Source: a virus
Taxonomy: Duplodnaviria > Caudoviricetes
Virus record (IMG/VR): IMGVR_UViG_3300028197_000002
Strand: one strand, 5' to 3'
Length of the DNA stretch: 64,000 nucleotides
The notes under the pieces were generated by a model. That model did no database searches. It was not told the origin of the DNA and saw only the letters and a program-made list of their open reading frames with translations. How positions within the stretch are numbered: the first letter of the stretch is position 1; each line of letters begins with the position of its first letter. Of this stretch, positions 1 through 64,000 are shown piece by piece. The translations under genes and the position numbers were made by a program.

Positions 1-176
1 GCTTTATTCTCTTCTAAAAGAATATGGATCTTTGAGCGGCTCTGAATGTCTTATAAACACCTCTTTAAATGGAAAGAACAAACCTATTTGCAGTAGCTTA
101 GAAGATGCTGTTTCTGATTTTAAAAACAAAGAAATTCAATTGATATCAATTAATGATAAATTAGATTCTTTGAAGT

Positions 177-959
177 TCATATGAAATAAATAGAATTTTT
201 AGTTTTTGTTTTCGGGTAGCATTTGTAAACGCTAGACAGACAGCGACCGGAGTCATTTTTTATATATACTGTTGATTTTATTCCAATAATTCCTGCCAAA
301 TGAGACATGCCGCTGTCGGCTCCAATGAATTCTTTGCATCTGTTCATTTTTTCTATCAAATAAGACAAGTCTCCTAAAAGATATTTTGATTCTTCTATTT
401 TGGTGTAAATTTTAATATAATATTCTTTTGATTCTTTTCCACCTATGTAAAAATAATTTTTGTATTTTAATATTTCTTTGATTTCTTTTTCTGAGTAATT
501 TTTTTTAACTCCTCTTTTGTCAAATTGAACTAAAGTTAATTCTTTTTTTCTATTTGTTTTTAGTTTTTGTTTTATTGGATTTGATTTTTTAATGTCAAAA
601 TTAAAATTTTCTATTAAGAATTTTGAAAATTGACTTATAAAAAAACAACCATTATACATTCCAATTTTACAATTACATTTATTTTTGAGCGAATAGTTGT
701 TTATTTCTTTTATTAGATCTACTGAGTTTATTGTAAATATATTTAATTTTTCGTTTATTGAAACCTTTTTAAATTCAAAGTGTTTGTTGAGTTTTTTGCA
801 TATCTCGCAAACTTTTTCGCCTTCTACTTTTAATTTAAAATTTATATTTTTTTGTTTTCCTAGATTTTCAAGGCAATACATGATAAAGATCACATCGCCA
901 ATTCCACATGTTTTTCCATTGAAGTTTTCTTCTTTTATACTAAAATATTTTGTAGGCAT
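177..959 (-). CDS. Glycosyltransferase family 9-like (heptosyltransferase-type) protein
   Basis: C-terminal FIGADSGMSHLAGIIG matches the GT9 DSGxxHLA motif; N-terminal GIGDVI. Confidence 0.65.
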   Translation of the reverse strand: MPTKYFSIKEENFNGKTCGIGDVIFIMYCLENLGKQKNINFKLKVEGEKVCEICKKLNKHFEFKKVSINEKLNIFTINSVDLIKEINNYSLKNKCNCKIGMYNGCFFISQFSKFLIENFNFDIKKSNPIKQKLKTNRKKELTLVQFDKRGVKKNYSEKEIKEILKYKNYFYIGGKESKEYYIKIYTKIEESKYLLGDLSYLIEKMNRCKEFIGADSGMSHLAGIIGIKSTVYIKNDSGRCLSSVYKCYPKTKTKNSIYFI

Positions 960-969
960 GTTGATATCT

Positions 970-1638
970 ATGATTACAAAAAAAACTCTTGTAGCACACC
1001 AACCGAGTTATTTGCCTTGGTTGGGTTATGTTGAAAAATTGAGAATTAGTGATGTCTTTGTGATAATGGATGATGTTAAATTTAGCAAGAATAGCATGTA
1101 TGCTAGAAATTACATAAAGATTAAAGATAAAAAAGTTCTTTTAACTGTCCCTACTTGTAATGAAGATAAAAATAAAAAGATAAAAGATGTGAAGATAGCA
1201 GGGGATTCTTGGAGGCAGAATCATTTAAAAAAAATAATTATGGCTTATTCTAAAAGTGATTTTTATGATTTATATTTTCCAAGAATTGAAAAAATATATT
1301 GTAAAAACTGGAAATGGATTTTCGATTTGAATTTAGAATTTTTATTTTTTATAAAAGATGTTTTTGAAATCAAATCTGATTTGAAAATTGCTAGTCATTT
1401 TGATTTTGAAGGAGATAAAAATTTAAGATTGGTAAATTATTGCAATCAATTTAATGCAAATGAGTATTTGTTTGGGGAAAATGGAAAAAACTATGTAGAT
1501 GAGAAGTTGTTTTCAGAGAATGGGGTGAGAGTAGGATTTCAGAAATTTAAATGTCCCAATGAAAGACTAAGTTTTTTAGATTATATTTTCAAATACAAAA
1601 TATATGATGGCTTTTTCGGAGTGATAGAATATGTTTAA
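970..1638 (+). CDS. WbqC-like protein (putative glycyl transferase for amino sugars)
   Basis: AHQPSYLPWLGYVEKL..SDVFVIMDDVKF..RNYI signature. Start moved from ORF-track 697 to ATG 970; ATG 958 is also possible. Confidence 0.85.
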   Translation: MITKKTLVAHQPSYLPWLGYVEKLRISDVFVIMDDVKFSKNSMYARNYIKIKDKKVLLTVPTCNEDKNKKIKDVKIAGDSWRQNHLKKIIMAYSKSDFYDLYFPRIEKIYCKNWKWIFDLNLEFLFFIKDVFEIKSDLKIASHFDFEGDKNLRLVNYCNQFNANEYLFGENGKNYVDEKLFSENGVRVGFQKFKCPNERLSFLDYIFKYKIYDGFFGVIEYV

Positions 1639-2221
1639 AAATGAAAAAGAGTATTTTGAAATTCACGAAAATAAAAAAGGAGCTTTGAAATTAGGATTTG
1701 GTTCCACATATAGTCAAAGTTATAGATATGGTGTTTTGACTAAAGACATAGATCTGAAAAACAAGAAGGCTATTCTTTTGGGATGTGGAGAGGGCGCAGG
1801 TGTTCCATTTTTACAATCTAAAGGATGTGAAGAAATTTATGGTTTTGACATATTGAAAAAAAATATAATTTCGGCTAAGAATAAATACCCTGATCTAGAG
1901 GAGAATTTTTTTGTTATCTCCAGAACAGAGGATGTGAGAAAAGTAGTTTCCACAACAGATTGGATTTTTGCTTCCGGAACTTGGAACGTAAAAACAAAAG
2001 AGAAATATTCTAAAATAGAAGGCCTTCTAGATTTAGTAGATATTGTTAGTGTTGGAATTGCCACTAATCTAACAACAAATGTTTCAGAGAGTGATGATTG
2101 TCATAATTTTTCTCAATTAAAAGTCTTGGAAATGTTTATGAATAAATTTAAAAAATGGAAATTAGATTATAGTTATTTTAAAAATGACTTTTCAATATTT
2201 GGAATTGATCCTATAAAATAA
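1631..2221 (+). CDS. Class I SAM-dependent methyltransferase
   Basis: ILLGCGEG motif I, YGFDI motif II, DWIFASGTWN; overlaps the wbqC-like stop. Confidence 0.75.
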   Translation: MFKNEKEYFEIHENKKGALKLGFGSTYSQSYRYGVLTKDIDLKNKKAILLGCGEGAGVPFLQSKGCEEIYGFDILKKNIISAKNKYPDLEENFFVISRTEDVRKVVSTTDWIFASGTWNVKTKEKYSKIEGLLDLVDIVSVGIATNLTTNVSESDDCHNFSQLKVLEMFMNKFKKWKLDYSYFKNDFSIFGIDPIK

Positions 2222-3956
2222 ATTTGTTTTTATATATTATCTTGTCGCCAATACATAGTATGTCCATACCTGAGTTTTCAAATATTGTTTTTGCCTGCGT
2301 AGTATTTCCAACTATTGGACCACCTCCTTCATTTAAAGAGGTGTTTAACAACATTGGGATTTTTGTTAATTTGTAAAATTCTTTGATCAATTCATAAAAG
2401 TCTTCATTGTCTTCTTTTTCTATTGTTTGAATTCTGCTTGTTCCATCTTCATGTGTTACTGCTGGAATTATTTTTTGTTTTTCTTTTTTTACTTTTGCTG
2501 CGAACATCATGTGTTTGCTTTTATGAATATCAAACCAATCTTTTGCAAATTCTTCTAAAACAGAAGGGGCATATGGCCTCCAATGTTCTCTGTGTTTTAC
2601 TTTTGAGTTTAATTTATCTTTTCCATCTTTGATTGATGGATTCATTAAAATAGATCTATTTCCTAAAGCTCTGGGACCTATCTCGCCATTCCCTTGATAC
2701 CACCCAATAATTTTTCCTTTTGCTAATTCTTTAGCAATTGTTTGTATTGTTTCTTTGCTTGGTCTTTCTACGGATTGATCACTTTGCATGTAAGGAAAAT
2801 TTTTAATTTCTGGAAATTTTATTTCATATTTTAGAAGTAAAAATGCCAAACAACCTAAGCTTAATCCTCCATCGTAACAATGAGGAACCACATGCAGATC
2901 GGGATATTCTTTTAAAAATTTTGCATTTGCAACTGTATTTTGAGCACATCCTCCAGAGTATACAATTTTAGATTTTTTTGGAATGAATTTTTTAAACATT
3001 AGTAAAACTATTTCTTCCCATATTTTGTGAAAAGTTGTTACTAAATTTAGAAAATTTTCATTTTTAAAGTTGCATGCATTAGAATGTTTGATTAGTTCGG
3101 GTCTTTTGTTTGGGTCAAGTATGTCGTCAGGCATACATAAAAAAACATTTAATGATTCAAACCAAAAATTTGTTATTTTAAATTTCAATATATTATTTTT
3201 TGATTTTTCTTTAAAATATCGAATGATATTTTCATCTATTTTTCCATATGCTTGCAAACCCATAATCTTCCCAGCAAAATCTTGAAGCTTCCCTTGCATG
3301 TTCATGCAAATTCCTATGTTTTCGAACAGCCCTCCCAGAGAATTCCAATTTATTTCTATGTCGTTGTTGTCATTCTTTCTTATCCATCTTGAATTAAATA
3401 AGATTTTTAAATTTTTCATATCAAAAGGATTTTTTAAAATTAACTTGTTATTAAAATCAGGTCCTCCTCCATCTATGGAAATTCCATAATCTGATTCTTT
3501 GAAGTTTTCATTCGATATCCATCCGCTTAGGATGTGGCAATAATCATGATGCACCCAACAAATTGGGACATCTGTCATTTTTGTTTTCGCCAGCAACGTG
3601 ACATAATTCTCTAAAATTTCTTTTCTTTTGCAGATTAAATGTTTGTTTTTTTTAATTACTGATTCTATTTCTTTTATATTTTTTATCCATTCTAATTCTA
3701 ATGATTTTATGTTTTTATAGTTCTGGCTAAACAAAGTAATTGATTTATCGTCTAAATCTTTTAAACTTCCAAGAGTTATTGCTACGACATCTGCTTTAAA
3801 TTTATTTTTGTTTATGAATTTTGAAATCGCAGTACAATGTTCATCGTGTTTCTTTTTTGAATGTCTTTCTTCTTTGATATAATGAAGTTCGGAAGTTTTT
3901 GAATCATAGGTAGTTACGTTAAAATCATGGCCCGAATGAACACATAGAAATTTCAT
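2211..3956 (-). CDS. Carbamoyltransferase (NodU/CmcH family)
   Basis: HDFN..EERHSKKKHD, HHDYCH, IDGGG, AGKIMGLQAYG, YSGGCAQN, WYQGNGEIGPRALGNRSIL, KHREHWRPYAPSV, LLNTSLN. Confidence 0.93.
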   Translation of the reverse strand: MKFLCVHSGHDFNVTTYDSKTSELHYIKEERHSKKKHDEHCTAISKFINKNKFKADVVAITLGSLKDLDDKSITLFSQNYKNIKSLELEWIKNIKEIESVIKKNKHLICKRKEILENYVTLLAKTKMTDVPICWVHHDYCHILSGWISNENFKESDYGISIDGGGPDFNNKLILKNPFDMKNLKILFNSRWIRKNDNNDIEINWNSLGGLFENIGICMNMQGKLQDFAGKIMGLQAYGKIDENIIRYFKEKSKNNILKFKITNFWFESLNVFLCMPDDILDPNKRPELIKHSNACNFKNENFLNLVTTFHKIWEEIVLLMFKKFIPKKSKIVYSGGCAQNTVANAKFLKEYPDLHVVPHCYDGGLSLGCLAFLLLKYEIKFPEIKNFPYMQSDQSVERPSKETIQTIAKELAKGKIIGWYQGNGEIGPRALGNRSILMNPSIKDGKDKLNSKVKHREHWRPYAPSVLEEFAKDWFDIHKSKHMMFAAKVKKEKQKIIPAVTHEDGTSRIQTIEKEDNEDFYELIKEFYKLTKIPMLLNTSLNEGGGPIVGNTTQAKTIFENSGMDILCIGDKIIYKNKFIL

Positions 3957-4050
3957 TTTTATCCTCTCTAATTTTTATGATTTACTATTATATAGTATGA
4001 TTTATTGTGTAATGCTGTTAAGAGAAAAATTTAAAGCAATTGAATAAAGT

Positions 4051-4686
4051 ATGAAATTTTTAAATTTTAAAAAAGTTTTGTGTTTGTCTCCTCATCCTGA
4101 TGATGTTGAAATAGGGATGATGGGAAGTATAATTAAATTTAAAAAAACTGATTTTGATTTGCTTTATCTTTCTAAAGGTGGAGCAAAAAAATACGATAAA
4201 ACAAATAGCAAAAATAGAATCGAAGAAGCTATTGGTATTTGGAGTTATTCTAAGCAGAAGAACGTTTCTTTTATTTCCTCTAAATTCAACTATATAGAAG
4301 ACGCAACAGAAGAAGATTGGATTAACTATTTAGATAAAGTCTTTTGCAAGAAAAAATACGATTGCTTGTTTGTTCCTTCTTTAGAAGATTCTCACTCAGA
4401 TCATCAGCTAGTAAATAAATTTGGCAAAGCTATGTTGAGAATATCCAAGACATCTCTTATAGAATATCAAACGCCTAGTTCTTTAAATGATTGGTCGTTT
4501 AATTTTTTTGTAGACATAAGAAATCAATATGAAGACAAAATTAATTATTTAAGAATGATAGAGTCGCAGAAAGAGAAAGAATATCTAAAGCAAAAAGCTT
4601 TAGATTGTTTTCATTCAAACTTCCAGTGCTCTAAAAAAGGTTTGCTAGAAGTTGAAAAATTTAAAATTATTGATCTTTATTGTTAA
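4051..4686 (+). CDS. PIG-L/LmbE family deacetylase
   Basis: LSPHPDDVEIG metal motif and DSHSDH. Confidence 0.88.
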   Translation: MKFLNFKKVLCLSPHPDDVEIGMMGSIIKFKKTDFDLLYLSKGGAKKYDKTNSKNRIEEAIGIWSYSKQKNVSFISSKFNYIEDATEEDWINYLDKVFCKKKYDCLFVPSLEDSHSDHQLVNKFGKAMLRISKTSLIEYQTPSSLNDWSFNFFVDIRNQYEDKINYLRMIESQKEKEYLKQKALDCFHSNFQCSKKGLLEVEKFKIIDLYC

Positions 4687-5467
4687 TGCGAATATTTTTG
4701 TACTTTTCCCAAGGAATGCGTTTTGTTGAATTATGTTCACAAAAATGACAGCCGTATTTCCCATGTTTATAATCTAACCAACAATTAGAAATTTCTATGT
4801 CATTTATAAAAATCGGATCTTTATTTAACAAACATTTTGCGACCAAACCTTGTTCGTCAAAATATTCCCATTTTTTCAAATTAGCTTCTTTTAAAAATTT
4901 TATTATTTCATGTTCGAATTCATAATTTGGTGGCAAACCAAAAATCCCACTATTTAAAATAAATTTTTTTGATTTTTTATTATGTGTAAAGCTTCCTTCG
5001 ACTGCTTGTGCAATTTCGCGATGTTTAATACTTGCCGGATTATAAATAGAAAAAAAACTGGAAAATGCACCATAAGGCAGACGTCTATATTTGTTGATCC
5101 GCATGTCATTGCATCCATAGCATAGAGGTTTGTTGCTTTGTAAAAACTTATCTATTTGAGGAATTCTTTTGTGAATTACAATGTCATTATCTAAAAATAT
5201 TTCATGAGAATTTATTCTTAGTCGAGGAGGAAAAAGCTTCCAAGCGTTAATAGAAAAAGGCTTGACTTGAATATTGCAACAATCGTGTGTTTGCTGGAAA
5301 TAAGAAACATTTTCTAAAGTTTCTAAATCTTCTAATTCTATTTCGTTGTAACAAACCGTATAGTCAAACTCTGGATAGATTTTTTTAAAAGATATGATAG
5401 ATTCTTTAAGTATTTCATGTCCTGTTTTGCTTACTTTTCCTATTGTCCATCTAGCTAAAGGCTTCAT
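4667..5467 (-). CDS. Putative GT-A fold glycosyltransferase (paralog family RWxxG/WKxxPPRL/HEIxLDND)
   Basis: LDND DxD motif, NSGIFGL, EQGL; shares motifs with 17118 and 18777. Confidence 0.6.
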   Translation of the reverse strand: MKPLARWTIGKVSKTGHEILKESIISFKKIYPEFDYTVCYNEIELEDLETLENVSYFQQTHDCCNIQVKPFSINAWKLFPPRLRINSHEIFLDNDIVIHKRIPQIDKFLQSNKPLCYGCNDMRINKYRRLPYGAFSSFFSIYNPASIKHREIAQAVEGSFTHNKKSKKFILNSGIFGLPPNYEFEHEIIKFLKEANLKKWEYFDEQGLVAKCLLNKDPIFINDIEISNCWLDYKHGKYGCHFCEHNSTKRIPWEKYKNIRINNKDQ

Positions 5468-5505
5468 ATTGATTTAAGTTTAGTGGTTTCTTTATATATA
5501 GTTTT

Positions 5506-6300
5506 ATGATCAATATAATAATTTCTATTTTTGATGAAGCATTCATGTTTCATGCAATGAGAATGTATAAATCTTATAGATTTTTTGATAAAGAAACAAA
5601 AATGTATGCTGGATCAATAAATCTTTCTCAAAAAAGCATTGAAAAATTAGAATCCATAGGAGTTGAAGTTTTATTTAACAAAAAAAAAGAAGTTCCAAAA
5701 CACCTTCAGCTATGCGATTTAATTATTGAAGATTATATAGAAGATGTTGAGTGGGATAGTTTAATGTGGATAGATGCAGATACTATTGTTCTTAGGCCTT
5801 TGAATCATCTTTTTTCTCAAGATTTTGATTTCATTTGTCATGGAGGCAATATAAATTTAGGTTATTTTAAGCAAGGAGCTTTTAATTGCTATCCTTACAA
5901 ATCTACTTGGATAAAAAGAGAAATAAAAAATGATGAATTAGTTGAAACATGCAAATGGGGAGATTTTTTTGCAATGGGTCTTTGGGTTGCTAAAAATAAA
6001 GAGTTGATAAAAGATTTTAATTTATTGTATAAAAAAAATAAAAGATCTTATTTTGAAGGAGACATTTGCAGCGAACTTTTGAATGCCAAATATAAATGCA
6101 AACAGCTAGACGGTTTTGAATGGTCAGTTGGAACATTGCAAAATGATTTGTTGTATTATGAGAACGATAAAGTTATTTTAAAAGTAGGCGACAAGAAGCA
6201 TTTTCCGTACCAGTTTGGTTATTCTAGAATAGGAGAGGAAAGGCCTGAATGCGAAGCTATAGAAAAGTTTTATAAGAAACGAATATTGAAATTAGGATGA
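5506..6300 (+). CDS. Putative GT8-like nucleotide-diphospho-sugar transferase
   Basis: LMWIDADTIV DxD motif. Confidence 0.6.
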   Translation: MINIIISIFDEAFMFHAMRMYKSYRFFDKETKMYAGSINLSQKSIEKLESIGVEVLFNKKKEVPKHLQLCDLIIEDYIEDVEWDSLMWIDADTIVLRPLNHLFSQDFDFICHGGNINLGYFKQGAFNCYPYKSTWIKREIKNDELVETCKWGDFFAMGLWVAKNKELIKDFNLLYKKNKRSYFEGDICSELLNAKYKCKQLDGFEWSVGTLQNDLLYYENDKVILKVGDKKHFPYQFGYSRIGEERPECEAIEKFYKKRILKLG

Positions 6301-7043
6301 AAATTAAATATTTTTTCATTATAAAACTTTAGTTGTTCGTCACAAATTATTGTTTTAAAAAAATCTTCATTTGTGGTAAGTTGTCGGTATCTTTTCGTAA
6401 CTTCCATTTGTTGAGATCTGTTTTGATAATCCATTTGATCAAAACTACTTCCACCACCGTTAGTTGCTAAGAATTCCAATCCCGCATCGGAATGTTCTAC
6501 TTCGAATTTCGCAGATATTTCTTCTCTGTATTCTTTTTTTAAAAACCAATCATTAAAATTTATTTTTATTACTTCTTTATTGAAAAATGAAGGTTCTAAG
6601 TATTCTTTTGCATATGAAATCCAAAGTTCCTTGTCATTATAGTTTGTCCAAATTTCATTCCACCAATTCATTTCCATAGTTGGATTTAATTTTTTTTGAT
6701 ATCTAGATGCGTATGTGTTGTACGCATCTCTTAATAGCAAAATGTTATTTATTTTTGGTTTTAATTTTAGTACGTGACTAAAACTACTATTGAATTTTTC
6801 ATTTAACAGAACGGGCCTGTCTTCAAAACTTAAAATGCTAATTTTAAAATCAGAATGCCGACATCCTTTTTTTGTTATTTCGTGTGGCCCATCAACATAT
6901 ATATGTTCACCTATAACAAAGCAGTTGTTATAATGAATGTAAGATTCAAAGTGATTTAACAACCAGTTAATTACAGCATGGTTTCCACTTCTTTTTAATC
7001 CAAAAAAAAAGTAATCTCTATGTTCATTTGGTATTTTCATCAT
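6270..7043 (-). CDS. Sulfotransferase-like protein
   Basis: FFGLKRSGNHAVINW 5'-PSB-like loop; LLLRDAYNTYASR 3'-PB-like motif. Confidence 0.65.
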   Translation of the reverse strand: MMKIPNEHRDYFFFGLKRSGNHAVINWLLNHFESYIHYNNCFVIGEHIYVDGPHEITKKGCRHSDFKISILSFEDRPVLLNEKFNSSFSHVLKLKPKINNILLLRDAYNTYASRYQKKLNPTMEMNWWNEIWTNYNDKELWISYAKEYLEPSFFNKEVIKINFNDWFLKKEYREEISAKFEVEHSDAGLEFLATNGGGSSFDQMDYQNRSQQMEVTKRYRQLTTNEDFFKTIICDEQLKFYNEKIFNFHPNFNIRFL

Positions 7044-7067
7044 AGCATTTTAAAATAGTTTATTGTA

Positions 7068-7868
7068 ATGAGTAATTATAAAACAATAGGAATAATATCT
7101 CTTTCTAGGAGTGGTAGTACATTTTTAAATAATCACTTTGTTAATAAAAATAATTATTCTATTGAAGAGTTTTTTAATCATTGTGATTTGGGTGATGGAC
7201 GCATAGCCGATCCCGCTATGATAAAATTATTTAGTAGAATTGAAAAACAAGTAAAAGGATTCGATGGCTCAAATGTGGATTTCAATAATAGAATTGATCA
7301 ATTTTTCTTTATAAAAAAAACAATTAAAAAAAACATAGTACTTAAGATAATTCCCAGCCATGCTTCTTGGCTGGATGAAAATAAAATTATTCCAATTATT
7401 GATAATTTAGATTTTTTAATTTTTAATTATAGAAAAAACTTATTGGATTCATTCATTAGTTTAGAAAAGGCAAAAATAACGGGCCGATGGTCTTCAATTA
7501 ATCATGAGTATATAGATTTAAAAATAAAATGGGATGAAAAAAGATGGGGTGAGTATTTGTCAGCCAGTATTGATTCACTAAATTTCATTTTAAATATTTA
7601 TAATAAATTTGAAAGAAAAAAACACATGGTTTGTTATGAAGATTTTTGTAAAAATAAATCAAGATTTGATTATTTGTCTGATATTTTTGAAGATCAAATT
7701 GTTCTTCGTGAAAATTCTATTTGTCTTAAAAAGCAAAGAAAAGAAAATATTTTAGAAGATAACTTTATTAATCCGTTAGAGTTTTTAGATTACTCTATGC
7801 ATAATGAATCGTTAACAACATTTGCAAAAGACATTTCAATTTATATTAAATCAAAACTAAAATCATGA
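7068..7868 (+). CDS. Sulfotransferase (Stf0-like)
   Basis: SLSRSGSTFL, YRKNLLDSFISLEKAKITGRW, VCYEDF. Confidence 0.75.
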   Translation: MSNYKTIGIISLSRSGSTFLNNHFVNKNNYSIEEFFNHCDLGDGRIADPAMIKLFSRIEKQVKGFDGSNVDFNNRIDQFFFIKKTIKKNIVLKIIPSHASWLDENKIIPIIDNLDFLIFNYRKNLLDSFISLEKAKITGRWSSINHEYIDLKIKWDEKRWGEYLSASIDSLNFILNIYNKFERKKHMVCYEDFCKNKSRFDYLSDIFEDQIVLRENSICLKKQRKENILEDNFINPLEFLDYSMHNESLTTFAKDISIYIKSKLKS

Positions 7869-8539
7869 GTAATTTAACATTGTTTGTTTTAGGCCATGAA
7901 AAAGAAGCTATAAAAAACACTTGTTCTTTAATAAAAGAACAGCCTAATTTGAAAGTAGTGCCTGTGAACTTAGAAGATTGCGATCTTTCAAATTACCCTG
8001 AAAATTACAACACTAAATTACTAAGTGAAAATCGGTTTTTTCTTTCTGATTGGAATGTAGAAACAGAATACGTAGGAGTAATATCATACGCTTGGCCAGA
8101 AAAGTATGACTTTAATTTAAAGTTACTTTCTAAGAAAGTTCTACAAGGTATTAGTGAAAATAAAGTAATAGCTCCGGCTACAACATCTGCTGATCATTGG
8201 CTGAAGATGACAGAAAAGTATCACGCAGGAATGATGCCTTATTTGGAAGAATTGGCTTCTTTTATGAATTATGATAAAAAATGGAAATCTGAACCAACTT
8301 TTTGGTGCAACTCTTTTTTTTGTCATAGAGATGTCTTTTTTAATTTTGTAAAAAATTGGAGGTTGATGTTTGATTTTTTAAATATTAGATACAAAATGAA
8401 TTTTAATTTTAATTGTGTAGAAAAATATTCTGACAAAGAAAGAAAACCGGCTTATCTCTTAGAAAGAGCCACTATGATGCACTTTGCAGAAAGTTCTTTT
8501 CAAGTAATTCAATACAATCAACAAAATTTCAAATTGTAA
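7865..8539 (+). CDS. Hypothetical protein, possibly glycosyltransferase-related
   Basis: ATGA coupling to upstream gene; FWCNSFFC and YLLERA resemble GT-associated motifs. Confidence 0.4.
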   Translation: MSNLTLFVLGHEKEAIKNTCSLIKEQPNLKVVPVNLEDCDLSNYPENYNTKLLSENRFFLSDWNVETEYVGVISYAWPEKYDFNLKLLSKKVLQGISENKVIAPATTSADHWLKMTEKYHAGMMPYLEELASFMNYDKKWKSEPTFWCNSFFCHRDVFFNFVKNWRLMFDFLNIRYKMNFNFNCVEKYSDKERKPAYLLERATMMHFAESSFQVIQYNQQNFKL

Positions 8540-8566
8540 AATTACTTTTTTAGGTATAATCATTAA

Positions 8567-9202
8567 ATGAATAGTTATGAAGTTGTAGAATCTTTTGAAA
8601 AGCGAGTAGCAGATTACGCAGGCAGCAAATACGCTGTTGCTGTTGATAGCTGCACAAATGCTTTGTTTCTTTCTTGTTTTTATTTGAATGCAAAGAAAGT
8701 TAAAATTCCAAAAAGAACATATGTTTCTGTTCCTTGTTCAATTATTCATGCAGGAGGCTCTGTTGAATTTACAGATGAAGATTGGATTGAAAAAGGATAT
8801 TACCAATTAGATCCTTATCCAATATATGATGCCGCTCATTTTTTTGAAAAAAACATGTATGAGGAGGTCAGAGGCGTAGGAAATTCTTATTTTTGCATAT
8901 CGTTCTCGGCCACTAAGATAATCAATATAGGCAAGGGCGGAATGATCCTCACAGATGATGGAAGTGCGGTTAGGTGGTTTAAGAAGGCTAGATATTGCGG
9001 TAGAAATTCGAAGCCTTTAATGGAAGATAATTTTGAAATGCTTGGTTGGAACATGTATATGACACCAGAACAAGCGGCTAGGGGCTTGCTTTTGATGAAC
9101 GATGCAAAATACGCTCATAGAAAAATCATGCCCGAATATCCTGATTTGTCTAATTATTCTGTTTATCGAAACCGCCAATATATACCGCCACGTAGTCGTT
9201 AA
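8567..9202 (+). CDS. Short DegT/DnrJ/EryC1/StrS-family PLP aminotransferase
   Basis: FEKRVADYAGSKYAVAVDSCTNAL, IYDAAH, SFSATK(PLP Lys)IINIGKGGMILTDD; only 211 aa. Confidence 0.88.
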   Translation: MNSYEVVESFEKRVADYAGSKYAVAVDSCTNALFLSCFYLNAKKVKIPKRTYVSVPCSIIHAGGSVEFTDEDWIEKGYYQLDPYPIYDAAHFFEKNMYEEVRGVGNSYFCISFSATKIINIGKGGMILTDDGSAVRWFKKARYCGRNSKPLMEDNFEMLGWNMYMTPEQAARGLLLMNDAKYAHRKIMPEYPDLSNYSVYRNRQYIPPRSR

Positions 9203-9262
9203 AAATGTAGTCCCAGATCTTGGACTGCCTACTATCCATATTTTTTTATTTTTTTCATGCAT
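9203..9262 (-). pseudogene. N-terminal remnant of a sulfotransferase
   Basis: MHEKNKKIWIVGSPRSGTTFL is a canonical PAPS loop; downstream the frame runs antisense into the DegT gene with no further motifs. Confidence 0.55.
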
Positions 9263-9660
9263 TCGTCATTAATCCATTTTTTTATTTTATCTGTTTCTAA
9301 ATCAGGAAAGGAATCTAATGATATTTTAGATTCCATTTTCCATTTTTTTTCTTTTAATATTTTTTGTATAATTTCTCCACAACCTGAGTAGTTTAATCCA
9401 AGGTAATTGCCTAGTTCGCACAGAAAATAATTTTTATTTTTTGTTTTTGTTTTTAGAATATAGTTTTCAATATTTTTTGGAATTTCTTCGTCTCCAATAT
9501 TTGAAGTTATTATAAAAATAAATTTAAATTTTTCTAGTTCAGCGTCAGCAGCTTCTACCAAGACAGAATTTTTGATTTGTTTTTTTATTTGTTGTGCTAT
9601 TGTTTTGCTATTTTTGTTTTTTTTACTATTATATAAAAGTGCTATATAAGGTTTGCTCAT
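9232..9660 (-). CDS. Flavodoxin-like protein (degenerate FMN loop)
   Basis: ALLYNS, IITSNIGDEEIP (cf. TSTWGDGELP), CELGNY; 142 aa. Confidence 0.6.
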   Translation of the reverse strand: MSKPYIALLYNSKKNKNSKTIAQQIKKQIKNSVLVEAADAELEKFKFIFIITSNIGDEEIPKNIENYILKTKTKNKNYFLCELGNYLGLNYSGCGEIIQKILKEKKWKMESKISLDSFPDLETDKIKKWINDECMKKIKKYG

Positions 9661-10204
9661 GAGAAAAATTTTTATTGATGGTGGTGGAAATTGGAAGAGA
9701 ATTGTAGATAGATATCTTGCTTTGGCTGAATTCGATAAGATTTACGTTTTTGAACCTAATCCTATTTTCTATAATAGTTATGAAACAAGTGATTATGATT
9801 TAATTAAAAAGGCCATTTGGACAGAAGATACAAAGAGTAATTTTTTTATTAGTAAAGATGCAAATCAAGTTGCAAGTTCTTTACTTGAGGAAAAGTTGTG
9901 TAAAGTAGATGGAGGTCTTGTTTCAAATTATTGGTTTGATCCTATTGAAGTGGAATGTATAAATTTTTCTAAATGGATTTTTGAAAATTTCAACAAAGAA
10001 AAAGACGATATTACTTTAAAGCTTGATATAGAAGGAGCAGAGTATCGTGTTCTTCCACACATGATAGAAACAGGAGCGATAAATTTTTTAAATAAATTAT
10101 TTGTTGAATTTCATTTTGATACACTTCCTGACAAAAAGGGAATGGAATTAAAAATTGTAGAAGAAATTAAAAAAATGGGAATTGAGGTTTTAGATTGGGA
10201 TTAA
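9659..10204 (+). CDS. FkbM family methyltransferase
   Basis: IFIDGGGN, YVFEPNP, KKAIW, LKLDIEGAEY, LFVEFH. Confidence 0.85.
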   Translation: MRKIFIDGGGNWKRIVDRYLALAEFDKIYVFEPNPIFYNSYETSDYDLIKKAIWTEDTKSNFFISKDANQVASSLLEEKLCKVDGGLVSNYWFDPIEVECINFSKWIFENFNKEKDDITLKLDIEGAEYRVLPHMIETGAINFLNKLFVEFHFDTLPDKKGMELKIVEEIKKMGIEVLDWD

Positions 10205-10205
10205 T

Positions 10206-11018
10206 ATGGAAAAGAAATTATCTTTGATAAAAGAAGAAATGAATGTTTTTGGATTTTCTTGTTTGGGCAAAATGTTGTCTGATGAGGAAATTGGGTTTTT
10301 TCATTCTAATTTAATTGAAAATCATCATCGTCATATATCTAAACACGGAGAAGAAAAACTAAATAAATATAGTGAGCTTGAGTTTTTAAGAAATTGCGGA
10401 TCTTTTCATGAAAATTATTTAAAACTAATAGAATCTGATTGGTTAAACTCGACAATTAACTCAGTTTTAAATGAAAAAGCAATAATACATGGCTATCATG
10501 GAATAATGACAAACGAAAAAAGCAAAGACAGGGCTTCTGAAGAGAAGTTTTCTCCAATGAGATTTCATAGAGATTCTCCTTGGTTTAAAGATACAAGAAC
10601 TTGTGTTTTAGTTCTAATGCCTTTGACGGACTTTACAGAAGATAATGGTCCGACTGAATATGTTCCTTCAACTCATTTGTTGAAAGATAAACCTAGTGAT
10701 GATTTGTTAGAGTCTAATTCTAAAAAAATGTTGGGAAAAGCAGGAACTGTTTTTTTAATGGATGGAACCACATTTCACAGGGCAGGAATCAATAGTTCTG
10801 GCAAAATAAGACCTATGCTTCAAATGAATTGGACTTTGGCATTTATGAAGCAACAAATAGACATGTGGAGAGACAATTCTTTTGAAAATTGTTCTGATCT
10901 TGTTAAATCTAGATTAGGATACAATGTTAGAACTTATAATAATCCTGATGAAATGTATTGCGAAGAAAGGCGATGGAAGTCGGGAAACTATACCATGAAG
11001 AATACGGATGTTAGATGA
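10206..11018 (+). CDS. Phytanoyl-CoA dioxygenase-like 2OG-Fe(II) oxygenase
   Basis: FHRDS HxD, PLTDFTEDNGPTEYVPSTH, TFHRAGIN..R. Confidence 0.88.
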   Translation: MEKKLSLIKEEMNVFGFSCLGKMLSDEEIGFFHSNLIENHHRHISKHGEEKLNKYSELEFLRNCGSFHENYLKLIESDWLNSTINSVLNEKAIIHGYHGIMTNEKSKDRASEEKFSPMRFHRDSPWFKDTRTCVLVLMPLTDFTEDNGPTEYVPSTHLLKDKPSDDLLESNSKKMLGKAGTVFLMDGTTFHRAGINSSGKIRPMLQMNWTLAFMKQQIDMWRDNSFENCSDLVKSRLGYNVRTYNNPDEMYCEERRWKSGNYTMKNTDVR

Positions 11019-11881
11019 GTGATTTGAAGCGTGTTGAAGAATTAAGGTCGATATGTGAATTTAATCATGAGTTAAATAAAGATGGTTTTTGCACAAAAAT
11101 ATCTTTTTATGACGAAAATCATATTTTAGAAAACACAATTAGAAATCATCCTGATAAGAAAAAGATTGTAGAAATTGTTGCTTTGTTTCCAAAACTTAGG
11201 CATGTTAATCTTAGAAAGTGTCGAGTAGGTTTTTTCCCTAAGTTTGAATCTAAAGATATTGAATATCTTGATGTGAGTTGTAACGATATAGAAAAAATTC
11301 CAAATTTAGATTTTATGAATTTGATTTTTTTTAATTGTGGGTCGAACAATATCGAGACTCTCCCAGAGTTAAGTCATATGCCCTTGTTAGTTTTTAAGGC
11401 TCACAAGAATCCTTTAAAGGAAATTCCATTGCTCCCAAATTCATTAGAAACATTGAATTTGTTTTTGTCTTATAAATTAAAAACAATTCCAAGTTTTATT
11501 TGTGATTTGAAAAAATTACGACATTTTACTTTGTCCTGTTTTGATCTTTCTCGAAATGATTTTTATTTTAGCTTTAAAAAGCTTGAGTGGTTGAGTTTGT
11601 CATATTGTAATATTCATTCGTTAAGTAATTCGATATGTAGTCTTGAAAATTTAAAAGGTTTAATATTACCTAAGAATAAGATTAAAAAACTACCTGAAGA
11701 AATAGGATCTTTGAGTAAAATGAAAGATTTGTCTTTGTATAAAAATGATTTGTTTGAGATTCCTGATTCATTTTTTGAATTAAATTTAAATAAGTTGTCT
11801 TTAGAGCATAATTGTTTGTCGAATGAGAGTAAAAATAAATTGTTTTCAAGATATAAAGAGATAGAAATTTTAAAATTATGA
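11015..11881 (+). CDS. Leucine-rich repeat protein
   Basis: Repeated LxxLxLxxN units, e.g. LKGLILPKNKIKKLPEEIGSLSKMKDLSLYKNDL. Confidence 0.88.
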   Translation: MSDLKRVEELRSICEFNHELNKDGFCTKISFYDENHILENTIRNHPDKKKIVEIVALFPKLRHVNLRKCRVGFFPKFESKDIEYLDVSCNDIEKIPNLDFMNLIFFNCGSNNIETLPELSHMPLLVFKAHKNPLKEIPLLPNSLETLNLFLSYKLKTIPSFICDLKKLRHFTLSCFDLSRNDFYFSFKKLEWLSLSYCNIHSLSNSICSLENLKGLILPKNKIKKLPEEIGSLSKMKDLSLYKNDLFEIPDSFFELNLNKLSLEHNCLSNESKNKLFSRYKEIEILKL

Positions 11882-13041
11882 AAAAAATATTGTTTATAGC
11901 GGGTGGTATTTGGCAAAAGTCTTTTGTTCAATATTTAAAAAATAAAGGCAATCACATTTCGATTGTCAATCCTGTATCTACTCCTACAACTGAGTTGTGC
12001 GATTATCACTTAGAGTGCGATGTAAACAATTCAGAAGAGATAGAAAAATTTATTTTAGATAAGAATCCGGACATAATAACATCTGACCAGTCAGATATTT
12101 CAACAGCAATAGTATCTAGCTTAAGTTATAAATTTAACTTGCCTTGCAATCCTCCTAGCGTCATACGCAAATTCACAGATAAATATGAAATTTTTAATTT
12201 TGCATCTTCAATTGGAGTTCGAGTTCCAAAAACAAAATTGGTCAAATCATTAATAGATGTTTTAGATTTTGATTGTGAGTTTCCAATTATAATTAAGCCT
12301 GTTGATTCCACTATGAGCAGGGGATTTGTCAAAATCAATTCTTCAAAAGATGTCGATGAAGATTTACTAGCTCATTCTTTAAAGTTCTCTAAGTCAAAAA
12401 CTTTAGTGGCACAAGAGTTTATAGATGGGGACATGGTGACGTTGGAAGGAGTTTGTTCTGGTTCAAAACACAGAACTTTAGCTGTTTCCCGAAAAAGAAA
12501 AGAAGAGTACTTTAAAGCCGGAATAGTATCAGATGTAAGATACCCAGCAGATTACGACTATAAGTTTTTAGATGAAATTATTTCTTTAAATGATAGGTAT
12601 GTTGAGGAATCTGGTATGATTTTTGGCCTTACTCATAGTGAGTTTATTGTTAAAGAACAAGACATTTGTCTAATAGAGTCGGGAGCAAGAGGAGGAGGAG
12701 CAGGCATAGCTAGTGAAATTGTGCCTTGGGTTTCTGGAGTGGATTCTTATGATATTTTTTATAGAAGTCTGATGGGAGAAGTAGTAGATGTTAAGTCTCT
12801 TCAATTGCAAGAAAGATCTGCTTTGTTGAGATATTATAGAAAAGAAGATGTGAACGAAGATCAGGCAAAAAGAATAGCTAAATTAGAAGGGTGTAAGCTT
12901 TTTTCTTATAATTTTACTGGCACTCAATTTCAACCTGATGTTAATGATTGTCGTTATTCTATGGCGATATATTTAACAGAAAATGATAAGGAAATGAAGT
13001 TGGTTCAAGAAAATATTAATAATATTATTAATATATTTTAA
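11878..13041 (+). CDS. ATP-grasp domain protein
   Basis: TDKYEI, FPIIIKPVDSTMSRG, QEFIDG, HSEFIV, IESGARGGG. Confidence 0.88.
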   Translation: MKKILFIAGGIWQKSFVQYLKNKGNHISIVNPVSTPTTELCDYHLECDVNNSEEIEKFILDKNPDIITSDQSDISTAIVSSLSYKFNLPCNPPSVIRKFTDKYEIFNFASSIGVRVPKTKLVKSLIDVLDFDCEFPIIIKPVDSTMSRGFVKINSSKDVDEDLLAHSLKFSKSKTLVAQEFIDGDMVTLEGVCSGSKHRTLAVSRKRKEEYFKAGIVSDVRYPADYDYKFLDEIISLNDRYVEESGMIFGLTHSEFIVKEQDICLIESGARGGGAGIASEIVPWVSGVDSYDIFYRSLMGEVVDVKSLQLQERSALLRYYRKEDVNEDQAKRIAKLEGCKLFSYNFTGTQFQPDVNDCRYSMAIYLTENDKEMKLVQENINNIINIF

Positions 13042-13151
13042 AGTAATTTTTACCGAAGACAGGCGGATCTTCAATAGAAAAGTTTTTTAACATTTATGGT
13101 CACGATAATATGAACAAAAACAATTTTATTTTCGTGAGATATTGGCATTTT

Positions 13152-13880
13152 TTATTTTCTAATTCTAGTAACTTTTATTGGAAATTGTTGTGTTTCTTTT
13201 GAATACCCCATTGTTTTGCATATTAAAGACCAAGTTCCAGTATCCCATACATGTCTTATGAAATTAGGATAATTTGGAAAGATAGAAATAATATCATTAT
13301 TGAATAAATCTGGTCTTTCTTTTGCAATGTCCCACCATTTTTCGTACATTTTCAAACTGTGTTTGCATTTTTTTATGAAGTGAGTGCTACATTGAAATTT
13401 TTTTGTGTTGAAAAAAACAGGATCATTTTCTACATTAAAGTATTTGAAAACATCTCCTTTGCAATATTCGGATTCTAAATGATTGTTTCTAGATACAAGC
13501 ACGCCTTTTTCGTCTTGTAAAAAAATAAAAGAAGAATAAAAATTTTTTCTATTCTTGCTCATTAAAGTTGAACCTGCATCTGCATAAACTAAAATATCAT
13601 TTTCTGATAGAGTGTTGAGTAGATGTTTGTAAATAATATATGGCTTCCATATGTAACATCCTCCACCTTTTATTGTTTCAAAAGCTTTTTTAAATTGAAT
13701 ATTTTTTAATGCATTTTTAAATTCTTTTTCTTTTTCAATTTCTCTAGTTTCTAAAATGCATTTAGAAAATATTTTCATATTGATGGCTTCTTTTATTATT
13801 CTTTCTCTAGATTCTTTAAATCTATCATCGCCATAAGTTAAAAAAAATACTGAATTTTTATTATTTTTAATTTTTATCAT
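13152..13880 (-). CDS. Putative glycosyltransferase (phage/giant-virus type)
   Basis: GGGCYIWKPYII..DILVYADAG DxD motif. Confidence 0.55.
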   Translation of the reverse strand: MIKIKNNKNSVFFLTYGDDRFKESRERIIKEAINMKIFSKCILETREIEKEKEFKNALKNIQFKKAFETIKGGGCYIWKPYIIYKHLLNTLSENDILVYADAGSTLMSKNRKNFYSSFIFLQDEKGVLVSRNNHLESEYCKGDVFKYFNVENDPVFFNTKKFQCSTHFIKKCKHSLKMYEKWWDIAKERPDLFNNDIISIFPNYPNFIRHVWDTGTWSLICKTMGYSKETQQFPIKVTRIRK

Positions 13881-14428
13881 TTAAACAACTTTATTATTTT
13901 TATTTTTTTATACCTATTATTTATTTTTTCTTTTTTTAAAAAATTAGATATAGATTTTTTATTGTAATTTTCTATTATGTGACTTAAAATTAATTCTAGA
14001 TTTAAATTTGGTTCTAAAATTAGTTTTTCATAATCTATTTTTAATATATTTTCATTTGAATTTTCAACCCATTTGTTGATAAATCCATTGTAATATTTCT
14101 TTTTTTCATTAAAAAAATTTAAGTAATCAATCACATCTGAATTTTTTATTAATATTGATTTGTTTGTGTTGTGTCTATAGAAAGAATTTAGTTGTTTTTC
14201 AATGTTTGATCTATAAAGCACTATGAACTTTTCGCTTTTTTTTATTTCTAAATTTAAATTCCAATCATGATTTTTTTGAAAAATACAATTATTTACGCAT
14301 GGAATTTTCATGCAATGATTATAATAATCGCAATAGCTATAATTTAAATTATTTTCTTTATGGTAAAAATTTAAAAATCTTTCGATTAAGTGTTGTCCGC
14401 TTCTTGGAAAGGATACTATTTTGATCAT
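13877..14428 (-). CDS. Sulfotransferase domain protein
   Basis: IVSFPRSGQHL, KNHD, LYRS, IDYEKL. Confidence 0.7.
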   Translation of the reverse strand: MIKIVSFPRSGQHLIERFLNFYHKENNLNYSYCDYYNHCMKIPCVNNCIFQKNHDWNLNLEIKKSEKFIVLYRSNIEKQLNSFYRHNTNKSILIKNSDVIDYLNFFNEKKKYYNGFINKWVENSNENILKIDYEKLILEPNLNLELILSHIIENYNKKSISNFLKKEKINNRYKKIKIIKLFK

Positions 14429-14466
14429 ATTTATATAAATTAGTTGTATTACTATATTTATATGAC

Positions 14467-15279
14467 ATGTTGAAGATTAAAAAAATTTTGTGTTGTTTTG
14501 CTTTTGGTGGTTTGAATGATGTGATGTGTCAAACTTTGAAAGCGTTTGATTATTGTGTAAAGCATAAAAGAAAGCTTCTTTTAGACACAAAGCAATCTAG
14601 ACTTGAGAGGGATATAGCAGACTATTTTAATTTAGAAAGCGATATATTTTTAAAAAACGTTCATCCTCCAAAAATTACTTTTCAATATAGAAGTTCTGGA
14701 ATTTGCAGCGAGGCAGGGGATTATTATAAAGTTGATTACAATAAAAAGTATGGCGATTTTTTGTTGATTAATGCAAATAATAATGAAACTTGCGATGTTG
14801 CAAATATATTTTTCAAAACGTTTAGTATGAAAAGTTTTCTTTTAGATTTGATACGTGAAAGGCTATCCTGTCTCCCAGAAGATTACATATCTGTTCACGT
14901 AAGAAATACAGATTACTCTTCTGATGTTTATGATTTTTTAAAAAATAATAAACATCATTTTGTCAGAAAGAATATTTTTTTGGCATCTGATAATACAGAA
15001 ACATTATCTTTTTTAAAAAAAGAATTTGAAATTATTGGATCTAATGTTTTTTCTTTTTCTAACATACCAAAATTTGATTCTAGTTTTAAAGGAGGAATAC
15101 ACAAGTATAAAGTTGAAGATAAAGACAGTCTCAATATAGATGCTATTTCTGATTTGGTTTTATTGTCTTTAGGAAACAGATACTATTTTGCCCCAAGTAG
15201 ATCTTGGTATTCTTTGAGTGCTAAAAAAATGCATGAAGACAAAGATTTTAAAATGAAATTTTTAGATCAACTAATTTAA
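14467..15279 (+). CDS. O-fucosyltransferase/NodZ-like GT-B protein
   Basis: GGLND, SVHVRNTDY, IFLASDN, AISDLVLLS. Confidence 0.65.
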   Translation: MLKIKKILCCFAFGGLNDVMCQTLKAFDYCVKHKRKLLLDTKQSRLERDIADYFNLESDIFLKNVHPPKITFQYRSSGICSEAGDYYKVDYNKKYGDFLLINANNNETCDVANIFFKTFSMKSFLLDLIRERLSCLPEDYISVHVRNTDYSSDVYDFLKNNKHHFVRKNIFLASDNTETLSFLKKEFEIIGSNVFSFSNIPKFDSSFKGGIHKYKVEDKDSLNIDAISDLVLLSLGNRYYFAPSRSWYSLSAKKMHEDKDFKMKFLDQLI

Positions 15280-16164
15280 TAAAATTTTATATTGTTTAAT
15301 TTTTCTTAAAGCATATCTTCCTGTTTGATTTATATTTATTTGATTTTCATATAAACCTTGTCTATTGTCCATTAAATGTAAAAAAATAGGTTCGTTTGAT
15401 GTAGAATTTTCGTATTCGAATGTGGTTTTTCCATTTTCTTTTGTTATTTTATTTATAAGTTTTTTGTTATGATGTGGCAAAAAACAATCATAACAATTAT
15501 ATTTTTGTGGATTCAATATGTTTAAAGGAATATTTAATTTTTTCATTGAATTGGCTAAGGCAACTTGCCCCGTGTAATACTTGAATTTTTTTTCTAGAGT
15601 TGGATAGCTATGAAATAGCTCGGTGCCAATGTCTATTAAATATTTGGATGGAACGACTACGAATCCAAAATTTATATAATATTTATTTAGTGTTTTTTCT
15701 GATATTCCTATTTTATTTAGTTCAGTTCTATTTACATAAGAATTATCTAATGCGATGCATCCGTGCATTTTATTTTTGTCTAAACTAAATACCTCATCTA
15801 GACTATTGCAGCATAACATATCTACATCAATCATAATGCAAATTTCTGATTTTGGTTTTATGAACCATCTACATGGCAAGCCCAATTCCCAGAAGTAAGG
15901 ACAATAAATAAATTCAACATTTTCTCTAACTATTCTTGAGTTTTTGAATTTTGTTATTTTTTCTATTTCTTCGTATTTAATTTTTTTCATGCCGAATTTA
16001 TTCGTAATCTCAGCATTATTTTCTTTTTTTTCTCCTTGAAAAATACAAGAAAAGTAAGTTTTATTTGAGCAATTTATTTTTATTGATTGAACTAGGTTTT
16101 CTAATCCTTTGAACATCCAATTGTTATTGCTCAACATCATTATAAAGTGAACTGAGTCGGGCAT
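15271..16164 (-). CDS. Putative GT8-like glycosyltransferase
   Basis: MIDVDM DxD, YINFGFVVVP, GQVAL. Confidence 0.6.
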   Translation of the reverse strand: MPDSVHFIMMLSNNNWMFKGLENLVQSIKINCSNKTYFSCIFQGEKKENNAEITNKFGMKKIKYEEIEKITKFKNSRIVRENVEFIYCPYFWELGLPCRWFIKPKSEICIMIDVDMLCCNSLDEVFSLDKNKMHGCIALDNSYVNRTELNKIGISEKTLNKYYINFGFVVVPSKYLIDIGTELFHSYPTLEKKFKYYTGQVALANSMKKLNIPLNILNPQKYNCYDCFLPHHNKKLINKITKENGKTTFEYENSTSNEPIFLHLMDNRQGLYENQININQTGRYALRKIKQYKILLN

Positions 16165-16227
16165 TTTTTTATATTTCTTTTACTATTATACTTTTGTGTC
16201 TTATATGAGTAAAAGGAATAATTTTTA

Positions 16228-17118
16228 ATGACTTACCAAGAAGAAATTAATAAAATTTTGAGTTCTGATATAGATCCTCAAGAAAAGTTAAACGCAATAG
16301 AAAATCTTAAAAAAGAAGTTCCAGAGACGGAAGACTCGGAGTTTGAAAAATTAAAAAAAATATTAAATTCAGATGAATGGCCCGAAGCTGTTTTAGAATT
16401 TCAAATAGCAGACGACACTTCTGAAGAAGATAAGATCGACAGAGCAGAAGGAATAGTTGACATACTAATTGAAGAATCATTAGAAAACAAAAAATTTCTT
16501 GATTTTGGTTGCGGAGAAGGACATGCTGCCAAATATGCTTCTGAAGATTCCGCTATTTCAGTAGGTTATGATATTGAAAAACAAGGATCTTTAGAATGGG
16601 AAAATGATGAAAAATTTCTTTTAACTACTGATTTTGAAAAAGTAAAAGCAAAAGGTCCTTTTGATGCAATTCTTATTTATGATGTTTTAGATCATGCTGA
16701 AAATCCTGTCGAAGTTTTAAATCAAGCTAGTTCCGTTTTAAAAAATAATGGAACCATATATTTAAGATGTCATCCTTGGTCGAGTAGGCATGGAGGTCAT
16801 GCGTATAGAAAAATAAATAAGGCATTTGTTCATTTGGTTTTTTCTAAAGAAGAGTTGAAAAACTTAGGAATAGATAATGGTCATAACAATAAAGTCTTAT
16901 TTCCTATTGCGACTTACAATGGTATTCTCGCAGAAGTACCGGGGTTATCTGCAAAAGATCCTGATATCGAAGAACAGGAAGTCGAACCATTTTTTAAGAA
17001 CAATGAATTAGTTAGAAAAAGAATACTACAAGTATTTGGTAGAAAAAATTGGGAAGAAGCTTGCCCTTCATTTCAAATGGGTCAATGTTTTTTAGATTAT
17101 GTCATTAAGGCCAAGTAA
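16228..17118 (+). CDS. Class I SAM-dependent methyltransferase with N-terminal helical extension
   Basis: FLDFGCGEG, VGYDI, FDAILIYDVLDH, LKNNG. Confidence 0.8.
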   Translation: MTYQEEINKILSSDIDPQEKLNAIENLKKEVPETEDSEFEKLKKILNSDEWPEAVLEFQIADDTSEEDKIDRAEGIVDILIEESLENKKFLDFGCGEGHAAKYASEDSAISVGYDIEKQGSLEWENDEKFLLTTDFEKVKAKGPFDAILIYDVLDHAENPVEVLNQASSVLKNNGTIYLRCHPWSSRHGGHAYRKINKAFVHLVFSKEELKNLGIDNGHNNKVLFPIATYNGILAEVPGLSAKDPDIEEQEVEPFFKNNELVRKRILQVFGRKNWEEACPSFQMGQCFLDYVIKAK

Positions 17119-18074
17119 TGTCTAAGCCTTTGGTTAGATGGACCATAGGTAAGTCCAAGCAAAAAAGCTCATACAAAATATTGGACGTGTCTATTAGACA
17201 GATGATTAGTTTGTATTCTGATAGGTTTGACTATTGTGTTCTTTATAATCACATAGAAGAAAAAGACATTCTTTTTTTGAAAGAAAAATACCCAAATGTA
17301 GTTTTTACAAAACAAAATTGGAAACTTTTTCCTGTCAATTTAAGTCGTCCTTCTGATGTGGGCGTGGGCGAGCACAATCAAATAATAAATGGTAGTTTCT
17401 GGAAAATTTGTCCGCCTCGACTGAACCCAGTTGGGCATGAAATCTTTCTTGACAATGATTTGGTTTTTTTAAAAAGACCAAAAGCAATAGAAGATTTTCT
17501 TTCTAGTAAAGATAAAAATTTAATTATAAGAGATTCAAATGTTTACTTAGGAAAGTATCAAGGTTTATTTGAGAATGAAAAACAAGGTTATAACTCGGGA
17601 GTAATAGGACTTCGTCCAAATTATAATTTTGAAAATCATATAGTTGAAAATTCAGGTTTTTTAGATGATGTTAATGACTATGGTGATGAACAAGGTTTGT
17701 TAATGTATGTTTTATATAAAACAAATCCAATAATAGGTTCTTCCGAGAGTTTTGTTGGAATTCACCCGGACAAATTGTTTTTAAATGGCATTTCTGATTC
17801 TAGGTATGAGCATTTAAAAAAAGAAGATTTAGATAAAAAAAAATTTTTGCAATTTTATTTAGATGAAAAGACAGGAAGTTGGAAGAATTTTAATGACTTT
17901 CAAAGTTTTGAAAGTGAAATGAATATTACCGCTCCATTTGGGAAACTCATATCGAAAGAAGAAACTCTTAGAATTTTGAGAGAAACTTTTTCAAATGCTG
18001 ACGTTGTTCATTTTTTAAAGTCGAATAGACTTTCTCATTTTCCTTGGAATTATTTTCGATTTAAATTTATATAA
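17118..18074 (+). CDS. Putative glycosyltransferase (PPRL paralog family)
   Basis: RWTIG, FWKICPPRL, HEIFLDND, YNSGVIGL, DEQGL. Confidence 0.6.
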   Translation: MSKPLVRWTIGKSKQKSSYKILDVSIRQMISLYSDRFDYCVLYNHIEEKDILFLKEKYPNVVFTKQNWKLFPVNLSRPSDVGVGEHNQIINGSFWKICPPRLNPVGHEIFLDNDLVFLKRPKAIEDFLSSKDKNLIIRDSNVYLGKYQGLFENEKQGYNSGVIGLRPNYNFENHIVENSGFLDDVNDYGDEQGLLMYVLYKTNPIIGSSESFVGIHPDKLFLNGISDSRYEHLKKEDLDKKKFLQFYLDEKTGSWKNFNDFQSFESEMNITAPFGKLISKEETLRILRETFSNADVVHFLKSNRLSHFPWNYFRFKFI

Positions 18075-18768
18075 AATTTTTATTTAATTCAAAGTCTTTT
18101 TTAAAAGCTTTTCGTATAAGTTTTTTATTTTCCGGTGTCAAATAGTCTTTGTAGTTATGGCCTCTTTTTCTATGGCTGTGATTTTCACAAACTATGTTTT
18201 TTAGGTTTATTTTATATTTTTTGTTTATTCTTTCAATTCCTTTTTCTATATGCTTTATGTTAATTAACTCGTTTATTTCTTTTGTTACAAATTGACCCGC
18301 TGAATGGCTGTAACAACTTAAACAATCGGCAGGTTTAATTCCTTTAATTCTTAATTTTAAAAAATTTTTAAAATTTTCACATTTTAATTTGCACTTATAC
18401 TTTTCATAAGTTTTTCCTGTTGATGCCGCAAGGTCTGGATTCAAGCGTGCCAATTTTGAAAAGGCTGTGTGTTGTACTTCTTTGCCATGTTTGTGGTGCA
18501 AATAACAACTAACTGCTCTTTCATATGGATTTCTATAAAATTGAATTTTTAAATATTCTTTAAATTCATCTCGATCAACAGGGATGTTAATTCGGATTTG
18601 CGAGTTAGTTATTGGTAACCGATGCGTTACTAAATGTGCTTTGAACCTTTTAGTTTTGTCATATGATTCAATGTTAGAATAATCTATAAAAATATTTTTA
18701 ACAGAAGTGCTTGCGCATTTTTGAGTTGTTATGAATATAATTTTTTTTTCGTCATTAATCAATATCAT
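18067..18768 (-). CDS. Sulfotransferase family 2 protein
   Basis: FITTQKCASTS and YRNPYERAVSCY. Confidence 0.8.
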   Translation of the reverse strand: MILINDEKKIIFITTQKCASTSVKNIFIDYSNIESYDKTKRFKAHLVTHRLPITNSQIRINIPVDRDEFKEYLKIQFYRNPYERAVSCYLHHKHGKEVQHTAFSKLARLNPDLAASTGKTYEKYKCKLKCENFKNFLKLRIKGIKPADCLSCYSHSAGQFVTKEINELINIKHIEKGIERINKKYKINLKNIVCENHSHRKRGHNYKDYLTPENKKLIRKAFKKDFELNKNFI

Positions 18769-18776
18769 TTTGAATC

Positions 18777-19751
18777 TTGCTGTTATTAACTATTATAATT
18801 TATCTATTATTGTTAAAAACAAAAAGGGTTTCGGTGGTAAACATAAAGTCTGACAAGCCAATTTTAAGATGGGTGCTAGGCCATTGTAACAAGCACAGTC
18901 TTTCTGTTTTAAATGCATCTATTAAGAGTGCTATTAACTTTTATGAATCAGAATTTAATTATTTTGTTCTTTATAACGAAGGAGTTGAAGAAGAAAAGTT
19001 AGGCCTGCTGAAGAATAAATACAAAAACGTAAATTTTTTAAAACAAGATTGGGCTAATCTGCCTTTTAATTTAAATAAGCCTTCGCATTTGGCCGCTGGT
19101 AGAGTCGATCAGGCTCCAAGCAACCAAGTGAATAATGGAAGTTTTTGGAAACTTTGTCCTCCAAGATTATCTTTAGGTGTTCATGAAATTCTTTTAGATA
19201 ATGACGTAGTATTTTTAAAAAGACCAGCTTTGATAGATGAATTTCTTAGTAGAAAGGATAAGAATTTAATAACAGAAGACACAGTATCTTATAATGGAAG
19301 TTTTGAAAAATATTTAGGTCGAGCATATAACGCTGGCATTGTAGGACTGAGGCCAGAATATGATTTCGAAAAAGATCTGTTAGAGAACTATGAACTTATT
19401 GATCAAACAAATGAATCTTATGCTGAAGAACAAGGTTTGACAATTTACACTTTATACAAAACTGATCCTTTAATTGGATCATGCAAAGATTTTGTTGGTC
19501 TTCATTGTGATAAAATCTTCTCATCTAATTTAAAAAAACATGAGAGCGAAATGAGAGAAGATTATTATTTGTTTGGGTCAAGGTTAGAGCCTTGGGATAC
19601 AAGAGTTTTATTTGAAGTTTTGTCTAATAAAAATTCTTGCAATTTGTTGAACCATGTTTTTTCAACCGCAGAGTCTATACATTTTTTAGGAGTAAATAGA
19701 AGAGAGAAGCATTTCGGATGGAATTTTTTCAAAAGTCTTAAAAAATGTTAG
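18777..19751 (+). CDS. Putative glycosyltransferase (PPRL paralog family)
   Basis: RWVLG, FWKLCPPRL, HEILLDND, YNAGIVGL, EEQGL; true start may be GTG near 18834. Confidence 0.6.
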   Translation: MLLLTIIIYLLLLKTKRVSVVNIKSDKPILRWVLGHCNKHSLSVLNASIKSAINFYESEFNYFVLYNEGVEEEKLGLLKNKYKNVNFLKQDWANLPFNLNKPSHLAAGRVDQAPSNQVNNGSFWKLCPPRLSLGVHEILLDNDVVFLKRPALIDEFLSRKDKNLITEDTVSYNGSFEKYLGRAYNAGIVGLRPEYDFEKDLLENYELIDQTNESYAEEQGLTIYTLYKTDPLIGSCKDFVGLHCDKIFSSNLKKHESEMREDYYLFGSRLEPWDTRVLFEVLSNKNSCNLLNHVFSTAESIHFLGVNRREKHFGWNFFKSLKKC

Positions 19752-20401
19752 ATTTAAGTAAAAACATATCTTTAGTGGCTATAGGTTCAACGAGAATCAA
19801 AGAAACTCATTTGGCAATTAGAAAATGTTGCTCTCTAGCTAAATTTTCTTCTGTTCTGTATTTTACAGATAAGAATAACATAGGGCATGACGACTGTGTT
19901 AAGTATATTGAAATTCCTAAAATAAAAAGCAAATTAGAATACCAGTCTTTTGTTGTTAAAGACTTTCCTAATTACGTTCTTCCTCATTTAAATAAGTCTC
20001 ATATTTTAAATATTAGTTGGGACGGTTTCATTGTTAATCCTAATGCTTGGAAAAATTATTTTTTGGAATTTGATTACATAGGAGCGCCTTGGGTAAAAGA
20101 AGCGAGTCCTATTTTAGCTGGACATTGTGGGAATGGTGGGTTTTGCTTGAAAAGCAGAAAGTTTTTAGAAGCTCAAGATTCTATAGAAGATCTTAGACAG
20201 TACACACCAGCAATAGAAAGGTATGAAGATGTTACTCTTTCTTTTCATTTCAGGAAGAAATTTGAAAGTTTAGGTTGTAGTTACGCTCCTGTTTTTGTTG
20301 GAAATGAATTTTCAACAGAGCATGGAAATTATGATAAACACAAATCTTTCGGTTTTCATAACTTAAGAATTAACAAGAAATTTGTCAATAAACTGCTTTA
20401 G
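19745..20401 (+). CDS. DUF5672-like putative glycosyltransferase
   Basis: WDGF, FDYIGAPW, GNGGFCLKS, EDV, FGFH. Confidence 0.8.
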   Translation: MLDLSKNISLVAIGSTRIKETHLAIRKCCSLAKFSSVLYFTDKNNIGHDDCVKYIEIPKIKSKLEYQSFVVKDFPNYVLPHLNKSHILNISWDGFIVNPNAWKNYFLEFDYIGAPWVKEASPILAGHCGNGGFCLKSRKFLEAQDSIEDLRQYTPAIERYEDVTLSFHFRKKFESLGCSYAPVFVGNEFSTEHGNYDKHKSFGFHNLRINKKFVNKLL

Positions 20402-20492
20402 CATATGGTAAAATTTAATTTTATTTAATTATATTTTAAGCATAAATACCTAGTGAACGATTTTGTTCTCACTTATCCATGGAGGAGTAAAT

Positions 20493-20675
20493 ATGAAATG
20501 TCGTAAACCTAATGGCGTATTGATCACATTGCCACAAAATTGCGCGTCCCTTAGCAAATGTGGTGGTTGGAAGTTTTTTTTAGCTAACTGCCCAAGGACG
20601 AACATGATGTGCTCATCACTTTCAGGCGCATGGGTTCCAGCTATTACAGTTTGTAACCAACAATTATACAGCTAA
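20493..20675 (+). CDS. 60-aa cysteine-rich peptide (6 Cys)
   Basis: GGAGGAG RBS upstream of ATG 20493 and own terminator downstream; no recognised family. Confidence 0.65.
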   Translation: MKCRKPNGVLITLPQNCASLSKCGGWKFFLANCPRTNMMCSSLSGAWVPAITVCNQQLYS

Positions 20676-20706
20676 TATTATTATTTTTTTTATAATATTT
20701 ATACTT

Positions 20707-20737
20707 AAGCCTTTGTAGCAATACAGAGGCTTTTTTT
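20707..20737 (+). terminator. Rho-independent terminator
   Basis: AAGCCTTTGTA-GCAA-TACAGAGGCTT stem (one G-U) followed by T run. Confidence 0.85.
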
Positions 20738-20979
20738 ATGTCAAATTACTTATTTAAACTTAGATGCTTGTTACAATACTCCTAATCGCGTTTGCCATTC
20801 CTAGTTATAGAGCATTATTCGCCTGTTAGAGAGCGTGTAAATTTAATTGAACTAAATCATGTCTATCATCCTAACGGCTCTACAAAGCTCCCTCAGTTCA
20901 TTTATAAGCGATTTAAAAAGACATGGAAGAGTATCTGTTGGAAATAGAGAACTTCTTTCTAAGATTATGAGGATTTCAA

Positions 20980-21804
20980 ATGAGAAAAATTAACGTCAGG
21001 GTTTCTTCTGGGCTGGGTGATAGGCTTTTGACATTGCTTTTTTATTATGTTAATTTTGGATCTGAAAATGAAATAAATATTTTTTGGGAAAAGAATAATT
21101 GTTTGAATTGTGATTATGATAAGCTTTTTAAAAATAAAGTAAAACTTTCATTTGGAAATGATAATCTATTTTCCTTACCTTCCGATGTTCCTGTTATAAG
21201 CAGAAAAAATTTAGTGATAAATTATTTAAAAAGTTTAAAAAAGCAGGATGTTCTTATAAAAGGAGAAGTGTTTGATAAAACTTCTGATTTTAAGAAGCTT
21301 GATTATAAAAAATACTTTAAAGAGATTCTTAGTCCTTCAGAGGACATTCAGTCTGCTGTCAATGAGTATATTAAAAATAATTTTAATTCAAAAATAATTG
21401 GGGTTCATTTCAGGGCGGCAGACAAACTTTGTCCCAAAACTTTATCTTTTTTTTCGCCTAAAAAATCTTTGTTCCAAATTTTAAAAGAATATGATTTGGC
21501 GATTAAGACTTTTTTGACCGATGATTGCAAAATTCTTCTAGCCACAGATGATTCAGGTCCTAGATCTCCGTGTTCATCTGATATTCAAAATTTAAAATTA
21601 AAAGATTATTTTAAAGAAAAATATGGAAATAAAGTAATCGAGTTTCCTTGTCGATCTCTTGCAAGAAACACTGAAGAGGGCATAATTGATGCTTTCCAAA
21701 CTTTGATTTTGTTGTCGAAATGTGATTGTTTTGTTGGTTCTTGTCGATCTAGTTTTTCAAAATTAATCTGCGTCAATTTTGACGATAGTTTCAAATTGGT
21801 TTAG
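20980..21804 (+). CDS. O-fucosyltransferase/NodZ-like GT-B protein
   Basis: SGLGDRL, GVHFRAAD, LLATDD, LILLSKCDCFVGS..SSFS. Confidence 0.7.
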   Translation: MRKINVRVSSGLGDRLLTLLFYYVNFGSENEINIFWEKNNCLNCDYDKLFKNKVKLSFGNDNLFSLPSDVPVISRKNLVINYLKSLKKQDVLIKGEVFDKTSDFKKLDYKKYFKEILSPSEDIQSAVNEYIKNNFNSKIIGVHFRAADKLCPKTLSFFSPKKSLFQILKEYDLAIKTFLTDDCKILLATDDSGPRSPCSSDIQNLKLKDYFKEKYGNKVIEFPCRSLARNTEEGIIDAFQTLILLSKCDCFVGSCRSSFSKLICVNFDDSFKLV

Positions 21805-21871
21805 TTTACTTGCTGTCTTTTTGTTCTATAATAAATTCGTTAAAATTAATTTCTAAATACTGGATGATTAA

Positions 21872-22507
21872 ATGAAGATACTATATCCCCCACACCCCCA
21901 CATCAGGATTTTAAAAAACAAATTAGATAATTATGAAATTGACGGAAAGTGGATTGCTCAAAGAAAATTTAATGGAACTAATGTTGTAGTAAACATTTCT
22001 AAACACGGGGAGATAGGCATTCTCACCAGACACGGAACTGCTCCTAAATTATTTTCTTTATCTCGATCTCACATTGATCAAATAAATTCTTTAAATTTTG
22101 AAAAAGGAAAAGAATATTGGTTAAACGGAGAGTTATTAGATCACAAGACTAAGAATCCAGCATATAAAAAGAAAATTGTTTTTTTTGATGTTTTATATGC
22201 TGGAAATTATTTGGTTCGTAAAATGAACCAAGATCAACGACTTCAATTATTAAGTAATATATGTAAAGATGCAAAAAATACAGAAAATGATATAGCTGCA
22301 AAATGTACTGAGGATATATGGACGGCTGAGAGTTGGAATCAAGATTTTAAATTTCACTTTGAAGAATTTATTGATAGAGATGAAATTGAAGGTTTGATTT
22401 TAAGGCGAAAAGACTCGTTCATTGATAACTTTGGATTTAAAGCACACGATGTTAATTGGATTGTAAAATGCAGAAAACCGCATTCAGGAGGAAATTATGA
22501 ATTTTAG
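21872..22507 (+). CDS. Stand-alone ATP-dependent ligase-type adenylation domain (RNA ligase/capping superfamily)
   Basis: Motif I QRKFNGTN, III NGELL, IIIa FFDVL, IV EGLILR, V VKCRK; no OB domain. Confidence 0.75.
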   Translation: MKILYPPHPHIRILKNKLDNYEIDGKWIAQRKFNGTNVVVNISKHGEIGILTRHGTAPKLFSLSRSHIDQINSLNFEKGKEYWLNGELLDHKTKNPAYKKKIVFFDVLYAGNYLVRKMNQDQRLQLLSNICKDAKNTENDIAAKCTEDIWTAESWNQDFKFHFEEFIDRDEIEGLILRRKDSFIDNFGFKAHDVNWIVKCRKPHSGGNYEF

Positions 22508-22535
22508 TTGACACACATTATAACTTCACTATAAT
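22508..22535 (+). promoter_or_regulatory. sigma70-type promoter
   Basis: TTGACA-16 bp-TATAAT upstream of 22580. Confidence 0.8.
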
Positions 22536-22579
22536 CATAACTTTTATAAAGTTAAAATTTTCTTTGCACGGAGGGTAAA

Positions 22580-23104
22580 ATGAAGAAAAAAATATCAATT
22601 AAATTAAAAAATAGTCCTAGTCCTAGTCCTAGCTCTAAGCCTCATCAGCCTCATCCCAATTCTCATCCCAATTCTCATGTTGAAGCTTTTGATCAAAATG
22701 CCTACTTGTTAAAGAAGATTAACAGGCATTTTTTGAAGCCTACTTTAAACTTGATTGAAAATGAAGGTTTAGACGAGAATGGCAACTGTCTTTTAACACT
22801 TGACGGTCTTTACATTATAAAAGAAGTTTTAAATCACATTGTTGATTTGAATTCAACTTCAAATATTGAAGGCATATTGACTTCTTTTGTTGAGGAAGAA
22901 GAAGTGGAAGAAGAAGTGGAAGTAGAAGTAGAAGAGGTTTTCGAAGAATTAGAAAACTACGAAGAAGATGATGATGAGAATGATAAAAATGAAAACAAGC
23001 AAGAAATTCGTTCAAGTAATGACTATGATGTTGAAGAATTAGATGAACTTGATGAACTTGATAATTATGTTGTAGACTCTGACGACGACTTCTATGAAGA
23101 ATGA
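22580..23104 (+). CDS. Hypothetical protein with acidic C-terminal tail
   Basis: GGAGG RBS; PSPSPS/HPNS repeats; Glu/Asp-rich tail. Confidence 0.7.
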   Translation: MKKKISIKLKNSPSPSPSSKPHQPHPNSHPNSHVEAFDQNAYLLKKINRHFLKPTLNLIENEGLDENGNCLLTLDGLYIIKEVLNHIVDLNSTSNIEGILTSFVEEEEVEEEVEVEVEEVFEELENYEEDDDENDKNENKQEIRSSNDYDVEELDELDELDNYVVDSDDDFYEE

Positions 23105-23110
23105 GAACAA

Positions 23111-24565
23111 ATGCCAAAAACAAAAACAAAGTCTGCTCACATATTAAGAGAGTTGCTGTCTAGCTCTAAATACAAAGAGGCTTTTGAATATGTTGATAAC
23201 CTTCAAGATGCTGAGTGTTACGAAATCATTGGAGATCATTTCTTTTATAGTTCAAGATCTGACCTTGCTGAAAAATTTTATTTAAAAGCTTCAGAGTTAG
23301 AACCACAAAATTCTCGTTATTTAAGTTCTTTAGGATCTTTTTATTTCAACACAAAAAAGTTTCAGTTTGCAGAATACTTTCATAAGAAATCTTTATTGTT
23401 CGATTCAGAAAATCCTAAAGCCTTATGCGACATTGGTTCTATTGAGCGTCAAAAAGGTCATTTTCAAAAAGCTAAAAGTTATTATGAAAAAATAATTTCT
23501 TTAGGGAAGGAAAATGAATTCGTTTATGCGAATATAGGAATTTTATATTTGTATTTGCATGATGTTAAAAAAGGAAAGCAATATCTTGAAAAAGCTTTGG
23601 AATTAAATCCTACAAATAAGACTATTAATTTTTATAATTCTTTTGCCTTGTTTAAATTGGGCGAGTATTCTGAAGCATTTAAATGTTACGAAGGACGCGA
23701 ATGGTTTAAAAAACCTCCCGGAGAAGAATGGGATGGTTCTGAAAATAGAAAAATAATGATCATGCCAGAGCAAGGTCTTGGAGACATGATTCAATTTTCT
23801 AGGTATGTAAAAAAAGCTAAAGAAATTTCAAAAGGCATAATTGTTCTTTGTCCTAAAGAGTTGTTTAGATTATTTGAGAATGTTGATGGAATTGATGAAA
23901 TAGTTGAGTTTAATGCGAATGACAGTTTTGATTCCTCTGATTCTGAGTCTTTTTCTTCTGATCAAGAAAATGCTTTGTATGATAATTTCACTAGGCTAAT
24001 GAGTCTTCCTAGAGTTTTAGATATTGACGTAGAGAAAGAATCTTCTTTTGATAATTTATTTAAAATAGATGAATCTAGCATTGAAAAATGGAAAAGTGTT
24101 TTAGACTCTGAAAACTCTAAGTTAAAGATTGGATTGTGCTGGAATAGCAACAGTGAAGGAGCGCAGCCAAGGTCTATAGATTTAAAAAAACTTGAGCCTA
24201 TTTTGAATTTGGATAATTGTGAGTTTTATTCTCTGCAAAAAAATGACAATGAGCAGTTGGAAGATTATCCAAATATAAAAGATTTCACGGACGAGTTTGA
24301 GGATTTTTATGACACTGCTGCTTTCATGGAAAACTTAGATTTAATTATAACTGTTGACACCTCTATTGTTCATTTAGCAGGATCATTAAGAAAAAAGACA
24401 TATTTGATTCTTAATGAATGGTGTTGTTGGCGTTGGTCTGACAAGTCAAATACTTTTTGGTATCCAGACGTGGAAATTTTTAGACAAAATGAATTAGGGG
24501 ATTGGAACGTTGTTGTTAAAGAGGTTGTTGATAAAATCAAAGGAGTTAATCAATGTGGTGTTTAG
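23111..24565 (+). CDS. TPR-repeat protein fused to GT9-like glycosyltransferase
   Basis: N-terminal TPR helices; EQGLGDMIQFSRY, FYSLQK, DFYDTAAFMENLDLIITVDTSIVHLAGSL, WYP. Confidence 0.88.
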   Translation: MPKTKTKSAHILRELLSSSKYKEAFEYVDNLQDAECYEIIGDHFFYSSRSDLAEKFYLKASELEPQNSRYLSSLGSFYFNTKKFQFAEYFHKKSLLFDSENPKALCDIGSIERQKGHFQKAKSYYEKIISLGKENEFVYANIGILYLYLHDVKKGKQYLEKALELNPTNKTINFYNSFALFKLGEYSEAFKCYEGREWFKKPPGEEWDGSENRKIMIMPEQGLGDMIQFSRYVKKAKEISKGIIVLCPKELFRLFENVDGIDEIVEFNANDSFDSSDSESFSSDQENALYDNFTRLMSLPRVLDIDVEKESSFDNLFKIDESSIEKWKSVLDSENSKLKIGLCWNSNSEGAQPRSIDLKKLEPILNLDNCEFYSLQKNDNEQLEDYPNIKDFTDEFEDFYDTAAFMENLDLIITVDTSIVHLAGSLRKKTYLILNEWCCWRWSDKSNTFWYPDVEIFRQNELGDWNVVVKEVVDKIKGVNQCGV

Positions 24566-24744
24566 AAACTATAAAAAAACTTAACGAAGCTGCCGCTAAA
24601 AGACACGAAGTAAATGAAAACGTATCTTTAGCTTTTAGAGATGTTGGAATAAATAGTAAAGTTAAAAAAAACAATTTAAAGCCCAAGTCTTTAGATGATT
24701 TAGTTTGCGTTACTAAATGCAAAAGTAGTTTTTGGAACGACTAA
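24553..24744 (+). CDS. Small hypothetical protein
   Basis: AGGAG RBS; sits between TPR-GT and tilS. Confidence 0.55.
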   Translation: MWCLETIKKLNEAAAKRHEVNENVSLAFRDVGINSKVKKNNLKPKSLDDLVCVTKCKSSFWND

Positions 24745-24751
24745 TTGAAAT

Positions 24752-25426
24752 ATGATAAAATTAAATAAAAAGATTGTTGATAAAACAACTTTCTATTATT
24801 GTGCTGTATCAATGGGAGTTGATAGTGTTGCTAGTTATTTGTATTTGAAAAACAAATCTTATAATATAGCTCCTGTTCATATAAATCATAATTTAAGACC
24901 TCAAAATGATTTGATGGAAGATAAGTATCGTGAATTATGTCTTCACACAGGGGACAAACCAAGGGTGTTTAAAGCGTCTTTTGAAACTATGAAAACGGAA
25001 TTAGATTTCAGAGGTTTTCGAATAGAAAGCTTTTCTAAACTCTCTGATCCATCTAAGGGTCTAATTAAACCTAATGTGATTACTGCTCATCATTTGAATG
25101 ATTGGGTTGAAAGCTATTTGCTTAATTGTCTTAGAGGTCATCCTAAGAATAGAGTAATGTCATTGGTTAGTGACTTCGCTGATTTTGAAATCACTCATCC
25201 TTTTCTTCTGACCAGAAAAAAAGATTTTAAAAGATATCTAGTTAGAAATAATTATTTAAAATTTGTTGTTGAAGATGAAACTAATAAAATTTTAAAAGGA
25301 AGTCGGAGAAATTGGATTAGGAATTTTTTAGTTCCAGAAATGAAAAAGCAAAAGCTTTCTTTAGAAAAACACGCAAAAAGAAGCATTACAAAATTGACAG
25401 AGGAGTTCGAATCAGTTAGGATTTAG
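24752..25426 (+). CDS. tilS: tRNA(Ile)-lysidine synthetase, minimal catalytic domain
   Basis: PP-loop AVSMGVDS, HINHNLR, TAHHLNDWVESYLLNCLRG, HPFL, DETN..RRNWIR; tRNA(CAU) starts 7 nt after the stop. Confidence 0.88.
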   Translation: MIKLNKKIVDKTTFYYCAVSMGVDSVASYLYLKNKSYNIAPVHINHNLRPQNDLMEDKYRELCLHTGDKPRVFKASFETMKTELDFRGFRIESFSKLSDPSKGLIKPNVITAHHLNDWVESYLLNCLRGHPKNRVMSLVSDFADFEITHPFLLTRKKDFKRYLVRNNYLKFVVEDETNKILKGSRRNWIRNFLVPEMKKQKLSLEKHAKRSITKLTEEFESVRI

Positions 25427-25432
25427 ATTCAT

Positions 25433-25505
25433 GGGGCGGTAGCTCAATGGTTAGAGCCGCAAACTCATAATTTGTTGGTTGGGGGTTCAAATCCCTCTCG
25501 CCCTA
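25433..25505 (+). tRNA. tRNA with CAT anticodon, probably tRNA-Ile2 (lysidine); no encoded CCA
   Basis: Full cloverleaf GGGGCGG/TCGCCCT, D arm GCTC/GAGC, loop CTCATAA (anticodon 25466-25468), T loop TTCAAAT. Ile2 rather than Met is inferred from adjacency to tilS. Confidence 0.92.
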
Positions 25506-25563
25506 CTTCTGCTTTTAGAAGAAAGTAGATATTCACCTTTTAATAGAAAGTTGGTTTTTCATA

Positions 25564-25725
25564 ATGAATAATAAAAGTTATTTTTTGATCGCGGCATTTG
25601 CTAGTTTTGGTCTTAGTGTTGGACTTTGGTTTCTAGGTAATCAAGAAGTTGCTAAAGATCAAGCCATTTTCGTTGGATTGTGGGTTCCTAGCATTTTGGC
25701 CCTAGGAGGCCTTTTACGTGAATGA
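25564..25725 (+). CDS. Small two-helix membrane protein
   Basis: MNNKSYFLIAAFASFGLSVGLWFLGNQEVAKDQAIFVGLWVPSILALGGLLRE, translated by hand (below ORF-track cutoff). Confidence 0.6.
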   Translation: MNNKSYFLIAAFASFGLSVGLWFLGNQEVAKDQAIFVGLWVPSILALGGLLRE

Positions 25726-26056
25726 TTTCACTTTGTTTCTTTGTGGCCTTGTAGTTGCTTTAGTTGCTGGATTAGGAGTAATCACAAGCGAAGTGTTTTT
25801 AGGCTACTCAAGATATCTTAAAAGCATACAAGACTATTATCGTAAAGAGCATGACAAAAAAAAGTCTAGCTTGAAAGAAAACTATGGAGATGTATGATGC
25901 AAAGTCGAAATTTATGCAATCTTATCTTGAGCTTGTAAAAAAAATTCAAATCAAGTTTGATTTGAGTGAAATAGAGGCAAAAGAAGTTTGTTTTATTGTT
26001 TCAGATTTTCTTCATAAAAATGAATCCTCATCAGATTAGGAGTTTGTTTGACAGTC

Positions 26057-27316
26057 ATGGATGTTATAAATTGGTCCTCAAATCAAATAAATGAATTAAA
26101 GAACCATAAAGGAAAAGGACTTCCAAAGATTGAAGGCAGAAGCAAGAATGCAATCTACAGAAAAATGCGTTCCCTTGGTCTTCAAGTCCAATGCAAACAA
26201 CCTAACTGGTCGGAAGAAGAGCTTGACATCATTTGTTCTTGTGATGGTTCCTACGTTCCTGAGATAAAAGGCAGGAGCGTTAGGGCCATCCGAATGAAAA
26301 TGAACAAAATGGGAATTTATGATTCTACTAGAGCTTTATATTGGACAGAGCAGGAAGTAGAAATTTTAAAAAATCATATAGAGAATAAAAACAAAGGTTT
26401 TCCTGTTATAAAAGGAAGAACCAAAGACGCTATTCGTAAAAAAGCTGAAGATCTAGAATTAAAAATAATTTCTTCTGATATCTGTGGCCGTCATCTCGCT
26501 TGGAGTAAGGATGAGCTTGCAAAGGTTCATCTTATTGCTCAAGGATTGAATGTTGAAATCAAAGGAAGATCTAAAGTTGCTATACGAAACAAAGTGAAGC
26601 AACTGAACTTAAAGAAAAATAGACTTTATGAGGTCTGGACCGAGCAAGAAATTTGTCTCTTAAAACAAAATAGGCCTATTACGGGTCGTAGTTTAAAAAG
26701 TATTAATAGAAAAAGAATAGATTTAGGGTTGCTAAAAAGAAAGCCAAGAAAGTCTTGGACTTTAAAAAATGAGAGAATTTTAAAAAGACTTGTAAGCAAA
26801 GGTTATTCTGCGGCGCAGATTCTTAAAATGGGAGTTTTGCCTAAGAAGTTTACAAGATACGCGATTCAGAAAAAAATGTGCCGATTAAATCTTTCTGAAA
26901 AAATGTCAAGTTATAAAAGGTTTTCAAAACATAGCCAATTGCTTTTCGAAAAGTTTTTGAAAAAAAATTGGGAAAACAAACTTCCTCAAGAACTTGCTAA
27001 CCAATGGAATGAATTAAATCCTAAAGAAAAAATCTCTAGCAGAAGAGTGATAAGATATCTTTCCAGATTAGAAATTAAGGTTTCTTCTTATGAGATGGGC
27101 AAAATAAGAAGGCAGAAAGAAAAAGAAGAAAAGATTATTAAATCATCATCTGATTTTAATTCAGCAAAGAAATTGAATGAAAAATTAAGATCTAATCGTG
27201 TTGAATTAATGCGAAAAAGATTTGAGCAAAATAAAAATATATGGACTGGATTGGATATGCACAATTATGAATTAGAAGCTTTTGGAGATTTTAAGCGATG
27301 TCTCAACAACGTTTGA
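26057..27316 (+). CDS. Protein with six tandem Myb/SANT-like HTH repeats
   Basis: Units W(S/T)xxExxxL...GR(S/T)xxAIRxK..LGL. Confidence 0.75.
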   Translation: MDVINWSSNQINELKNHKGKGLPKIEGRSKNAIYRKMRSLGLQVQCKQPNWSEEELDIICSCDGSYVPEIKGRSVRAIRMKMNKMGIYDSTRALYWTEQEVEILKNHIENKNKGFPVIKGRTKDAIRKKAEDLELKIISSDICGRHLAWSKDELAKVHLIAQGLNVEIKGRSKVAIRNKVKQLNLKKNRLYEVWTEQEICLLKQNRPITGRSLKSINRKRIDLGLLKRKPRKSWTLKNERILKRLVSKGYSAAQILKMGVLPKKFTRYAIQKKMCRLNLSEKMSSYKRFSKHSQLLFEKFLKKNWENKLPQELANQWNELNPKEKISSRRVIRYLSRLEIKVSSYEMGKIRRQKEKEEKIIKSSSDFNSAKKLNEKLRSNRVELMRKRFEQNKNIWTGLDMHNYELEAFGDFKRCLNNV

Positions 27317-27459
27317 ACCCAAGACCACCTCCTCAACTTGCCTTTGCAGGGGCTTTATTTGTCGGGTTTTGTATGTTTTTTCTTGGTTCTTTATTTGGTT
27401 TTATTTTAGGTCTTTTATTTTGATTTTTAGAAAAGTTAAAAAGTTATCATCATAATCAA

Positions 27460-27840
27460 ATGAAACTATATGAATACCAAGTATCTGAGAAATCAATACT
27501 CAAGAGAGGCACTCCCTTTCGGTGTTTCGCTGACTCTGGTCCTGTCTATCAAACTGAATCTGGTGAGATGCTGAACATGGCAGATAAAGGCCCCTTTGTT
27601 TTCTTATGGGCTGAACAAACCAATGAAATCACACTGATTCATGCCTTAGATCGTGGCGGTTTTCACTCAGTCCTTCACGTTGCTGGTACTAGAAAGCCCT
27701 CCATCGAAGGACTAATCCCTCGGCCCTATGTCATTAAGAACAGGGTAACTAAGCACTTGCATAAAGTGAAGGGACTTCGCAAGAAGTTGCCCAAAATAAA
27801 GAAAGGCAGGAAAAAGAAAGGTAGGAAGACCACTGAATAA
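27460..27840 (+). CDS. Hypothetical protein with basic C-terminus
   Basis: Clean ORF, visibly higher GC than its neighbours. Confidence 0.6.
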   Translation: MKLYEYQVSEKSILKRGTPFRCFADSGPVYQTESGEMLNMADKGPFVFLWAEQTNEITLIHALDRGGFHSVLHVAGTRKPSIEGLIPRPYVIKNRVTKHLHKVKGLRKKLPKIKKGRKKKGRKTTE

Positions 27841-27935
27841 GGTTCAAAAAAACAGCATCGCAGGACAAATACCTGCTCTCAATAATAATAAATTTTAAAT
27901 ATCTTTAATTTGTTTAAGTTTGTTATTATTATACA

Positions 27936-28268
27936 ATGAGTTTTATGAATGAAATAAACAATGGCGAGTTATGCAACGCTTTTGTTGTTAACAGCAGCAG
28001 AAATTCTTCTTATTCATCTTTTAAAATCATCACAATGAGAGAATTAGAGGATTTTGACGGAGGCACAGAAATAAGACATATTAAATCTAAAGAAGAGTTC
28101 CACTTGACAGAAGGCATATCTTTAGACAAGCCATTTTATAGAGTAACTGCTCGTTACAGAGAAGAATCTAGAGGCTCACGAACTATTGTAGATTTTTTTG
28201 ATGCAAAACAAGCAGTCTTATTTTTAGAAGAATTAACCGGCGTTCCAGTATATATTTATTCTTATTAG
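27936..28268 (+). CDS. Hypothetical protein
   Basis: ORF track. Confidence 0.6.
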   Translation: MSFMNEINNGELCNAFVVNSSRNSSYSSFKIITMRELEDFDGGTEIRHIKSKEEFHLTEGISLDKPFYRVTARYREESRGSRTIVDFFDAKQAVLFLEELTGVPVYIYSY

Positions 28269-28283
28269 TTAAAGAGAGGTTTT

Positions 28284-28493
28284 TTGGTGGCAAGTAATCC
28301 TAAGACGACTGTTCTTTTTTTTATTGGCATTTTAGTTTTTGCAATTGCGTTTTGTGTTCCTTTGATTTTAATATGGTCGTTAAACACTTTATTTTCCTTA
28401 AATATAGATTACACTTGGCAAACTTGGATTGCAGCAGCAATGCTAATAGTTTTTTTTGGACCCAAGTATTCTTCAAATACTAAGTCTTCGTGA
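28284..28493 (+). CDS. Small membrane protein
   Basis: Two hydrophobic segments; GAGG RBS before GTG. Confidence 0.55.
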   Translation: MVASNPKTTVLFFIGILVFAIAFCVPLILIWSLNTLFSLNIDYTWQTWIAAAMLIVFFGPKYSSNTKSS

Positions 28494-28541
28494 TATGCCC
28501 TGATTTCCATCCGATGCGTTGTTGAAAAGTTTTACACGGTA

Positions 28542-29312
28542 TTAAATTTTTTTGCTTTTCCATATTTCATTATCTTCTAGCATATGTTGGCTTCTTGCTT
28601 CTTTTTTAAATCCAGCATAATGCACAAAGTAAGATGTGTCTAAATAATTGTATTTAAAAGTCGAAACCATTTGGTTGAAGCAATTTGGCAATGAATACAT
28701 TTCAATTTTTTCTTTTATTAATAAATAATTAAAATAAGCTTGTTCTGGGCCATAAACAGAGCATGTTCTTAATTTGTTTTTGATTTCTTCATTTGTATGA
28801 AAAAGACTCAAATGCTTTTTGTTTATTACTTGTACTCCAAAATTAAAATATTTGAAGCAATCTTTTTTAAAACCACATGTAGGGATGTTTAATTCGGGGA
28901 TTGGGAAAAGTTTGCAATTTTTAATTAATTGCTGAATATTTGCGAGTCTGTATTGAATTTCTTCTTTTCTATTTTCTGGGTTATGAAGAGAAAGAAATGA
29001 AGATCCTTCATTAAAAGCACAAAGTTTGTCTTTTGATAATTCAAAGATGTCAGGGCTATCTTCTCTAATTAACACATCTGTATCTATTATTAGTGCTTTG
29101 TCAAAGTTTTCTTTTTCAAGTTCTTTTATTTTAAAATATTTTTCTATACTGTATTTTTGAGCATGAGAAAAATTTTCATTCAGTTTGTTGTTTAAGTCTA
29201 TTTTTATAAATTTTGCATTGCATTTTTTTGCATATTTTTCGAATCTTTCAAAAGCTATTTTTTCGTAATCAAATTCTTGATTAGCATGATACGTTACTAG
29301 AATTTTTTTCAT
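28542..29312 (-). CDS. GT8-like glycosyltransferase
   Basis: IIDTDVLI DxD, YFNFGV, EQAYFN, FVHYAG. Confidence 0.75.
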   Translation of the reverse strand: MKKILVTYHANQEFDYEKIAFERFEKYAKKCNAKFIKIDLNNKLNENFSHAQKYSIEKYFKIKELEKENFDKALIIDTDVLIREDSPDIFELSKDKLCAFNEGSSFLSLHNPENRKEEIQYRLANIQQLIKNCKLFPIPELNIPTCGFKKDCFKYFNFGVQVINKKHLSLFHTNEEIKNKLRTCSVYGPEQAYFNYLLIKEKIEMYSLPNCFNQMVSTFKYNYLDTSYFVHYAGFKKEARSQHMLEDNEIWKSKKI

Positions 29313-29320
29313 TACAAAAC

Positions 29321-29349
29321 TTGATTTAATTTAGGAGAAACATTATACT
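29321..29349 (+). promoter_or_regulatory. sigma70-type promoter for prs
   Basis: TTGATT-17 bp-TATACT. Confidence 0.5.
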
Positions 29350-29399
29350 TATAATAGTTATTTTAACAAATTCTATTATTATTTTAGAAAAAACAAGGC

Positions 29400-30476
29400 A
29401 TGAAAAATTTAAGATTGTTTGGCTTAGATGGATTTGATAATTATGCCAGACAGATAGCGAAATGCCTAGGGGTTCGTTTAACTCCTAGGCAAGAAAAAAT
29501 ATTCTGTGACGGAGAACCGTACATTAAGAGTATTGTTGGGTCAGAAGGAAATGTTAGAGCAAAAGACTGTTATATAATAAATTCTTTATTTTCAGATGAA
29601 AAACAGTCGGTTAATGATAAATTTATAAAAATGCTTTATTTTGCTGGCTCTCTTAAGGATGCCGGAGCAGAAAGAATAACTTTGATAGTTCCCTTTTTGG
29701 CGTATCAAAGACAAGATAGAAAAACAGAGTCTAGAGCAGGGATATACACTACCTATAGTGCTAAATTATTAGAAACAATGTGTGTTGATCGTTTGATTAC
29801 GATGGATGTGCATAATCTTGCAGCGACACAATCTGCAATGTCCATGAGAGTTTTATTTGATAATTTAGAATCTAAGAATTCTTTGGCTGATTTTATTTGC
29901 GGGGGTTATGATAAAGATGGATCTCTAATAGAGCATAAATTGCCAAATTGTTTGTATAAAGAATATGTTCTTGAAAAAAAGATTCCTGATATAGTAATAC
30001 TATCGCCAGATAGCGGGGGAGTTAGTAGAGCTAAAAGATTTAGAAATGAACTTGAGTTAAGATTAGATCTTCAAAATTCTATACCTGTTGTTCATTTAGA
30101 TAAAGAAAGAAAATCAACTGGAGAATTAGATTCTACAAAAGGAATCATTAATGCGGACATCAAAGATAAAAAAATAATAATTTACGATGATATAATTGCT
30201 TCTGGCGGTACAATAAAATTATGTCAGGAGTCTGTTGAAAAATATGGAGGTGAGGTCCACGCAGTTTGCGCCTCTCATGGTATTTTTACTGAAAAATCTA
30301 ATTTCAATTTATCTAAAATAGAAAGACTTGTAATTACTGATTCAATTCCGCCAGTAAAATTAGATTTAGATCAGTGGAAAAAAAAGTTGTTTATATGTAA
30401 GACCAGTCCTCTTTTTGCAGAAGCAATAAGAAGAACGCATTATGAAGGTGGTTCAATCAGTGAGCTTTTAGAGTAA
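29400..30476 (+). CDS. prs: Ribose-phosphate pyrophosphokinase (PRPP synthetase)
   Basis: FCDGE, PFLAYQRQDRK, MDVHN, SPDSGG, DKER, IIYDDIIASGGT, ASHGIF. Confidence 0.93.
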   Translation: MKNLRLFGLDGFDNYARQIAKCLGVRLTPRQEKIFCDGEPYIKSIVGSEGNVRAKDCYIINSLFSDEKQSVNDKFIKMLYFAGSLKDAGAERITLIVPFLAYQRQDRKTESRAGIYTTYSAKLLETMCVDRLITMDVHNLAATQSAMSMRVLFDNLESKNSLADFICGGYDKDGSLIEHKLPNCLYKEYVLEKKIPDIVILSPDSGGVSRAKRFRNELELRLDLQNSIPVVHLDKERKSTGELDSTKGIINADIKDKKIIIYDDIIASGGTIKLCQESVEKYGGEVHAVCASHGIFTEKSNFNLSKIERLVITDSIPPVKLDLDQWKKKLFICKTSPLFAEAIRRTHYEGGSISELLE

Positions 30477-30704
30477 TTATTTTTTTGATTTTTGTTCACA
30501 GAGCAACAATTCTTCTTGATGTTTCTTTTCTGTTTTAATTTTCTGATCTAACTCAGCTCTAAGAATGACAATTTCTTTATCGGCTTCAACTCCGACTCGC
30601 ACTTTATTCAAATTGTCTATTTTTACGATTGTCAGCTTGATGTCTTCCCGTCCCGGAATTTTAACAATAATTGTTTCATCTTTCTTCCTGCTTAAAACTA
30701 GCAT
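30477..30704 (-). CDS. csrA: Carbon storage regulator CsrA/RsmA homolog
   Basis: MLVLSRKKDETI..KVRVGVEADKEIVILRAEL; GGAG RBS. Confidence 0.92.
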   Translation of the reverse strand: MLVLSRKKDETIIVKIPGREDIKLTIVKIDNLNKVRVGVEADKEIVILRAELDQKIKTEKKHQEELLLCEQKSKK

Positions 30705-30975
30705 TTTTTCGCTTCTCCTTTGCTTTTTCCATTTCCTAGTCTAATTCTCTCTATCTAATTCAGGGGGAAATTATTAAATTTCCCATGTAGATATAGTATC
30801 ATTATGAATAAAAATTTTTTCCAAAAAAAAATTAATATAAATTAAATTACACAAGCAAAGTGTTTTTTTACTTTTTTTTGAACTGTTAGCAATTTACCTC
30901 CGTACAGTTTAGAAGACATAACGTAAAATCAATGACGAAATTTAATTTGAATGTAAAAAAAAACAAAAAAATTAT

Positions 30976-31003
30976 TTGACGTTTTAAGATTTTCACGTAT
31001 AGT
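30976..31003 (+). promoter_or_regulatory. sigma70-type promoter
   Basis: TTGACG-16 bp-TATAGT with upstream A-tracts. Confidence 0.7.
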
Positions 31004-31143
31004 TGAATGTAAGCGATTGAGATAAGGCCTTAAAGGTTCGTCCCGCTTGACAAGTTATTGCACTTTTGTGTTGAGACAGGTCAAATGGCTCTTATTGATC
31101 TGCCTTGGTCAAATTAAGAGTCGAACTTATAAAGGGTTTTTTC

Positions 31144-31788
31144 ATGACCACAATTAAAAGCATTTCCGGTAAGATTGAGAAAATTCAAATTTCTCTTAAA
31201 GAACTTAATGCTTCATTAAGCTCATTGAATTCAGTCACGCCTCAAAAGCCTTCGAAGAGAATTGTTTTGAGGACAAAAGACACAACCAGAAAACCAGTTA
31301 AGGCTGGGAACAAAGGTGGGCCGAATAAGTCCCATGAGATTAGGTGTTATTTTGAAAAACATGGCATGGACTCTCGTCCTCGTGATGTTATCAAAAGTTT
31401 ATCGGCTCGTGGAATTGAGGTTTCTCCTCCTTTAGTTTCTATTACTAAGGGCAATATGCTCAAGGAACTAGGCGAAGTATCTCCTAGGAAGGAAGTTAGA
31501 AAAACAGTCAAAAGTGGAAGGCCTCTTCCTTCTATTGTGACTGAAATTCTTGCAAGTCATGAAGATGGTCTTGGACTTAGTGATTTGAGAGACAAGGTTA
31601 TAGCTGCTGGTTATAACTATGAAGGAGCAAAAGAAGAATGCTTGGGAGTGTATAACAACTGTTATCAGATTCTACATAGCTTGAAGTCTGAGAAGCATCA
31701 TAAAGGCTTTGTAGATACGACTCCAGTTGTTCTTCTTGAAGATCACAAGTATCGGATTAATCCTTCTGCAAAACGAAAAACTGCTTAA
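31144..31788 (+). CDS. Putative DNA-binding/nucleoid-type protein (NKS..IR.Y domain plus C-terminal HTH-like part)
   Basis: NKSHEIRCYFEKH..RPRDVIKSLSARGIEVSPPLVS resembles 49707; family recalled from Planctomycetes. Confidence 0.55.
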   Translation: MTTIKSISGKIEKIQISLKELNASLSSLNSVTPQKPSKRIVLRTKDTTRKPVKAGNKGGPNKSHEIRCYFEKHGMDSRPRDVIKSLSARGIEVSPPLVSITKGNMLKELGEVSPRKEVRKTVKSGRPLPSIVTEILASHEDGLGLSDLRDKVIAAGYNYEGAKEECLGVYNNCYQILHSLKSEKHHKGFVDTTPVVLLEDHKYRINPSAKRKTA

Positions 31789-31815
31789 CTTCTTAATTAT
31801 TAGTAGTTTAAAGTC

Positions 31816-31858
31816 AAAAAAGCCCATTTTTTTATTGTTGAAAAAATGGGCTTTTTTT
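31816..31858. terminator. Bidirectional-type terminator hairpin
   Basis: 17-bp perfect inverted repeat AAAAAAGCCCATTTTTT / AAAAAATGGGCTTTTTT. Confidence 0.8.
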
Positions 31859-31865
31859 CTATAAT
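31838..31865 (+). promoter_or_regulatory. sigma70-type promoter overlapping the terminator
   Basis: TTGAAA-16 bp-TATAAT, 6 nt before ATG 31872. Confidence 0.6.
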
Positions 31866-31871
31866 AATAAC

Positions 31872-32765
31872 ATGACATTAAGTGACTCTATAAAACGAAA
31901 TCAAAAGCAAAAGCTCATTCAACCAGAGCAAAAAGAAAATAATTTAGAATGTGTTTGTTTGCTTGTAACTGGAAATGAATTGAATGATGGACTTTTTGAT
32001 CGTTTCTTAAATGAATTTGAAAAAACTTCTGCATCATCAGATCCAGAGATTATAGATAATATAAATTTTATTATATTTCATAAAAATATTAAAGAAATTG
32101 AAAAAAAAGATTTCTCTGTAATTAAGAGTAAATTTAAAAATTTTTCTCTTGTTGAGATGAAAATTCCAAGTGAATATGATTTTTATTTAAGAGAAAATAG
32201 TATATCTAAAGTTGAAAATATTAATTTGTATAATATAAAGTATGGCCTTAAATCTGGCGCTAATTATTCTTTTTTCAAAGCTATAGATTTTTTTAAAAAT
32301 TTTAATACAACTCTTTTTCTAGAATGCGATTGTTTTTTTGGAGAAAATTGGCTAGAGAAGATTTATAATTTCACAAAACATTCTGGTGGTTTTTGGATAG
32401 CAGGAAGCGTCTATGATAATGAAAAAACAAGTCTAAGTAGTCAGGTGGCGAATACTCATTTGAATGGCGGAGTAGCTTTATATGCTACTTCGAATGGCGA
32501 TTTTCTAAATTTCATGGAAGAGTCTTTAAGAAATTTTTTTCGATATGTATTAGCAAAGCCTAACATTCCTTATGATTATTTTATTAAGCTTCATATAGAT
32601 GATTGTTTCGATACTGATATCGGAAATAGATACTATTGGAACTTTGTGAAAAGACAATATGTAAAATGTAATTTAATATTCAATTACAGTCCAAATAGAG
32701 ATCAACATTTAGATGTGGATTACTTAAGAAAAAGACATAATTTTTCTATTTTGCATAAAAAATAA
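31872..32765 (+). CDS. Hypothetical, possibly glycosyltransferase-related
   Basis: FLECDC DxD-like, FWIAGS, HLNGGVALY. Confidence 0.45.
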   Translation: MTLSDSIKRNQKQKLIQPEQKENNLECVCLLVTGNELNDGLFDRFLNEFEKTSASSDPEIIDNINFIIFHKNIKEIEKKDFSVIKSKFKNFSLVEMKIPSEYDFYLRENSISKVENINLYNIKYGLKSGANYSFFKAIDFFKNFNTTLFLECDCFFGENWLEKIYNFTKHSGGFWIAGSVYDNEKTSLSSQVANTHLNGGVALYATSNGDFLNFMEESLRNFFRYVLAKPNIPYDYFIKLHIDDCFDTDIGNRYYWNFVKRQYVKCNLIFNYSPNRDQHLDVDYLRKRHNFSILHKK

Positions 32766-32829
32766 TCAATATTGATTTTATTGATTGAATGTTATAGACT
32801 CTAGCGACTAGATTGTTCTTATCCTAGAA

Positions 32830-33219
32830 TTGGTCTGCAATATGGAATCAGATGTTATTTTTTTAGACGACAATACTCCTTGTGAGAATAAAATTGAGCC
32901 AGAAGTTAAACTCAGTAGCATAAAATTTCTTACAAAAAGTTTTACTAAAAAAGGATTCTCTTATTCTATTAAAAATGGAATTCTTTATAAAGAAAATGAA
33001 CTTTTTGACTTCACTGGCTTGGTAGATTTTGAAGGAACTTTTCAATTCAGTGAAATTCGCTATCAGCTATTTTATTCTGCTCAATTTTTAGAGGGGAAGC
33101 TTCGTGATCAAATAGAGTTGATGAATTTTTTAATTGTTTTTAATAAAGAATCTTCCATGCAAAATTTCTTTAATTTGTTAATATTGAAAATTAAAAAATG
33201 GATGATTTGGAAAAAGTAA
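32830..33219 (+). CDS. Hypothetical protein
   Basis: ORF track; overlaps the GT2 start. Confidence 0.5.
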   Translation: MVCNMESDVIFLDDNTPCENKIEPEVKLSSIKFLTKSFTKKGFSYSIKNGILYKENELFDFTGLVDFEGTFQFSEIRYQLFYSAQFLEGKLRDQIELMNFLIVFNKESSMQNFFNLLILKIKKWMIWKK

Positions 33220-33950
33220 AAGAAGAATTTGAAAATATTGATCTGGCGAACAATGTGCAAAAAGACATATTGGTTGTTGTTCATAATCAGTTCAATTATG
33301 TTAAAAATTGCTTGAAATCAATATTCGAAAACACAAAAAATTTTAATTTACATATTTGGGACAATGCTTCCGATAAAAAAACAAAAAATTATTTAAATAA
33401 AATTTATCAAAAAAAAGAAAATGTTTTTTTATATAGATCTGAAGAAAATCTAGGTTTTATTGTTCCAAATAACCGAATGGCTCAAGGGTGCAATTCCGAG
33501 TACATTATTCTTCTGAATTCAGATACTCAAGTTCTTAATCACTGGGATAAAGTTTTAATTGGTTTTTTAAAAAAAAATGAAGATGTTTCTTTAGTTGGTT
33601 ATGAAGGGGGAATGCTAAATGCAAAGGGAAAAGGAGTTGATGTTTGTTCTGGGTATTCCGCTGATTACATATGTGGATACTGCATGTGTTTTTCTAAAAA
33701 AACGTACGAGGAATTTGGTCTTTTTGATGACAAGAATCTTAGATTTGCTTACTGTGAGGACTCGGATTTTTCATTAAGAATAAAAGATAAAAATAAAAAA
33801 ATATACGCCTGCTATGCAAAGGATCTTGTTTTTCATTTTGGAGGAAAAACTTCCAATTCGATTATTGATGAAAAAATGGCAAAAGTTATTGAAGCTAATA
33901 TGGAGCACATGCAGAAAAAATGGGCTACTTATTTAAAAGAAAAAGAATAG
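33198..33950 (+). CDS. Glycosyltransferase family 2
   Basis: VVVHN, IWDNAS, NLGF..NN, LLNSD, ICGYCM, FDD, YCEDSDFSLR. Confidence 0.9.
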   Translation: MDDLEKVKEEFENIDLANNVQKDILVVVHNQFNYVKNCLKSIFENTKNFNLHIWDNASDKKTKNYLNKIYQKKENVFLYRSEENLGFIVPNNRMAQGCNSEYIILLNSDTQVLNHWDKVLIGFLKKNEDVSLVGYEGGMLNAKGKGVDVCSGYSADYICGYCMCFSKKTYEEFGLFDDKNLRFAYCEDSDFSLRIKDKNKKIYACYAKDLVFHFGGKTSNSIIDEKMAKVIEANMEHMQKKWATYLKEKE

Positions 33951-34046
33951 GAATTACGATAACGCTAGCACTTTGAAACTCTTCTTTTACTTTCGCAGAT
34001 TTTCAGCTATAATATTTTCTTCTTGTTTGAAAATTTGTGGAGGAAA

Positions 34047-35291
34047 ATGATGTCTAAGTGTAACTTTTGCGACATGCCAGCCGAAGATTGTGGGCCTTTA
34101 ATTGAAGGTGGTTCAGAAGAGAATAAAGCGTATATTTGTTTTAATTGTATTGAACAAGGACGAAAAATGCGTCCTGAAAAGTTTGTTCGAAGCAAAAGAA
34201 AACGCAAGGATGTTAATTTACCTAATCCTAAAGAAATTGTTAGTAAATTAGATCAATATATTTGTGGTCAAGAAGTGGCAAAAAGAGATTTGGCAGTTAG
34301 TGTTTACAATCACTATGTTCGTTTATTTGATTATGATTTAAAAGACACTATAAAAGGCAGTGAACTAGAAGACACTGTAATTGATAAAAACAATGTGTTG
34401 ATGGTAGGGCCAACAGGCTCAGGAAAAACTCTGTTAGCTTCCACATTGGCATCTATCATTGATGTTCCTTTTGCAATCGGAGATGCCACAACAGTCACCG
34501 AAGCCGGATACGTAGGTGAAGACGTTGAGAATTTACTATTAAAATTGATAAGAGCAGCAGATATGGATATTGAGTCTGCTGAACATGGAATACTTTATAT
34601 TGATGAAATAGACAAAATAGGAAGAACTTCTGGGAACAGATCAATTACGAGAGATGTTTCAGGTGAAGGAGTTCAACAGTCTTTACTAAAGCTATTGGAA
34701 GGAACTGTTGCAAATGTGCCTCCCGCAGGAGGACGAAAACATCCTGAACAAGAGTTTTTACAGGTTGATACTTCTAATATTCTTTTTATTTGCGGAGGAA
34801 CTTTCACAGGTCTGGGGGATATAGTTAAGAAAAGAATTTGTTCTGAAAAAAATAAAATTGGTTTTGGAAGTTCTGTAGGGTCTGTTGATGACAAAGATTA
34901 TTCAATAGATTATCAAGCTGAAGATTTGTTTGAATATGGCTTAATACCAGAGTTTGTTGGTAGATTGCCTAGTCAAACATTTTTAGAGGAATTATCGGAA
35001 GAAAAGTTAATTCATGTTTTAACTGAACCTAAAAATTCACTTTTAAAACAATATCAAAAACAATTTTTATACAGTGGAATAAATTTAAAGTTCACTAAAA
35101 AAGCAGTAGCAGAAATTGCCAAGATTGCACATGAGCAAAAAACTGGAGCTAGGGCTTTAAGAACTATTGTCTCAGGTATTATGAATCCTATTGTTTATGA
35201 CATTTTTGATATTAAAAGAAAAGAATTGACAATTGATGATAAAATTGTAAGGGGTGAAAAGAAAGTCGTTACAAAAGTTAAAGCTGCTTGA
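34047..35291 (+). CDS. clpX: ATP-dependent Clp protease ATP-binding subunit ClpX
   Basis: C4 zinc domain, GPTGSGKT, AGYVGEDVE, IDEIDK, RDVSGEGVQQ, RKHP, IGF ClpP-docking loop, TGARAL. Confidence 0.96.
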   Translation: MMSKCNFCDMPAEDCGPLIEGGSEENKAYICFNCIEQGRKMRPEKFVRSKRKRKDVNLPNPKEIVSKLDQYICGQEVAKRDLAVSVYNHYVRLFDYDLKDTIKGSELEDTVIDKNNVLMVGPTGSGKTLLASTLASIIDVPFAIGDATTVTEAGYVGEDVENLLLKLIRAADMDIESAEHGILYIDEIDKIGRTSGNRSITRDVSGEGVQQSLLKLLEGTVANVPPAGGRKHPEQEFLQVDTSNILFICGGTFTGLGDIVKKRICSEKNKIGFGSSVGSVDDKDYSIDYQAEDLFEYGLIPEFVGRLPSQTFLEELSEEKLIHVLTEPKNSLLKQYQKQFLYSGINLKFTKKAVAEIAKIAHEQKTGARALRTIVSGIMNPIVYDIFDIKRKELTIDDKIVRGEKKVVTKVKAA

Positions 35292-35328
35292 TTAAATTAC
35301 ATTTTTTGTTAAAGTGTAAGATGAATGG

Positions 35329-35400
35329 TCTTCGGTAGCACAATGGTAGTGCGGCAAACTGTTAATTTGTAGGTTGTAGGTTCGAGTCCTACCCGAAGAG
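35329..35400 (+). tRNA. tRNA-Asn(GTT); no encoded CCA
   Basis: Cloverleaf TCTTCGG/CCGAAGA, G discriminator, loop CTGTTAA, T loop TTCGAGT. Confidence 0.93.
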
Positions 35401-35431
35401 CTTGATAAATTTGCAAAAAAGGAGTCTTGTA

Positions 35432-35686
35432 ATGTTGCCGAGCATATCAGAAAAATCTCTAGACGCTTTGAGAATTGGAGTAAGTGAACATCATCACATT
35501 TCTCATTTGAGTGAATTAGGCGTTAGTCAAAAAGTAATTAACATATTGGATTCTGAAGGAGTTTTTAGCTTGGAAAGTCTTTTGAAGAAAACAAAAGAAG
35601 AACTGCTTTCTATTCCAAATTTTGGAGAAAAACAACTTTCCGTTTTATTTAAAGCTTTGGGTAATTACGAAAATTTAGGGCAATAA
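35432..35686 (+). CDS. Stand-alone RNA polymerase alpha-subunit C-terminal-domain protein
   Basis: LSELGVSQKVINILDSEGVFSLESLLKKTKEELLSIPNFGEK matches the alpha-CTD HhH pattern; GGAG RBS. Confidence 0.85.
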   Translation: MLPSISEKSLDALRIGVSEHHHISHLSELGVSQKVINILDSEGVFSLESLLKKTKEELLSIPNFGEKQLSVLFKALGNYENLGQ

Positions 35687-35701
35687 TCATAAATATAAAC
35701 T

Positions 35702-36433
35702 ATGATTGTTTCACATAGTAAAAAATTTATTTTTATACATATTCCAAAATGTGCAGGAACATCAATTAGAAGATCAATAGAGGATTATTTCTGCGAAAAT
35801 AACATGGAAAGAGACTTGATTTCTTTTAGGGATCACCACTGGGGCAAAAATAATGATCGCAATGTAGACTTAGCATGGAAGATAAAGCACAAAAAACTTA
35901 CAGAAAAGCAGATTGTTTTTTATAAAAAATTTAATCAACATTCGCCCTACAAGCGCATTGAGTCTGCATTTAAAAAAGAAAACATTAATTTAGATGATTA
36001 TTTTAAGTTTTCATTTTTTAGGAATCCTTGGGAAAGAAGGGTATCTCAATATTTTTTTGGAAAACAACAAGCTAAAAAAAATCGTTCTTTCTTTTTAAGA
36101 AATAAATACTACCAAGAGAGTTTTAAAAATTTTGCACTTTCACCACCGCCGTCACATCAATACGAATTTATTGTAAACTCTAGAGGCAAAATCGGCGTAG
36201 ATTTTATTGGTAGATTTGACAATCTGCAAGAAGACTTTGATTACGTTTGCGAAAGAATTGAAATTCCAAAAATGGAACTTTCTCATCGAAACAAAACAGA
36301 TCATGAACATTACATGGAATATTATGATGATGAACTTATGAATTCTTTTGCTTTAGAGTACGCAGATGATATCGAAGTGTTTAACAGGTTGCCAATCAAA
36401 CGGAGAGAAAATCCGGCGTGTGGAAGTCAATGA
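35702..36433 (+). CDS. Sulfotransferase family 2 protein
   Basis: FIHIPKCAGTSI, FSFFRNPWERRVSQY, DFIGRFDNLQED; C-terminal tail looks atypical. Confidence 0.88.
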   Translation: MIVSHSKKFIFIHIPKCAGTSIRRSIEDYFCENNMERDLISFRDHHWGKNNDRNVDLAWKIKHKKLTEKQIVFYKKFNQHSPYKRIESAFKKENINLDDYFKFSFFRNPWERRVSQYFFGKQQAKKNRSFFLRNKYYQESFKNFALSPPPSHQYEFIVNSRGKIGVDFIGRFDNLQEDFDYVCERIEIPKMELSHRNKTDHEHYMEYYDDELMNSFALEYADDIEVFNRLPIKRRENPACGSQ

Positions 36434-36587
36434 TAACGTCACACCTAGATTCCGTTAGCAGAAAGTGTGAAAAGACTAACATCAAAACCTTATTGCAACC
36501 GTCATCAACCTGACACACTTCATCTTCGGTTGACTTCCTAAATTATCTATGATACTTTAATTTTGTTTTTTTAAAAAAAAGATTGGG

Positions 36588-36616
36588 TTTACATTTTGCT
36601 GAGTAAAAGATATAAT
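36588..36616 (+). promoter_or_regulatory. sigma70-type promoter
   Basis: TTTACA-17 bp-TATAAT upstream of 36688. Confidence 0.65.
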
Positions 36617-36687
36617 GGTTAAGGTGCAAGGTTAAAAAGTTCAGAAAGTCAAAAGCACCAATTTGATTTTCACCGAAGGAGCGACTT

Positions 36688-37107
36688 ATGAGATTTGTTT
36701 TCCTTTCTGCCTTAGCTGTGTTCTTTCTGATCCCTCAGACAGACGCAGAGGCTCGAAGATGGAGAAGAAGCAGCAGTAATAATTATTATTATAATACATC
36801 TAGCAACACATCTAGTGTTGACAATGTTACTGCTCAAGGTGTGGCAAACACTATGGCATCACGGAATCGTGTTGCTCATTTTGGAGGACATGCTGGACTT
36901 TATGAAGGTTGCGGAAGCGGCTGGAGTCAAGACCAAGCCTATAGGAACTGTTGCTACTCCTCATCAGGAATGCCTACAGTAGACGTAGGATATGCACAGT
37001 CTCCAAGTGGAATGTGGTATTGTTGTAGAAGGTATAGCAAATACGGCAATTCTATGGCAAATTCTTCAACTGTAGTACACACTCCGGTAGTCATTATTGA
37101 AGAATAA
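36688..37107 (+). CDS. Secreted Cys-containing protein of Planctomycete-like type
   Basis: Signal peptide (AEA); TAQGVA..HFGG..YEGCG..AYRNCC..VDVGYAQ..WYCCRRY. Confidence 0.65.
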   Translation: MRFVFLSALAVFFLIPQTDAEARRWRRSSSNNYYYNTSSNTSSVDNVTAQGVANTMASRNRVAHFGGHAGLYEGCGSGWSQDQAYRNCCYSSSGMPTVDVGYAQSPSGMWYCCRRYSKYGNSMANSSTVVHTPVVIIEE

Positions 37108-37120
37108 TAATTAAATTTAT

Positions 37121-37171
37121 AATTAAGCGACCAATGGTTTGTGGGTCTGCCATTGGTCGCTTAATTTTTTT
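37121..37171 (+). terminator. Rho-independent terminator directly before the sigma RBS
   Basis: 17-bp perfect stem AATTAAGCGACCAATGG / CCATTGGTCGCTTAATT plus T run. Confidence 0.85.
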
Positions 37172-37183
37172 GGAGCTTATGTT

Positions 37184-38077
37184 ATGGAAAACATTAATTT
37201 TAAAGATTTCTTTGTAGATGACTCTTTTTATACAAAAAAAGGTCAAGCAGAGATACTTAAAAACAATTTGGATTTAGAAGTTCAAAAAAAAATTCTTTCT
37301 AGTAATAACGATCTTTACCGTTGTAATTGTGGCGTTCTTCTAACAAGAGAACAAGAGTTTAGTTTATTTAGAAGGTTTAATTATTTTAAATATAGAATTT
37401 CTGAAATTGAAAAATGGAAAACATCTAATTCTAATAAAGAAAGAGAACGAAATAAAAAAATTAAATCTATTTTAGACATTAGAGAAATAATTATAAAATG
37501 CAATACAAGATTAATGATAAACCCAGCTAAAAAATTCTCTAATTCTCAAGACTTGGATTCTGTTGAGTGTTCTGAATATATTTCAAATGGATATGTGCAT
37601 TTGTTTAAAGCTATAGATAAATTTGATTACAATAGAGGCTTTAAATTTTCTACTTATTTTTGTAATGTATTGTTTAGAAATTTATCAAGAGACAAACAAG
37701 TTCAAATAAATAAAACTATGAATCACCATGAGCTTGATGAAAAAACTATTTCGGTTGCTGCGGAAGATGAGACTCATCAAGAGCGAATTGCAAGTTATAA
37801 TGAAGTGTTCTTGAAGAATTTGATTGCCAAATTAGAAATAGAAGATAATGCTAATAGATTAAAAAAAAGATTTAGACGATGCGACAGTCGCCACATTTCG
37901 AGATCTGTTGTTTTGAAAAGAACTTATGGAATTTGTGGTGAAAGAAAGCATACTTTGAGAGAAGTGAGTAAAGATTTAGGGGTTTCTCATGAAAGAATAA
38001 GGCAAATAAGAATACAAGCAGAAGAATTTATAAAAAGTAATTTTAATACTTTCGAACTTTACGACCCAATGTTTTAA
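37184..38077 (+). CDS. sigma70-family RNA polymerase sigma factor
   Basis: Region 2 KAIDKFDYNRGFKFSTY, region 4 TLREVSKDLGVSHERIRQI; LLTREQEFSLFRRFNYFKY recalled as Planctomycete-type. Confidence 0.9.
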   Translation: MENINFKDFFVDDSFYTKKGQAEILKNNLDLEVQKKILSSNNDLYRCNCGVLLTREQEFSLFRRFNYFKYRISEIEKWKTSNSNKERERNKKIKSILDIREIIIKCNTRLMINPAKKFSNSQDLDSVECSEYISNGYVHLFKAIDKFDYNRGFKFSTYFCNVLFRNLSRDKQVQINKTMNHHELDEKTISVAAEDETHQERIASYNEVFLKNLIAKLEIEDNANRLKKRFRRCDSRHISRSVVLKRTYGICGERKHTLREVSKDLGVSHERIRQIRIQAEEFIKSNFNTFELYDPMF

Positions 38078-38089
38078 AGAGATATTTAA

Positions 38090-38752
38090 ATGAATATTAA
38101 CATCCCACCTTTTTATGCTTATATTCGTAGAGAGCATATGTTTGCCTACGAGAGTAATTTTGGAGAGTTTGAATATTGTTATGTTTTTGGAGCTAGAAGC
38201 CCTGCTGGAAGGGCTACGATGTTTCATTGCATGACAGAAGGAGGCGCACAAAGAGCAAACGTTCCTATTTCCGCCTTAGTCCACAATACAGATGATGAGG
38301 GTGGCTGGCAAGATCCTGAAGATTTAAGTTTAGAAGAGTTGCAACTTTGGGATTCATTTGGCAATAACATGAATGTTGTAGTTTTTGATTATTTGGCCTT
38401 TAAAAGGTGTCGAGTTGTATTTAGAGATAAAAGAGAAATTTGGGGAACTTATTTGATGACGTTTGATTGGGAAGACAACCCATATACAGATGCTCCTCAA
38501 GACTATAAGAATGCTCATCTTATAAAGTTAGATAATGGTTGCTTTGCTCTTCAACCCAATAATAGAATACTTTGGAGAGATAGTAATTTCATTACAAATC
38601 CATTAGATATTGATAATCTACCTAAATATAAAGTAGATAAAAAAGAGTTTGTTTGTGAAGTCTCAGATAGATGGACAGCGGAAGATACTGATTGTTTTTA
38701 TTATGATATTATAAATCATAATGACAAGGAAAATAGTGAAATCGACTCATGA
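38090..38752 (+). CDS. Conserved phage hypothetical protein
   Basis: NINIPPFYAYIRREH..LQLWDSF..LDNGCFALQPNNRI, recalled from aquatic phages; function unknown. Confidence 0.7.
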   Translation: MNINIPPFYAYIRREHMFAYESNFGEFEYCYVFGARSPAGRATMFHCMTEGGAQRANVPISALVHNTDDEGGWQDPEDLSLEELQLWDSFGNNMNVVVFDYLAFKRCRVVFRDKREIWGTYLMTFDWEDNPYTDAPQDYKNAHLIKLDNGCFALQPNNRILWRDSNFITNPLDIDNLPKYKVDKKEFVCEVSDRWTAEDTDCFYYDIINHNDKENSEIDS

Positions 38753-38942
38753 TTATGTAGTGGGACTCATAAGACCCACTACTAATTCTATTATTAAAGA
38801 TGTAAGAATTCCACGAAAAGTTTTTAAAGGCGTTGATTGTGGTGATTTTCTTACCATGAGTCAGGTGATTGATGAATGGCTTTTAAAGGATGGATTTGAA
38901 GGCTTTGCTGTTTGGAGCATGAAAATGGTTCCGAGAAATTAG
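38721..38942 (+). CDS. Small hypothetical protein
   Basis: ORF track. Confidence 0.45.
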   Translation: MTRKIVKSTHDYVVGLIRPTTNSIIKDVRIPRKVFKGVDCGDFLTMSQVIDEWLLKDGFEGFAVWSMKMVPRN

Positions 38943-38995
38943 CTTTACTTCTTTTTTTTTTAAGATAGAATATGTTGGAATAAAATATCATTATT

Positions 38996-39355
38996 TTGAG
39001 GGAATTTGCCATGAGTAAGTTAATTGATGGCGGATTTCCAATTTACATTCTTGATGACGACTCTATAGAATATTTGCAAGAAGATTGCGATCACTCAAGA
39101 TTTTGGAGTGAAACGGTCAGTAAAAAAGTTTCTCAAAACACAGGCATACCCTTGAGAATTTTAATTGATATGCCGTATTGTCAAAGAAGAGCTAGAGTTG
39201 TTGGAAGTAGGCTTTATTACGGCGAAAAGATGTCTGCTTCTCTTTTTAATAAAATAAAGAATATTTTAGAAATGGATTTGGTTTTGGTTCATGATGAACA
39301 TGAATCAAGATGTAAAATTAGCTTGATGCAATTCAATGGAATGAAAAGAATTTAA
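38996..39355 (+). CDS. Hypothetical protein
   Basis: ORF track; probable ATG start at 39011. Confidence 0.6.
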   Translation: MREFAMSKLIDGGFPIYILDDDSIEYLQEDCDHSRFWSETVSKKVSQNTGIPLRILIDMPYCQRRARVVGSRLYYGEKMSASLFNKIKNILEMDLVLVHDEHESRCKISLMQFNGMKRI

Positions 39356-39356
39356 A

Positions 39357-40655
39357 ATGAAAAAAACAAAGGAGCAAAAAAGAAGAACTAAAAATAAAAA
39401 TAAATTAAAAAGAAAAGCAAATAAGAAGAAACTTTTAAATGCTGCTTTTTTCAGAGCCATAGATTTTCTTGATGTCAAGAAATATTTCATGTCTTTGCCT
39501 AATGAAGTACGCAGGACTTTTTTAAAAGAAAGTTCTTGGCCTAGCTACAAAATTATTTTTCATTCTGGATGTAGAATGAAACAGTATAAACTTCACAGTC
39601 AACTTAAAGAAAGTCTTTTATTGACGATTGATAAAACACTTGAAAAAGTAGAATTAGAAGTTCAAAATAGAAAAATAAAATTTAATGACGTTCCTTTTCT
39701 TTTGACCGTTTATGGACTTTTTAATTTTTCATCTAAATTAGAAATAAAAAATGATAGTCATGAATTGAAAAAGATAAAATCTGTGTCCTTAAAAGCTATT
39801 GAAAAAATTCGTCCTCTTTTGCAAGATGCTAGGAAGTCTTATTTGGATGAATTTGTTAATTGTGCAATGCCTGTTGCTTTGATGCTTTTTGATTATGAAG
39901 GAGGGCATTATCCTGATTTTAAGATTCATAAAGACTCAAAAAATCGTGCATTTCCTGTAATATGCATTACTCCTTTGATTTTGAAAAAAGAAAAACTAAC
40001 CACTAAAGATGGTGGCGATAGGTTTGGGTTTCCTTGTGTTAATTTTGAAACGGATGGACTAAAAGTAAACCCTGTATTCTTCCCTTCAGGGACAATTGAA
40101 AACGAAGATATATTACACGTATACATTCAAGAACATGCAATAAGTAGACTAAAAGAAAGACTTGATCTTCCTATTGGGAAAAAACACTTGATGGAATTTT
40201 TAGGTAGGTCATTAGCAAACCCTGTTGTTGTGGGAAAAGATGGAGATTCTTTTTTAATTGAATATAAATTAGTTGGATATAAATTAGGCTATCTGATTGT
40301 TTCAAACGAAGGAAAGTACGCTTTAGTTAGAAGTTTCAAATTTATAACAATGACTGGAACTCCTGAGTTTAAGATGATAACGAAAAAACTTCGAGCATCT
40401 AAACATGACATGACCCATCTGAAACTTGATCAATTAGATTCGATGTTGTCTTCTGATTTATTCGAAGACCAGTTTATAAAAGATGTCCTTGTTGATTGTG
40501 ATTTGGGGCATCTTAATGAATTAGCGGAGTTAATGAAATCTCAAAGTGATTCTGATTTTGATTTTGATTTTAGCGAGCCATTAAAAATAGCAGATGATGT
40601 TAAAAAGTTACTTAAATTGGATGATTATCAAAATCCCAAATCAACAATAACATAA
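39357..40655 (+). CDS. Hypothetical protein (432 aa, basic N-terminus)
   Basis: Long ORF; YIQEHAISRLKERL motif; no confident family. Confidence 0.7.
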   Translation: MKKTKEQKRRTKNKNKLKRKANKKKLLNAAFFRAIDFLDVKKYFMSLPNEVRRTFLKESSWPSYKIIFHSGCRMKQYKLHSQLKESLLLTIDKTLEKVELEVQNRKIKFNDVPFLLTVYGLFNFSSKLEIKNDSHELKKIKSVSLKAIEKIRPLLQDARKSYLDEFVNCAMPVALMLFDYEGGHYPDFKIHKDSKNRAFPVICITPLILKKEKLTTKDGGDRFGFPCVNFETDGLKVNPVFFPSGTIENEDILHVYIQEHAISRLKERLDLPIGKKHLMEFLGRSLANPVVVGKDGDSFLIEYKLVGYKLGYLIVSNEGKYALVRSFKFITMTGTPEFKMITKKLRASKHDMTHLKLDQLDSMLSSDLFEDQFIKDVLVDCDLGHLNELAELMKSQSDSDFDFDFSEPLKIADDVKKLLKLDDYQNPKSTIT

Positions 40656-41248
40656 TGATTTCCGTTGTCTATAATATTATCTTCAAAATCCATTAGGTCA
40701 ATTCCGTATTTGTCTAGCTCGTTTATAGTTCTGAATAGTTCGCTTAATCTTTCATGCTCTTCAGGAGTATTTATGTTGTACATGTCTAGAACCTTTGCTT
40801 GCTTTTCTGTTGGTTCGTAGTCAAGCCAATCCGCCGCCTTGTCGAAATCTCCCATTAAAGCTAGCTCTAAAAAGTGGTCGCTTCTGTATTTCATTGAGTT
40901 TCCAGCGAGTTTTTCAACTATTATCGCAGAGGAATTTAATTCAGGAACTCTTTTTATTTTTTTCCCCTTTACCCAATCGAAAACCTTAACTATATTCTTA
41001 CTGTTAAGTCTTTGTGCTTTGACAACATTATCTACGTCTTCTTGATGAGATGTTATTTTTATTAATTTATTGGAGCTTTTGGGGTGTTGGTATAAAGTGG
41101 CAAACGAGCCTTCAGCTACCTTTTTCAGTGTCTTGCTGAAGCCTAGAATTTTTGATACATTTGATTTCTGGGTCTTTTCTTTTTGTAGAAATGGCGCGTC
41201 CCATAGTTGATCAAGTTTATTTTCGTTTAGCCAATCTTTAAATTCCAT
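40628..41248 (-). CDS. Protein-kinase-like fold enzyme with T4-type leader
   Basis: AEGSFA Gly-loop, LIKIT Lys, IVEKL, DFEDNI catalytic-like loop, VIVDLG; N-terminus MEFKDWLNE. Confidence 0.65.
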   Translation of the reverse strand: MEFKDWLNENKLDQLWDAPFLQKEKTQKSNVSKILGFSKTLKKVAEGSFATLYQHPKSSNKLIKITSHQEDVDNVVKAQRLNSKNIVKVFDWVKGKKIKRVPELNSSAIIVEKLAGNSMKYRSDHFLELALMGDFDKAADWLDYEPTEKQAKVLDMYNINTPEEHERLSELFRTINELDKYGIDLMDFEDNIIDNGNHYVIVDLGF

Positions 41249-41254
41249 GTAGGT

Positions 41255-41260
41255 TATTTA
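41255..41260 (-). promoter_or_regulatory. T4-like late promoter core (TAAATA)
   Basis: CATAAATA on the minus strand, 6 nt before the kinase ATG. Confidence 0.4.
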
Positions 41261-41565
41261 TGCAGCATGAAATTAAATACAAATATAAAAAAATAGTAAG
41301 TTATTATTTCACTGCTGAATATAGTGACTATTCAATACCGTATTTGATTGACAAGGTTAAGGTTTTAGTGCCTGATGATGAGGACGTTTTTGAAACTAGA
41401 ATAGAAGAGTTGCAGGATTCTGAACTTTTAAAGATGCGAATGAAGTGGAGAAAAAAAATAAATAAAATTTGCGAATCTTACAGGAAAGCAGATAAGCCTC
41501 CATCAGATGCGGCCAGAAAAATATCTAGTGTGTTGAAGTCTTTTACAGGAGTTGATTTCATATAA
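41260..41565 (+). CDS. Hypothetical protein
   Basis: ORF track. Confidence 0.55.
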   Translation: MQHEIKYKYKKIVSYYFTAEYSDYSIPYLIDKVKVLVPDDEDVFETRIEELQDSELLKMRMKWRKKINKICESYRKADKPPSDAARKISSVLKSFTGVDFI

Positions 41566-41582
41566 AGAAAGCGAGAGCTGAC

Positions 41583-41903
41583 ATGTCGAAAGATTTAGAT
41601 TCAATTTTTGCAGATTGGTTTGCAAAGAAATCTGAGAAAAAAGTCAATAAAATTGAAAAAAAATGGATTAAGGGCAATGAGCCTAATGATCCCGATGAAG
41701 ATTGCGGTGGCGATCATTGGCATGTTAATGAAATGATGCATTGTGGAGAGGCGTATGATATGACTTGGGACAATGCTAAAGAAGCATTTTTAGCTGGGGC
41801 TAATGGAGAAGAATGGGAGATGAGTATGAGCAACTCTCTGTTTTGTGATTTAGATGAAGTTATTTCAGATGCTTATGAACAAGGTAAAAAGGAGAATGAA
41901 TAA
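41583..41903 (+). CDS. Hypothetical acidic protein
   Basis: ORF track; TAATG coupling to next gene. Confidence 0.6.
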   Translation: MSKDLDSIFADWFAKKSEKKVNKIEKKWIKGNEPNDPDEDCGGDHWHVNEMMHCGEAYDMTWDNAKEAFLAGANGEEWEMSMSNSLFCDLDEVISDAYEQGKKENE

Positions 41904-42406
41904 TGGGTTGGGAAGTTAAAAATAATCAGTTTTTTTGTAACACAAGCGATACTTTTTTCGGCCCTTATTTAGATGAGTCAATTTGGCCCGACATGGATTG
42001 GGGATGGGATCAACCTAAGACTAGACTTTTTTATGATTGTTTTTGTGATTTTCTTGAAACGAAACCCGTAAAAGGTTTAACAGGAGATGATCCGAGGAGC
42101 TTTTCCAAAAAACAGTTGGAAAAAGTAGTTGGTCTATGGGAAGAACTTTGGATGCGACTAGAAATTGCAGTTGCAGATTTGCCATCTACTGCAAAAGAAA
42201 TGGGACTAAACCTTTCGGATAACATTAGTTCTTCTGAGAATTTATTTCGTTATATTTACGATTCTCATCAAAAAGCCTTGAAGAAAGTTGCTAAAAAGAA
42301 AGTTGCTAAAAAGAAAGTTGCTAAAAAGAAAGTTGCTAAAAAGAAAGTTGTTAAAAAGAAAGTTGTTAAAAAGAAAGTAAAGAAAAAGACTGTTAGGAAA
42401 GGTTAG
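41903..42406 (+). CDS. Hypothetical protein with histone H1-like (KKVAK)n tail
   Basis: C-terminal KKVAK x4 plus KKVVK x2. Confidence 0.7.
   Translation: MGWEVKNNQFFCNTSDTFFGPYLDESIWPDMDWGWDQPKTRLFYDCFCDFLETKPVKGLTGDDPRSFSKKQLEKVVGLWEELWMRLEIAVADLPSTAKEMGLNLSDNISSSENLFRYIYDSHQKALKKVAKKKVAKKKVAKKKVAKKKVVKKKVVKKKVKKKTVRKG
42281..42378 (+). repeat. 15-bp coding tandem repeat
   Basis: AAGAAAGTTGCTAAA x4, AAGAAAGTTGTTAAA x2, plus a partial copy. Confidence 0.95.
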
Positions 42407-42409
42407 ATA

Positions 42410-42733
42410 ATGTATAGTTTTTTAAATTTTGTAAATCGAAAATGGAATCAAATTGTTTTTTGGTTTCATGATTTTAGCGTTAGACTTGATGTTAGTTGGA
42501 TGGTCCGAGCTTCAGTGTGGGCGTATGATAAAATGTATTGGGAGTTACCAGAGAAATATCAGACTATAAATGGTGTCTCTCTAAGAGAATGTAAGTTGGA
42601 ACGAGAACTTGAGGTTGCAAGGCATCAAATGCAATATTATGCCAATTATGCAAATGATCTTCAGTGGCAGCTTATAAATATGATGCCAGAGGTGGTAGAA
42701 GAAAAAGAAGAAAAAGAATTGATAGAAATGTAG
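42410..42733 (+). CDS. Hypothetical protein
   Basis: ORF track. Confidence 0.55.
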   Translation: MYSFLNFVNRKWNQIVFWFHDFSVRLDVSWMVRASVWAYDKMYWELPEKYQTINGVSLRECKLERELEVARHQMQYYANYANDLQWQLINMMPEVVEEKEEKELIEM

Positions 42734-42738
42734 ATTTA

Positions 42739-44466
42739 TTAAAAAAATGACAGATAGTCTATTGTTTTATTTGTTGTTATGTGAGGATTAACAAAATTTT
42801 CTTCAAAATACTTCTTGTTCTTATTAGTTTTTTGAAGACTTGTGTTCAAATCAAATTCTTTGAATTGTCTAATTATTTCTTGGCTGTTGTTTTTATGGTT
42901 TTTTATAACTAAAAAGTTTTCTAGACTATAGGCAGGATGCTCATATCTTATGTTTTTTTCACATACTATAACTTTGTGATTCATGTATAGGCTCTCTAGA
43001 ACCACAATTGGACAAGGGTCATATTTACTAGTTAAAAATAAATAGTCACATTCTTCTAGAATTGAGTGTGGATTTTTTAAAACATCTATAAACTTGAGGT
43101 TTGGTGCATTTGTTTCTATTTGACCACCAATCCATACAAAGTCATACTCTGGACAGGCTTTAGCTGTTTCAATAAATAGTTTGAAATTTTTTCTAGGAAT
43201 GGGAGTTCCACACATCCCAATTTTTACACGTTCGTTTTGTTTTTTTCTATTTTCATTTTCATCAATTTTCATAAGTCTATTTTTATGAATAAATTCTGGC
43301 ACAACAAAAGTTTTTCTTTTTATTTCTGAAGAAAAATTAAAATGATTTTGTATCTTATTTCTGATTATTTGTGCTACAAAAAATGTTGCTTTAGAGTTGG
43401 TGATTAAACTAAACAATCCTTGATCTGGTTCTTGCCAAAATTTCCTAAAATCTTTCATTATGCTTTCATAGGTTTCATGAAAATGATATATTGTCTTGTT
43501 TGCAAGATGTGAAAATGCACTGTCTCGAATCATAGGGCTGAGAGAATTGCTGTAGATGAGTTTAGGTTTATTTTTATTTAAAATATCTAATAAGTTGTTG
43601 GCATTGTAATAGAATGCATGTGTAATTTTTTTATTTAGGACAAAGCAATCACTGGGGTTAGGATTTAAGAACACTACATTTTCATGACCTTGATCCACCA
43701 GATAGTTGGCTAAGTCTTGAGCGAAGAATGGTGCTCCTGTCACTGTAGAAGAATGGTTCACAATGACTATAGCTTCTTTTGGCAACTTTATTATATTAGG
43801 TTTTTTTAACTCTTTAATTCTGAACCCAGCATCTCGGATAATTTGCCCCAATAACCTTTCTGCTAAATGTGTAAAAGAACCACCACTCACATACCCGTTT
43901 GGCATTTTATCATACCATTCATCTATAATTTCATTTGTTAAGATTTTTATTATAACTTTAAAATCAACCATGAACATTGTGCAAGATACAAATTCTAGGC
44001 TTTGAAGTTTGTTTTCATACCAACGTTTTTGCTTCAAAACCTGATATCCACACATTTTGTAATCACTTTGAATAAGTGTAGAGATATTTTTCTTTATAGT
44101 ATCATCTGATGAAATTAGAGAGTCTACTAATAAATTTCTTCTTTTAAAAAGCTGTTCTTCACTTTTTTTTCGATGGACGTTTTTAGTGTGTAATTTTATT
44201 AAATAACCATAATTTTTTTTTCGAATCTTTTTTAATGTTTTTAAGAATGGTCCAATGTCCATGCCTTTATTTGGATATTTGTCAATTTTTGCGTTTGGAA
44301 ATGATTTTAATATTTCATTAGAAATATCTTTATTTTCATCACATAAAGTGATGTAAAGATCAAATTTTGCTTTTAGCTTTTTGAGTTTTTCTTCAAAGTA
44401 CCACCAGTGGTCTGTGTAGTAGACATGTAGAACTATTGCTATTTTTGTGTTGGCATATTTTATCAT
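42739..44466 (-). CDS. Rhamnan synthesis F (RgpF)-like domain fused to a GT-B (GT4-like) domain
   Basis: IVLHVYY, NKGMDIGPF, KLHTK, HLAERL; C-terminal RKNF..F, LFLTSKYDPCPIVVLESL. Confidence 0.8.
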   Translation of the reverse strand: MIKYANTKIAIVLHVYYTDHWWYFEEKLKKLKAKFDLYITLCDENKDISNEILKSFPNAKIDKYPNKGMDIGPFLKTLKKIRKKNYGYLIKLHTKNVHRKKSEEQLFKRRNLLVDSLISSDDTIKKNISTLIQSDYKMCGYQVLKQKRWYENKLQSLEFVSCTMFMVDFKVIIKILTNEIIDEWYDKMPNGYVSGGSFTHLAERLLGQIIRDAGFRIKELKKPNIIKLPKEAIVIVNHSSTVTGAPFFAQDLANYLVDQGHENVVFLNPNPSDCFVLNKKITHAFYYNANNLLDILNKNKPKLIYSNSLSPMIRDSAFSHLANKTIYHFHETYESIMKDFRKFWQEPDQGLFSLITNSKATFFVAQIIRNKIQNHFNFSSEIKRKTFVVPEFIHKNRLMKIDENENRKKQNERVKIGMCGTPIPRKNFKLFIETAKACPEYDFVWIGGQIETNAPNLKFIDVLKNPHSILEECDYLFLTSKYDPCPIVVLESLYMNHKVIVCEKNIRYEHPAYSLENFLVIKNHKNNSQEIIRQFKEFDLNTSLQKTNKNKKYFEENFVNPHITTNKTIDYLSFF

Positions 44467-44485
44467 TTATTTCTATATATCTTTT

Positions 44486-45214
44486 ATGGAAAGTTTTAAC
44501 AATTGGCTTATAAGAGAGCAAAGTAGCAAAAAAACAGTTTTATCTGTATTTGACTTCGATGGAACAATAGCAAATGTCCCAGAAAAACCTAGTTCAGATG
44601 ATAAGAAGCATCATTGGGATGGAAAAGATTGGTGGGGTTCGTCTGCTTCTTTAGAGCCTCCTTTCTATGATGGTTGGGTCAATGATGAAGTTGTGAGTGC
44701 TTTTAAAAAAGCCAAATCTGATCCTGAAACACATGCTATTCTTCTCACTGGAAGAAGAGGTGTTAATTCTCATGCTGTAAGGACTGTTCTTCGCAATCAA
44801 GGTCTTCATGGCAGAAGGATTATTCCTGATTCTAATCAAAAAGAAAAAAATAAGTACAAAGATCTTATAGATCAAAAAAAAGATATTCCTCATAAAATGA
44901 ATCATGATTCTCATGATGAGTATTTTAGTGGAGATCATAGAACCGAGCCTAAGTATCCTATTGATCCTAATAGTAAAAAAGGCAAACCAGCAGGTGATAC
45001 AATGAGTCACAAGACTTATGTAGTTAAAAATTTAATGCATGATGGGATCAGAGAAGTTCACTTTTGGGATGATAGAGATGATCATGTTGACAATTGGATC
45101 AAGTTGGCAAAAGAACTAAAAGAAAAATATTCTAATTTAAAAATAATTTTACATAAAGTAAATCCTCCTAGTTCTTCAAAACAGAAAGCCAAGATTGATC
45201 ATATTAATATTTAA
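44486..45214 (+). CDS. HAD-family phosphatase (Swiss-Army-knife RNA-repair type) with T4-type leader
   Basis: VFDFDGT, WW, LLTGRR, FWDDR; N-terminus MESFNNWLIRE. Confidence 0.75.
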   Translation: MESFNNWLIREQSSKKTVLSVFDFDGTIANVPEKPSSDDKKHHWDGKDWWGSSASLEPPFYDGWVNDEVVSAFKKAKSDPETHAILLTGRRGVNSHAVRTVLRNQGLHGRRIIPDSNQKEKNKYKDLIDQKKDIPHKMNHDSHDEYFSGDHRTEPKYPIDPNSKKGKPAGDTMSHKTYVVKNLMHDGIREVHFWDDRDDHVDNWIKLAKELKEKYSNLKIILHKVNPPSSSKQKAKIDHINI

Positions 45215-45225
45215 AGGATATAACA

Positions 45226-45597
45226 ATGAGTTACACAGCACTTGTTTTAGACAAAGATTCTAGAGATAAGTTGATTTCTAGATTCAAAGATGACATCCCA
45301 GAAGGATGGAAAGTTATTGCACATCACATGACAATAAATATGGGAGATGCAGAAGGCGGTCCTGCTGAAAATATGGTTGGGGATGAAGCGCCTTTAACTG
45401 TAAAGACATTTGCTAAAGATGATTTAGTTATGGCGGTTGGAGTTGTTTCGCCTGTTCCAAGTAAAAATGATATAAAACACATCACTTTAGCCGTCAATAG
45501 AAAAGAAGGAGGGAAGCCTTTTTTTAGCAACAAGTTGAAAGATTGGAATTCAGTTGCCCCTCTGGTTTTAAAAGGTCTTGTCAAGGTTGTTAATTAG
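45226..45597 (+). CDS. 2H phosphoesterase (tRNA-ligase cyclic phosphodiesterase-like)
   Basis: Two HxT motifs: HHMTINMG and KHITLAVN. Confidence 0.8.
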   Translation: MSYTALVLDKDSRDKLISRFKDDIPEGWKVIAHHMTINMGDAEGGPAENMVGDEAPLTVKTFAKDDLVMAVGVVSPVPSKNDIKHITLAVNRKEGGKPFFSNKLKDWNSVAPLVLKGLVKVVN

Positions 45598-45651
45598 CCA
45601 ACTAATCTTTTATGAAATTTGCATTTGACAATGATGCCAATTGAAATTTGT

Positions 45652-46536
45652 TTAAGTATCGCATTGCCCAAGGATTTTTTTATCGGCGTGAGTTGAGTTT
45701 TGTTGGTTATATTTAAAATTGTTTAAAATCATTAAAGTTTCTTTTATCCAATCTTGTTTCGAATTTGTTTTTTTCATAACTAATGAACGAAATCCTTCTG
45801 GAGGATGTTCATCATTATCAGAAAACCACAACAACTCTGGATTTACCAACAAATTAACAAGATTATTTTTTTTATAATAATCATAAAATTCTGGAACTTT
45901 AAAAGGATGATTTTCTTCGTAAGCAACACCAAGAAGCATAGGCCAAGCTATTTCTAAAGTCATAGAAAATTGATAATAATTATCGTTATAAGAAAGAACG
46001 TTGAAAATATGTTGCCAAAAACTTTTTGGGAATCTTTTAATAGTCTCGCTTTTCACTATGCATTGTGAAGATGGAGGAAAACAAACAAATGATGGTGGTG
46101 TCATTACTATATTTAAATTCATGTAATTCCACATTTCTTTAAACTGATATAGGTAGTTGTTTCTTTTTTCAAAATTATAAATGGCAGTAGTTTTTGAATT
46201 CCAATGATTCTCTATATCTCCATTCAAATTATAAAAATGATCCTTCAATTTAATTTTTTTTAATTTTTCAAAATTATGTGACATTGAAAATTGTTGATGG
46301 AATGAATTTTCGTGACCATGTATAAATCCTACATATTCAGGCATTTCATTCCAACGAGTCAAAATATAATGAATATAAGATCTAAATTCCTCCGCCCCCA
46401 CATTTTCAATTTTTTCAAAATTCTTTATTGGCAAGTTCTTTTTAGATTTGGAAACTACCAAATAATCAATCCCAGATTTTTCTATCCAAGAGATTTCTTC
46501 ATTATAATGAGATGAAACTATTATCAAGTCGTTCAT
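45652..46536 (-). CDS. DUF3431-like protein
   Basis: IVSSHYNEEISW, NVGAEE..YIHYI, FIHGHENSFHQ. Confidence 0.8.
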   Translation of the reverse strand: MNDLIIVSSHYNEEISWIEKSGIDYLVVSKSKKNLPIKNFEKIENVGAEEFRSYIHYILTRWNEMPEYVGFIHGHENSFHQQFSMSHNFEKLKKIKLKDHFYNLNGDIENHWNSKTTAIYNFEKRNNYLYQFKEMWNYMNLNIVMTPPSFVCFPPSSQCIVKSETIKRFPKSFWQHIFNVLSYNDNYYQFSMTLEIAWPMLLGVAYEENHPFKVPEFYDYYKKNNLVNLLVNPELLWFSDNDEHPPEGFRSLVMKKTNSKQDWIKETLMILNNFKYNQQNSTHADKKILGQCDT

Positions 46537-46590
46537 AAATTTATTATAGTATAAAAATCTTTTTGTTTACTTGTGGGATGAAAAAAGGTC

Positions 46591-46649
46591 TTAATATTAA
46601 AAACAAAAGTGATTTAAGTTTTTGACTTTAGAAGTATTAATTATTATTT
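46591..46649 (+). repeat. Direct repeat copy 1
   Basis: 46599-46649 is identical over 51 bp to 47874-47924; includes the ferredoxin last codon and stop. Confidence 0.92.
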
Positions 46650-47021
46650 GGCGGCTTTGAGTTCTGCCAAATTCTGCGCCGTTTCGACGAGGCGATCCCA
46701 ATTTTCCTCTATGTACGCCGGAGGCCCACCCATATCGGCCTGTGCCACTGCTATCTCTTCAGTAGGAACCATCTCGATAGCATCCCAAGGACAAACTTTA
46801 ACATCATACATTTTACCCTTATTACCGGGAACATGAATGCATTGTTCACAACCTATACAAGTAGATAGATCAATCTCGCACCATTGAGTTACTCCCTGTT
46901 TTATCTGGAATATACAATCGACAGGGCATACTTCTAAACAAGCCTCACAACCGGTGCAATTATCTGCCTGAATGATTGCTAATTCTTTTGGAATCTTTTT
47001 TCTCACTGCTTTTTTTGCCAT
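46644..47021 (-). CDS. 2[4Fe-4S] dicluster ferredoxin
   Basis: CTGCEACLEVCP and CIGCEQC...VCPWD; visibly GC-richer than flanks. Confidence 0.92.
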   Translation of the reverse strand: MAKKAVRKKIPKELAIIQADNCTGCEACLEVCPVDCIFQIKQGVTQWCEIDLSTCIGCEQCIHVPGNKGKMYDVKVCPWDAIEMVPTEEIAVAQADMGGPPAYIEENWDRLVETAQNLAELKAAK

Positions 47022-47061
47022 AAATCAACCCCGTCTGCACAAATCTATCTGTAATTAGATA

Positions 47062-47101
47062 TTAATATTAAAAATAAAAGTGATTTAAGTTTTTGACTTT
47101 A
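47062..47101 (+). repeat. Direct repeat copy 2 (partial)
   Basis: TTAATATTAAAAAtAAAAGTGATTTAAGTTTTTGACTTTA, 39/40 identical to 46591-46630. Confidence 0.9.
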
Positions 47102-47161
47102 TAATGAAAAAATTTTTTTTAATGGTACAATAGAATCTTAACTTTGGGATAATTTCAATCA

Positions 47162-47833
47162 ATGTATGACGCAATTGTGATTAGTGACATTCATTTAGGA
47201 AGTAGCGTTTGTGAAGTCAAACAGCTTTATGCTTTTTTGAACAGTGTGGCATGTGATACTAAAAAAATTATTATTAATGGTGACTTTTTTGACAATTTAA
47301 ACTTTAGTCGTTTGAAAAAAAGTCATTGGGATGTTTTGTCATCTCTCAGAAGGATGAGTAAAGATGTTGATATTATTTGGATTAGAGGAAATCATGATGG
47401 AGAGGCCGAAATAATTTCGCATTTAATAGGTTTGGATTTTAAAGACGAGTATTCATTTTTTAGCGGCAGAAAAAATATTCTTTGTCTCCATGGTGATAAA
47501 TTTGATGATTTTATTTTCAAATATCCAAAAACTACTAAAGTCGCAGATTTTATTTACAGAACTATTCAAAGATTTGATAAAAATTTTCTTCCCAGATTAA
47601 TTAAACACAGATCAAAAATGTACCTTAGATGCAATGAAAACATGATTTTGAATTCTGTGAGATATGCGAAACAAAAAGGAGCAGATATAGTTTGTCTTGG
47701 CCATACCCATCATGCTGTTATTGACAAAAAAGATAAGGATGTGTGGTATTACAATTCTGGATGTTGGACTGAAAAACAATGCTCTTATCTGTCTATTAAA
47801 GATGGTGTAGTTGAGTTGAATTATTTTTCGTAA
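47162..47833 (+). CDS. Metallophosphoesterase (LpxH/UDP-2,3-diacylglucosamine hydrolase-like)
   Basis: ISDIHLG, INGDFFD, RGNHD, LHGD, LGHTH, YNSGCW. Confidence 0.88.
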   Translation: MYDAIVISDIHLGSSVCEVKQLYAFLNSVACDTKKIIINGDFFDNLNFSRLKKSHWDVLSSLRRMSKDVDIIWIRGNHDGEAEIISHLIGLDFKDEYSFFSGRKNILCLHGDKFDDFIFKYPKTTKVADFIYRTIQRFDKNFLPRLIKHRSKMYLRCNENMILNSVRYAKQKGADIVCLGHTHHAVIDKKDKDVWYYNSGCWTEKQCSYLSIKDGVVELNYFS

Positions 47834-47873
47834 TTATGTTGCACAAATATTTTTTATTTCTTTTTGATTGTGA

Positions 47874-47924
47874 AAAAACAAAAGTGATTTAAGTTTTTGA
47901 CTTTAGAAGTATTAATTATTATTT
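47874..47924 (+). repeat. Direct repeat copy 3
   Basis: AAAAACAAAAGTGATTTAAGTTTTTGACTTTAGAAGTATTAATTATTATTT. Confidence 0.92.
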
Positions 47925-48012
47925 AATCCTGTTTTTTTGGTATTTTGGGCAATTTGAAAAATATTGATAGCAAGATTATGTCGATTGTCATTCATTTGAA
48001 TGGCATTTTTGC

Positions 48013-48040
48013 TTGACCAAATTGTGAAAATCGGTACAAT
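48013..48040 (+). promoter_or_regulatory. sigma70-type promoter
   Basis: TTGACC-16 bp-TACAAT. Confidence 0.7.
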
Positions 48041-48112
48041 GGTCACTTCGCAACGGAGTGCGAATTTTCTAAAATTCGGAACTCTTTTCCTATTTGCCTA
48101 ACGGAGTGCAAA

Positions 48113-48334
48113 ATGCTTTTCTATGTTTCTTGTTCTAAAAAACAAACAATGATTCAATCAAAAACCCATAAAGATGCTGCTTTAAAATATATTTCTGACA
48201 ATAAAGATTATGGGAACATTATTTGCGTTTCACATCAAGAGATAAACCGTGACAATAGCGATTCTCAAGTTTTTTTCCTAGCAGATGCTTTAAAACCTGA
48301 AAAGAGCATTGAAAATTTTAGAGTTGTTTACTAA
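48113..48334 (+). CDS. Small hypothetical protein
   Basis: GGAG RBS inside the repeated AACGGAGTGC. Confidence 0.6.
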   Translation: MLFYVSCSKKQTMIQSKTHKDAALKYISDNKDYGNIICVSHQEINRDNSDSQVFFLADALKPEKSIENFRVVY

Positions 48335-48451
48335 ACAAATAGGTTGCAATTAAATAAAAAAAATATTTGTTTACTTTACTTTTAATAAAAATTTAACTAA
48401 AATATTATTACTTTCGCCAACTGACTATAAACTCAACAAAAAAAATACATC

Positions 48452-48462
48452 TAGTTTATGGT
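48452..48462 (+). promoter_or_regulatory. TAGTTTRYGGT motif 1
   Basis: TAGTTTATGGT after an A-tract. Confidence 0.65.
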
Positions 48463-48594
48463 TTAGTTGCTAAAGAGAGATATGGCACGATCAAATAAAA
48501 GTGCTGTGTCTTTTTTTGCCTTAAAACATCTACTTTACTTTTTGAAAATTTTAACCTAAAATATTTTTGATTTGACAATTAAAAAAAATCTAGC

Positions 48595-48605
48595 TAGTTT
48601 ATGGT
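48595..48605 (+). promoter_or_regulatory. TAGTTTRYGGT motif 2
   Basis: TAGTTTATGGT after an A-tract; TTGACA at 48572. Confidence 0.65.
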
Positions 48606-48650
48606 TTAGTTGTTAGGTCAAATTACTTGTTGTTCTTGAAAGGAACTCTA

Positions 48651-49646
48651 ATGCCTGCTACTAAGAAGAAGTCTGAGTCTGCTAAAGAAGTTAGTGTGCC
48701 TATGGCAGAAAGAAAGCCAAGGTCTAAGCTGATTGGTGTATTTGCAGGAAAAATGAAACCTGCTCCAAAATCCATCAAGAAAAATGAACGTCCTGTAATT
48801 GATTTGCCTAGAGAAATTCAAGAACAATTTGTTCGTTTTGCTGCAACTAAAAATCTGTTTGATGTTTTTGAAGATAGAAAGAAAGAGCAAACTGGTCTTC
48901 TTTATTCATCTATTTTTGAAAAGTTTGTTGACCAATTATGGGCAACGAAGAAACAGCCTCAGAATCCATCTATTGTGGTAGAAACTAATGGCAAAGTTGA
49001 TGCCAAGGGTCAATTTATTGTTCAGGTGGGCAGTAAAGTTAAGATCAACATGCCTCCTGTTGATGAAGATGATGATTCCCCTGATGAAGTGATGATTGCC
49101 GCATTGGAAAACATGGGCGTTAAAAGAGAGAATGCTGAATCTTTGATTGAAAAAGAAGTTTCTTTTGTTCCTCAATGGTCGTTGAATTTTACCGAAATGC
49201 TTCATGGTGCTACTGTTGCAGGCAAGTTCCGAGAAGCTACTGATGGTCAAATCTCTGCTAGTGAAGCATTGTTTTCTTCTATTAAAGGCATGGATGAAAA
49301 TGGGGAAAGTCTTGATGCAAAAGGAAGACTTGCTTTGCTTAAAAAGTTTTCTGTAGAAGATTGGCAACTGCTTGCTAAGAATATTGATAGTCATACCTCC
49401 TACTATCCTCAATTACTTTCGGGTGGAGATTTTCTTGATCGAGTTTGCGATTATGCAGATTTCCGAGAAGAATTAGATGCTATTTTGACTATGTTCCGAC
49501 CTGTTCATTTTTGCCAGCGGGTAAAGTTCGCTGTAGACGCAACAGGTGAGGATCGTCAAAATAAATTGGTTGCCGAAGCAATTTCTGCAATCACTGGCGA
49601 AGAAAACAATCATGATATTCAATTATCATACATGGGTCGTTCATAA
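48651..49646 (+). CDS. Hypothetical protein
   Basis: Long ORF, GAAAGGA RBS before ATG 48651. Confidence 0.75.
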   Translation: MPATKKKSESAKEVSVPMAERKPRSKLIGVFAGKMKPAPKSIKKNERPVIDLPREIQEQFVRFAATKNLFDVFEDRKKEQTGLLYSSIFEKFVDQLWATKKQPQNPSIVVETNGKVDAKGQFIVQVGSKVKINMPPVDEDDDSPDEVMIAALENMGVKRENAESLIEKEVSFVPQWSLNFTEMLHGATVAGKFREATDGQISASEALFSSIKGMDENGESLDAKGRLALLKKFSVEDWQLLAKNIDSHTSYYPQLLSGGDFLDRVCDYADFREELDAILTMFRPVHFCQRVKFAVDATGEDRQNKLVAEAISAITGEENNHDIQLSYMGRS

Positions 49647-49706
49647 AATTTAGAAGTGGTTTCTAAGTTTTGTTGTTTGTGTGTTTTTCCTTGAAAGGGA
49701 ATGTAA

Positions 49707-50063
49707 ATGTCGAAGACTGCTGAAAAGATTAACAAGAGTAAGATGGTTCGTGATTATCTTGCCGCCAATAATGATGCTGATACAAATAGTGTTGTAGAGC
49801 ATTTTAAGAGTGAAGGGATTGAGATTAACAAGCAATTTGTTTATCAAACCCGAACTCATATCAAGAACCCAAAGAAGCGTTCTTCTACCAATCCGAAAGC
49901 GAAGTCTTTCGCTAAGGCTAAGGCTAAAGCTAAAACTTCTTCTAAGCCAAAGATGGATCATTATGATTCTTTGGTTGCTGCCAAGAGGTTGCTTGAGTCT
50001 GTTGGGGGTGATTTGGGTCAAGCAAAAAAGAGTCTAGACACTCTTACCAAACTCATTTCGTAA
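49707..50063 (+). CDS. Small basic nucleoid-type protein (Planctomycete-like family)
   Basis: NKSKMVRDYL..GIEINKQFVY..AKAKAKAK..DSLVAAKRLLESVGGDLGQAKKSL. Confidence 0.65.
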   Translation: MSKTAEKINKSKMVRDYLAANNDADTNSVVEHFKSEGIEINKQFVYQTRTHIKNPKKRSSTNPKAKSFAKAKAKAKTSSKPKMDHYDSLVAAKRLLESVGGDLGQAKKSLDTLTKLIS

Positions 50064-50150
50064 GATGGTCTGGAACACTCAAAACACTCATTTCGTTGCT
50101 GAGAGGGGAAATAAGCCTCCAACTCAAAGCAACGAAATGAGTTTGTTTTG

Positions 50151-50840
50151 TTATATGTATTTTGAACTTCTGGAAATTTTACATGTATCATCAAACATAA
50201 TTAAACTGTCTATTGCTGAGATTAAGGCATCAGAAGTTAGGTTTAACATTTGTTTGTCTGATCTTAATTCGTGAACTATTTCTAATTGCAAAGAATTTAC
50301 GAATTGGTTTGGATACCACTTTTTGAAAAGTTGATTTAAATTATTTTTTGCCCTTCCTGCATATCTTTTTTTACCTTCATAAACACCAAATCCTTCATCT
50401 TCTAAAAAACTTACAAAGGCACTTTTTATTTTTGGAGAGCAAGTGTGGGAATATGAACTTGGGCCATGTCCGTACCCAACAATTATGTCAAGTTCTGGAT
50501 CATCTACATATTTTCTTACGCTGTCTCCACATCCATGAATATTTATTATAAAAACTCTTTCATCTAATGTTCTTTGTATTCTTGCAACATTTCTCAATAT
50601 TGGCTCTAAAAATTCTTCTCTTACAACGTCTTCTTGAATGTGAGATATGTTATTGCAGTCTGCCCTGTCATTTAGATGATCGACAGAATATCCTTTTTTC
50701 CACCCTCTATTAATAACAGAAAAAAGATTCATTTCTGATGCAACTAACTCTACAAGATAATCTGTATTTAAGTCATCTGGCCCATGTGGTGCAACTAATA
50801 CTACTGGCAAATCGCCTTTTGATACGCTAACTCTTTCCAT
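50151..50840 (-). CDS. N-formylglutamate amidohydrolase-like Zn hydrolase
   Basis: LVAPHG, INIHG, SLQLEI. Confidence 0.55.
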   Translation of the reverse strand: MERVSVSKGDLPVVLVAPHGPDDLNTDYLVELVASEMNLFSVINRGWKKGYSVDHLNDRADCNNISHIQEDVVREEFLEPILRNVARIQRTLDERVFIINIHGCGDSVRKYVDDPELDIIVGYGHGPSSYSHTCSPKIKSAFVSFLEDEGFGVYEGKKRYAGRAKNNLNQLFKKWYPNQFVNSLQLEIVHELRSDKQMLNLTSDALISAIDSLIMFDDTCKISRSSKYI

Positions 50841-50889
50841 TTTGACCTTTAAAATTAATATTATTTGTATCGAACATAAAAAAATAAAG

Positions 50890-50900
50890 TAGTTTACGGT
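50890..50900 (+). promoter_or_regulatory. TAGTTTRYGGT motif 3
   Basis: TAGTTTACGGT upstream of the sigma-like gene. Confidence 0.65.
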
Positions 50901-50913
50901 ACTAATTCGCAGA

Positions 50914-51930
50914 ATGATTATTTCTTTCGAAAGGAAACCTATGAATAATTTAGTTATTTCCCATAATAAATTATCAAAATCTGATGTTTTTGAAATCTCT
51001 CAAGAATTATCTGCTGTAAATTTAATTCTTAAAAAATATCATCAGAAGATGGCGACCAGAAAAGGCAGAAAAGGTTATCGAGACAGTGAGGGGAATAGTT
51101 TTACCGTTATTGATCTATTAAACTTAATTTATAAAAATAGAAAAGAAGATTGTATTAAAGTAAAAGGAATTTTAATTGATTGTGAAGATGTAGAGAAACT
51201 ATGCAATATTAAAGAAAAAGAATATTTACTTTTAAGCAACTATTCTCGTATGTTTTACGCTTTGTCTAAAAAACATTTTCTTTCTACTTCCATGTATGAC
51301 ATGGAAGATTTACAGAACGAATGTATAACTGCTTGTTTAAAGGCAATGTATGGATATGATGCTGAAACAGCAGGCAGGCAGCAAGTCGCTTCTCTTTTCA
51401 CATTTCTCTATAGGTCTGTGAATAATCATTTAATTAAGCTGAGTCGGACTATGCTTTCATCTCTAGACCGCAAAGCAGTAAAAATCAAATGTAAATTTAT
51501 GGACTTGAAAAATGAAAATCCCAATCTTACTTTTGATGATTTGGTTTCTAAATTAAGTTTATCTCCAAAAGAATTGAAAATATTAACCTGTGCTTTATCT
51601 TCAACCGTTTATCGAGAATCAGATTGCAATGGGGAAGATAAATCCTTGATTATTAATCAAGTTGTTGCAGAAAAAGAAAAAGAGTTGGAATTAGTAGAAT
51701 CTACTGTTATGAAAAACATGGGAGAAATTATTTTTACTTTATCTGAATTGGAGAAAGAAGTTTTACGGGGGTATTTGAATGAGAAATACCCTAGTGGAAA
51801 AAAGTCAAATCGAGGAATTGGCAAATTTGCAAAAAATTTAATTAATCCAAAAACTAAAAAACCATACAGTAGAATGGCTATAAGTTATGCTTGGAAGCGG
51901 GTTCAGGAAAAAATTAAAAAGGCTGCGTAA
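50914..51930 (+). CDS. Divergent sigma70-like factor
   Basis: Region-2-like DMEDLQNECITACLKAMYGYD..FTFLYRSVNNHL; region-4-like LSELEKEVL..YSRMAISYAWKRVQEKI; ends KKAA; start may be 50941. Confidence 0.65.
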   Translation: MIISFERKPMNNLVISHNKLSKSDVFEISQELSAVNLILKKYHQKMATRKGRKGYRDSEGNSFTVIDLLNLIYKNRKEDCIKVKGILIDCEDVEKLCNIKEKEYLLLSNYSRMFYALSKKHFLSTSMYDMEDLQNECITACLKAMYGYDAETAGRQQVASLFTFLYRSVNNHLIKLSRTMLSSLDRKAVKIKCKFMDLKNENPNLTFDDLVSKLSLSPKELKILTCALSSTVYRESDCNGEDKSLIINQVVAEKEKELELVESTVMKNMGEIIFTLSELEKEVLRGYLNEKYPSGKKSNRGIGKFAKNLINPKTKKPYSRMAISYAWKRVQEKIKKAA

Positions 51931-51943
51931 AAAAAAATAAAAG

Positions 51944-51954
51944 TAGTTTGCGGT
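51944..51954 (+). promoter_or_regulatory. TAGTTTRYGGT motif 4
   Basis: TAGTTTGCGGT upstream of the RuvB-like gene. Confidence 0.65.
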
Positions 51955-51980
51955 ATTTTTACCCTGAAGGAGAAAAACTA

Positions 51981-53120
51981 ATGCTTGAAAATTCATCCCA
52001 AGTCCAAAATGAGTTACTATTTAGAAAATTGACTGTTGAAGAAAGAAAATGGAAAATCTCCAGAAAGAATCCCGAATGCCCATTAAATAAATTCATTGGC
52101 AATCCCAAGGCTATCAGAAGGCTCGCTAGGGCTGCTTTTTCTGCTATGGGCAATAGGAATAGAGATTGTTCTGATTACTCTCTAGCTGTTTGTGGGCCTC
52201 CATCAACGGGTAAGACTTATTTGACGAAATTATTTGCTAAAACTATAGGTTTGCCATTAGTTGTAATCGAGCCTCAAACAGTAAAAAGAGTACAAAATAT
52301 TTTTGATGAAATTGCTTTGACTTGTCGTGAATTTTCTTGTGATGACATAGTTCAAGCTGGAGAATTGACGCTTAAGGCGGATGATAAAGGAAAGTTCTCG
52401 TTACCTCCAGTAATTGTTTTTATAGATGAAGTTCATAATCTTAAGTCAAATGTGGTTCAAGGTCTTTTGAAAGCAACAGAACCTAATGATAGGATTATGA
52501 TTACGGAAGAAGGTCAGCAAATTGCTACAAATAAAGTTTGTTGGATGATTGCTACAACAGATCGTGGAGATTTGTTTGATGCTTTCGACACTAGGTTTCA
52601 AAAAGTTAATCTTAGACTATATTCTAAAGACGAAATGGCTAAGATTGTCCAAATGAATAATTCTGATTGGGATATGGATGTTTGTAGGTTAGTTGCGACA
52701 TATAACCCTATTGTCCCAAGAGAAGCGATTGCTTTTGCTAAAGACATGCGCGTTGAACATGAAATGAATCCATCTGAGTGGCTGAATGTTGCCAAAAGAA
52801 CAGCGGAGGATCATGGAATAGATGAATTTGGAATGACCTATGCCAGATTGAATGTTCTTAAAGCATTAGGGCGATCAACGATGTCAGCATCACAGATGCC
52901 ATTTGTTGTTCATGTTAAAGAAGATGAATTGAAAAAGTATATTATGCCTCCTCTACTTGCAAGGACTCCTGACCAACAAGTTCCTTTTGTAACTGTTTGT
53001 AGCAGAGGATATTCTATAACAAAGGCTGGACTTGCAGAGTTAGACAAGAGAGGGATTTCTCATAGGGGACTTAAAGCAATGCCGGAGTCGGTCGCAGAAA
53101 TGTTTACGGATGCTGCATAA
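51981..53120 (+). CDS. RuvB-like AAA+ ATPase (Holliday junction helicase family)
   Basis: GPPSTGKT, FIDEVH, IATTDRG..FDTRF, RLYSKDE, GIDEFG, SRGYSIT winged-helix tail; ends DAA. Confidence 0.8.
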   Translation: MLENSSQVQNELLFRKLTVEERKWKISRKNPECPLNKFIGNPKAIRRLARAAFSAMGNRNRDCSDYSLAVCGPPSTGKTYLTKLFAKTIGLPLVVIEPQTVKRVQNIFDEIALTCREFSCDDIVQAGELTLKADDKGKFSLPPVIVFIDEVHNLKSNVVQGLLKATEPNDRIMITEEGQQIATNKVCWMIATTDRGDLFDAFDTRFQKVNLRLYSKDEMAKIVQMNNSDWDMDVCRLVATYNPIVPREAIAFAKDMRVEHEMNPSEWLNVAKRTAEDHGIDEFGMTYARLNVLKALGRSTMSASQMPFVVHVKEDELKKYIMPPLLARTPDQQVPFVTVCSRGYSITKAGLAELDKRGISHRGLKAMPESVAEMFTDAA

Positions 53121-53131
53121 AAAAACAATAT

Positions 53132-53142
53132 TAGTTTGTGGT
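53132..53142 (+). promoter_or_regulatory. TAGTTTRYGGT motif 5
   Basis: TAGTTTGTGGT after an A-tract. Confidence 0.65.
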
Positions 53143-53181
53143 AACTGAAGAAAGAAACACTTACTTAAAAAGGAGATTATT

Positions 53182-53346
53182 ATGCCCAATTGGTTGAAAG
53201 CTACGCTTGCATGTGGATTGGTTTGCTTGTTCATTCCACCTTTAATTGGTCTTTTTCTTGGCGGTGGTATTGTATTCATCGCATTTATAGTAGTGTGTCA
53301 TTTGGCGAGTGCAGCGGGAATACCCACTAAGTTTCTTGATGATTAA
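53182..53346 (+). CDS. Small membrane protein (54 aa)
   Basis: AAGGAG RBS; MPNWLKATLACGLVCLFIPPLIGLFLGGGIVFIAFIVVCH..., translated by hand. Confidence 0.65.
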   Translation: MPNWLKATLACGLVCLFIPPLIGLFLGGGIVFIAFIVVCHLASAAGIPTKFLDD

Positions 53347-53357
53347 GGATTGTAAGG

Positions 53358-53555
53358 ATGCAAGAAAAATATAAAGAAGCATTTAATATTTTAGAAGATT
53401 TAAAATTAATTCCAGAAGTAAATGATGAAGATTTAAATAAAATAAGTCATGTTCTTCGCTTCCAAAGAGAACTTATGTCTGTCTATTCAAGTGCTGTTAA
53501 TACTTTAGTTTCTGAAAAAATTAAACTTCAAGAGGAATTAGATGCAAATAATTAA
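53358..53555 (+). CDS. Small hypothetical protein
   Basis: ORF track, overlapping gene chain. Confidence 0.55.
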   Translation: MQEKYKEAFNILEDLKLIPEVNDEDLNKISHVLRFQRELMSVYSSAVNTLVSEKIKLQEELDANN

Positions 53556-53781
53556 AACAAAATCACTTGTTGATTACATGAAAAAAAGATCAACCCTAGA
53601 GGGTAGAAATTGGAACATTCCTGATTCTTATCTGGAAGAAATGTTTGTTCAAAAAGGGACTAGAATTTTTTTTGGTGTGGTTTTAGATGATTTAGGAAAT
53701 ATGTTAGAAGATAAAAAGAATAAAGATTTTTTCTTGTGTTGGCAACGAATGGAAGCAGAGCGTACTTTTGATGCAAGGTAA
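53542..53781 (+). CDS. Small hypothetical protein
   Basis: ORF track, overlapping gene chain. Confidence 0.55.
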   Translation: MQIIKTKSLVDYMKKRSTLEGRNWNIPDSYLEEMFVQKGTRIFFGVVLDDLGNMLEDKKNKDFFLCWQRMEAERTFDAR

Positions 53782-53965
53782 AAAAGTATATTTTAATACG
53801 AAGTCTCAATATGGAGTGGAAACCGTAGATGAATTAAGCAAGAAAGATTTTATTGATTTCGCAGCGTTTAATGCCGAAGTCAAAAGATTGTCTAAAGAAT
53901 ATACTCTTGCTGGTATGTCGGTTTATGTTAGTCAAAGATCATGTAAAGAATGGGGTCGGCAATGA
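53768..53965 (+). CDS. Small hypothetical protein
   Basis: ORF track; ATGA coupling to the ligase. Confidence 0.55.
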   Translation: MMQGKKVYFNTKSQYGVETVDELSKKDFIDFAAFNAEVKRLSKEYTLAGMSVYVSQRSCKEWGRQ

Positions 53966-55245
53966 GTTTTAAAGAATTAGAGAAATTTGTAGAAAAACTT
54001 AAATCCACAACAAGTACGCTTGATAAAGTAGAAATAATTAAAAATTGCAATTCTGATTTTATAAAAAATATTATTTTATATACATACCATCCTTTCAAGC
54101 AGTATCATGTTACTAGCAAAAATTTAAAGAAACGAAATGATTTGTTGGGTGTGCAAATGTGCCATTCTGATTTTTTTTCTTTACTAGATGGTCTTTCAAG
54201 TAGAGAAATTACTGGTCACGATGCAATTAAATCTGTAAATGCTTTTGTTTCAAACAATTCTGAGTATGAAGAACTTATTCATTGCGTAATTGATAAAGAT
54301 TTAAAAACTAGAACTGCTGCGAAGTTGATTAACAAGGCTTTGCCTAATTTCATTCCTGAATTTAGTGTTGCTCTTGCTGATGTCTATGCACCTAAATTAG
54401 TAAGCTGGAAAGATGAATGGTATGTCTCTAGAAAGCTAGATGGAGTTAGGTGTATCGCTGTTATAGACGATTTAGGAAACCCTACGCTCTATTCCAGAAC
54501 AGGAAAAGAATTTCATACCCTTGATGTTGTTGCTTCTGATGTTCGCAAACTAAAACTTAGAAATCAAGTTTTAGATGGAGAACTATGTCTGGTGGATGAA
54601 GATGGGAATGAAGACTTTCAAGGAATAATGAAACAGTTAAAGAAAAAAGATCATACGATTGCCAATCCATCCTATAAGGTATTTGATTTTTTAAATTTAG
54701 ATGAATTTAATTCAAAGGTTGGAGAGAGAAATCTTTCTCAAAGATTGAAATGTTTGTCAGAGACATTCCCAGAGGATTCAAATTCAACATTGTCTGTCTT
54801 GGAGCAAGAGATTGTTCAAGATGATGGTCATTTTGAAAATTGGATTTCAAAATCAAAGGAAAATGGTTGGGAAGGTTGTATGCTTAGAAAAAATACGGCA
54901 TACAAAGGAAAACGAAGCAAGGATTTGCTCAAATGCAAGTCGTTTTATGATAACGAATATGAAGTTCTGTCAACAGAGACAGGCCAATTTAGATATGTAA
55001 AAGATGGTTCTGAAACTGAAGAAGAAATGCTTTCTGCTGTCATTATTAAGCATAAAGGCCATGAAGTTCGTGTAGGGAGTGGTTGGAGTGTTGAGCAAAG
55101 ACAAGAGTATTTTAAGAACCCAGAAGGAATTATTGGAAAATTAATCTGTGTTCAATACTTTGAAGAAACTAAAAATCAATCTGGCGGGATTAGTTTGAGA
55201 TTTCCTACTATTAAGCATGTTTACGGAAATTCAAGAGATTTATAA
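53962..55245 (+). CDS. ATP-dependent DNA ligase
   Basis: SRKLDGVRC, LDGEL, VFDFL, EGCMLR, LKCK, OB-fold C-terminus with SLRFP. Confidence 0.95.
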   Translation: MSFKELEKFVEKLKSTTSTLDKVEIIKNCNSDFIKNIILYTYHPFKQYHVTSKNLKKRNDLLGVQMCHSDFFSLLDGLSSREITGHDAIKSVNAFVSNNSEYEELIHCVIDKDLKTRTAAKLINKALPNFIPEFSVALADVYAPKLVSWKDEWYVSRKLDGVRCIAVIDDLGNPTLYSRTGKEFHTLDVVASDVRKLKLRNQVLDGELCLVDEDGNEDFQGIMKQLKKKDHTIANPSYKVFDFLNLDEFNSKVGERNLSQRLKCLSETFPEDSNSTLSVLEQEIVQDDGHFENWISKSKENGWEGCMLRKNTAYKGKRSKDLLKCKSFYDNEYEVLSTETGQFRYVKDGSETEEEMLSAVIIKHKGHEVRVGSGWSVEQRQEYFKNPEGIIGKLICVQYFEETKNQSGGISLRFPTIKHVYGNSRDL

Positions 55246-55289
55246 TAAAAATAGCAAAAAGATGCTCTTTTCTCATCTACATAACTTAC

Positions 55290-55697
55290 ATGAAGATGCC
55301 AGAGGTGTTATTATCTAATCTTAGGGATATGGTTTTTGAAAGAAATATAGAAAAAGTAAAATCTATATTAGAACTTTCCCCTGACGAAAAATTAATTCCA
55401 GAGGAATTTGTTACTTTGGATGAAGTTAATTTAATTGTTTTGGAAAGTTTGGAAGAAGAAGATGTCAAACATATTGAAGAAAGTGAAAATATTTTATATT
55501 CAATATCTCTTTCTGCAAGCACTTTAAAAAGCATTTTTTACAAGATTAAAACTAGAATTTTCACTAATTATATGTCAAAATTAGTTTCACGGGGCTTTTT
55601 TGAATGTGCTTTTTCAGAAGAAGATAATGATTTCATTTTTTCTGTATCTGAAAAAGGCAAGAAACACGGAATTGAAAAAATTCCTGAATGGTTATAA
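55290..55697 (+). CDS. Hypothetical acidic protein
   Basis: ORF track. Confidence 0.6.
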   Translation: MKMPEVLLSNLRDMVFERNIEKVKSILELSPDEKLIPEEFVTLDEVNLIVLESLEEEDVKHIEESENILYSISLSASTLKSIFYKIKTRIFTNYMSKLVSRGFFECAFSEEDNDFIFSVSEKGKKHGIEKIPEWL

Positions 55698-55707
55698 AGG
55701 ATTCTAA

Positions 55708-55902
55708 ATGCAAAACGAAACTCATTCTGAGTATTGTTCTCTTTCAAATTTTGATTGGCAAAGATTTAATAAAAAAGTCGAAAATTTGTTGAGTAAAATA
55801 AAATCAAAAAAAGAAGCAGAGAATACTATTTTAATTTTGAATTTAATTAAAACAAAAGACGCTCAACTAATTAATTTGGAGAGCGAAAATGAAGAATGTT
55901 AG
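55708..55902 (+). CDS. Small hypothetical protein
   Basis: ORF track. Confidence 0.5.
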   Translation: MQNETHSEYCSLSNFDWQRFNKKVENLLSKIKSKKEAENTILILNLIKTKDAQLINLESENEEC

Positions 55903-56078
55903 CAACTTTACTTACAGCCATTATTATACTAGGATTATATTATTTATTTTGGGGCGACTCAAATGATGATAATAATAATAATGATGATGATAATGAACTG
56001 AAAGAAATAGACGATGACGTAATCGCCTATGCAATAGTTAATGATATGTTTGATAATGATGGAGTTGAAATTGATTAA
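55896..56078 (+). CDS. Small single-pass membrane protein with Asp/Asn tail
   Basis: N-terminal hydrophobic helix. Confidence 0.55.
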   Translation: MLATLLTAIIILGLYYLFWGDSNDDNNNNDDDNELKEIDDDVIAYAIVNDMFDNDGVEID

Positions 56079-56433
56079 AAAAGTTTTTCTCGTATTGGGA
56101 TTGTTTGTTTGTGGCTGTAGTTCTATTTCTTTTAGAGCAAATGCGGATGAGTTTTTCATTCAGCCTCATATAGCACCTGCGGTTAAAGTAGAACAGTATC
56201 CGAGTTATTGGTATCAGGAATATCCAAGATACTTTGTTCCTCCAAGAGTTTATCCAACAAATCCTTATCACCTTCCTCCAACTTATATCATCCCTTCTTC
56301 TCCAACTCCTTATTACTATCTCCCAGCCCCAATATATCCATCTTATCCATCTTATGTAAATGTTCCTGTTTTAGTTGAAAGAGGATTTTTTTGCAAAAGA
56401 TATCATTGGACATATCAGCGACGATATTGGTGA
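56071..56433 (+). CDS. Pro/Tyr-rich putative lipoprotein
   Basis: TTG start, KKVFLVLGLFVCGC lipobox-like signal. Confidence 0.5.
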   Translation: MIKKVFLVLGLFVCGCSSISFRANADEFFIQPHIAPAVKVEQYPSYWYQEYPRYFVPPRVYPTNPYHLPPTYIIPSSPTPYYYLPAPIYPSYPSYVNVPVLVERGFFCKRYHWTYQRRYW

Positions 56434-56674
56434 TTTTCCAGATAAGATGATGGAGATGTCAAATCAAAATTCTTTATGGACTCTCGGAGTTCAGACTTTT
56501 TAAATTTTTTAACTAAGATGACAAATAATTTTTCTCCTGCATCTTTAAATAAGCAGGGGATTATGCCGTTGATAATTAATTGAAAGCCATGTTTTAATAT
56601 TATAAATCCATATTTGGACGCAAATAAGAAATGAGCTAGATATTCCATTTCTTTTTCTTTTGAATGTTTGCTCA

Positions 56675-56896
56675 TTATTCTTTTGTTTTATCGAAATTTT
56701 TGTATTTAAATTTCTTTACATCAATATTTTTTTCGTCTGCTTTTGGCCCAAGTTTTTGTATTGCATCTGCCGCGATTGAAGTGAAATAAAGAGCCGGATT
56801 TTCGCCTCTAATGTATCCGTCAGGATACGCCCAATGAGCAAGCCCTGTTCGACTTTGCTTTTCGTTCAATAATACAAATTCTTTAAAACTAATCAT
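56675..56896 (-). CDS. Small protein with T4-type leader
   Basis: MISFKEFVLLNE; CTAAATA 9 nt upstream (56906-56911). Confidence 0.65.
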   Translation of the reverse strand: MISFKEFVLLNEKQSRTGLAHWAYPDGYIRGENPALYFTSIAADAIQKLGPKADEKNIDVKKFKYKNFDKTKE

Positions 56897-56948
56897 AATA
56901 AATAATATTTAGTTGCTGGGAAGCCAAAATGTGAAAAATATTTGAGAT

Positions 56949-56959
56949 TAGTTTGCGGT
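56949..56959 (+). promoter_or_regulatory. TAGTTTRYGGT motif 6
   Basis: TAGTTTGCGGT(ATAAG) upstream of 56993. Confidence 0.65.
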
Positions 56960-56992
56960 ATAAGCATACACATTTATAGAGGATGAGCTTAT

Positions 56993-57346
56993 ATGATAGA
57001 CGAACCGGAAGAATATTGTTTTGATAGTCTTTCTTCAACTTTGAATATTTTAAATTCAAAGAATTTAGTTGAAATAGCCAAAGAAAAAGGCAGATTGTCT
57101 CAAGAACAAGAAAAAAGATTATTAAATTATGCAATTAAATCAGATAAATGCTCTGTTTTGATTGAATATGCCTACGCAATGCACTCAAAACTACCAGAAG
57201 AAATGCACAATTTTGTTGTTATGAACTCTGGGAGAGTTTCATTAAGTTACTTTAAATTACTGAATACTTTGAAGTCTAGCCTTAAAAGTATGGCATCAGT
57301 TGTTGGTGATAATTCAACTTTGAAACAAGTTATTGAAGAAATGTAA
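56993..57346 (+). CDS. Hypothetical protein
   Basis: ORF track, AGGA RBS. Confidence 0.6.
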   Translation: MIDEPEEYCFDSLSSTLNILNSKNLVEIAKEKGRLSQEQEKRLLNYAIKSDKCSVLIEYAYAMHSKLPEEMHNFVVMNSGRVSLSYFKLLNTLKSSLKSMASVVGDNSTLKQVIEEM

Positions 57347-58109
57347 AATGAATAAATCTGTTAAGAGTAGAATTATAGAACAATTTCAAAATGTGATTCT
57401 GTCAGAATCAAAAGTTACATTTTACAAAGACTATGACCGAAACAATGTTTTTATTGAAAAAGGTTCTACTGGTTACATAAAGAATTTCAAAGAACTTTGT
57501 GGAACTATAAGTCTTTTGAAATTTGAATTTTTTGAAACAAACGATGGCAGAGAATTTCCATATCGTGAAGTTAAACTTTTTCTTTTTGAAGCAGAAAAAC
57601 TTTTATGTGATTCCAGTTTGTTTCCATTTTTTTTCATACAAGGCAGTCAATTAGAAAACGGCATTCGAATTTCTAACTATGAATATTTAGAATACGTTTT
57701 TAATCATTCTTCCCATAGAGGAATATCAGATAGTAAAAAATTTGCTATGATCGCTGTAAAACATAAAACAAGACTTCCCAAAAAGATTGAGGAAGTAATT
57801 CTTGGCAACTATAAATTATCTAATCATTACTCAAGTGCTTTTGACATTAACTTGACTGAATTTCAACAAAAAGAATTTTTAAAAGATAAAACAGGAAGTT
57901 TTGCTGCAAAATATTCGATGGACTTGATAGATCGTCGAATAGAGGTTCCTGATTTCTTGCATAATTACTTGCTTTCTTTGAAGGCATTTGGGAATTTGTC
58001 TTCAATTGTAGAAATAAAGGGAAATGGCGAATTTGTTCCATCTTTAAATTATTTTGTTGAAATGTATATTAAAAAATCTGAAAATGAACATAAAAAAAAT
58101 TCAGAGTAG
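57333..58109 (+). CDS. Hypothetical protein
   Basis: ORF track. Confidence 0.65.
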   Translation: MKKCKMNKSVKSRIIEQFQNVILSESKVTFYKDYDRNNVFIEKGSTGYIKNFKELCGTISLLKFEFFETNDGREFPYREVKLFLFEAEKLLCDSSLFPFFFIQGSQLENGIRISNYEYLEYVFNHSSHRGISDSKKFAMIAVKHKTRLPKKIEEVILGNYKLSNHYSSAFDINLTEFQQKEFLKDKTGSFAAKYSMDLIDRRIEVPDFLHNYLLSLKAFGNLSSIVEIKGNGEFVPSLNYFVEMYIKKSENEHKKNSE

Positions 58110-58117
58110 TTTGCGGT
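58107..58117 (+). promoter_or_regulatory. TAGTTTRYGGT motif 7
   Basis: TAGTTTGCGGT overlapping the stop of 57333-58109. Confidence 0.65.
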
Positions 58118-58132
58118 AGAGTTATAGAATGA

Positions 58133-58348
58133 ATGATACTTGTAACTAAGGAGAATCAAATGAGAATACCTGAACCCGGACATGACAAAGGTTGGGGCGT
58201 GACTTTCGTAGCGTCACTAGCTTGGGCTTTTATTGGTATAGTTGCTCTTATGCTTTTGGGATTAAGTGTTCCAATTCTTATTCCAATCGCAATTTTTGGA
58301 CTTGGTACTTATACTTACGGACTGTTTTGTAAAAACATTGATGACTGA
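58133..58348 (+). CDS. Small membrane protein
   Basis: Two hydrophobic helices; AAGGAG RBS favours ATG near 58160. Confidence 0.6.
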   Translation: MILVTKENQMRIPEPGHDKGWGVTFVASLAWAFIGIVALMLLGLSVPILIPIAIFGLGTYTYGLFCKNIDD

Positions 58349-58398
58349 AATCATTTGTTGGGTGCAAGAATTGCAGAAAGAATGGAAAGGTTGATAAT

Positions 58399-59493
58399 AT
58401 GTCTGTTGTAGAATCTAAAGTTGTTGAGTCTATTAGTCTTTATTTCAATGCTGGTAGTAGCGATAAAGTTTACAATGCTTCTATTGAAGAATTTGATGGC
58501 AAGTATGTCGTCAACTTTGAATACGGACGCAGAGGTAGTGCTTTGAAATCAGGAAGTAAGACTTCTAGCCCTGTTTTGTTACAGGATGCTAAGATTGCTT
58601 ATGAAAAATTGATTAAAGAAAAGACTAAAAAAGGTTATCAAAAATTAGAAGGTGCGTATGATAAGCAGATTCTAGTTTCTGATTTGCCTGAAACTCAAGT
58701 TGTTGATTCTAAATGCGTATTGTTAAACCCAATTACAGGAGATGAAGTTAATGTTTATTGTGACAATCCTGATTGGATTGTTCAAGAAAAAATGGATGGA
58801 GTTAGATTTATGCTCCATAGGCAAGGTGGAAAGGTAACGTCTTATAATAGACGAGGGGTTTACGCTAACATTCCGGTAGACATTTACAATTTGACAAAAG
58901 ACTTGAAAGAAGATTTTTTCATTGATGGAGAACTTGTTGGAGAAGTCATGTATGTTTTTGACATGCTAGAATATAAAGGTAAAGACTATAGGGAAAGTTC
59001 GTTTTCCGAAAGGTTTAAGCAACTAAGAAGTTTTGTGAAAAGTTTGCCTAATCAAGATTGTATTGTTTTGACCAAGACCGCAAATAAAAACAAAATTAAA
59101 TTTGTAAATGAACTTGAGGAAAACAATAAAGAAGGAGCCGTATTCAAGAATAAAAACGCATCTTATTATGTAGGACGACCTGCTAGTGGAGGTGATTACG
59201 TCAAATTTAAGTTTTACAGCACTTGTAGTTGCGTTGTAAAAGAACTCAATGGAACTAAAAGAAGTGTTTTTCTTGAATTATTCAAAAACAAGAAAGCTGT
59301 AAAAGCAGGAAAGGTTACTATCCCTGCAAACTTTGATATTCCAGAAGTAGGACAAGTAGTAGAAGTTCGATACTTATATGCTTATAAGCAGTCAGGTGCA
59401 TTGTATCAGCCTGTTTACTTGGGCGTGAGAGATGATATTGTTCCAAGTGAATGCCAGCAGGCTCAATTAAAATATAAGTCGGAAGAAGATTAA
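58399..59493 (+). CDS. WGR domain plus ATP-dependent DNA ligase
   Basis: SDKVY..YGRRG..KEKTKKGY (WGR); QEKMDGVR, IDGEL, VFDML, EGAVFK, VKFK; EVRYLY. Confidence 0.88.
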   Translation: MSVVESKVVESISLYFNAGSSDKVYNASIEEFDGKYVVNFEYGRRGSALKSGSKTSSPVLLQDAKIAYEKLIKEKTKKGYQKLEGAYDKQILVSDLPETQVVDSKCVLLNPITGDEVNVYCDNPDWIVQEKMDGVRFMLHRQGGKVTSYNRRGVYANIPVDIYNLTKDLKEDFFIDGELVGEVMYVFDMLEYKGKDYRESSFSERFKQLRSFVKSLPNQDCIVLTKTANKNKIKFVNELEENNKEGAVFKNKNASYYVGRPASGGDYVKFKFYSTCSCVVKELNGTKRSVFLELFKNKKAVKAGKVTIPANFDIPEVGQVVEVRYLYAYKQSGALYQPVYLGVRDDIVPSECQQAQLKYKSEED

Positions 59494-59618
59494 TTTTAAT
59501 TGCTTCATTCATTGCGTTGTTAATTGGTTGTAAAGGTTTGTTTATTTTTACTTTTTTTGTAGTTTAATGATTGTTCTTTCTAAATATTATTTTATAATTT
59601 GAAAGCGTAAGGAACTTT

Positions 59619-59855
59619 ATGAGCAAATCTTGGTTAGGTGATTTTAATGTCATTGATAAAACTAAAGATCATCATAAAAGTGAATTACAAAAAAATAAAG
59701 AGAGGCAGTGTCGTCTAGAGATTAAAATCGTTTGTAATTCACTTCAAAGTGTTTTTAATTTAATAGATAATAAAATAGGAATTGATTTATTGGGGATTAT
59801 TGCTGTCCTTACAGGCTACGCAATATTCAACATATATTGTTCTTATTATTCTTAA
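59619..59855 (+). CDS. Small hypothetical membrane protein
   Basis: AAGGA RBS, C-terminal hydrophobic helix. Confidence 0.5.
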   Translation: MSKSWLGDFNVIDKTKDHHKSELQKNKERQCRLEIKIVCNSLQSVFNLIDNKIGIDLLGIIAVLTGYAIFNIYCSYYS

Positions 59856-59872
59856 TCAGTTAGTGGCGTTTA

Positions 59873-60148
59873 GTGGAGTACCTGCGGATGAAGATTCAAG
59901 AGACAGAAAAGAAATTTGGACAAAAACTCATAGTAGTCCAAAAATCAATTGAGTTAGCGTATATTTCTGGTAGCTTTCCTTCTTACCAGTTGGCATGTAA
60001 GAGGGTTGGATATGCTAGAGTAAATAGAAATAAGTTTCATGTAGGCGTGATTTATGATGAAACAGATTCTCTGGAAATTGGCGATGTAGAAGCTCTTGCC
60101 AAAGAAAGTGGATTAAAAATTATTTTAAATGAGAAGTGGAAGTCATAA
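59873..60148 (+). CDS. Hypothetical protein
   Basis: ORF track. Confidence 0.5.
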   Translation: MEYLRMKIQETEKKFGQKLIVVQKSIELAYISGSFPSYQLACKRVGYARVNRNKFHVGVIYDETDSLEIGDVEALAKESGLKIILNEKWKS

Positions 60149-60615
60149 TGACTGATGTGCTTTCTGATCGCCCGATGAAAATAAGATACCATTTACAGAA
60201 TGGTATTCATAAAAATCATTGGCAAATTAAAAATATTTTTAATAATTCTATAATTTATCTTGATCCCAAAGATCAGGTTATTCGGCTAACTGATAGTGTT
60301 CTCAAGAACAAACGATCAACAGCCGATAAGATTTATTGTGGAAAAACTAAAACTGTATGTAGTTGGGTACAGTTTAGGGATAGCAAACAGTTAAAAAAAG
60401 ATTATCGACCAAAGAAGCAACTTGTTAAAATAAATTACAACCCTAAAAAAACACCATACTGGAACGCTCAAGATGACCTGAAACGCCGTTACGATCTAGA
60501 CGAGTGTTGGTTTAGCTATTTGTATCTAGGTGCGTTACAAGGCCAGCTAGGAGTTTATGCTTGTAAGGATGAACTATTATCAAAATTCAACACGTTGAAT
60601 TTTGTTTGTTTCTAA
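60136..60615 (+). CDS. Phage-type hypothetical protein
   Basis: RYHLQNG..HWQIK..YNP motif pattern; function unknown. Confidence 0.55.
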   Translation: MEVIMTDVLSDRPMKIRYHLQNGIHKNHWQIKNIFNNSIIYLDPKDQVIRLTDSVLKNKRSTADKIYCGKTKTVCSWVQFRDSKQLKKDYRPKKQLVKINYNPKKTPYWNAQDDLKRRYDLDECWFSYLYLGALQGQLGVYACKDELLSKFNTLNFVCF

Positions 60616-60650
60616 GGGCTATTTAAAAATGTATATATTAATATTTAATA

Positions 60651-60658
60651 TATAAATA
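60651..60658 (+). promoter_or_regulatory. T4-like late promoter consensus
   Basis: TATAAATA 5 nt before ATG 60664. Confidence 0.45.
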
Positions 60659-60663
60659 ATTGC

Positions 60664-61464
60664 ATGATAATTAAAGATAAAAAATTTCTTTGGACTCATC
60701 CGCTAAAAATGGGTGGAACAAGTTTCAGAACAGTTTTAGTAACTCTGTTTAGTGATGGCAACACTCATGCAAGTCAAGGTGGTGGCAAGATAACTCTTAA
60801 TGATGGTCATAGATCATTAAAAAGTCTGTTGAGCATAGACCCCAAATACAAAAAATTTTACAAGGTTAGTTTATGTAGAAATCCGTGGGACAGAGTAGTT
60901 AGTTTCTGGTATCACAATAAGCGTCATATGGTATTGAATCGTGATACTTCTAAAGACTTAATAAATTCAAAATGCCAAGGATTTGCTCCGAGAAATATAG
61001 ATCAAATATTTTGGCAAAGTTGCACTTTTGAAGAATATTTGCAAAGCAAATACATAAATGATCTTTGTCCAAAAAAGTTTTATGTTTTTAATAACATTGA
61101 AGTAGATGAATATATTCGATACGAGCATTTTGAACTTGACATAGCGAATGTATTAAAAAAATTAGGTGTAAAAAGTAGCGAATATAAGCTACAGAACTTT
61201 AGTCACGATACTGCTCGAAAATGGGGAGTAGATGATTATCGAACGTACTACAATGACGACCAAGCTGAATTTATAGGCGAAAAATTTAAATATGAAATTA
61301 AAAAATTTAATTATTTGTTTGACAATGGCTGTAGAAAAAACTCTGAATCATATAAAAATGAATTAAAATCACGCATACGCCAAAACAAAGAAAAAATACA
61401 AAAACTGCAAAAACAAGTAGCTGTTGATGAATCTAAATTAAACAAGGAATACAAAGCAATATGA
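60664..61464 (+). CDS. Sulfotransferase family 2 protein with C-terminal coiled coil
   Basis: WTHPLKMGGTS, CRNPWDRVVSFW, IRYEHF. Confidence 0.82.
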   Translation: MIIKDKKFLWTHPLKMGGTSFRTVLVTLFSDGNTHASQGGGKITLNDGHRSLKSLLSIDPKYKKFYKVSLCRNPWDRVVSFWYHNKRHMVLNRDTSKDLINSKCQGFAPRNIDQIFWQSCTFEEYLQSKYINDLCPKKFYVFNNIEVDEYIRYEHFELDIANVLKKLGVKSSEYKLQNFSHDTARKWGVDDYRTYYNDDQAEFIGEKFKYEIKKFNYLFDNGCRKNSESYKNELKSRIRQNKEKIQKLQKQVAVDESKLNKEYKAI

Positions 61465-61558
61465 AAAAGTACGAAAAGAAAATTTTATTTTTTTGGTTGT
61501 TTTTTCATTTGTTATTTAATGGGTTGTTTCTTTTTAACGTAACCTTTAAAATAAACCC

Positions 61559-61987
61559 ATGAATCCTTTATTAGAAAAAAAATTAAATCGAAACTTTCCT
61601 GATTTGATACGTAATGATTTGTTTATTGAGTGTCTTGATGGTTGGTATCAAATAATACATGATATGTGTTATTTAATTGAGCAACAAGAGCCACACACTG
61701 TTCCAGTAGGTTATTATTCAACCAATCTTGATTCATCTAATGATATTGAAGTAGAAATAAATCAAATAAAAGAAAAGTTTGGTGGATTAAGAGTTTATTA
61801 TCATGGTGGTAATGATATTGTTGCTGGAATCGTAAAAATGGCAGAAAAACATAGTTTCTCAACATGCGAAAATTGTGGGAATCCAGCAAAGTGTAAAACA
61901 GTAGGTCATTTAACAAAAACAATTTGCAATAATTGTCGAAAATTTATGCAAGCTAAAAGCCTCAATAAGAAAAAATTGAAGCAATGA
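61559..61987 (+). CDS. Conserved phage protein with C-terminal Zn ribbon
   Basis: GWY, QIKEKFGGLRVY, CENCG..C..C. Confidence 0.7.
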   Translation: MNPLLEKKLNRNFPDLIRNDLFIECLDGWYQIIHDMCYLIEQQEPHTVPVGYYSTNLDSSNDIEVEINQIKEKFGGLRVYYHGGNDIVAGIVKMAEKHSFSTCENCGNPAKCKTVGHLTKTICNNCRKFMQAKSLNKKKLKQ

Positions 61988-62199
61988 GCCAACAGCAATT
62001 TGAAGAACGAACAAAGTGGGTCTATGACGAACAGAAATTTCCAGTCTGGAATAAGTCTTTTGATAAAGATGAGCGTGACGAAATGATCCGAGAAGATATA
62101 TGGGTTGGTCGTAGCATCTCATTTTTATTAGCCGCTTTGGTCGGAATTGGTCTGATTCTGGCAAGTCTTACCATTAATTTTATAACCAAATGGCAATAG
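61984..62199 (+). CDS. Small membrane protein
   Basis: ATGA coupling; C-terminal hydrophobic helix. Confidence 0.55.
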   Translation: MSQQQFEERTKWVYDEQKFPVWNKSFDKDERDEMIREDIWVGRSISFLLAALVGIGLILASLTINFITKWQ

Positions 62200-62299
62200 C
62201 GATGACTATTTCATAATCCGTCTTAACATTAAACTAATATTAATCTGACATTTGAAATTTCTTAATAGAGAAACACTCTTTATTAAGGAATTTTTCATT

Positions 62300-62695
62300 A
62301 TGAGAACAGCATTTATTTTATTATTTTTAGCATTGTTTCTTGGTTGTGGCAAAAGTTTGCCAGAAATTGAAAGCGTTTCAAATGTTGATGGCAAAATTTT
62401 AATGCCAAATGGTCGAGTTTTAAAACATGGAAGGTTGTTGTTTATTCCAACAGAGCATTATGATGTTGCTAGAAGTTTATCAGTAGACATAAAAGATGAT
62501 GGAAGTTTTAAATCAGAAGATAATTTATATGAAATAAATTATAAAATTATGGTTCTTACTGGAAGTGGAAAAGAACGCAGGTATATTAAAAAGTATGTTC
62601 CTGAAAAATATTATGATCGAGAAGAAGAAGACTCTGATTTATTTATAAATCCTGAAGTTCAAGCAGATAATTTGGTTTTAAAAATGACCAAATAA
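62300..62695 (+). CDS. Lipoprotein, carboxypeptidase-regulatory-like (Planctomycete-type)
   Basis: LFLGC lipobox; DGKI..G..L..GRLLFIP..DGSF pattern. Confidence 0.65.
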   Translation: MRTAFILLFLALFLGCGKSLPEIESVSNVDGKILMPNGRVLKHGRLLFIPTEHYDVARSLSVDIKDDGSFKSEDNLYEINYKIMVLTGSGKERRYIKKYVPEKYYDREEEDSDLFINPEVQADNLVLKMTK

Positions 62696-62764
62696 AATGA
62701 TTTTACTTATTAGAAAGATTATGCTAAAATCATTCTTAGATTTTTTAAAAATGGAGGTTTAAGA

Positions 62765-62989
62765 ATGCCAAGGGGGAAGAAAAGCAGTTGGACTCATGCA
62801 ATTTATTGCGATTATGGGAAGGCAGATGCAAGAATAATTAGACTTAGCTACAGTTCTGTTTCTGCTAAAAATGCTTGGGAAAAAATTTATAAATCTTATA
62901 GTCATAATAACTGGCGATGTTGGCAAGTAACAAAGCGTGGCAAAGTTATAAGAGATAGCAATAAGATTAAAGAAAAGGTACTAAATTAA
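62765..62989 (+). CDS. Small basic hypothetical protein
   Basis: GGAGG RBS. Confidence 0.6.
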   Translation: MPRGKKSSWTHAIYCDYGKADARIIRLSYSSVSAKNAWEKIYKSYSHNNWRCWQVTKRGKVIRDSNKIKEKVLN

Positions 62990-63346
62990 ATGATGCCAGT
63001 TCCCTACACCGAATGTATTACTTATCCTGATGAATATTACGGACATGATAAAATATTAAGGATAGAGCAATCGTATTATTTAACAGAATACATAGAGGAA
63101 AAAGCTCATAAATTAATAAATTTAGGTGGTAGATTTTTAATTAAGCGTGAAGAAGTTGCAAAGAACAAGTCTGCGAAGAAAACTCCACCGACTTATGGTT
63201 TAAATACTCTTATTTTTTCTACAGATTTAAGTGAGATGTTGTTGCCAGATCATACTAAAATCATATTGAGTAGCGAGAAAGAAACTCGCAAGAATTTTAT
63301 AGTTTTAATTAATTCTTCTTACCACAATATTTTTAAAAATGTATAA
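62990..63346 (+). CDS. Hypothetical protein
   Basis: ORF track. Confidence 0.5.
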   Translation: MMPVPYTECITYPDEYYGHDKILRIEQSYYLTEYIEEKAHKLINLGGRFLIKREEVAKNKSAKKTPPTYGLNTLIFSTDLSEMLLPDHTKIILSSEKETRKNFIVLINSSYHNIFKNV

Positions 63347-63545
63347 ATGGACAGAAATTAAAAAGTGGGCTAAAGAAAACAACCTTAGTATTTCTAAGAC
63401 TCCCAAAATAGATGAATTTATCTGGGGAGACAAGAAATATAGCAATTTAAATAAATTAGTCGCTGACTTGTATAATGAACTAACTAATAATGTTCATTTA
63501 GAGCATCAAAAAAACTATAAAAAAAACAATAGTAGTTCATGGTAG
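63339..63545 (+). CDS. Small hypothetical protein
   Basis: ORF track, overlap coupling. Confidence 0.5.
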   Translation: MYKWTEIKKWAKENNLSISKTPKIDEFIWGDKKYSNLNKLVADLYNELTNNVHLEHQKNYKKNNSSSW

Positions 63546-63583
63546 GTTTATAGAAACAACTATTTTCGCTATCGGAGTTTTTG

Positions 63584-64000
63584 ATGAGATATGGTCTTTG
63601 TTGTATTGCTTTAGGTTTAGAGCCAAAGAAATTCAGAAAAATGACATACAAGCGATTTAGTAGTTTAGATCGTGATGAGGCGTTATCTATTTTAGGAGAA
63701 CGCATTCTCAACAATATGGAGGTGACAAATGCTAGTATTAGCTACTGTTCAAAACATGATTACTGTTACCGTATTAGTAGTGACCTATTTCCTCTTGTTA
63801 CCTATCGTGCTGCTAATCTCAGTCTTTCTGATCTACCTCAACATGAGCGAATACTACAAGAAATAGAAAGCATAGGCGACAACATAGAGGAAACAAGAGT
63901 CAGAGTTAGTTGTCATCCAAGTGAGTTTAACGTATTGGCTTCTACAAATGAAGATGCTGTAAATCGTACCATTAGAGAGTTAAATTTCTACAGTGATTTT
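63584..64000 (+). CDS. uvsE: UV DNA damage endonuclease (UvsE/UvdE), truncated by the window edge
   Basis: Hand translation MRYGLCCI..YRISSDLFP..RVSCHPSEFNVLAS; absent from the ORF track because no stop occurs in the window. Confidence 0.9.
   Translation, partial: MRYGLCCIALGLEPKKFRKMTYKRFSSLDRDEALSILGERILNNMEVTNASISYCSKHDYCYRISSDLFPLVTYRAANLSLSDLPQHERILQEIESIGDNIEETRVRVSCHPSEFNVLASTNEDAVNRTIRELNFYSDF

Follow-up and report, generated by a model that had tools for sequence, protein, structure and literature searches.

The window analysed here, a stretch of 64,000 nucleotides, most probably comes from an uncultivated marine T4-like jumbo phage, in whose genome it forms an accessory region with genes for host takeover, and the host most probably lies among marine Planctomycetota of the class Planctomycetia (Planctomycetaceae or Pirellulales). 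Among its genes, several are either copies or near relatives of ones otherwise found almost only in the Planctomycetota, so, judged from the gene sequences, this phylum is very probably the host of the large AT-rich marine phage. Seven lines of evidence point to the phylum, namely a ferredoxin, small proteins of the NKS family, a sigma factor, a stand-alone RNA polymerase alpha C-terminal domain (alpha-CTD), PRPP synthetase, ClpX and a lipoprotein, which is unusually good host support for a phage predicted on Planctomycetota. Marine particles and algae harbour abundant Planctomycetota, whose cell biology is unusual; to our knowledge, almost no phages are known for the phylum and there is no phage model. 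The phrase "infect Planctomycetes" was hardly used in the literature searched.

Composition and phage identity of the window

The GC content is 27-33% throughout the window and 30% overall, consistent with the AT-rich character noted in an earlier sequence-only reading. The tRNAs and the lack of ribosomal operons noted there were also found: Rfam detected two tRNAs, tRNA(CAT) (25433-25506) and tRNA-Asn (GTT) (35329-35401, + strand), and no rRNA or other Rfam family in the 64 kb, and Pfam detected no ribosomal-protein families among about 70 window ORFs or in the flanks. The bacterial signals claimed in that reading fared less well. A Shine-Dalgarno-like motif precedes 15 of 58 ORFs (5.6 expected at random positions), which is above chance but leaves most ORFs without one, and sigma70 promoter-like sites were not enriched (75 against 81.9 +/- 9.0 in shuffled sequences).

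A 259,238-bp JGI contig and a 111-kb ENA contig both encode one window protein without a single difference, and both show the gene order of the window. The 259,238-bp contig carrying window genes exceeds the 200 kb that defines jumbo size, and the contigs of relatives reach 471 kb. No virion gene lies inside the 64-kb window, and the jumbo phage reading, partly supported, draws on these contig sizes and on relatives. Genes held in common with LR756511.1, an uncultured huge phage of 595 kb in GenBank whose capsid protein is a T4-type Gp23 (E 5e-87), tie the window to phages. The protein encoded at 36688, named in the sequence-only reading as planctomycete-like, also has viral nearest clusters (Uroviricota) and no match in five Planctomycetota genomes. 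The T4-like motifs proposed there proved weaker than claimed: two capsid-targeting-like N-termini (MEFKDWLNE and MESFNNWLIRE), one gene family common to T4-like marine phages and, in a distant relative, a T4-type capsid gene were found. That family is phrog_3704 (38090..38752, +; E 1e-46), which is common to 114 phage records.

Window DNA was found in marine metagenomes of 16 studies. In one viral metagenome run, a 0.31 share of the sampled window words was present, and a second viral run gave a 0.18 share, which is under the evidence level of the tool. When Gp23 of LR756511.1 was compared with metagenomes, identity was 75-91% in the best 80 loci, and the contig of the window genome was not among the matches listed. 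No match was obtained when 24 kb of the window was compared by megablast with GenBank phages, and a viral contig collection, scanned once by exact words and twice by protein, yielded neither the genome of the window nor close relatives.

Gene content

The first third of the window (1..21804) is a glycan-modification island, in which Pfam identified carbamoyltransferase, WbqC, PIG-L, DegT aminotransferase, PhyH, LRR, ATP-grasp, methyltransferase, sulfotransferase, DUF5672 and fucosyltransferase-like genes, and which, as seen in L111, reaches 10 kb or more beyond the upstream end of the window. All three ligase-family genes of the sequence-only reading were recovered, namely a small RNA-ligase/DNA-ligase-family nucleotidyltransferase (21872..22507, +; PF09414, E 1.1e-7; PF01068, DNA_ligase_A_M, E 1e-6) with 64% identity to its homologue in the relative L001, an ATP-dependent DNA ligase (53950..55245, +; PF01068, E 2.2e-22, with the OB domain PF14743; phrog_114, E 5e-81), and a WGR-domain ATP-dependent ligase (58399..59493, +; PF05406 and PF01068).

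A csrA gene (30480..30740, -) is 73% identical to that of L001 (PF02599) and occupies the position that CsrA has in L003. Relatives retain both genes at 50914..53120 (+), one for a second sigma-like protein and, after it, one for an AAA+ ATPase of RuvB/clamp-loader-like type. The 5' part of a gene for the UV damage endonuclease UvdE (63581..64000, +; PF03851, E 9.7e-16), with 52% identity to the L001 homologue, runs past the window end.

A TilS-like PP-loop ATPase gene (PF01171, E 1.4e-20) is followed after 7 nt by the tRNA(CAT) (together 24752..25506, +). The two are a candidate lysidine synthase and tRNA-Ile2 pair for AUA decoding, the Ile2 identity being inferred; ATA makes up 40% of the Ile codons. 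The TilS-like gene showed no phylum preference, and its best match, in a Bacteroidota genome, was weak (E 4e-6).

Ferredoxin

The two-cluster 4Fe-4S ferredoxin (46644..47021, -) is 92.8% identical in amino acids and 82.5% in nucleotides to a chromosomal gene of the marine Planctomycetaceae MAG UBA12365, which is its nearest neighbour in the tree. Both share a 5-residue deletion, and the differences between the two genes fall 6/4/56 by codon position. In UBA12365 the gene sits after a lysA-like gene, a context that is kept in related MAGs. In a scan of 185,579 species genomes, about 70 full-length matches were in Planctomycetota at 61-70% identity, and the next, in Acidobacteriota, was partial at 46%. 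The phage gene has a GC content of 43%, whereas the median in the window is 31%. These sequence comparisons argue for an exchange of the ferredoxin between the phage and a Planctomycetaceae lineage, in either direction.

NKS proteins and transcription regulators

The window encodes a small protein with the NKS..IR.YL motif (49707..50063, +) and a longer paralogue with an NKS-family domain (31105..31788, +; profile E 1.4e-10; 39% identity to the L001 homologue). The diverged relative L001 retains two NKS copies. The NKS alignments were too variable for a pattern-based locus finder, so a hand-made degenerate DNA motif was used, which gave 25 matches, 22 of them in Planctomycetota, in a GTDB-wide scan of 185,579 species genomes. 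The profile verified 21 (E 1e-17 to 1e-51), all in Planctomycetota, and the 3 motif matches outside the phylum failed the profile check. In a separate comparison, the profile was detected in 5 of 201 Planctomycetota genomes and in none of 402 controls (0/201 Pseudomonadota and 0/201 Bacteroidota). In the three MAGs that stand nearest to the phage in ferredoxin and alpha-CTD it had no match, so no one lineage holds all of the host signals, and a search for conserved neighbours of the NKS genes in Planctomycetota found none. For the protein at 49707, an N-terminal helix-turn-helix-like domain, a basic linker and a C-terminal helical hairpin were predicted, and the model gave weak helix-turn-helix matches to PDB folds (each E >1). 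By these models the NKS proteins have a DNA-binding-like fold, in a family otherwise almost restricted to Planctomycetota.

The sigma-70-family factor (37139..38077, +) has regions 2 and 4 just above the Pfam cut-offs (PF04542, 24.5 bits with a cut-off of 24; PF04545, 25.3 bits with a cut-off of 24.1). It aligns full-length with Planctomycetota sigmas, and four Planctomycetota genomes, in which the motif is identical, match residues 66-299 at E 4e-21 to 2e-23 (75-84 bits along 230 residues), whereas six other phyla reach 32-35 bits (E ~1e-8) in region 2 alone. The phage sequence LLTREQE..LFRKFNYLK is the Planctomycetota sigma signature, and the motif LLTREQE..LFR.FNY is common to the sigmas of the phage, Blastopirellula marina and marine Planctomycetaceae. 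The stand-alone alpha-CTD (35402..35686, +; PF03118, E 1.8e-9) has stand-alone homologues of 99-111 aa in four Planctomycetota genomes at 40-43% identity, and no match at E<=1e-6 in 302 control genomes. The sigma factor with the signature of the phylum and the free alpha-CTD are phage versions of regulators otherwise almost confined to Planctomycetota.

PRPP synthetase, ClpX and lipoprotein

The ribose-phosphate pyrophosphokinase (PRPP synthetase; 29400..30476, +; Pfam) is of Planctomycetaceae type. Its three named bacterial homologues, at 50-51% identity, are all Planctomycetota: a MAG of the phylum and the Planctomycetaceae isolates Calycomorphotria hydatis and Thalassoroseus pseudoceratinae. 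The sole other organism-named match was a Ca. Thorarchaeota MAG (47%). Genome-wide scans found no relatives of the PRPP synthetase or of the protein at 27460, and the latter had no Planctomycetota match.

The zinc-finger ClpX (34023..35291, +; Pfam) is 56% identical to that of marine Planctomycetaceae MAGs, and its top-ranked matches are mostly Planctomycetota. In the ClpX tree, a 97% split places the phage clade on the Planctomycetota side, where it sits on a long branch beside the phylum, at its base and outside it. PRPP synthetase and ClpX are, on these alignments and this tree, host-type genes older than the ferredoxin exchange. Neither was listed in the sequence-only reading, and both likewise point to Planctomycetota.

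The lipoprotein with a putative CarboxypepD_reg-like beta-sandwich (62300..62695, +), whose lipobox LGCG was read from the sequence, has an Atlas score of 0.94 to Planctomycetota clusters. In a pairwise comparison it was 28% identical (E 2e-11) to an ORF of B. marina that immediately follows a DUF1559+N_methyl gene; no DUF1559 gene adjoins the one in the phage. Its fold matches in the AlphaFold DB are CarboxypepD_reg-like proteins, from a poor model (pLDDT 61). As a single sequence, it matched its own phage clade alone in a word-indexed protein search, and it had a match in 1 of 251 Planctomycetota genomes.

Five of the six families that the sequence-only reading had named as planctomycete-like (sigma, NKS, alpha-CTD, ferredoxin and lipoprotein) were therefore borne out on real sequences, which supports its proposal of a Planctomycetota host. 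The best matches did not lie in other phyla.

Host assignment

The GC content is 30% in the window and 47-50% in the nearest MAGs; across the remaining Planctomycetota ferredoxin loci its median is 66%. The window is thus 17-40 points below the candidate hosts, and its composition is not host-like. No CRISPR-type matches were found between 20 kb of the window and five Planctomycetota genomes. A 27-nt match (53738-53764) to marine Planctomycetaceae MAGs is a chance match and not a spacer, since it is inside a gene, in another reading frame and with no repeat array, and a 72-nt match (42274-42345) within a lysine-rich low-complexity tail was set aside.

The GC content would suit SAR11, Flavobacteriia or SAR86 far better, and a jumbo phage of such an AT-rich marine bacterium could hold its Planctomycetota-like genes as leftovers of occasional cross-phylum transfer. 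The weak Bacteroidota match of the TilS-like gene fits such a host, as does phrog_3704, which is common to phages of Pelagibacter, Flavobacterium and cyanobacteria; this family, however, passes from phage to phage and is uninformative on the host. Seven independent genes point to one phylum, among them a sigma factor and an alpha-CTD that need a matching host machine, and for no gene tested does a strong best match lie outside Planctomycetota, so that a host of this kind is unlikely. The same gene families might be carried by a different phylum of the PVC superphylum, for example Verrucomicrobiota, or by a lineage near to it: the phylum-restricted searches were run without Verrucomicrobiota or other PVC genomes, and the ClpX of the phage is basal to Planctomycetota rather than nested in it. 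Against this stand the two collection-wide scans, which covered all phyla and returned Planctomycetota alone for the NKS family and for close ferredoxin homologues, together with the Planctomycetaceae homologues named for the PRPP synthetase, and a PVC host outside Planctomycetota is considered very improbable.

That the window belongs to an AT-rich cellular genome, a giant plasmid-like element or a eukaryote virus is least credible and can be given hardly any weight. The long glycan-biosynthesis island would fit a cell or giant virus, as would 64 kb free of virion genes, but the window shows no core cellular genes, whether rRNA, ribosomal or other, contains the phage families phrog_3704 and phrog_114, has genes in common with the Gp23-encoding LR756511.1, and is represented in a viral metagenome run. 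A marine Planctomycetota phage is the reading retained here.

Proposed takeover of the host

In such a host, the host-type sigma factors would bind the core RNA polymerase of the host and steer it towards phage promoters, the free alpha-CTD and the NKS proteins might compete with or imitate the copies of the host, and CsrA and ClpX could reset translation and proteolysis. The TilS-like enzyme and the adjacent tRNA(CAT) would make AUA-rich phage messages readable in a host with rarer AUA. Tentatively, and with somewhat less than even confidence, this lineage may be the first among marine megaphages whose host is firmly placed in Planctomycetota, taking over by mimicry of the transcription apparatus of the phylum (host-type sigma, free alpha-CTD and NKS nucleoid-like proteins) and using a tRNA-Ile2 and a lysidine synthase of its own to bridge a GC difference of 17 points or more. 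Should this be true, it would offer a first route to phage genetics in a phylum without any.

A cosmopolitan jumbo phage with a well-supported host call is a concrete target for isolation or Hi-C confirmation, and its sigma factors, free alpha-CTD and NKS proteins probably target transcription in planctomycetes. Host prediction by composition would go badly wrong for this phage clade.

Comparison with known phages

LR756511.1 resembles the window in the AAA+ ATPase (50% identity), ClpX (53%), CsrA (66%), the DegT aminotransferase (48%) and the protein of the type encoded at 50151 (40%). It differs in that no NKS-family gene was found there, in its larger genome, and in having no nucleotide-level similarity to the window.

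Large metagenome-derived phages, with fragments >300 kb among them, were described from a Lake Fargette enrichment (PMC9040852), and for some of the large phages of Lake Fargette and Lac Pavin, Planctomycetes hosts were inferred from gene content and CRISPR (PMC9040852, PMC9875498). By their descriptions these are set apart from the marine window phage, being freshwater phages for which no host-type sigma/alpha-CTD/NKS set or 30% GC genome is described (PMC9040852, PMC9875498).

The marine T4-like myophages, including cyanophages Syn30 and P-HM1, pelagiphage HTVC008M and Flavobacterium phage immuto, carry phrog_3704 at 30-43% identity to that of the window, which also resembles T4-type phages in its capsid-targeting-like N-termini. 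They differ in their genomes of 147-190 kb, in their hosts from other phyla and in having no Planctomycetota-type genes.

A GC gap of the kind seen here is possible, as phiKZ has ~37% GC on a host of ~66%. The phiKZ-like Pseudomonas jumbo phages lie ~30 GC points below their host and rely little on host transcription specificity, phiKZ bringing its own multisubunit RNA polymerases. Unlike phiKZ, the window phage brings sigma factors and an alpha-CTD, which imply use of the host core enzyme.

Ferredoxin and host prediction

Judged from sequence comparison, the strongest result on the host is the two-cluster ferredoxin identified by Pfam (46644, minus strand). When one genome per species was scanned for 185,579 species, about 70 full-length matches with 61-70% identity were obtained, and their labels were nearly all Planctomycetota, while the few labelled Chitinophagaceae had sequences identical to those of planctomycetes. 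Acidobacteriota came next, with 46% identity over part of the protein only. The closest locus was found on a 6-kb contig (49% GC) of UBA12365, a marine Planctomycetaceae MAG, with 92.8% protein and 82.5% DNA identity to the phage gene. The UBA12365 ferredoxin gene is chromosomal, since it lies 3' of a lysA-like gene, a context common to related marine MAGs, in which the ferredoxin is followed by ORFs resembling dprA and prfB (identified by eye in the translations).

In the tree, the phage and UBA12365 ferredoxins are each other's nearest neighbours, and they have a 5-residue deletion in common. Their differences by codon position are 6/4/56, indicating that the exchange was not very recent and that purifying selection has acted on the protein in the meantime. 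The GC content of the phage ferredoxin gene is 43% against a window median of 31%, and the UBA12365 ferredoxin has 75% identity to its relatives, compared with 85% for its lysA-like neighbour.

Transcription proteins and other host-type genes

Residues 66-299 of the phage sigma-70-family protein (37139, Pfam) aligned with the sigma factors of Blastopirellula marina and three marine Planctomycetaceae MAGs (E 4e-21 to 2e-23), whereas against genomes of six other phyla the best value was about 1e-8, in region 2 only. The sigma factors of B. marina and these three MAGs carry LLTREQEYHLFRKFNYLKH or LLTREQEVWLFRKFNYLKYK, and LLTREQEFSLFRRFNYFKYR is present at the same place in the phage protein. The best matches of the stand-alone RNA polymerase alpha-CTD (35402, Pfam) were the same marine MAGs and B. 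marina, with 40-43% identity, and these homologues must also be stand-alone genes because their frames are only 99-111 aa long. At E <= 1e-6 no alpha-CTD match was found in 302 control genomes, and only 2 of the 151 sampled Planctomycetota genomes had one. The ~100-aa proteins encoded by UBA12365 (locus L210, 1444-1764) and B. marina (locus L231, 1414-1713) are separate from RpoA and highly conserved (..MSTAEIGL.VRTTNCLEE.GIFTV.DLLNCTR.DLLSISNFGEKTL..); no functional description of them was found.

An exhaustive search of 1.8 billion representatives with the 118-aa protein at 49707, which carries the NKS..IR.YL motif, returned 177 homologues at E <= 0.001, and these make a clear family. A degenerate DNA motif for NKS[QKE]AIRDYL, for which about one chance match is expected in 596 billion bases, was present at 25 loci. 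Planctomycetota accounted for 22, of which 21 were confirmed by a profile check (E 1e-17 to 1e-51), and the three loci in other phyla failed it. The profile also recognised the ORF at 31105 (E 1.4e-10). The family occurred in 5 of 201 sampled Planctomycetota genomes, with up to nine copies each, and in none of 201 Pseudomonadota or 201 Bacteroidota genomes, and is therefore phylum-specific yet patchy inside the phylum. In the AlphaFold model of the 49707 protein (mean pLDDT 81), a three-helix domain is predicted at the N-terminus and a helical hairpin at the C-terminus, with a basic disordered linker between them, an arrangement that would suit a small DNA-binding protein; PDB matches were weak and added nothing to this reading.

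For the PRPP synthetase (29400, Pfam), four organism-named matches were obtained, and the three bacterial ones were all Planctomycetota (a MAG, Calycomorphotria hydatis and Thalassoroseus pseudoceratinae; 50-51% identity). The fourth (P0370, 47%) is labelled as a Candidatus Thorarchaeota MAG, and in a study of Lac Pavin one phage was oddly assigned to Thorarchaeota by gene taxonomy (PMC9875498); mis-binned contigs of a related phage could be the source of both. For ClpX (34023, Pfam), 10 of the 12 top-ranked loci were Planctomycetota, with 56% identity to marine Planctomycetaceae MAGs, and with 97% support the tree separates the phage clade and Planctomycetota from the other sequences, but the clade stands next to the phylum, on a long branch. 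The lipoprotein at 62300 is similar to Planctomycetota clusters by language-model features, and has 28% identity (pairwise E 2e-11) to a B. marina ORF directly 3' of a DUF1559 and N-methyl pseudopilin-like gene; its low-confidence model matches CarboxypepD_reg-like folds.

The sequence-only reading had likened the sigma factor, the NKS..IR.Y proteins, the alpha-CTD, the ferredoxin and the proteins at 36688 and 62300 to planctomycete families. The searches bore this out for all of them except 36688, which is viral-like, with Uroviricota as its nearest clusters. The strongest composition outlier (27460-27840; GC 43% and GC3 44% against medians of 31% and 24%) encodes a protein with a basic C-terminal tail, and no relatives of it were found in five Planctomycetota genomes or in a species-genome pattern scan, which detects close relatives only. 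The TilS-like protein showed no phylum preference, the NKS family was not found in the MAGs closest by ferredoxin and alpha-CTD, 20 kb of the window gave no spacer-like match in five Planctomycetota genomes, and the GC gap to candidate hosts is large (27-33% against 49% in the UBA12365 contig). None of these misfits indicates another phylum, and the probable host can be narrowed to a class at most. The ORF at 41903-42406 has a lysine-rich (KKVAKKK)n C-terminal tail, and the DNA match of this part (42274-42345) to two marine Planctomycetaceae MAGs (81% over 72 nt) was discounted as low-complexity.

Gene content and viral nature of the window

The window is filled by about 75 ORFs on both strands. 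As the sequence-only reading had described, GC is low (27-33% along the full length), three ligase-family genes are present (21872, 53950 and 58399; Pfam), and ARAGORN and Rfam gave two tRNAs, tRNA(CAT) (25433-25506) and tRNA Asn-GTT (35329-35401), and nothing more; its statement that rRNA and ribosomal-protein operons are absent also held, with no ribosomal-protein or other core cellular family in Pfam scans of the window.

No virion genes lie within the 64 kb, and the evidence for phage nature is indirect and consistent. An identical window protein and gene order were found on JGI and ENA contigs of 259 kb and 111 kb, respectively. At least 12 window genes are kept in a diverged relative (L001). 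They include the two sigma-like genes, csrA, ClpX, the small ligase, the RuvB/clamp-loader-like AAA+ ATPase (51948, Pfam) and UvdE (63581, Pfam), as well as two genes of the NKS family and counterparts of the proteins at 48627 and 50151; the L001 sigma protein used as query was also found on other contigs, the longest of 471 kb. The protein at 38090 is a member of phrog_3704, a family found in 114 phage records, most of them from T4-like cyanophages, pelagiphage HTVC008M and Flavobacterium phage immuto. Metagenomes of 16 studies, from marine and seawater samples, contain the window DNA; in a viral-metagenome run 0.31 of the sampled words matched, and in a second run 0.18, a share too small to count.

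A sugar-modifying enzyme island with several sulfotransferases, methyltransferases and carbamoyltransferases occupies the first 21.8 kb of the window and extends upstream by at least another 10 kb. Glycan-modification genes (1-21804, 35702-36433, 42739-44466(-), 45652-46536(-), 60664-61464, and L111 1-10000 for the upstream flank) amount to at least 30 kb, which is very large for a phage, and encode at least four sulfotransferases, two carbamoyltransferases, WbqC, PIG-L deacetylase, DegT, epimerases, methyltransferases, RgpF, DUF5672 and DUF3431; they may act on the virion, the host envelope or DNA. Pfam also identified a metallophosphoesterase and HAD and cyclic-phosphodiesterase domains of RNA-repair type. 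The RNA-repair-like set (44447-45597, 21872-22507, 47162-47833, 58399-59493) includes a HAD_SAK_1 phosphatase or kinase-like protein, an RNA-ligase-like protein, a WGR-ligase, the metallophosphoesterase and a cyclic-phosphodiesterase-like protein (tRNA_lig_CPD, E 2.7e-4), and may counter host tRNA-cleaving defences. The N-termini MEFKDWLNE and MESFNNWLIRE (40628-41248(-) and 44447-45214) are similar to the T4 capsid-targeting sequence. The 422-aa protein at 26048-27316 consists of about six repeats of a ~50-residue module (W.. E.. L .. .. KG.P.I.GRS..AIR.K...L.L) with a weak GcrA-like match (E 1e-3), and by its sequence may be a multi-HTH DNA-binding protein.

Expression signals and predicted mechanism

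The expression signals were weaker than the sequence-only reading had written. Sigma-70 promoter-like sites numbered 75, against 81.9 +/- 9.0 in shuffles, and were not enriched, while bacterial ribosome binding stood in part, with a Shine-Dalgarno-like motif ahead of 15 of 58 ORFs against 5.6 at random positions. Many ORFs without this motif have a TATAAT-like box a few bases 5' of the ATG (e.g., 27460, 31872, 45652(-)), which may mark leaderless messages or T4-late-type promoters.

From the host-type genes, whose presence and relatedness were observed directly, we infer their mode of action: the host-imitating sigma factors and alpha-CTD would allow use of the host core RNA polymerase, and CsrA and ClpX would intervene in translation and proteolysis. 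The TilS-like PP-loop gene (24752, Pfam) ends 7 nt before tRNA(CAT) (24752-25506 together), whose anticodon stem is not initiator-like. This suggests a putative lysidine synthase/tRNA-Ile2 pair for AUA decoding, with elongator Met as the alternative. In the window, 40% of isoleucine codons are ATA (30 per 1000 codons); the corresponding value for four marine Planctomycetaceae genes, a small sample, is 11 per 1000, and the putative tRNA-Ile2 and lysidine synthase would offset this codon-usage gap.

Comparison with known phages

The best GenBank phage match for the AAA+ ATPase (50%), ClpX (53%) and CsrA (66%) was LR756511.1, an uncultured huge phage of 595 kb encoding a T4-type Gp23 capsid protein (E 5e-87). 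Moraphages, a lineage of large aquatic phages with Bacteroidota hosts, are a separate group (PMC12619734). Lake phages have been predicted on Planctomycetes from gene content and CRISPR (PMC9040852; PMC9875498), one of these studies also reconstructing fragments over 300 kb, and a search of one paper library with phrases such as 'infect Planctomycetes' matched PMC9040852 alone. Phages of this kind are therefore already known, and the present one stands out by how many independent signals point to its host and by the host-type transcription proteins that it combines.

Follow-up and report, generated by a model that had tools for sequence, protein, structure and literature searches.

An uncultivated marine jumbo phage of about 370 kb carries an island of approximately 31.5 kb that encodes about 38 proteins, all of them soluble. 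Its core lies at 177–21804 of the window, i.e. the whole 64,000-nucleotide stretch of DNA analysed, where 26 back-to-back ORFs reach a coding fraction of 95% and nearly all specify enzymes that build or tailor glycans. In the explanation we favour, the reactions would run in the cytoplasm of infected cells, and the host or other parts of the phage genome would supply PAPS, SAM, carbamoyl phosphate and primary nucleotide sugars. The acceptor might be a phage protein, most likely at the virion surface, and the product would then be a sulfated, methylated and carbamoylated coat of deoxy- and amino-sugar glycan. We are confident of the enzymology and cassette parts of this explanation; the whole of it, protein acceptor included, we hold tentatively, at a little short of an even chance.

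Extent and gene content

A preliminary description of this DNA had placed about 25 contiguous glycan genes in the 22 kb or so at 177–21804. This core stands, with 26 ORFs, but the true island exceeds the proposed borders on both sides, taking in the TPR-GT9 gene to the right and, to the left, 9.8 kb that precede the window. The upstream part encodes a fifth sulfotransferase, a second carbamoyltransferase and a GT2, as well as two SDR enzymes, one a GalE-like epimerase and the other GDP-fucose-synthase-like. A PAPS-synthesis gene is, as described, absent from the window, and no APS-kinase-type P-loop was found within it; NDP-sugar enzymes, by contrast, are not missing from the island, since the GDP-L-fucose-synthase-like SDR (NCBIfam 8e-53, full length, under the curated cut-off) and the GalE-like SDR lie directly upstream.

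Glycosyltransferase-like proteins of the island number 8 with support and up to 14 in all, of at least seven fold types. They are accompanied by decorating enzymes (5 sulfotransferases drawn from 4 families, 4 methyltransferases and 2 carbamoyltransferases, plus one ATP-grasp ligase and one dioxygenase) and by a set that reshapes nucleotide sugars, in which WbqC and a PIG-L deacetylase join the GalE-like epimerase, the GDP-fucose-synthase-like reductase and a half-size PseC/LegC-like aminotransferase. The stretch 177–21804 holds 4 of the sulfotransferases, all PAPS-type, 2 proteins with a FUT8/NodZ-type fold or signature and up to 12 further GT-like proteins. Apart from a start-codon artefact, a hydrophobic 19-mer occurs in none of the approximately 38 proteins, and Pfam scans of the island found no flippase or polymerase (Wzx/Wzy), ABC transporter, initiating polyprenyl-phosphate transferase, ligase or exporter.

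Assignments were ranked against the Pfam curated cut-off, and weaker matches are labelled as below it (Table 1). The carbamoyltransferase, deacetylase and aminotransferase of the earlier account all exceed it, the last as a half-size protein. Two of its three methyltransferases (FkbM and class-I) are well matched and that at 1631–2221 is weak; its DUF5672 assignment holds, whereas GT9 and GT8 are weak (E about 0.004).

Table 1. Features of the island and related genes elsewhere in the window (L003 and L006 are relatives).
Position	Strand	Assignment	Evidence
177–959	-	GT9-like (heptosyltransferase-family), weak	Pfam Glyco_transf_9 E=0.0045, below cut-off
964–1638	+	WbqC-like protein (LPS-locus family)	Pfam PF08889 E=5e-53; 60% identical in L003
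1631–2221	+	Putative SAM methyltransferase (weak)	Methyltransf_11 E=1.6e-3, below cut-off; 74% identical in L003
2211–3956	-	NodU/NolO-type carbamoyltransferase	Carbam_trans_C 2.6e-63, Carbam_trans_N 1.6e-14
4051–4686	+	PIG-L family GlcNAc-type de-N-acetylase	PF02585 7e-13; 53% identical in L003
4667–5467	-	GT-A-like transferase, paralogue 1 of 3	BLASTP to 17118–18074: 2.5e-25
5506–6300	+	GT8-like transferase (weak)	Pfam GT8 E=0.004
6270–7043	-	PAPS-type sulfotransferase, family without Pfam model	Homologues, motifs, AF2, Foldseek
7068–7868	+	Stf0/Sulfotransfer_3-like sulfotransferase	Atlas; Pfam none
7865–8539	+	DUF4422/GT111 (WbbM N-domain)-like domain protein	Family profile vs WbbM 6u4b, E=1.3e-3
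8567–9202	+	Half-size DegT/PseC/LegC-like PLP aminotransferase	PF01041 2.6e-22; PseC, LegC about 1.5e-14
9232–9660	-	Flavodoxin-like protein (weak)	Flavodoxin_1 6.5e-5, below cut-off; 69% identical in L006
9653–13041	+	FkbM methyltransferase, PhyH dioxygenase, LRR protein, ATP-grasp ligase module	Pfam, all above cut-off (FkbM 3e-11, PhyH 5e-16)
13152–13880	-	GT-A-like lead only	Atlas features; 80% identical in L006
13877–14428	-	Short sulfotransferase-like protein, 183 aa	Sulfotransfer_3 1.8e-4, below cut-off
14467–15279	+	GT-B transferase, FUT8/NodZ/POFUT1 fold	Profile, AF2, Foldseek
15271–16164	-	Protein with DVD motif	46% identical in L006
16228–17118	+	Class-I SAM methyltransferase	Methyltransf_23 7e-13
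17118–18074	+	GT-A-like transferase, paralogue 2	Atlas neighbours GT8/Nucleotid_trans clusters
18067–18768	-	Sulfotransfer_2 sulfotransferase	PF03567 2.2e-12
18777–19751	+	GT-A-like transferase, paralogue 3	41% identical to 17118–18074
19745–20401	+	DUF5672 protein	PF18922 4e-16
20402–20979	.	Only sizeable non-coding gap in island	Without gene remnant
20980–21804	+	FUT8/NodZ-like transferase (weak)	Pfam FUT8_N_cat 0.0058, NodZ 0.0077, both below cut-off
23111–24565	+	TPR repeat and GT9-like fusion, island's right-hand outlier	TPR families in Pfam
35702–36433	+	Dispersed Sulfotransfer_2 paralogue	PF03567 1.1e-11
42739–44466	-	RgpF+GT4 fusion, outside island	Pfam
45652–46536	-	DUF3431, outside island	Pfam
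60664–61464	+	Dispersed Sulfotransfer_2 paralogue	PF03567 9e-5

The carbamoyltransferase is 33–37% identical to those of cyanomyophages and pelagimyophages, and the class-I methyltransferase has a paralogue upstream of the window (L002:16025–16960, 47% identical). In the aminotransferase an SFSATK lysine motif is visible by eye, and a distant relative keeps the 196-aa form. The four genes of the FkbM–ATP-grasp module meet in a 1-nt spacer and two ATGA overlaps, in that order, which indicates tight coupling. Their order recurs in L006 at 70–86% identity, and in the distant relative PhyH, LRR and ATP-grasp are neighbours whose coordinates overlap, next to a short DegT and FkbM. The island also contains an ORF of 60 aa that is rich in Cys and has a strong ribosome-binding site.

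Proteins or peptides are often the substrates of ATP-grasp ligases and PhyH-type dioxygenases. The island as a whole or a part of it, in particular the short DegT, FkbM, PhyH, LRR and ATP-grasp genes, may thus modify side chains of a protein or peptide, or make a small sulfated or carbamoylated metabolite, rather than a glycan. The conserved and translationally coupled LRR subunit, the radical SAM genes that adjoin the island in L006 and the Cys-rich ORF are in keeping with such a role. We nevertheless consider it improbable: in all relatives examined the module is surrounded by transferases and nucleotide-sugar enzymes, and the 60-aa ORF has no relatives in viral contigs and is absent from the protein collection.

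Sulfotransferases and glycosyltransferases

HMMER searches and structure prediction, proposed earlier as checks, found both sulfotransferase and fucosyltransferase-type folds. Pfam, the Atlas and AF2/Foldseek bear out four intact sulfotransferases, all PAPS-type, in 177–21804, and the two further copies expected at 35702 and 60664 both match Sulfotransfer_2 and are paralogous to 18067–18768; including this dispersed pair, the sulfotransferases in the window and upstream extension number seven. The family of 6270–7043 comprises 86 homologues, none with a Pfam domain, and its invariant residues (R18/G20/H22 and R105...S113) form 5'-PSB and 3'-PB motifs. The AF2 model (pLDDT 91.9) found only PAPS sulfotransferases among its best 50 Foldseek matches in the PDB and reached TM 0.6–0.73 to sulfotransferase clusters in the Atlas, and such modelling supports assignment as a sulfotransferase despite the lack of a Pfam match. 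For 7068–7868 the Atlas gave a feature score of 0.97 and structural TM values of 0.66–0.77 to Sulfotransfer_3, Stf0 and NodH clusters, mostly viral, and an SRSGST motif was seen by eye.

The short protein at 13877–14428, with FPRSGQH by eye, is unlikely to be a remnant, since L006 has a homologue of 182 aa at 68% identity. A sulfotransferase remnant had also been proposed and was not found: the sole gap, 20402–20979, gave no tblastn match with any island protein and has fold z-scores of -0.9 and -1.1. Of the four island sulfotransferases inside the window, three, which belong to three different families, matched nothing by tblastn among 50,697 deposited phage records; 18067–18768 has no match among deposited phages.

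Two NodZ/O-FucT-like enzymes had been proposed. The fold of that at 14467–15279 is well backed: its family profile matches NodZ (2hhc, 5.7e-4), HVRNTDY is invariant in the family, and the best 50 Foldseek matches of the AF2 model (pLDDT 89.9) are FUT8, NodZ, AtFUT1 and POFUT1 (E down to 3e-6, TMq 0.6). The closest viral fold is the S-SCSM1 fucosyltransferase, and the viral neighbours are large cyanomyophages and many giant viruses. The second, 20980–21804, has weak matches only, including phmmer against FUT8 chains (E=0.013).

The GT9-like protein at 177–959 shows GIGD and DSG..HLAG motifs by eye and has a 36% identical homologue at the same place in L003; the GT8-like protein aligns with a GT8 reference in hhalign (76% probability, E=2.3e-5) and its L003 counterpart is 85% identical. 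A DND motif is invariant in the alignment of the three GT-A-like paralogues. The second of these has no tblastn match in the 50,697 deposited phage records; the third has a hydrophobic N-terminus only with the TTG start, and its true start is probably near 18855. The pair formed by a GT-A paralogue and DUF5672 recurs in L006. Among 171 homologues of 7865–8539 the domain is often fused to GT8, GT4, GT2 or methyltransferase domains. The C-terminal 285 aa of the TPR-GT9 fusion have 1,174 homologues, many with PF01075 (Glyco_transf_9), and one TPR-GT9 homologue also bears DUF5672. No match to 13152–13880 was found in Pfam, NCBIfam or PHROG, and its Atlas features lead mostly to viral clusters without a name, with GT34, DUF1647 and TOD1 among the distant rows; 15271–16164 matched nothing in any library or PDB profile search.

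Residence and cassette evolution

The lower G+C of the island (28.5% vs 32.1% in the remaining window) and its bacterial-type families would fit a bacterial O-antigen locus misassembled onto phage DNA. We regard this as extremely unlikely. Codon usage correlates with that of the rest of the window (RSCU 0.97), ORF 177–959 and mostly the same neighbouring proteins recur on 7 assemblies, the largest of which measures 372 kb, and an independently assembled 259-kb contig is 100% identical to window 1–10959, with the same junctions; these findings argue that the island is long resident in the phage. Export genes, moreover, are absent, and the islands of relatives adjoin phage-type genes, e.g. CsrA and HNH endonuclease. 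The G+C of 28–32% also urges caution about the earlier idea of a Planctomycete host or lure.

Relatives bear the same kind of island, in which shared blocks of 36–86% identity are broken by inversions, insertions and replacements. The inserted or replacing genes include sulfatase-family, CMP-sugar synthetase, Asn-synthase-like, MptE/Maf-like, radical SAM and other sulfotransferase genes. Judged from these comparisons, the island appears to evolve by cassette swapping in the fashion of O-antigen loci.

Candidate acceptors and related systems

As acceptor we lean towards phage proteins, by virion glycosylation, over the host envelope. The TPR-GT9 fusion follows the domain logic of FlmG, a soluble flagellin O-glycosyltransferase composed of a TPR substrate-binding domain and a GT-B domain (PMC7591256). 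The translational coupling of LRR to PhyH and ATP-grasp, all three of which are adjacent in three lineages, and the fold neighbours of the fucosyltransferase-like protein in large cyanomyophages and many giant viruses point the same way. Against this, no phage of this group is known to carry glycosylated virions.

Alternatively, the enzymes may act at the cytoplasmic face on lipid-linked O-antigen, core or capsule intermediates of the host, with export by its own flippase, ABC transporter and ligase. The changed cell surface would then exclude competing phages or keep progeny off debris. We consider this only slightly less likely than a protein acceptor. Host-surface change is the prevailing hypothesis on the 24-gene LPS clusters in P-SSM2 (PMC1079782) and was likewise proposed for pelagimyophage glycosyltransferases (PMC7029224), a published reading that counts against a protein acceptor. 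So do the GT8, GT9, GT2, WbqC, FkbM and DegT families, typical of LPS loci, and the location of the island: no structural genes adjoin it in the window or upstream extension, and it lies between a PIF1/UvrD-like helicase gene and an RNA-ligase-like one. Methyl-type caps, compatible with ABC-transporter-dependent O-antigen pathways, also suit envelope remodelling. However, the serotype converters known from phages (Gtr, Oac, Wzy-type) are membrane proteins, unlike any of the island's products; host polymerases and exporters might reject a new repeat unit made by up to 14 transferases; and the TPR and LRR modules are left unexplained.

The promoters, too, fit the envelope better than the virion. 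TAAATA-like elements had been read as a sign of late expression. TAAATA is not enriched, being upstream of 1/26 island genes (background 3.6%), and TATAAATA occurs 9 times against 9.75 expected; TATAAT precedes 5/26 (background 2.4%). Outside the island, ATAAATA lies upstream of 35702–36433 and TATAAATA 6 nt upstream of 60664–61464. The island promoters thus look sigma-70-like rather than T4-late, which in T4 terms would mean early or middle expression and not the time of virion assembly, although the T4 late consensus may not be that of this phage.

Sugars might also be added and tailored on hydroxymethylated bases of the phage DNA to evade restriction. T-even phages glucosylate hmC, and virus-encoded transferases able to build multi-sugar DNA glycans offer a precedent (Pyle et al. 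2024, as cited in PMC12619734). We judge this very unlikely, as Pfam found no base-hydroxymethylase or DNA-transferase families in the window, and the number of enzymes, and the sulfo-, carbamoyl- and fucosyl-type ones among them, far exceed any known DNA glycan.

Sugar gene clusters are already known in marine T4-like phages; the present one is unusually large and sulfotransferase-rich. LPS-like or cell-wall clusters (P-SSM2, S-SCSM1, S-SCSM2R) and the pelagimyophage host-recognition cluster also contain sugar epimerases, transferases and a NolO-like carbamoyltransferase; they vary among relatives and their target was never shown (PMC1079782, PMC7029224, PMC12801897). Here, up to 14 transferase-like genes and five sulfotransferases share one island, which in the window and upstream extension is not beside tail-fibre genes.

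A self-made glycan coat on phage proteins, as we propose, has precedent in giant viruses and some mycobacteriophages. The glycosylation clusters of giant viruses (Megavirinae fibril, chlorovirus capsid glycans) likewise combine virus-encoded, host-independent cytoplasmic nucleotide-sugar enzymes with many soluble transferases in clade-dependent sets, and Nucleocytoviricota proteins are numerous among the fold neighbours of two island proteins. To our knowledge, sulfation has not been described for giant-virus glycans; the present virus, moreover, is tailed and has a bacterial host. In mycobacteriophages, structural proteins of the phage are modified in the cytoplasm by soluble glycosyltransferases that the phage itself encodes; the systems described comprise one to a few transferases beside capsid and tail genes (Freeman et al. 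2023, as cited in PMC12619734 and PMC12801897). The present island, in contrast, has about 38 genes away from the structural genes seen, and adds sugar synthesis and heavy tailoring.

With bacterial O-antigen and capsule loci the island has in common enzyme families, a G+C lower than the surroundings and mosaic cassette evolution, but it is without Wzx/Wzy/Wzz, ABC transporter, initiating phosphoglycosyltransferase, ligase or any membrane protein. Nod-factor tailoring (NodZ, NodH/NoeE, NodU/NolO, NodS/NoeI, NodB) shares fucosylation, sulfation, carbamoylation, methylation and de-N-acetylation of a short glycan. This parallel is one of chemistry only: NodC-type chitin oligosaccharide synthase and NodA acyltransferase have no counterpart here, and the deacetylase belongs to another family, PIG-L. 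In one bacterium a member of the 6270–7043 sulfotransferase family lies 2.5 kb from a NodZ gene.

Extent and gene content of the island

The dense block of glycan genes that the preliminary description placed at 177-21804 is borne out: it comprises 26 contiguous ORFs with a coding density of 95%. Eleven ORFs pass a Pfam curated cut-off, representing WbqC, a NodU/NolO-type carbamoyltransferase, a PIG-L deacetylase, a DegT-type aminotransferase, FkbM and class-I methyltransferases, a PhyH dioxygenase, an LRR protein, an ATP-grasp ligase, a Sulfotransfer_2 enzyme and DUF5672. The carbamoyltransferase, deacetylase, aminotransferase and DUF5672 protein named from the sequence are thus all found above threshold. 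The GT9, GT8, NodZ/FUT8 and one sulfotransferase assignment made at the same time correspond to sub-threshold Pfam matches (E 0.0002-0.008), and about ten island ORFs have no match in Pfam, NCBIfam or PHROGs.

Its borders lie further out than first described. The protein of its first ORF is also encoded on a 259-kb JGI contig, and positions 1-10959 of the part of that contig overlapping the window start (L002) equal window 10959-1 at 100% identity; the rest of L002 is therefore the 9.8 kb that precede the window. The island reaches through these 9.8 kb on the left and includes a TPR-GT9 gene on the right (Table). In the protein of the latter (23111-24565), the C-terminal 285 residues have 1,174 homologues, many with Glyco_transf_9; the two GT9-like proteins gave no significant BLASTP match to each other. 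Since SDRs of the NDP-sugar type (GalE-like and GDP-L-fucose-synthase-like) lie in the upstream 9.8 kb, the proposal that no NDP-sugar gene is present holds literally for the window but fails for the island. Its counterpart on PAPS synthesis stands, no APS-kinase-type P-loop being found anywhere in the window.

The island is real and well delimited. Strand switches number 15 among its 26 genes versus 10 among the window's other 46, and its G+C content is 28.5% versus 32.1% in the rest of the window. Codon usage in the two parts is closely similar (RSCU r=0.97), and the first ORF's protein recurs on 7 assemblies with mostly the same neighbouring proteins; that the arrangement is a product of misassembly is given one of the smaller probabilities. 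The sole gap, 20402-20979 (578 nt), has no similarity to any island protein, and a structured RNA in it was ruled out by a fold test. Within it, a 60-aa ORF with six cysteines (20493-20675, +) lies between a GGAGGA ribosome-binding site and a terminator-like hairpin. The protein collection lacks this ORF, and viral contigs contain no relatives of it; the stretch could encode a small peptide, or could be non-coding.

Features of the island, its surroundings and its relatives (bits are given with the family cut-off)
Location	Feature	Remarks
Upstream 9.8 kb	Second carbamoyltransferase	Only C domain above cut-off
Upstream 9.8 kb	GalE-like SDR	
Upstream 9.8 kb	GT2	
Upstream 9.8 kb	Methyltransferase	47% identical to 16228-17118
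Upstream 9.8 kb	SDR, best match GDP-L-fucose synthase	Full length, 8e-53; 180 bits, cut-off 500 (NCBIfam equivalog)
Upstream 9.8 kb, L002:18743-19483	Fifth sulfotransferase	Sulfotransfer_1, 23.2 bits, cut-off 22
Upstream 9.8 kb	Fringe/GT31-like protein	Weak
Upstream 9.8 kb	Four ORFs, then PIF1/UvrD-like helicase	ORFs without assignment
6270-7043	Predicted PAPS-type sulfotransferase	Family without Pfam model; motifs and AF2 fold
7068-7868	Sulfotransferase-like	Groups with Sulfotransfer_3, Stf0 and NodH-like clusters, largely viral (Atlas); no Pfam match
7865-8539	Domain of ~200 aa, 171 homologues	In these often fused to GT8, GT4, GT2 or methyltransferase domains
13152-13880		No family given
13877-14428	Sulfotransferase-like, 183 aa	Weak Sulfotransfer_3 match, 22.3, cut-off 27
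15271-16164		No family given
18067-18768	Sulfotransfer_2	48.1, cut-off 22
Right side	RNA-ligase-like gene and acidic protein	Followed by TPR protein 23111-24565
3981-3992, 9622-9633, 16179-16190, 18786-18797	Copies of TATAATAGT[AT]AA	Minus strand
L006:3645-7027	FkbM/PhyH/LRR/ATP-grasp module	Copy in a relative

Transferases and tailoring enzymes

The four intact sulfotransferase genes that had been reported are present, and with the one just upstream of the window the island has five, from four families. The accompanying remnant was not recovered, as the only gap resembles no island protein; the short gene 13877-14428 has a 182-aa homologue (68% identity) in the related lineage L006 and is thus a conserved short form. 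Both dispersed genes noted earlier, 35702-36433 and 60664-61464, are paralogues with Pfam sulfotransferase matches above cut-off. Three of the four in-window enzymes have no tblastn match among 50,697 deposited phage records.

One of the five, 6270-7043, has a family of 86 members that all lack Pfam domains. Its motifs GLKRSGNH and RDPxNxFAS contain residues invariant among the 76 aligned members (R18/G20/H22 and R105...S113). They match, in form and spacing, the 5´-phosphosulfate-binding loop (K/R-S-G-x-x) and the 3´-phosphate motif (R...S, 8 residues apart) of PAPS sulfotransferases. R105 and S113 are as far apart as R130 and S138 in mouse estrogen sulfotransferase. Structure prediction, proposed as a check on the sulfotransferase assignments, supports this one: the AlphaFold (AF2) model (pLDDT 91.9) has a predicted sulfotransferase alpha/beta fold, and the best 50 Foldseek matches in the PDB are all sulfotransferases (probability 0.9-1.0) at a modest TM of 0.35-0.48. 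ESM-Atlas neighbours are sulfotransferase clusters of phages and bacteria (TM 0.6-0.73); PDB searches with the sequence and its family profile yielded nothing useful. On a bacterial contig (L008:6493-10888), a member of this sulfotransferase family and a split NodZ gene are separated by 2.5 kb, so that sulfo- and fucosyl-type enzymes are close together in a second case.

Two NodZ/FUT8-like enzymes had been proposed. One of them, 14467-15279, is supported by both profile and fold, while 20980-21804 has weak FUT8 sequence matches only and, by eye, an HFRAAD motif. The family profile of 14467-15279 matches NodZ at 5.7e-4. The model (pLDDT 89.9) has a predicted GT-B fold superposable on FUT8, NodZ, plant FUT1 (AtFUT1) and POFUT1, which make up its best 50 PDB matches (E down to 3e-6, TMq 0.52-0.61). 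HVRNTDY is invariant in the family, and its H144, R146 and D149 form the conserved H-x-R-x-x-D pattern of the GT23/GT37/GT65 superfamily, a donor-binding motif whose arginine is the putative equivalent of FUT8 R365. Among viral folds the best neighbour is a Synechococcus phage S-SCSM1 protein annotated as a fucosyltransferase, and many giant-virus proteins come next. A possible gene for GDP-fucose supply is the GDP-L-fucose-synthase-like SDR upstream of the window, which scores far under its equivalog cut-off; no Gmd was seen in the island DNA examined.

Among the other transferases, 4667-5467, 17118-18074 and 18777-19751 are GT-A-like paralogues with an invariant DND, whose Atlas structural neighbours are of the GT8 or nucleotide-diphospho-sugar transferase kind. 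This family has no tblastn match in the 50,697 phage records, and PDB searches with its profile, 13152-13880 and 15271-16164 gave nothing useful. The profile of 7865-8539 matches the DUF4422/GT111 region of WbbM at 1.3e-3, and hhalign connects 5506-6300 to GT8 at 76% probability, the sole link found among the island families. Of the tailoring enzymes, 2211-3956 has both domains of NodU/NolO/CmcH above cut-off (Carbam_trans_N, 54.6 bits; Carbam_trans_C, 213 bits), and for WbqC no functional study was found in the literature. Nod-factor tailoring by NodZ, NodH, NodU/NolO and NodS involves a similar mix of decorations, an analogy of chemistry only.

The genes at 9653-13041 encode FkbM, PhyH, LRR and ATP-grasp proteins and are joined by a 1-nt spacer followed by two ATGA overlaps. 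In three lineages the PhyH-LRR-ATP-grasp trio keeps its order and overlapping coordinates, and an FkbM gene is close by. The four genes look as if they encode a single multi-subunit enzyme in which the LRR protein serves for recognition.

Cassettes in related lineages

Megablast of the island against deposited phages gave no match, and neither WbqC nor the carbamoyltransferase as query retrieved related loci in viral contigs. One window protein was found on a 372,493-bp contig in a public protein collection. Sequence words nearly identical to those of 12001-22000 turn up in 24 runs belonging to 19 studies; most are marine or seawater metagenomes, and the two best may be the source sample. No RNA run is listed for this interval, and a small share (0.07) of 10206-12100 is present in one metatranscriptome.

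Three related lineages were compared. L003 (109-kb contig) has in common with the window a block of a 234-aa protein, carbamoyltransferase, GT9-like, WbqC and methyltransferase genes (36-74% identity), and carries inverted relative to it a block of PIG-L, GT-A paralogue, GT8-like and new-family sulfotransferase genes (53-85% identity). Its extra genes are Asn-synthase-like, CMP-sugar synthetase, Sulfotransfer_4, MptE/Maf-like, sulfatase-family, GT32 and DUF707. L006 (126-kb contig) shares flavodoxin-like, FkbM, PhyH, LRR and ATP-grasp genes (69-86%), keeps the pair of GT-A paralogue and DUF5672, and has NodZ-like, short sulfotransferase and 13152-homologue genes in a changed order. Extra here are Sulfotransfer_1, a second PhyH, a GT2/GT7C gene and a radical SAM gene, with an HNH endonuclease near. 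On a more distant contig (NodZ-like protein 37% identical), a short DegT of 196 aa is directly followed by PhyH, LRR and ATP-grasp, with FkbM next on the opposite strand; because of this short DegT, the half-size DegT of the island is seen as a conserved form and not a broken gene. The shared, inverted and replaced blocks in the three lineages argue for an island built from conserved cassettes that have been shuffled, inverted, inserted and replaced. Bacterial O-antigen loci are alike in their mosaic cassette evolution.

Some of the lineage-specific genes deserve mention. The sulfatase-family (PF00884) gene of L003 (L003:11549-13018) is inserted between the GT8-like and PIG-L genes. The L003 phage may both add and strip sulfate; alternatively, the gene may be of the phosphoethanolamine-transferase type. 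The Asn-synthase-like amidotransferase, CMP-sugar synthetase (CTP_transf_3) and MptE/Maf-like protein at L003:4349-9927 suggest a nonulosonic-acid-type branch that is missing from the window's island; neither a NeuB/PseI-type synthase nor a CMP-sugar synthetase, as in a Pse/Leg pathway, was found in the latter or in the 9.8 kb upstream. The radical SAM gene and HNH endonuclease flank the L006 island (L006:14359-18703), and the endonuclease might favour cassette exchange.

Expression, product and genomic setting

Late expression had been proposed from TAAATA-like elements. This was not borne out for the island, where TAAATA lies within 40 nt upstream of one gene in 26 (3.6% in random 40-mers) and TATAAATA occurs at chance in the window (9 copies, 9.75 expected). 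A T4 late promoter was dropped for the island, and the late-expression inference is unsupported there because neither element is enriched. TAAATA is present upstream of both dispersed sulfotransferase genes (35702 and 60664). If anything, the upstream signals of the island resemble sigma-70-type -10 boxes, TATAAT preceding 5/26 genes against a background of 2.4%; generic scans for sigma-70 promoters and for terminators gave results at or close to chance level. The exact 12-mer TATAATAGT[AT]AA has four copies, all on the minus strand within the island and each 15-61 nt before a minus-strand gene (with one mismatch allowed, 9 matches versus 3.0 expected). It is a candidate promoter -10 element for genes running against the genome's main direction.

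Judged by its gene content, the island encodes a complete-looking set of soluble enzymes predicted to alter nucleotide sugars, join sugars and decorate the product. The predicted nucleotide-sugar steps are 4-epimerisation, 3,5-epimerisation/4-reduction of the GDP-6-deoxyhexose type, transamination and de-N-acetylation. The predicted decorations are sulfate, methyl and carbamoyl groups and, probably, amino-acyl or hydroxyl groups. The chemistry would take place in the cytoplasm, with PAPS, SAM, carbamoyl phosphate and primary nucleotide sugars drawn from the host. Smaller probabilities go to a protein, peptide or small-molecule product and to DNA hypermodification.

Sugar gene clusters of marine T4-like phages entered the literature in 2005, and to our knowledge no target has been demonstrated for them. 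Two clusters of P-SSM2 comprise 24 “LPS” genes (PMC1079782), GT8-type genes are numerous in a hypervariable region of pelagimyophages (PMC7029224), and lone phage sulfotransferases are catalogued as auxiliary genes of unclear function (PMC10580990; PMC8290583). With the T4-like nature of the genome taken as given, the island belongs to this kind of cluster, sharing nucleotide-sugar enzymes and transferases that vary between relatives. It differs in being denser, with up to 14 transferase-like genes in 31.5 kb, in being sulfation-rich, with five sulfotransferases of four families, and in its conserved LRR-containing module. A bacterial O-antigen or capsule locus, in contrast, has an initiating transferase and Wzx/Wzy or an ABC transporter. 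Pfam scans of the island found no flippase, polymerase, chain-length regulator, ABC transporter, initiating phosphoglycosyltransferase or ligase, and its ~38 proteins lack transmembrane-like segments, bar one N-terminal extension from a doubtful TTG start.

We favour phage proteins over the host envelope as acceptor, tentatively and with less than even confidence, because membrane components are absent altogether, a conserved LRR subunit shows translational coupling, giant-virus enzymes are among the fold neighbours, and the TPR-GT9 fusion shares the domain logic of FlmG, a soluble O-glycosyltransferase of flagellin that combines a GT-B domain with a substrate-binding TPR domain (PMC7591256). 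Remodelling of the host envelope is a serious alternative to which we assign a somewhat lower probability. Comparable clusters have been published as host-surface modifiers (PMC1079782; PMC7029224), and both the sigma-70-like boxes and the non-structural flanks of the island count against a phage-protein acceptor. The pelagimyophage host-recognition cluster sits in or next to the tail-fibre module, whereas the island is flanked by a helicase and an RNA-ligase-like gene; no PHROG structural matches were found in the flanks of the relatives' islands.

A more elaborate version of the phage-protein reading, which we consider rather unlikely as a whole, is that a widespread marine jumbo-phage lineage coats its virions with a sulfated, methylated, carbamoylated, fucose-type glycan made by >30 enzymes of its own and host PAPS. 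The LRR/ATP-grasp/dioxygenase complex and TPR-GT9 would then choose protein acceptors, and cassette swaps would give strain-specific particle “serotypes”. If this holds, no sulfated glycan of bacteriophage making would precede the coat, which would be a notable addition to phage biology. A product on virions would place marine jumbo phages beside giant viruses and mycobacteriophages as self-glycosylating viruses and add sulfation to phage surface chemistry, affecting adsorption, grazing, aggregation and particle fate in seawater; on the host, it would provide the first worked example of the long-standing superinfection-exclusion idea. The enzymology is testable, with experimental handles in the five sulfotransferases of four families (one without Pfam model but with a confident structural model), the coupled LRR module and the TPR-GT9 enzyme.

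The window is AT-rich (25-35% G+C in 2-kb windows), and its other genes include a sigma-70-like factor, ClpX-like and AAA ATPases, PRPP synthetase, several ATP-dependent ligases, a PHROG “ferredoxin” auxiliary gene and two tRNAs, the only Rfam matches over the window. This content is in keeping with a large phage. At 24752-25506, a PP-loop protein of the TilS N-domain type (Pfam ATP_bind_3, 1.4e-20) ends 6 nt before a CAT-anticodon tRNA (ARAGORN: Met), and ATA, with 30 per 1000 codons in the window, supplies 40% of those for Ile. The pair could be a phage lysidine synthetase with its tRNA-Ile2 substrate for AUA decoding. Three ATP-dependent ligase-type genes, one RNA-ligase-like (21872-22507), one a DNA ligase with OB domain (53950-55245) and one with a WGR domain (58399-59493), together with a HAD “Swiss Army Knife RNA repair” domain protein (44447-45214), look like an RNA/DNA repair toolkit.

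Follow-up and report, generated by a model that had tools for sequence, protein, structure and literature searches.

In the window, the 64,000-nucleotide stretch of viral DNA analysed here, a gene for a short TilS-like protein (mini-TilS; TAG stop at 25424-25426) is followed immediately by a tRNA gene with a CAU anticodon (Table 1). The preliminary description of this locus had reported a minimal 224-aa TilS with the PP-loop SMGVDS, and that identification holds: the open reading frame, the matches to PF01171 and TIGR02432 and the TilS motifs all agree. It had also placed the stop codon 7 nt before the tRNA; the adjacency stands, and the spacer is one nucleotide shorter.

Table 1. Features of the mini-TilS and tRNA(CAU) locus, in window coordinates.
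Feature	Position	Strand	Basis and remarks
RNA-ligase-like gene	21872..22507	+	211 aa; Pfam PF09414, 32.6 bits (cut-off 27); 2-3 genes upstream of mini-TilS
Mini-TilS ORF	24752..25426	+	ATG start, 224 aa; TilS catalytic N-terminal PP-loop domain and two terminal helices
Variant PP-loop SMGVDS	24809..24826	+	Residues 20-25; 5/6 positions match canonical SGGxDS
Promoter-like TTGACA-17-TAGGAT	25394..25422	+	Consensus scan, 10/12; inside the TilS ORF near its 3' end; ends 10 nt short of the tRNA
Spacer ATTCAT	25427..25432	+	Direct read; 6 nt from the TAG stop to the first tRNA base
tRNA(CAU), non-initiator, tRNA-Ile2 type	25433..25505	+	Rfam RF00005, 66.4 bits (gathering 29)
Anticodon CAT	25466..25468	+	ARAGORN; begins at position 34; C34 (25466) is the predicted lysidine site

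Mini-TilS matches Pfam PF01171 at 1.4e-20 (74.2 bits; cut-off 27) and the NCBIfam equivalog domain TIGR02432 (lysidine_TilS_N) at 1.6e-22, with a score of 80.3 bits that lies under the curated cut-off of 93.6. The full-length NCBIfam model NF007942 scores it 38.8 against a cut-off of 606, and no PHROGs family matches the protein. In the PDB, its closest sequences are 1wy5, A. aeolicus TilS (matched over residues 27-230 of 317), and 1ni5, E. coli MesJ. An AF2 model (pLDDT 92.5, pTM 0.89) retrieves TilS/MesJ structures at Foldseek ranks 1-5 (2e21, 1ni5, 1wy5, 3a2k; E 6e-11, TM 0.71-0.76 relative to the query), with TtuA next in the ranking. A thiolase of the TtuA/TtcA type was considered for mini-TilS and ruled out, given its place below TilS in the fold search and the lack of CxxC motifs.

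The TilS-specific motifs HxxHxLR, TAHHxxDxxE...RG, DxxN and RNxxR all occur in mini-TilS and are unchanged when it is aligned with E. coli and A. aeolicus TilS. Between 20 phage homologues and E. coli TilS, 26 columns are invariant, including S-x-G-x-D-S, H43/H46, T111-A112-x-H114-x-x-D117-x-x-E120, R128-G129, D175-x-x-N178 and R186-N187-x-x-R190. In the PP-loop the second glycine is replaced by Met; S20, G22, D24 and S25 are invariant in the family and also against E. coli TilS. The SMGxDS form occurs in 119 of 120 close homologues, and more distant family representatives carry SGGxDS (86/150) or S[MSAC]GxDS (the remainder). The protein ends at about residue 230 of the 317-aa A. aeolicus enzyme, and both CTD1 and CTD2 are absent. 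Nothing points to a recognition domain having moved into an adjacent gene, since the genes flanking TilS are not conserved: those directly upstream are unrelated among the window, L049 and L051. Judged from its sequence, mini-TilS is a TilS reduced to its catalytic domain. A homodimer is predicted for it with an ipSAE of 0.60, against 0.19 for the best of three controls, and with residues 122-132 and 185-207 at the interface, although with structures of cellular TilS available this may reflect likeness only. The dimer runs agreed in at least 95% of contacts, with a partner pLDDT of at least 87; of proteins solved as one-chain pairs, 20 of 30 attained this ipSAE mark, as against 1 of 23 of those solved as single chains.

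We collected 354 mini-TilS homologues. Family members are about 200-250 aa long (206-254 aa in all 120 listed), and the contexts examined were all phage contigs. A 30-sequence family alignment at ~53% identity retains 54 invariant columns; together with the uniform lengths, this indicates purifying selection. A search of 185,579 species genomes gave a single family match, on a 6.6-kb MAG contig. We rejected this match as a pointer to the host: the contig probably entered its 800-kb MAG through a binning error. That MAG bears the name Pseudomonadales, yet its "phylum" sample consists of 0.5-2 Mb genomes.

ARAGORN places the tRNA(cat) at 25433-25506 and labels it tRNA-Met by its anticodon. The discriminator is A73 (25505), and CCA is not encoded. 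The molecule has G1:U72, G3:C70, G4:C69, C5:G68 and G27:U43, the loop CUCAUAA, an anticodon stem GCAAA/UUUGU and a D-stem GCUC/GAGC, and it is without the initiator marks C1xA72, G29-31:C39-41 and A11:U24. According to Silva et al., G3, A3, C70 and T70 are never found in tRNA-Met or tRNA-fMet (PMC1635315). An R3:Y70 pair is present in all 11 TilS-linked phage tRNAs; in the sampled references, whose Ile2 or Met labels follow published class marks and not experiments, 33 of 36 Ile2-class tRNAs have R3:Y70 and 20 of 20 parsed Met-class tRNAs have C3:G70. The two pairs that follow in the acceptor stem, C4:G69 and C5:G68, are frequent in tRNA-Ile2; both serve E. coli TilS as determinants, and 4:69 does so for B. 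cenocepacia TilS as well (PMC11947777). The window tRNA conforms at C5:G68 and departs from the Ile2 pattern at G4:C69. Its 95% relative in L045 has C4:G69, a compensatory swap. C:G occupies 4:69 in 35/36 cellular Ile2 tRNAs versus 5/11 phage tRNAs (p = 2.7e-4), and as a group the TilS-linked tRNAs thus appear to have lost this determinant of cellular TilS and kept R3:Y70.

Of the 12 lineages of 47-95% identity that we sampled, 9 have a CAU tRNA immediately after the gene or at a distance of 230-305 nt. Downstream distances are 6 nt in the window, 11 in L045-48, 13 in L052, 27 in L003/4, 42 in L002, 45 in L056, 230 in L050 and 305 in L001; in L049 and L051 the tRNA overlaps the end of the TilS ORF. 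Two relatives were scanned whole, G001 (458 kb) and G002 (381 kb), and in both the TilS-linked tRNA is the sole CAU tRNA. No CAU tRNA was found near the mini-TilS gene in L005, L006, L007, L053 or the huge phages LR756502/LR745206, nor anywhere in the G003 and G004 fragments. Because the gene order recurs in relatives that are only ~50% identical, the pairing is not due to chance. This recurrence and the R3:Y70 pair support an evolutionary link between tRNA and enzyme and the assignment of the tRNA to the tRNA-Ile2(CAU) class.

The promoter-like site in Table 1 is not significant (7 such sites in the region versus 12.0 in shuffles), a scan of the region found no terminator-like site, and a hairpin 3' of the tRNA has a z-score of -1.4. 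Three marine metatranscriptome runs contain 5-10% of the sampled words, as contigs. One run holds short, 100%-identical contigs at 24656-24806, 25524-25684 and 25921-26100 (depth 3-6), none of which covers the tRNA at 25433-25505.

Heavy use of ATA, as first described, is confirmed: the codon makes up 30.3 per 1000 codons in the window and 40% of Ile codons, and exceeds ATG (19.7 per 1000). In E. coli, ATA usage is 4.9 per 1000 codons (PMC12514573). An exact 42-mer of the mini-TilS gene has no match in IMG/VR, and tRNA sets were therefore taken from the relatives G001 and G002; they read A-ending codons, like the set of T4. The preliminary description had also assumed a GC-rich host, for which we find no support. 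A ClpX comparison gave ~50-54% identity to bacteria of many phyla and no host signal, and L050 carries the cassette yet uses ATA at only 6 per 1000.

These comparisons give good support to a self-supplied system for AUA decoding. With a probability of roughly three in four, we read the locus as a two-gene cassette of a huge, AT-rich, marine T4-like phage, in which mini-TilS would be paired with a tRNA-Ile2 precursor. By homology, mini-TilS would adenylate C2 of cytidine 34 and add lysine to give lysidine; we infer C34 as the target from TilS chemistry (PMC12069591). The tRNA is its presumed substrate and, with C34 converted to lysidine, would read AUA and not AUG and would be charged by IleRS and not MetRS. 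The phage would then supply both enzyme and substrate for a codon that accounts for 3% of its codons. Cellular TilS reads the acceptor and anticodon stems with domains that mini-TilS lacks; enzyme and tRNA have therefore probably co-evolved as a unit that does not depend on host TilS.

An alternative that we consider unlikely sees the main benefit in counter-defence and host independence: AUA decoding would survive depletion, cleavage or shut-off of the tRNA-Ile2 or TilS of the host during infection, and the cassette would belong to an RNA repair and replacement toolkit, not a mere top-up of a rare tRNA. In the window, L045, L049 and L051, the RNA-ligase-like gene keeps its place 2-3 genes upstream of mini-TilS, and the window copy is 66% identical to its positional counterpart in L049. 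RNA-repair domains of the HAD "Swiss Army Knife" type are encoded at 44447-45214 of the window and, in L050, at 1.3 kb from the cassette. The loss of C4:G69 in phage tRNAs would also fit independence from the host enzyme. However, gene context counts for little in so large a phage, the direct flanks of TilS vary, and we know of no nuclease that targets tRNA-Ile2. Such a benefit is moreover compatible with codon supply and not exclusive of it.

It is quite improbable that the tRNA is an ordinary elongator tRNA-Met, in which case the PP-loop protein would have another target or add another group and the adjacency would serve expression only. The anticodon-based ARAGORN label and the TIGR02432 score below cut-off point in this direction, as does a reference set drawn from a small-genome phylum, which fails to separate the two classes and leaves the window tRNA equidistant from Ile2 and Met (Ile/Met ratio 0.99-1.07). 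R3:Y70 argues the other way, being present in every linked tRNA and in 0/20 parsed Met-class tRNAs (PMC1635315). The best E. coli match of the window tRNA is the ileX/ileY tRNA-Ile. A broad reference set, to be read as "mixed bacteria" (Alteromonas-MAG- and Flavobacterium-centred samples gave the same 14 genomes), puts its Ile/Met distance ratio without the acceptor stem at 0.81, with the three nearest neighbours all Ile2 and a leave-one-out accuracy of 68/70. The full complement of TilS-specific motifs, the missing TtuA/TtcA CxxC motifs and the service of the other phage tRNAs to A-ending codons likewise speak against a tRNA-Met. In large phages, many tRNAs annotated as "tRNA-Met" probably belong to tRNA-Ile2.

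We regard it as very unlikely that the domain-less enzyme acts mainly on host tRNAs, either boosting lysidine in host tRNA-Ile2 or converting host tRNA-Met(CAU) and disturbing translation. Removal of CTD2 from cellular TilS abolishes discrimination at 3:70 (PMC11947777), several genes of the family lack a CAU tRNA in their vicinity, and phage MIJ3 has two CAU tRNAs with identical bodies and differing acceptor stems, which a lone N-terminal domain would be expected not to distinguish. The tight, recurrent linkage to an Ile2-class phage tRNA nevertheless points to that tRNA as the main substrate, and conversion of tRNA-Met would also hurt translation of the AUG codons of the phage itself (19.7 per 1000). 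Finally, a decaying or catalytically dead TilS remnant, as the altered PP-loop (SMGVDS for SGGxDS), the missing CTDs and the score below the curated NCBIfam cut-off might suggest, is hardly credible when SMGxDS is fixed in homologues diverged to ~50% identity, 54 columns are invariant, the ORFs are intact and uniform in length, and AF2 predicts the fold with confidence.

The proposed AUA-decoding cassette would bear on how TilS recognizes its substrate. Cellular TilS is either type I, with NTD, CTD1 and CTD2 (E. coli, G. kaustophilus), or type II, with NTD and CTD1 (A. aeolicus), and the current biochemical view is that one or two appended domains are needed to separate tRNA-Ile2 from tRNA-Met (PMC11947777, PMC12514573). 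Mini-TilS shares with the bacterial enzymes the catalytic PP-loop domain, the TilS-specific motifs, the fold and, as predicted, the homodimer seen in solved enzymes. It differs in stopping after the post-catalytic helices, without the appended domains of either type, in its SMGxDS loop and in scoring below the TIGR02432 cut-off. We tentatively suggest, with low confidence, that the 200-250 aa phage proteins form a third architectural class of TilS, probably dimeric and with no appended tRNA-reading domain, whose specificity would stem from co-evolution, and perhaps joint expression, with a phage tRNA stripped of the determinants of cellular TilS. Enzyme and tRNA could then act as an orthogonal, portable AUA pair; lacking appended domains, the enzyme might in addition lysidinylate tRNA-Met of the host and thereby shift host translation. 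A lone N-terminal domain need not be fully active: B. cenocepacia TilS works poorly once CTD2 is deleted (PMC11947777). A catalytic-domain-only family would be a natural minimal system for the question of how C34 is selected, and tRNAs relaxed at 4:69 that keep 3:70 would be useful for the same question. Genetic-code engineering, too, could make use of a compact pair in which the enzyme turns a CAU tRNA from Met/AUG to Ile/AUA.

The presence of a CAU-anticodon tRNA-Ile in T4 is long established. This tRNA belongs to a set of tRNAs for A-ending codons, is annotated tRNA-Ile, and shares with the window tRNA the D-arm and a non-Watson-Crick 27:43 pair. In contrast to the phage described here, T4 encodes no TilS, and its tRNA keeps C3:G70, C4:G69 and C5:G68, pairs read by E. 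coli TilS (PMC11947777), so it depends on the host enzyme. The picture from T4 is thus extended: T4 supplies an AUA tRNA, and this phage would add the activating enzyme.

Virus-borne TilS is already on record, and the novelty claimed earlier was overstated in that respect: phage and chlorovirus TilS genes have been published (PMC6892783, PMC8504454, bioRxiv 10.1101/2020.07.06.190819). The tight pairing of enzyme and tRNA and the catalytic-domain-only form are previously undescribed. TilS was reported in the Pseudomonas jumbo phages vB_PaeM_MIJ3 and PA5oct (PMC6892783), which provide a cultured representative of the mini-TilS system. MIJ3 gp263, at 203 aa, comprises just the N-terminal domain, and its alignment with the window protein runs over the whole length (27% identity, E 5e-13). 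MIJ3 also encodes a CAU tRNA with G3:C70; it has three phage CAU tRNAs in all, GGGACTT, CCCTCGG and one that resembles an initiator. Its CAU tRNAs, however, lie 7-10 kb off in a tRNA cluster and do not adjoin tilS, and its PP-loop is the canonical SGGIDS. MIJ3 is an AT-rich phage of a GC-rich host, "drastically different" in GC content (PMC6892783), and so matches the scenario that the preliminary description had proposed for the window; that report neither ties the MIJ3 TilS to a phage tRNA nor remarks on the absent domains. A TilS is also annotated in Ralstonia phage RsoM2USA, where ORF84 has 349 aa (PMC8504454). Chloroviruses combine a putative TilS with tRNA clusters (bioRxiv 10.1101/2020.07.06.190819), but they are eukaryotic viruses, and adjacency to a CAU tRNA is unreported. 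A further parallel is the tilS-trnI(CAU) module of green algal plastids (PMC13494906). There, "module" denotes co-occurrence in a plastome and not a tight gene pair, and the setting is organellar, not viral. Those plastids keep the enzyme along with its substrate tRNA in a small AT-rich genome, much as the phage keeps its pair, and their retention does not strictly track AUA frequency, which recalls the low ATA usage of L050.

The 224-residue protein encoded just ahead of the CAU tRNA, here called mini-TilS, matches Pfam PF01171 (1.4e-20) and the NCBIfam model of the TilS N-terminal domain (1.6e-22), the latter at 80.3 bits, below the curated cut-off of 93.6. Searched against the sequences of solved structures, it matched only A. 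aeolicus TilS and E. coli MesJ/TilS, and its alignment to the A. aeolicus enzyme ends near residue 230 of 317. An AlphaFold2 model, built from an input alignment of 30 homologues, was confident (pLDDT 92.5), and its top structural matches were the TilS structures 2e21, 1ni5, 1wy5, 2e89 and 3a2k. The thiolase TtuA came next in structural rank; mini-TilS lacks the TtuA cysteine motifs, and this identity was rejected. In an alignment of 20 phage homologues with E. coli TilS, the 26 invariant columns span the PP-loop S-x-G-x-D-S, H43/H46, TAxHxxDxxE, RG, DxxN and RNxxR. The methionine of the PP-loop SMGVDS was considered as a mark of decay, which is ruled out by the presence of SMGxDS in 119 of 120 close homologues; distant family members carry SGG (86 of 150) or otherwise SSG, SAG or SCG. 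On this evidence, mini-TilS is the TilS catalytic domain with two terminal helices, devoid of both C-terminal domains, CTD1 and CTD2, which read the anticodon and acceptor stems and define TilS types I and II (PMC11947777, PMC12514573).

This form is that of a large family. A word-indexed search returned 354 relatives of mini-TilS, the 120 listed all being 206-254 aa long, and an exhaustive search of 1.84 billion representatives yielded 236 clusters at E<1e-10, of which the best 150 are nearly all 200-250 aa. Among 185,579 prokaryote species (one genome each), the single match was a 6.6-kb MAG contig with this TilS-tRNA pair, apparently phage DNA that was binned with the MAG. The family members we located lie on 110-490 kb contigs with phage-like content, and two further members on 635-642 kb "uncultured phage" records. 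For the Pseudomonas jumbo phage MIJ3, a TilS (gp263, identical in PA5oct) was described in 2019 as a phage first, without remark on missing recognition domains (PMC6892783). Since gp263 is 203 aa long and aligns end to end with mini-TilS, the domain-less form is already present in a cultured phage.

The window has a G+C content of about 30%. Its genes show matches to phage families and include those for a Nol-like carbamoyltransferase, glycosyltransferases, PRPP synthetase, ClpX, a clamp-loader-like ATPase and an ATP-dependent DNA ligase; the relatives found, all IMG/VR viral contigs, reach 459 kb in length. The preliminary description of the gene pair was exact in every detail but the spacer, which it had put at 7 nt. 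Because the spacer is so short, mini-TilS and the tRNA are probably co-transcribed, and RNase P would probably cut the co-transcript just after the mini-TilS stop codon. The sequence TTGACA-17-TAGGAT, ending 10 nt upstream of the tRNA, resembles a promoter; such sites are no commoner than chance in the region.

Features of the window and of relatives' loci, with the distance from the TilS stop to the CAU tRNA where the two are linked
Locus	Feature	Coordinates	Strand	Remarks
Window	mini-TilS ORF	24752-25426	+	224 aa; stop TAG at 25424-25426
Window	spacer ATTCAT		+	6 nt, between mini-TilS stop and tRNA
Window	tRNA, anticodon CAT	25433-25505	+	6 nt from TilS stop; CCA not encoded
Window	small predicted membrane protein	25564-25725	+	after tRNA; no family match
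Window	RNA-ligase-like gene, PF09414	21872-22507	+	66% identity to L049 gene
Window	ClpX, full-length (zinc finger, AAA_2, D2-small domains)	34023-35291	+	tRNA-Asn(GUU) directly downstream
Window	tRNA-Asn(GUU)	35329-35401	+	
Window	HAD "Swiss Army Knife" RNA-repair domain	44447-45214	+	
L050	HAD "Swiss Army Knife" RNA-repair domain	11985-12461		adjoins cassette
L045-L048	tRNA(CAU)			11 nt
L052	tRNA(CAU)			13 nt
L003/L004	tRNA(CAU)			27 nt
L002	tRNA(CAU)			42 nt
L056	tRNA(CAU)			45 nt
L050	tRNA(CAU)			230 nt; one small ORF intervenes
L001	tRNA(CAU)			305 nt; one small membrane-protein ORF intervenes
L049	TilS ORF; tRNA	10001-10717; 10635-10709		ORF extends beyond tRNA gene
L051	TilS ORF; tRNA	10001-10666; 10644-10717		ORF end inside tRNA gene

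The pairing recurs. In sampled lineages at 47-95% protein identity to mini-TilS, the CAU tRNA lies just behind the TilS gene on the same strand, at the distances tabulated. Two of these loci (L049 and L051) have no TilS stop codon ahead of the tRNA gene, the called ORF end overlapping the tRNA; excision of the tRNA from a shared transcript would leave the tilS mRNA without a stop codon. In a 30%-identical member (L054) the CAU tRNA lies 2.3 kb upstream of TilS, and none was found near the TilS gene in L005, L006, L007, L053, L055 or the two huge-phage records. When the full records of two relatives (G001, 458 kb; G002, 381 kb) were scanned for tRNAs, each had one CAU tRNA, adjoining TilS; the other tRNAs are mostly for A-ending codons (Arg-UCU, Leu-UAA, Gly-UCC, Thr-UGU, Lys-UUU, Gln-UUG, Glu-UUC, Pro-UGG). 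ARAGORN also calls a tRNA Ile(UAU) in G001 (L042:2441-2515), by that call a second, unusual AUA-decoding route in the same phage.

Other genes accompany the cassette. A small predicted membrane protein of ~53-58 aa with the motif FVGLW.P occurs in the window and, downstream of TilS, in L001, where it separates TilS from the tRNA, and in L006. The RNA-ligase-like gene is in the same place in several relatives, 2-3 genes ahead of mini-TilS, and with the HAD domains it hints at a theme of RNA repair or maintenance around the cassette.

Silva et al. classified the CAU tRNAs of 234 genomes and reported that tRNA-Met and tRNA-fMet never carry G3, A3, C70 or T70, which hence indicate tRNA-Ile (PMC1635315). 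A purine3:pyrimidine70 pair (R3:Y70) is present in all 11 TilS-linked phage tRNAs (10 G:C, one A:U). In our own check of this rule, using CAU tRNAs from ~70 bacterial genomes with class labels from published marks, all 20 parsed Met-class tRNAs carried C3:G70 and 33 of 36 Ile2-class tRNAs carried R3:Y70, the remainder being of the E. coli-like GGCCC type. Because two initiator-like tRNAs of a small-genome phylum (L060-L088) have G3:C70, the rule holds for elongators and is to be applied once initiators have been set aside. Initiator identity was rejected for the window tRNA, which has G1:U72 and a GCUC/GAGC D-stem and lacks a G:C run at 29-31:39-41. In many elongator tRNA-Met of the small-genome phylum (L060-L088; G007-G046, 0.5-2 Mb), the base of the anticodon stem carries an A31-G39 mismatch.

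Whole-sequence distances did not separate the classes with a first reference set from this phylum (Ile/Met ratio 0.99-1.07). A broader set of 31 Ile2, 11 Met and 28 fMet tRNAs, 68/70 correct in leave-one-out without the acceptor stem, gave the window tRNA a ratio of 0.81 with its three nearest neighbours all Ile2, and a ratio below 1 for 9 of the 11 phage tRNAs. We count these profile distances as support for the Ile2 class, but not as decisive. Among 5,426 E. coli genomes, the window tRNA is best matched by the ileX/ileY tRNA-Ile. The TilS-linked tRNA of L051 has intact stems and an aberrant T-loop (ATCGTGC versus TTCRANT), and may be decaying or unusual. Judged from sequence, the TilS motifs and fold, the recurrent linkage and the uniform R3:Y70 pair bear out the original proposal that the phage encodes a TilS together with a probably cognate Ile2-type tRNA(CAU).

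Cellular TilS reads the acceptor stem via CTD2, at 4:69 and 5:68 in E. coli and at 3:70 and 4:69 in B. cenocepacia, and deletion of CTD2 removes tRNA discrimination (PMC11947777). C4:G69 is present in 35 of 36 sampled cellular Ile2-class tRNAs versus 5 of the 11 linked to the domain-less enzyme (Fisher p = 2.7e-4), or 5 of 9 phage tRNAs when counted by distinct stems (p = 0.004); in this comparison the phage lineages are only partly independent, and the class labels come from published marks. A compensatory swap is seen between the window tRNA (G4:C69) and a 95%-identical relative (C4:G69). The pattern is consistent with co-evolution, in which phage tRNAs modified by their own enzyme would no longer need host TilS. 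MIJ3 (LR588166.1, about 174.8-177.5 kb; L238, L240, L242) has three CAU tRNAs, one of them initiator-like. The other two, identical in their D, anticodon and T arms, differ in acceptor stem (CCCTCGG with C3:G70 versus GGGACTT with G3:C70), a natural acceptor-stem swap suggesting that one is a tRNA-Met and the other a tRNA-Ile2; a domain-less TilS would find the two hard to distinguish.

By homology, the PP-loop domain would adenylate C2 of C34 and lysine would attack the adenylated position to form lysidine, so that AUA would be decoded instead of AUG and IleRS would charge the tRNA in place of MetRS (mechanism summarized in PMC12069591). Candidate elements for tRNA selection are the two terminal helices and the basic stretch KGSRRNWIR, which is strongly conserved; a homodimer would be another means. 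The complex model supports a homodimer (ipSAE 0.60, best of 3 controls 0.19; among proteins of solved structure, 20 of 30 same-chain pairs reach this mark, against 1 of 23 single chains), with at least 95% of contacts in common between runs, partner pLDDT of at least 87 and a predicted interface at residues 122-132 and 185-207. Solved structures exist for related TilS enzymes, so this pass may only reflect likeness to them.

The heavy use of ATA expected of the phage is borne out: across 55 window ORFs of at least 150 aa it amounts to 30.3 per 1000 codons and 40% of Ile codons, above ATG (19.7). Published ATA values per 1000 codons are 4.9 in E. coli and 16.8 in B. fragilis (PMC12514573). Most relatives use 13-44 per 1000, yet L050 and L056 carry the cassette at only ~6 per 1000; the cassette does not go strictly with heavy ATA use, and much the same was reported for plastid tilS-trnI(CAU) (PMC13494906). 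A GC-rich host, also proposed, found no support, the window ClpX giving no host clue at ~50-54% identity to bacteria of many phyla; the proposed counter-defence role, replacement of a tRNA cut by host defences, is a hypothesis.

In the literature searched, we did not find described a large phage-enzyme family without both recognition domains, a TilS gene fused into a cassette with an Ile2-class tRNA across a whole clade of huge marine phages, or a relaxed 4:69 determinant in TilS-linked phage tRNAs. Virus-encoded TilS itself has been published for MIJ3/PA5oct (PMC6892783) and RsoM2USA. A putative TilS is also reported in 39 of 41 chloroviruses, with the same AUA rationale as proposed here. Phage tRNA-Ile(CAU) is classical from T4, whose tRNA set the relatives' sets resemble; T4 has no TilS, and its tRNA retains C3:G70, C4:G69 and C5:G68, like E. 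coli ileX.
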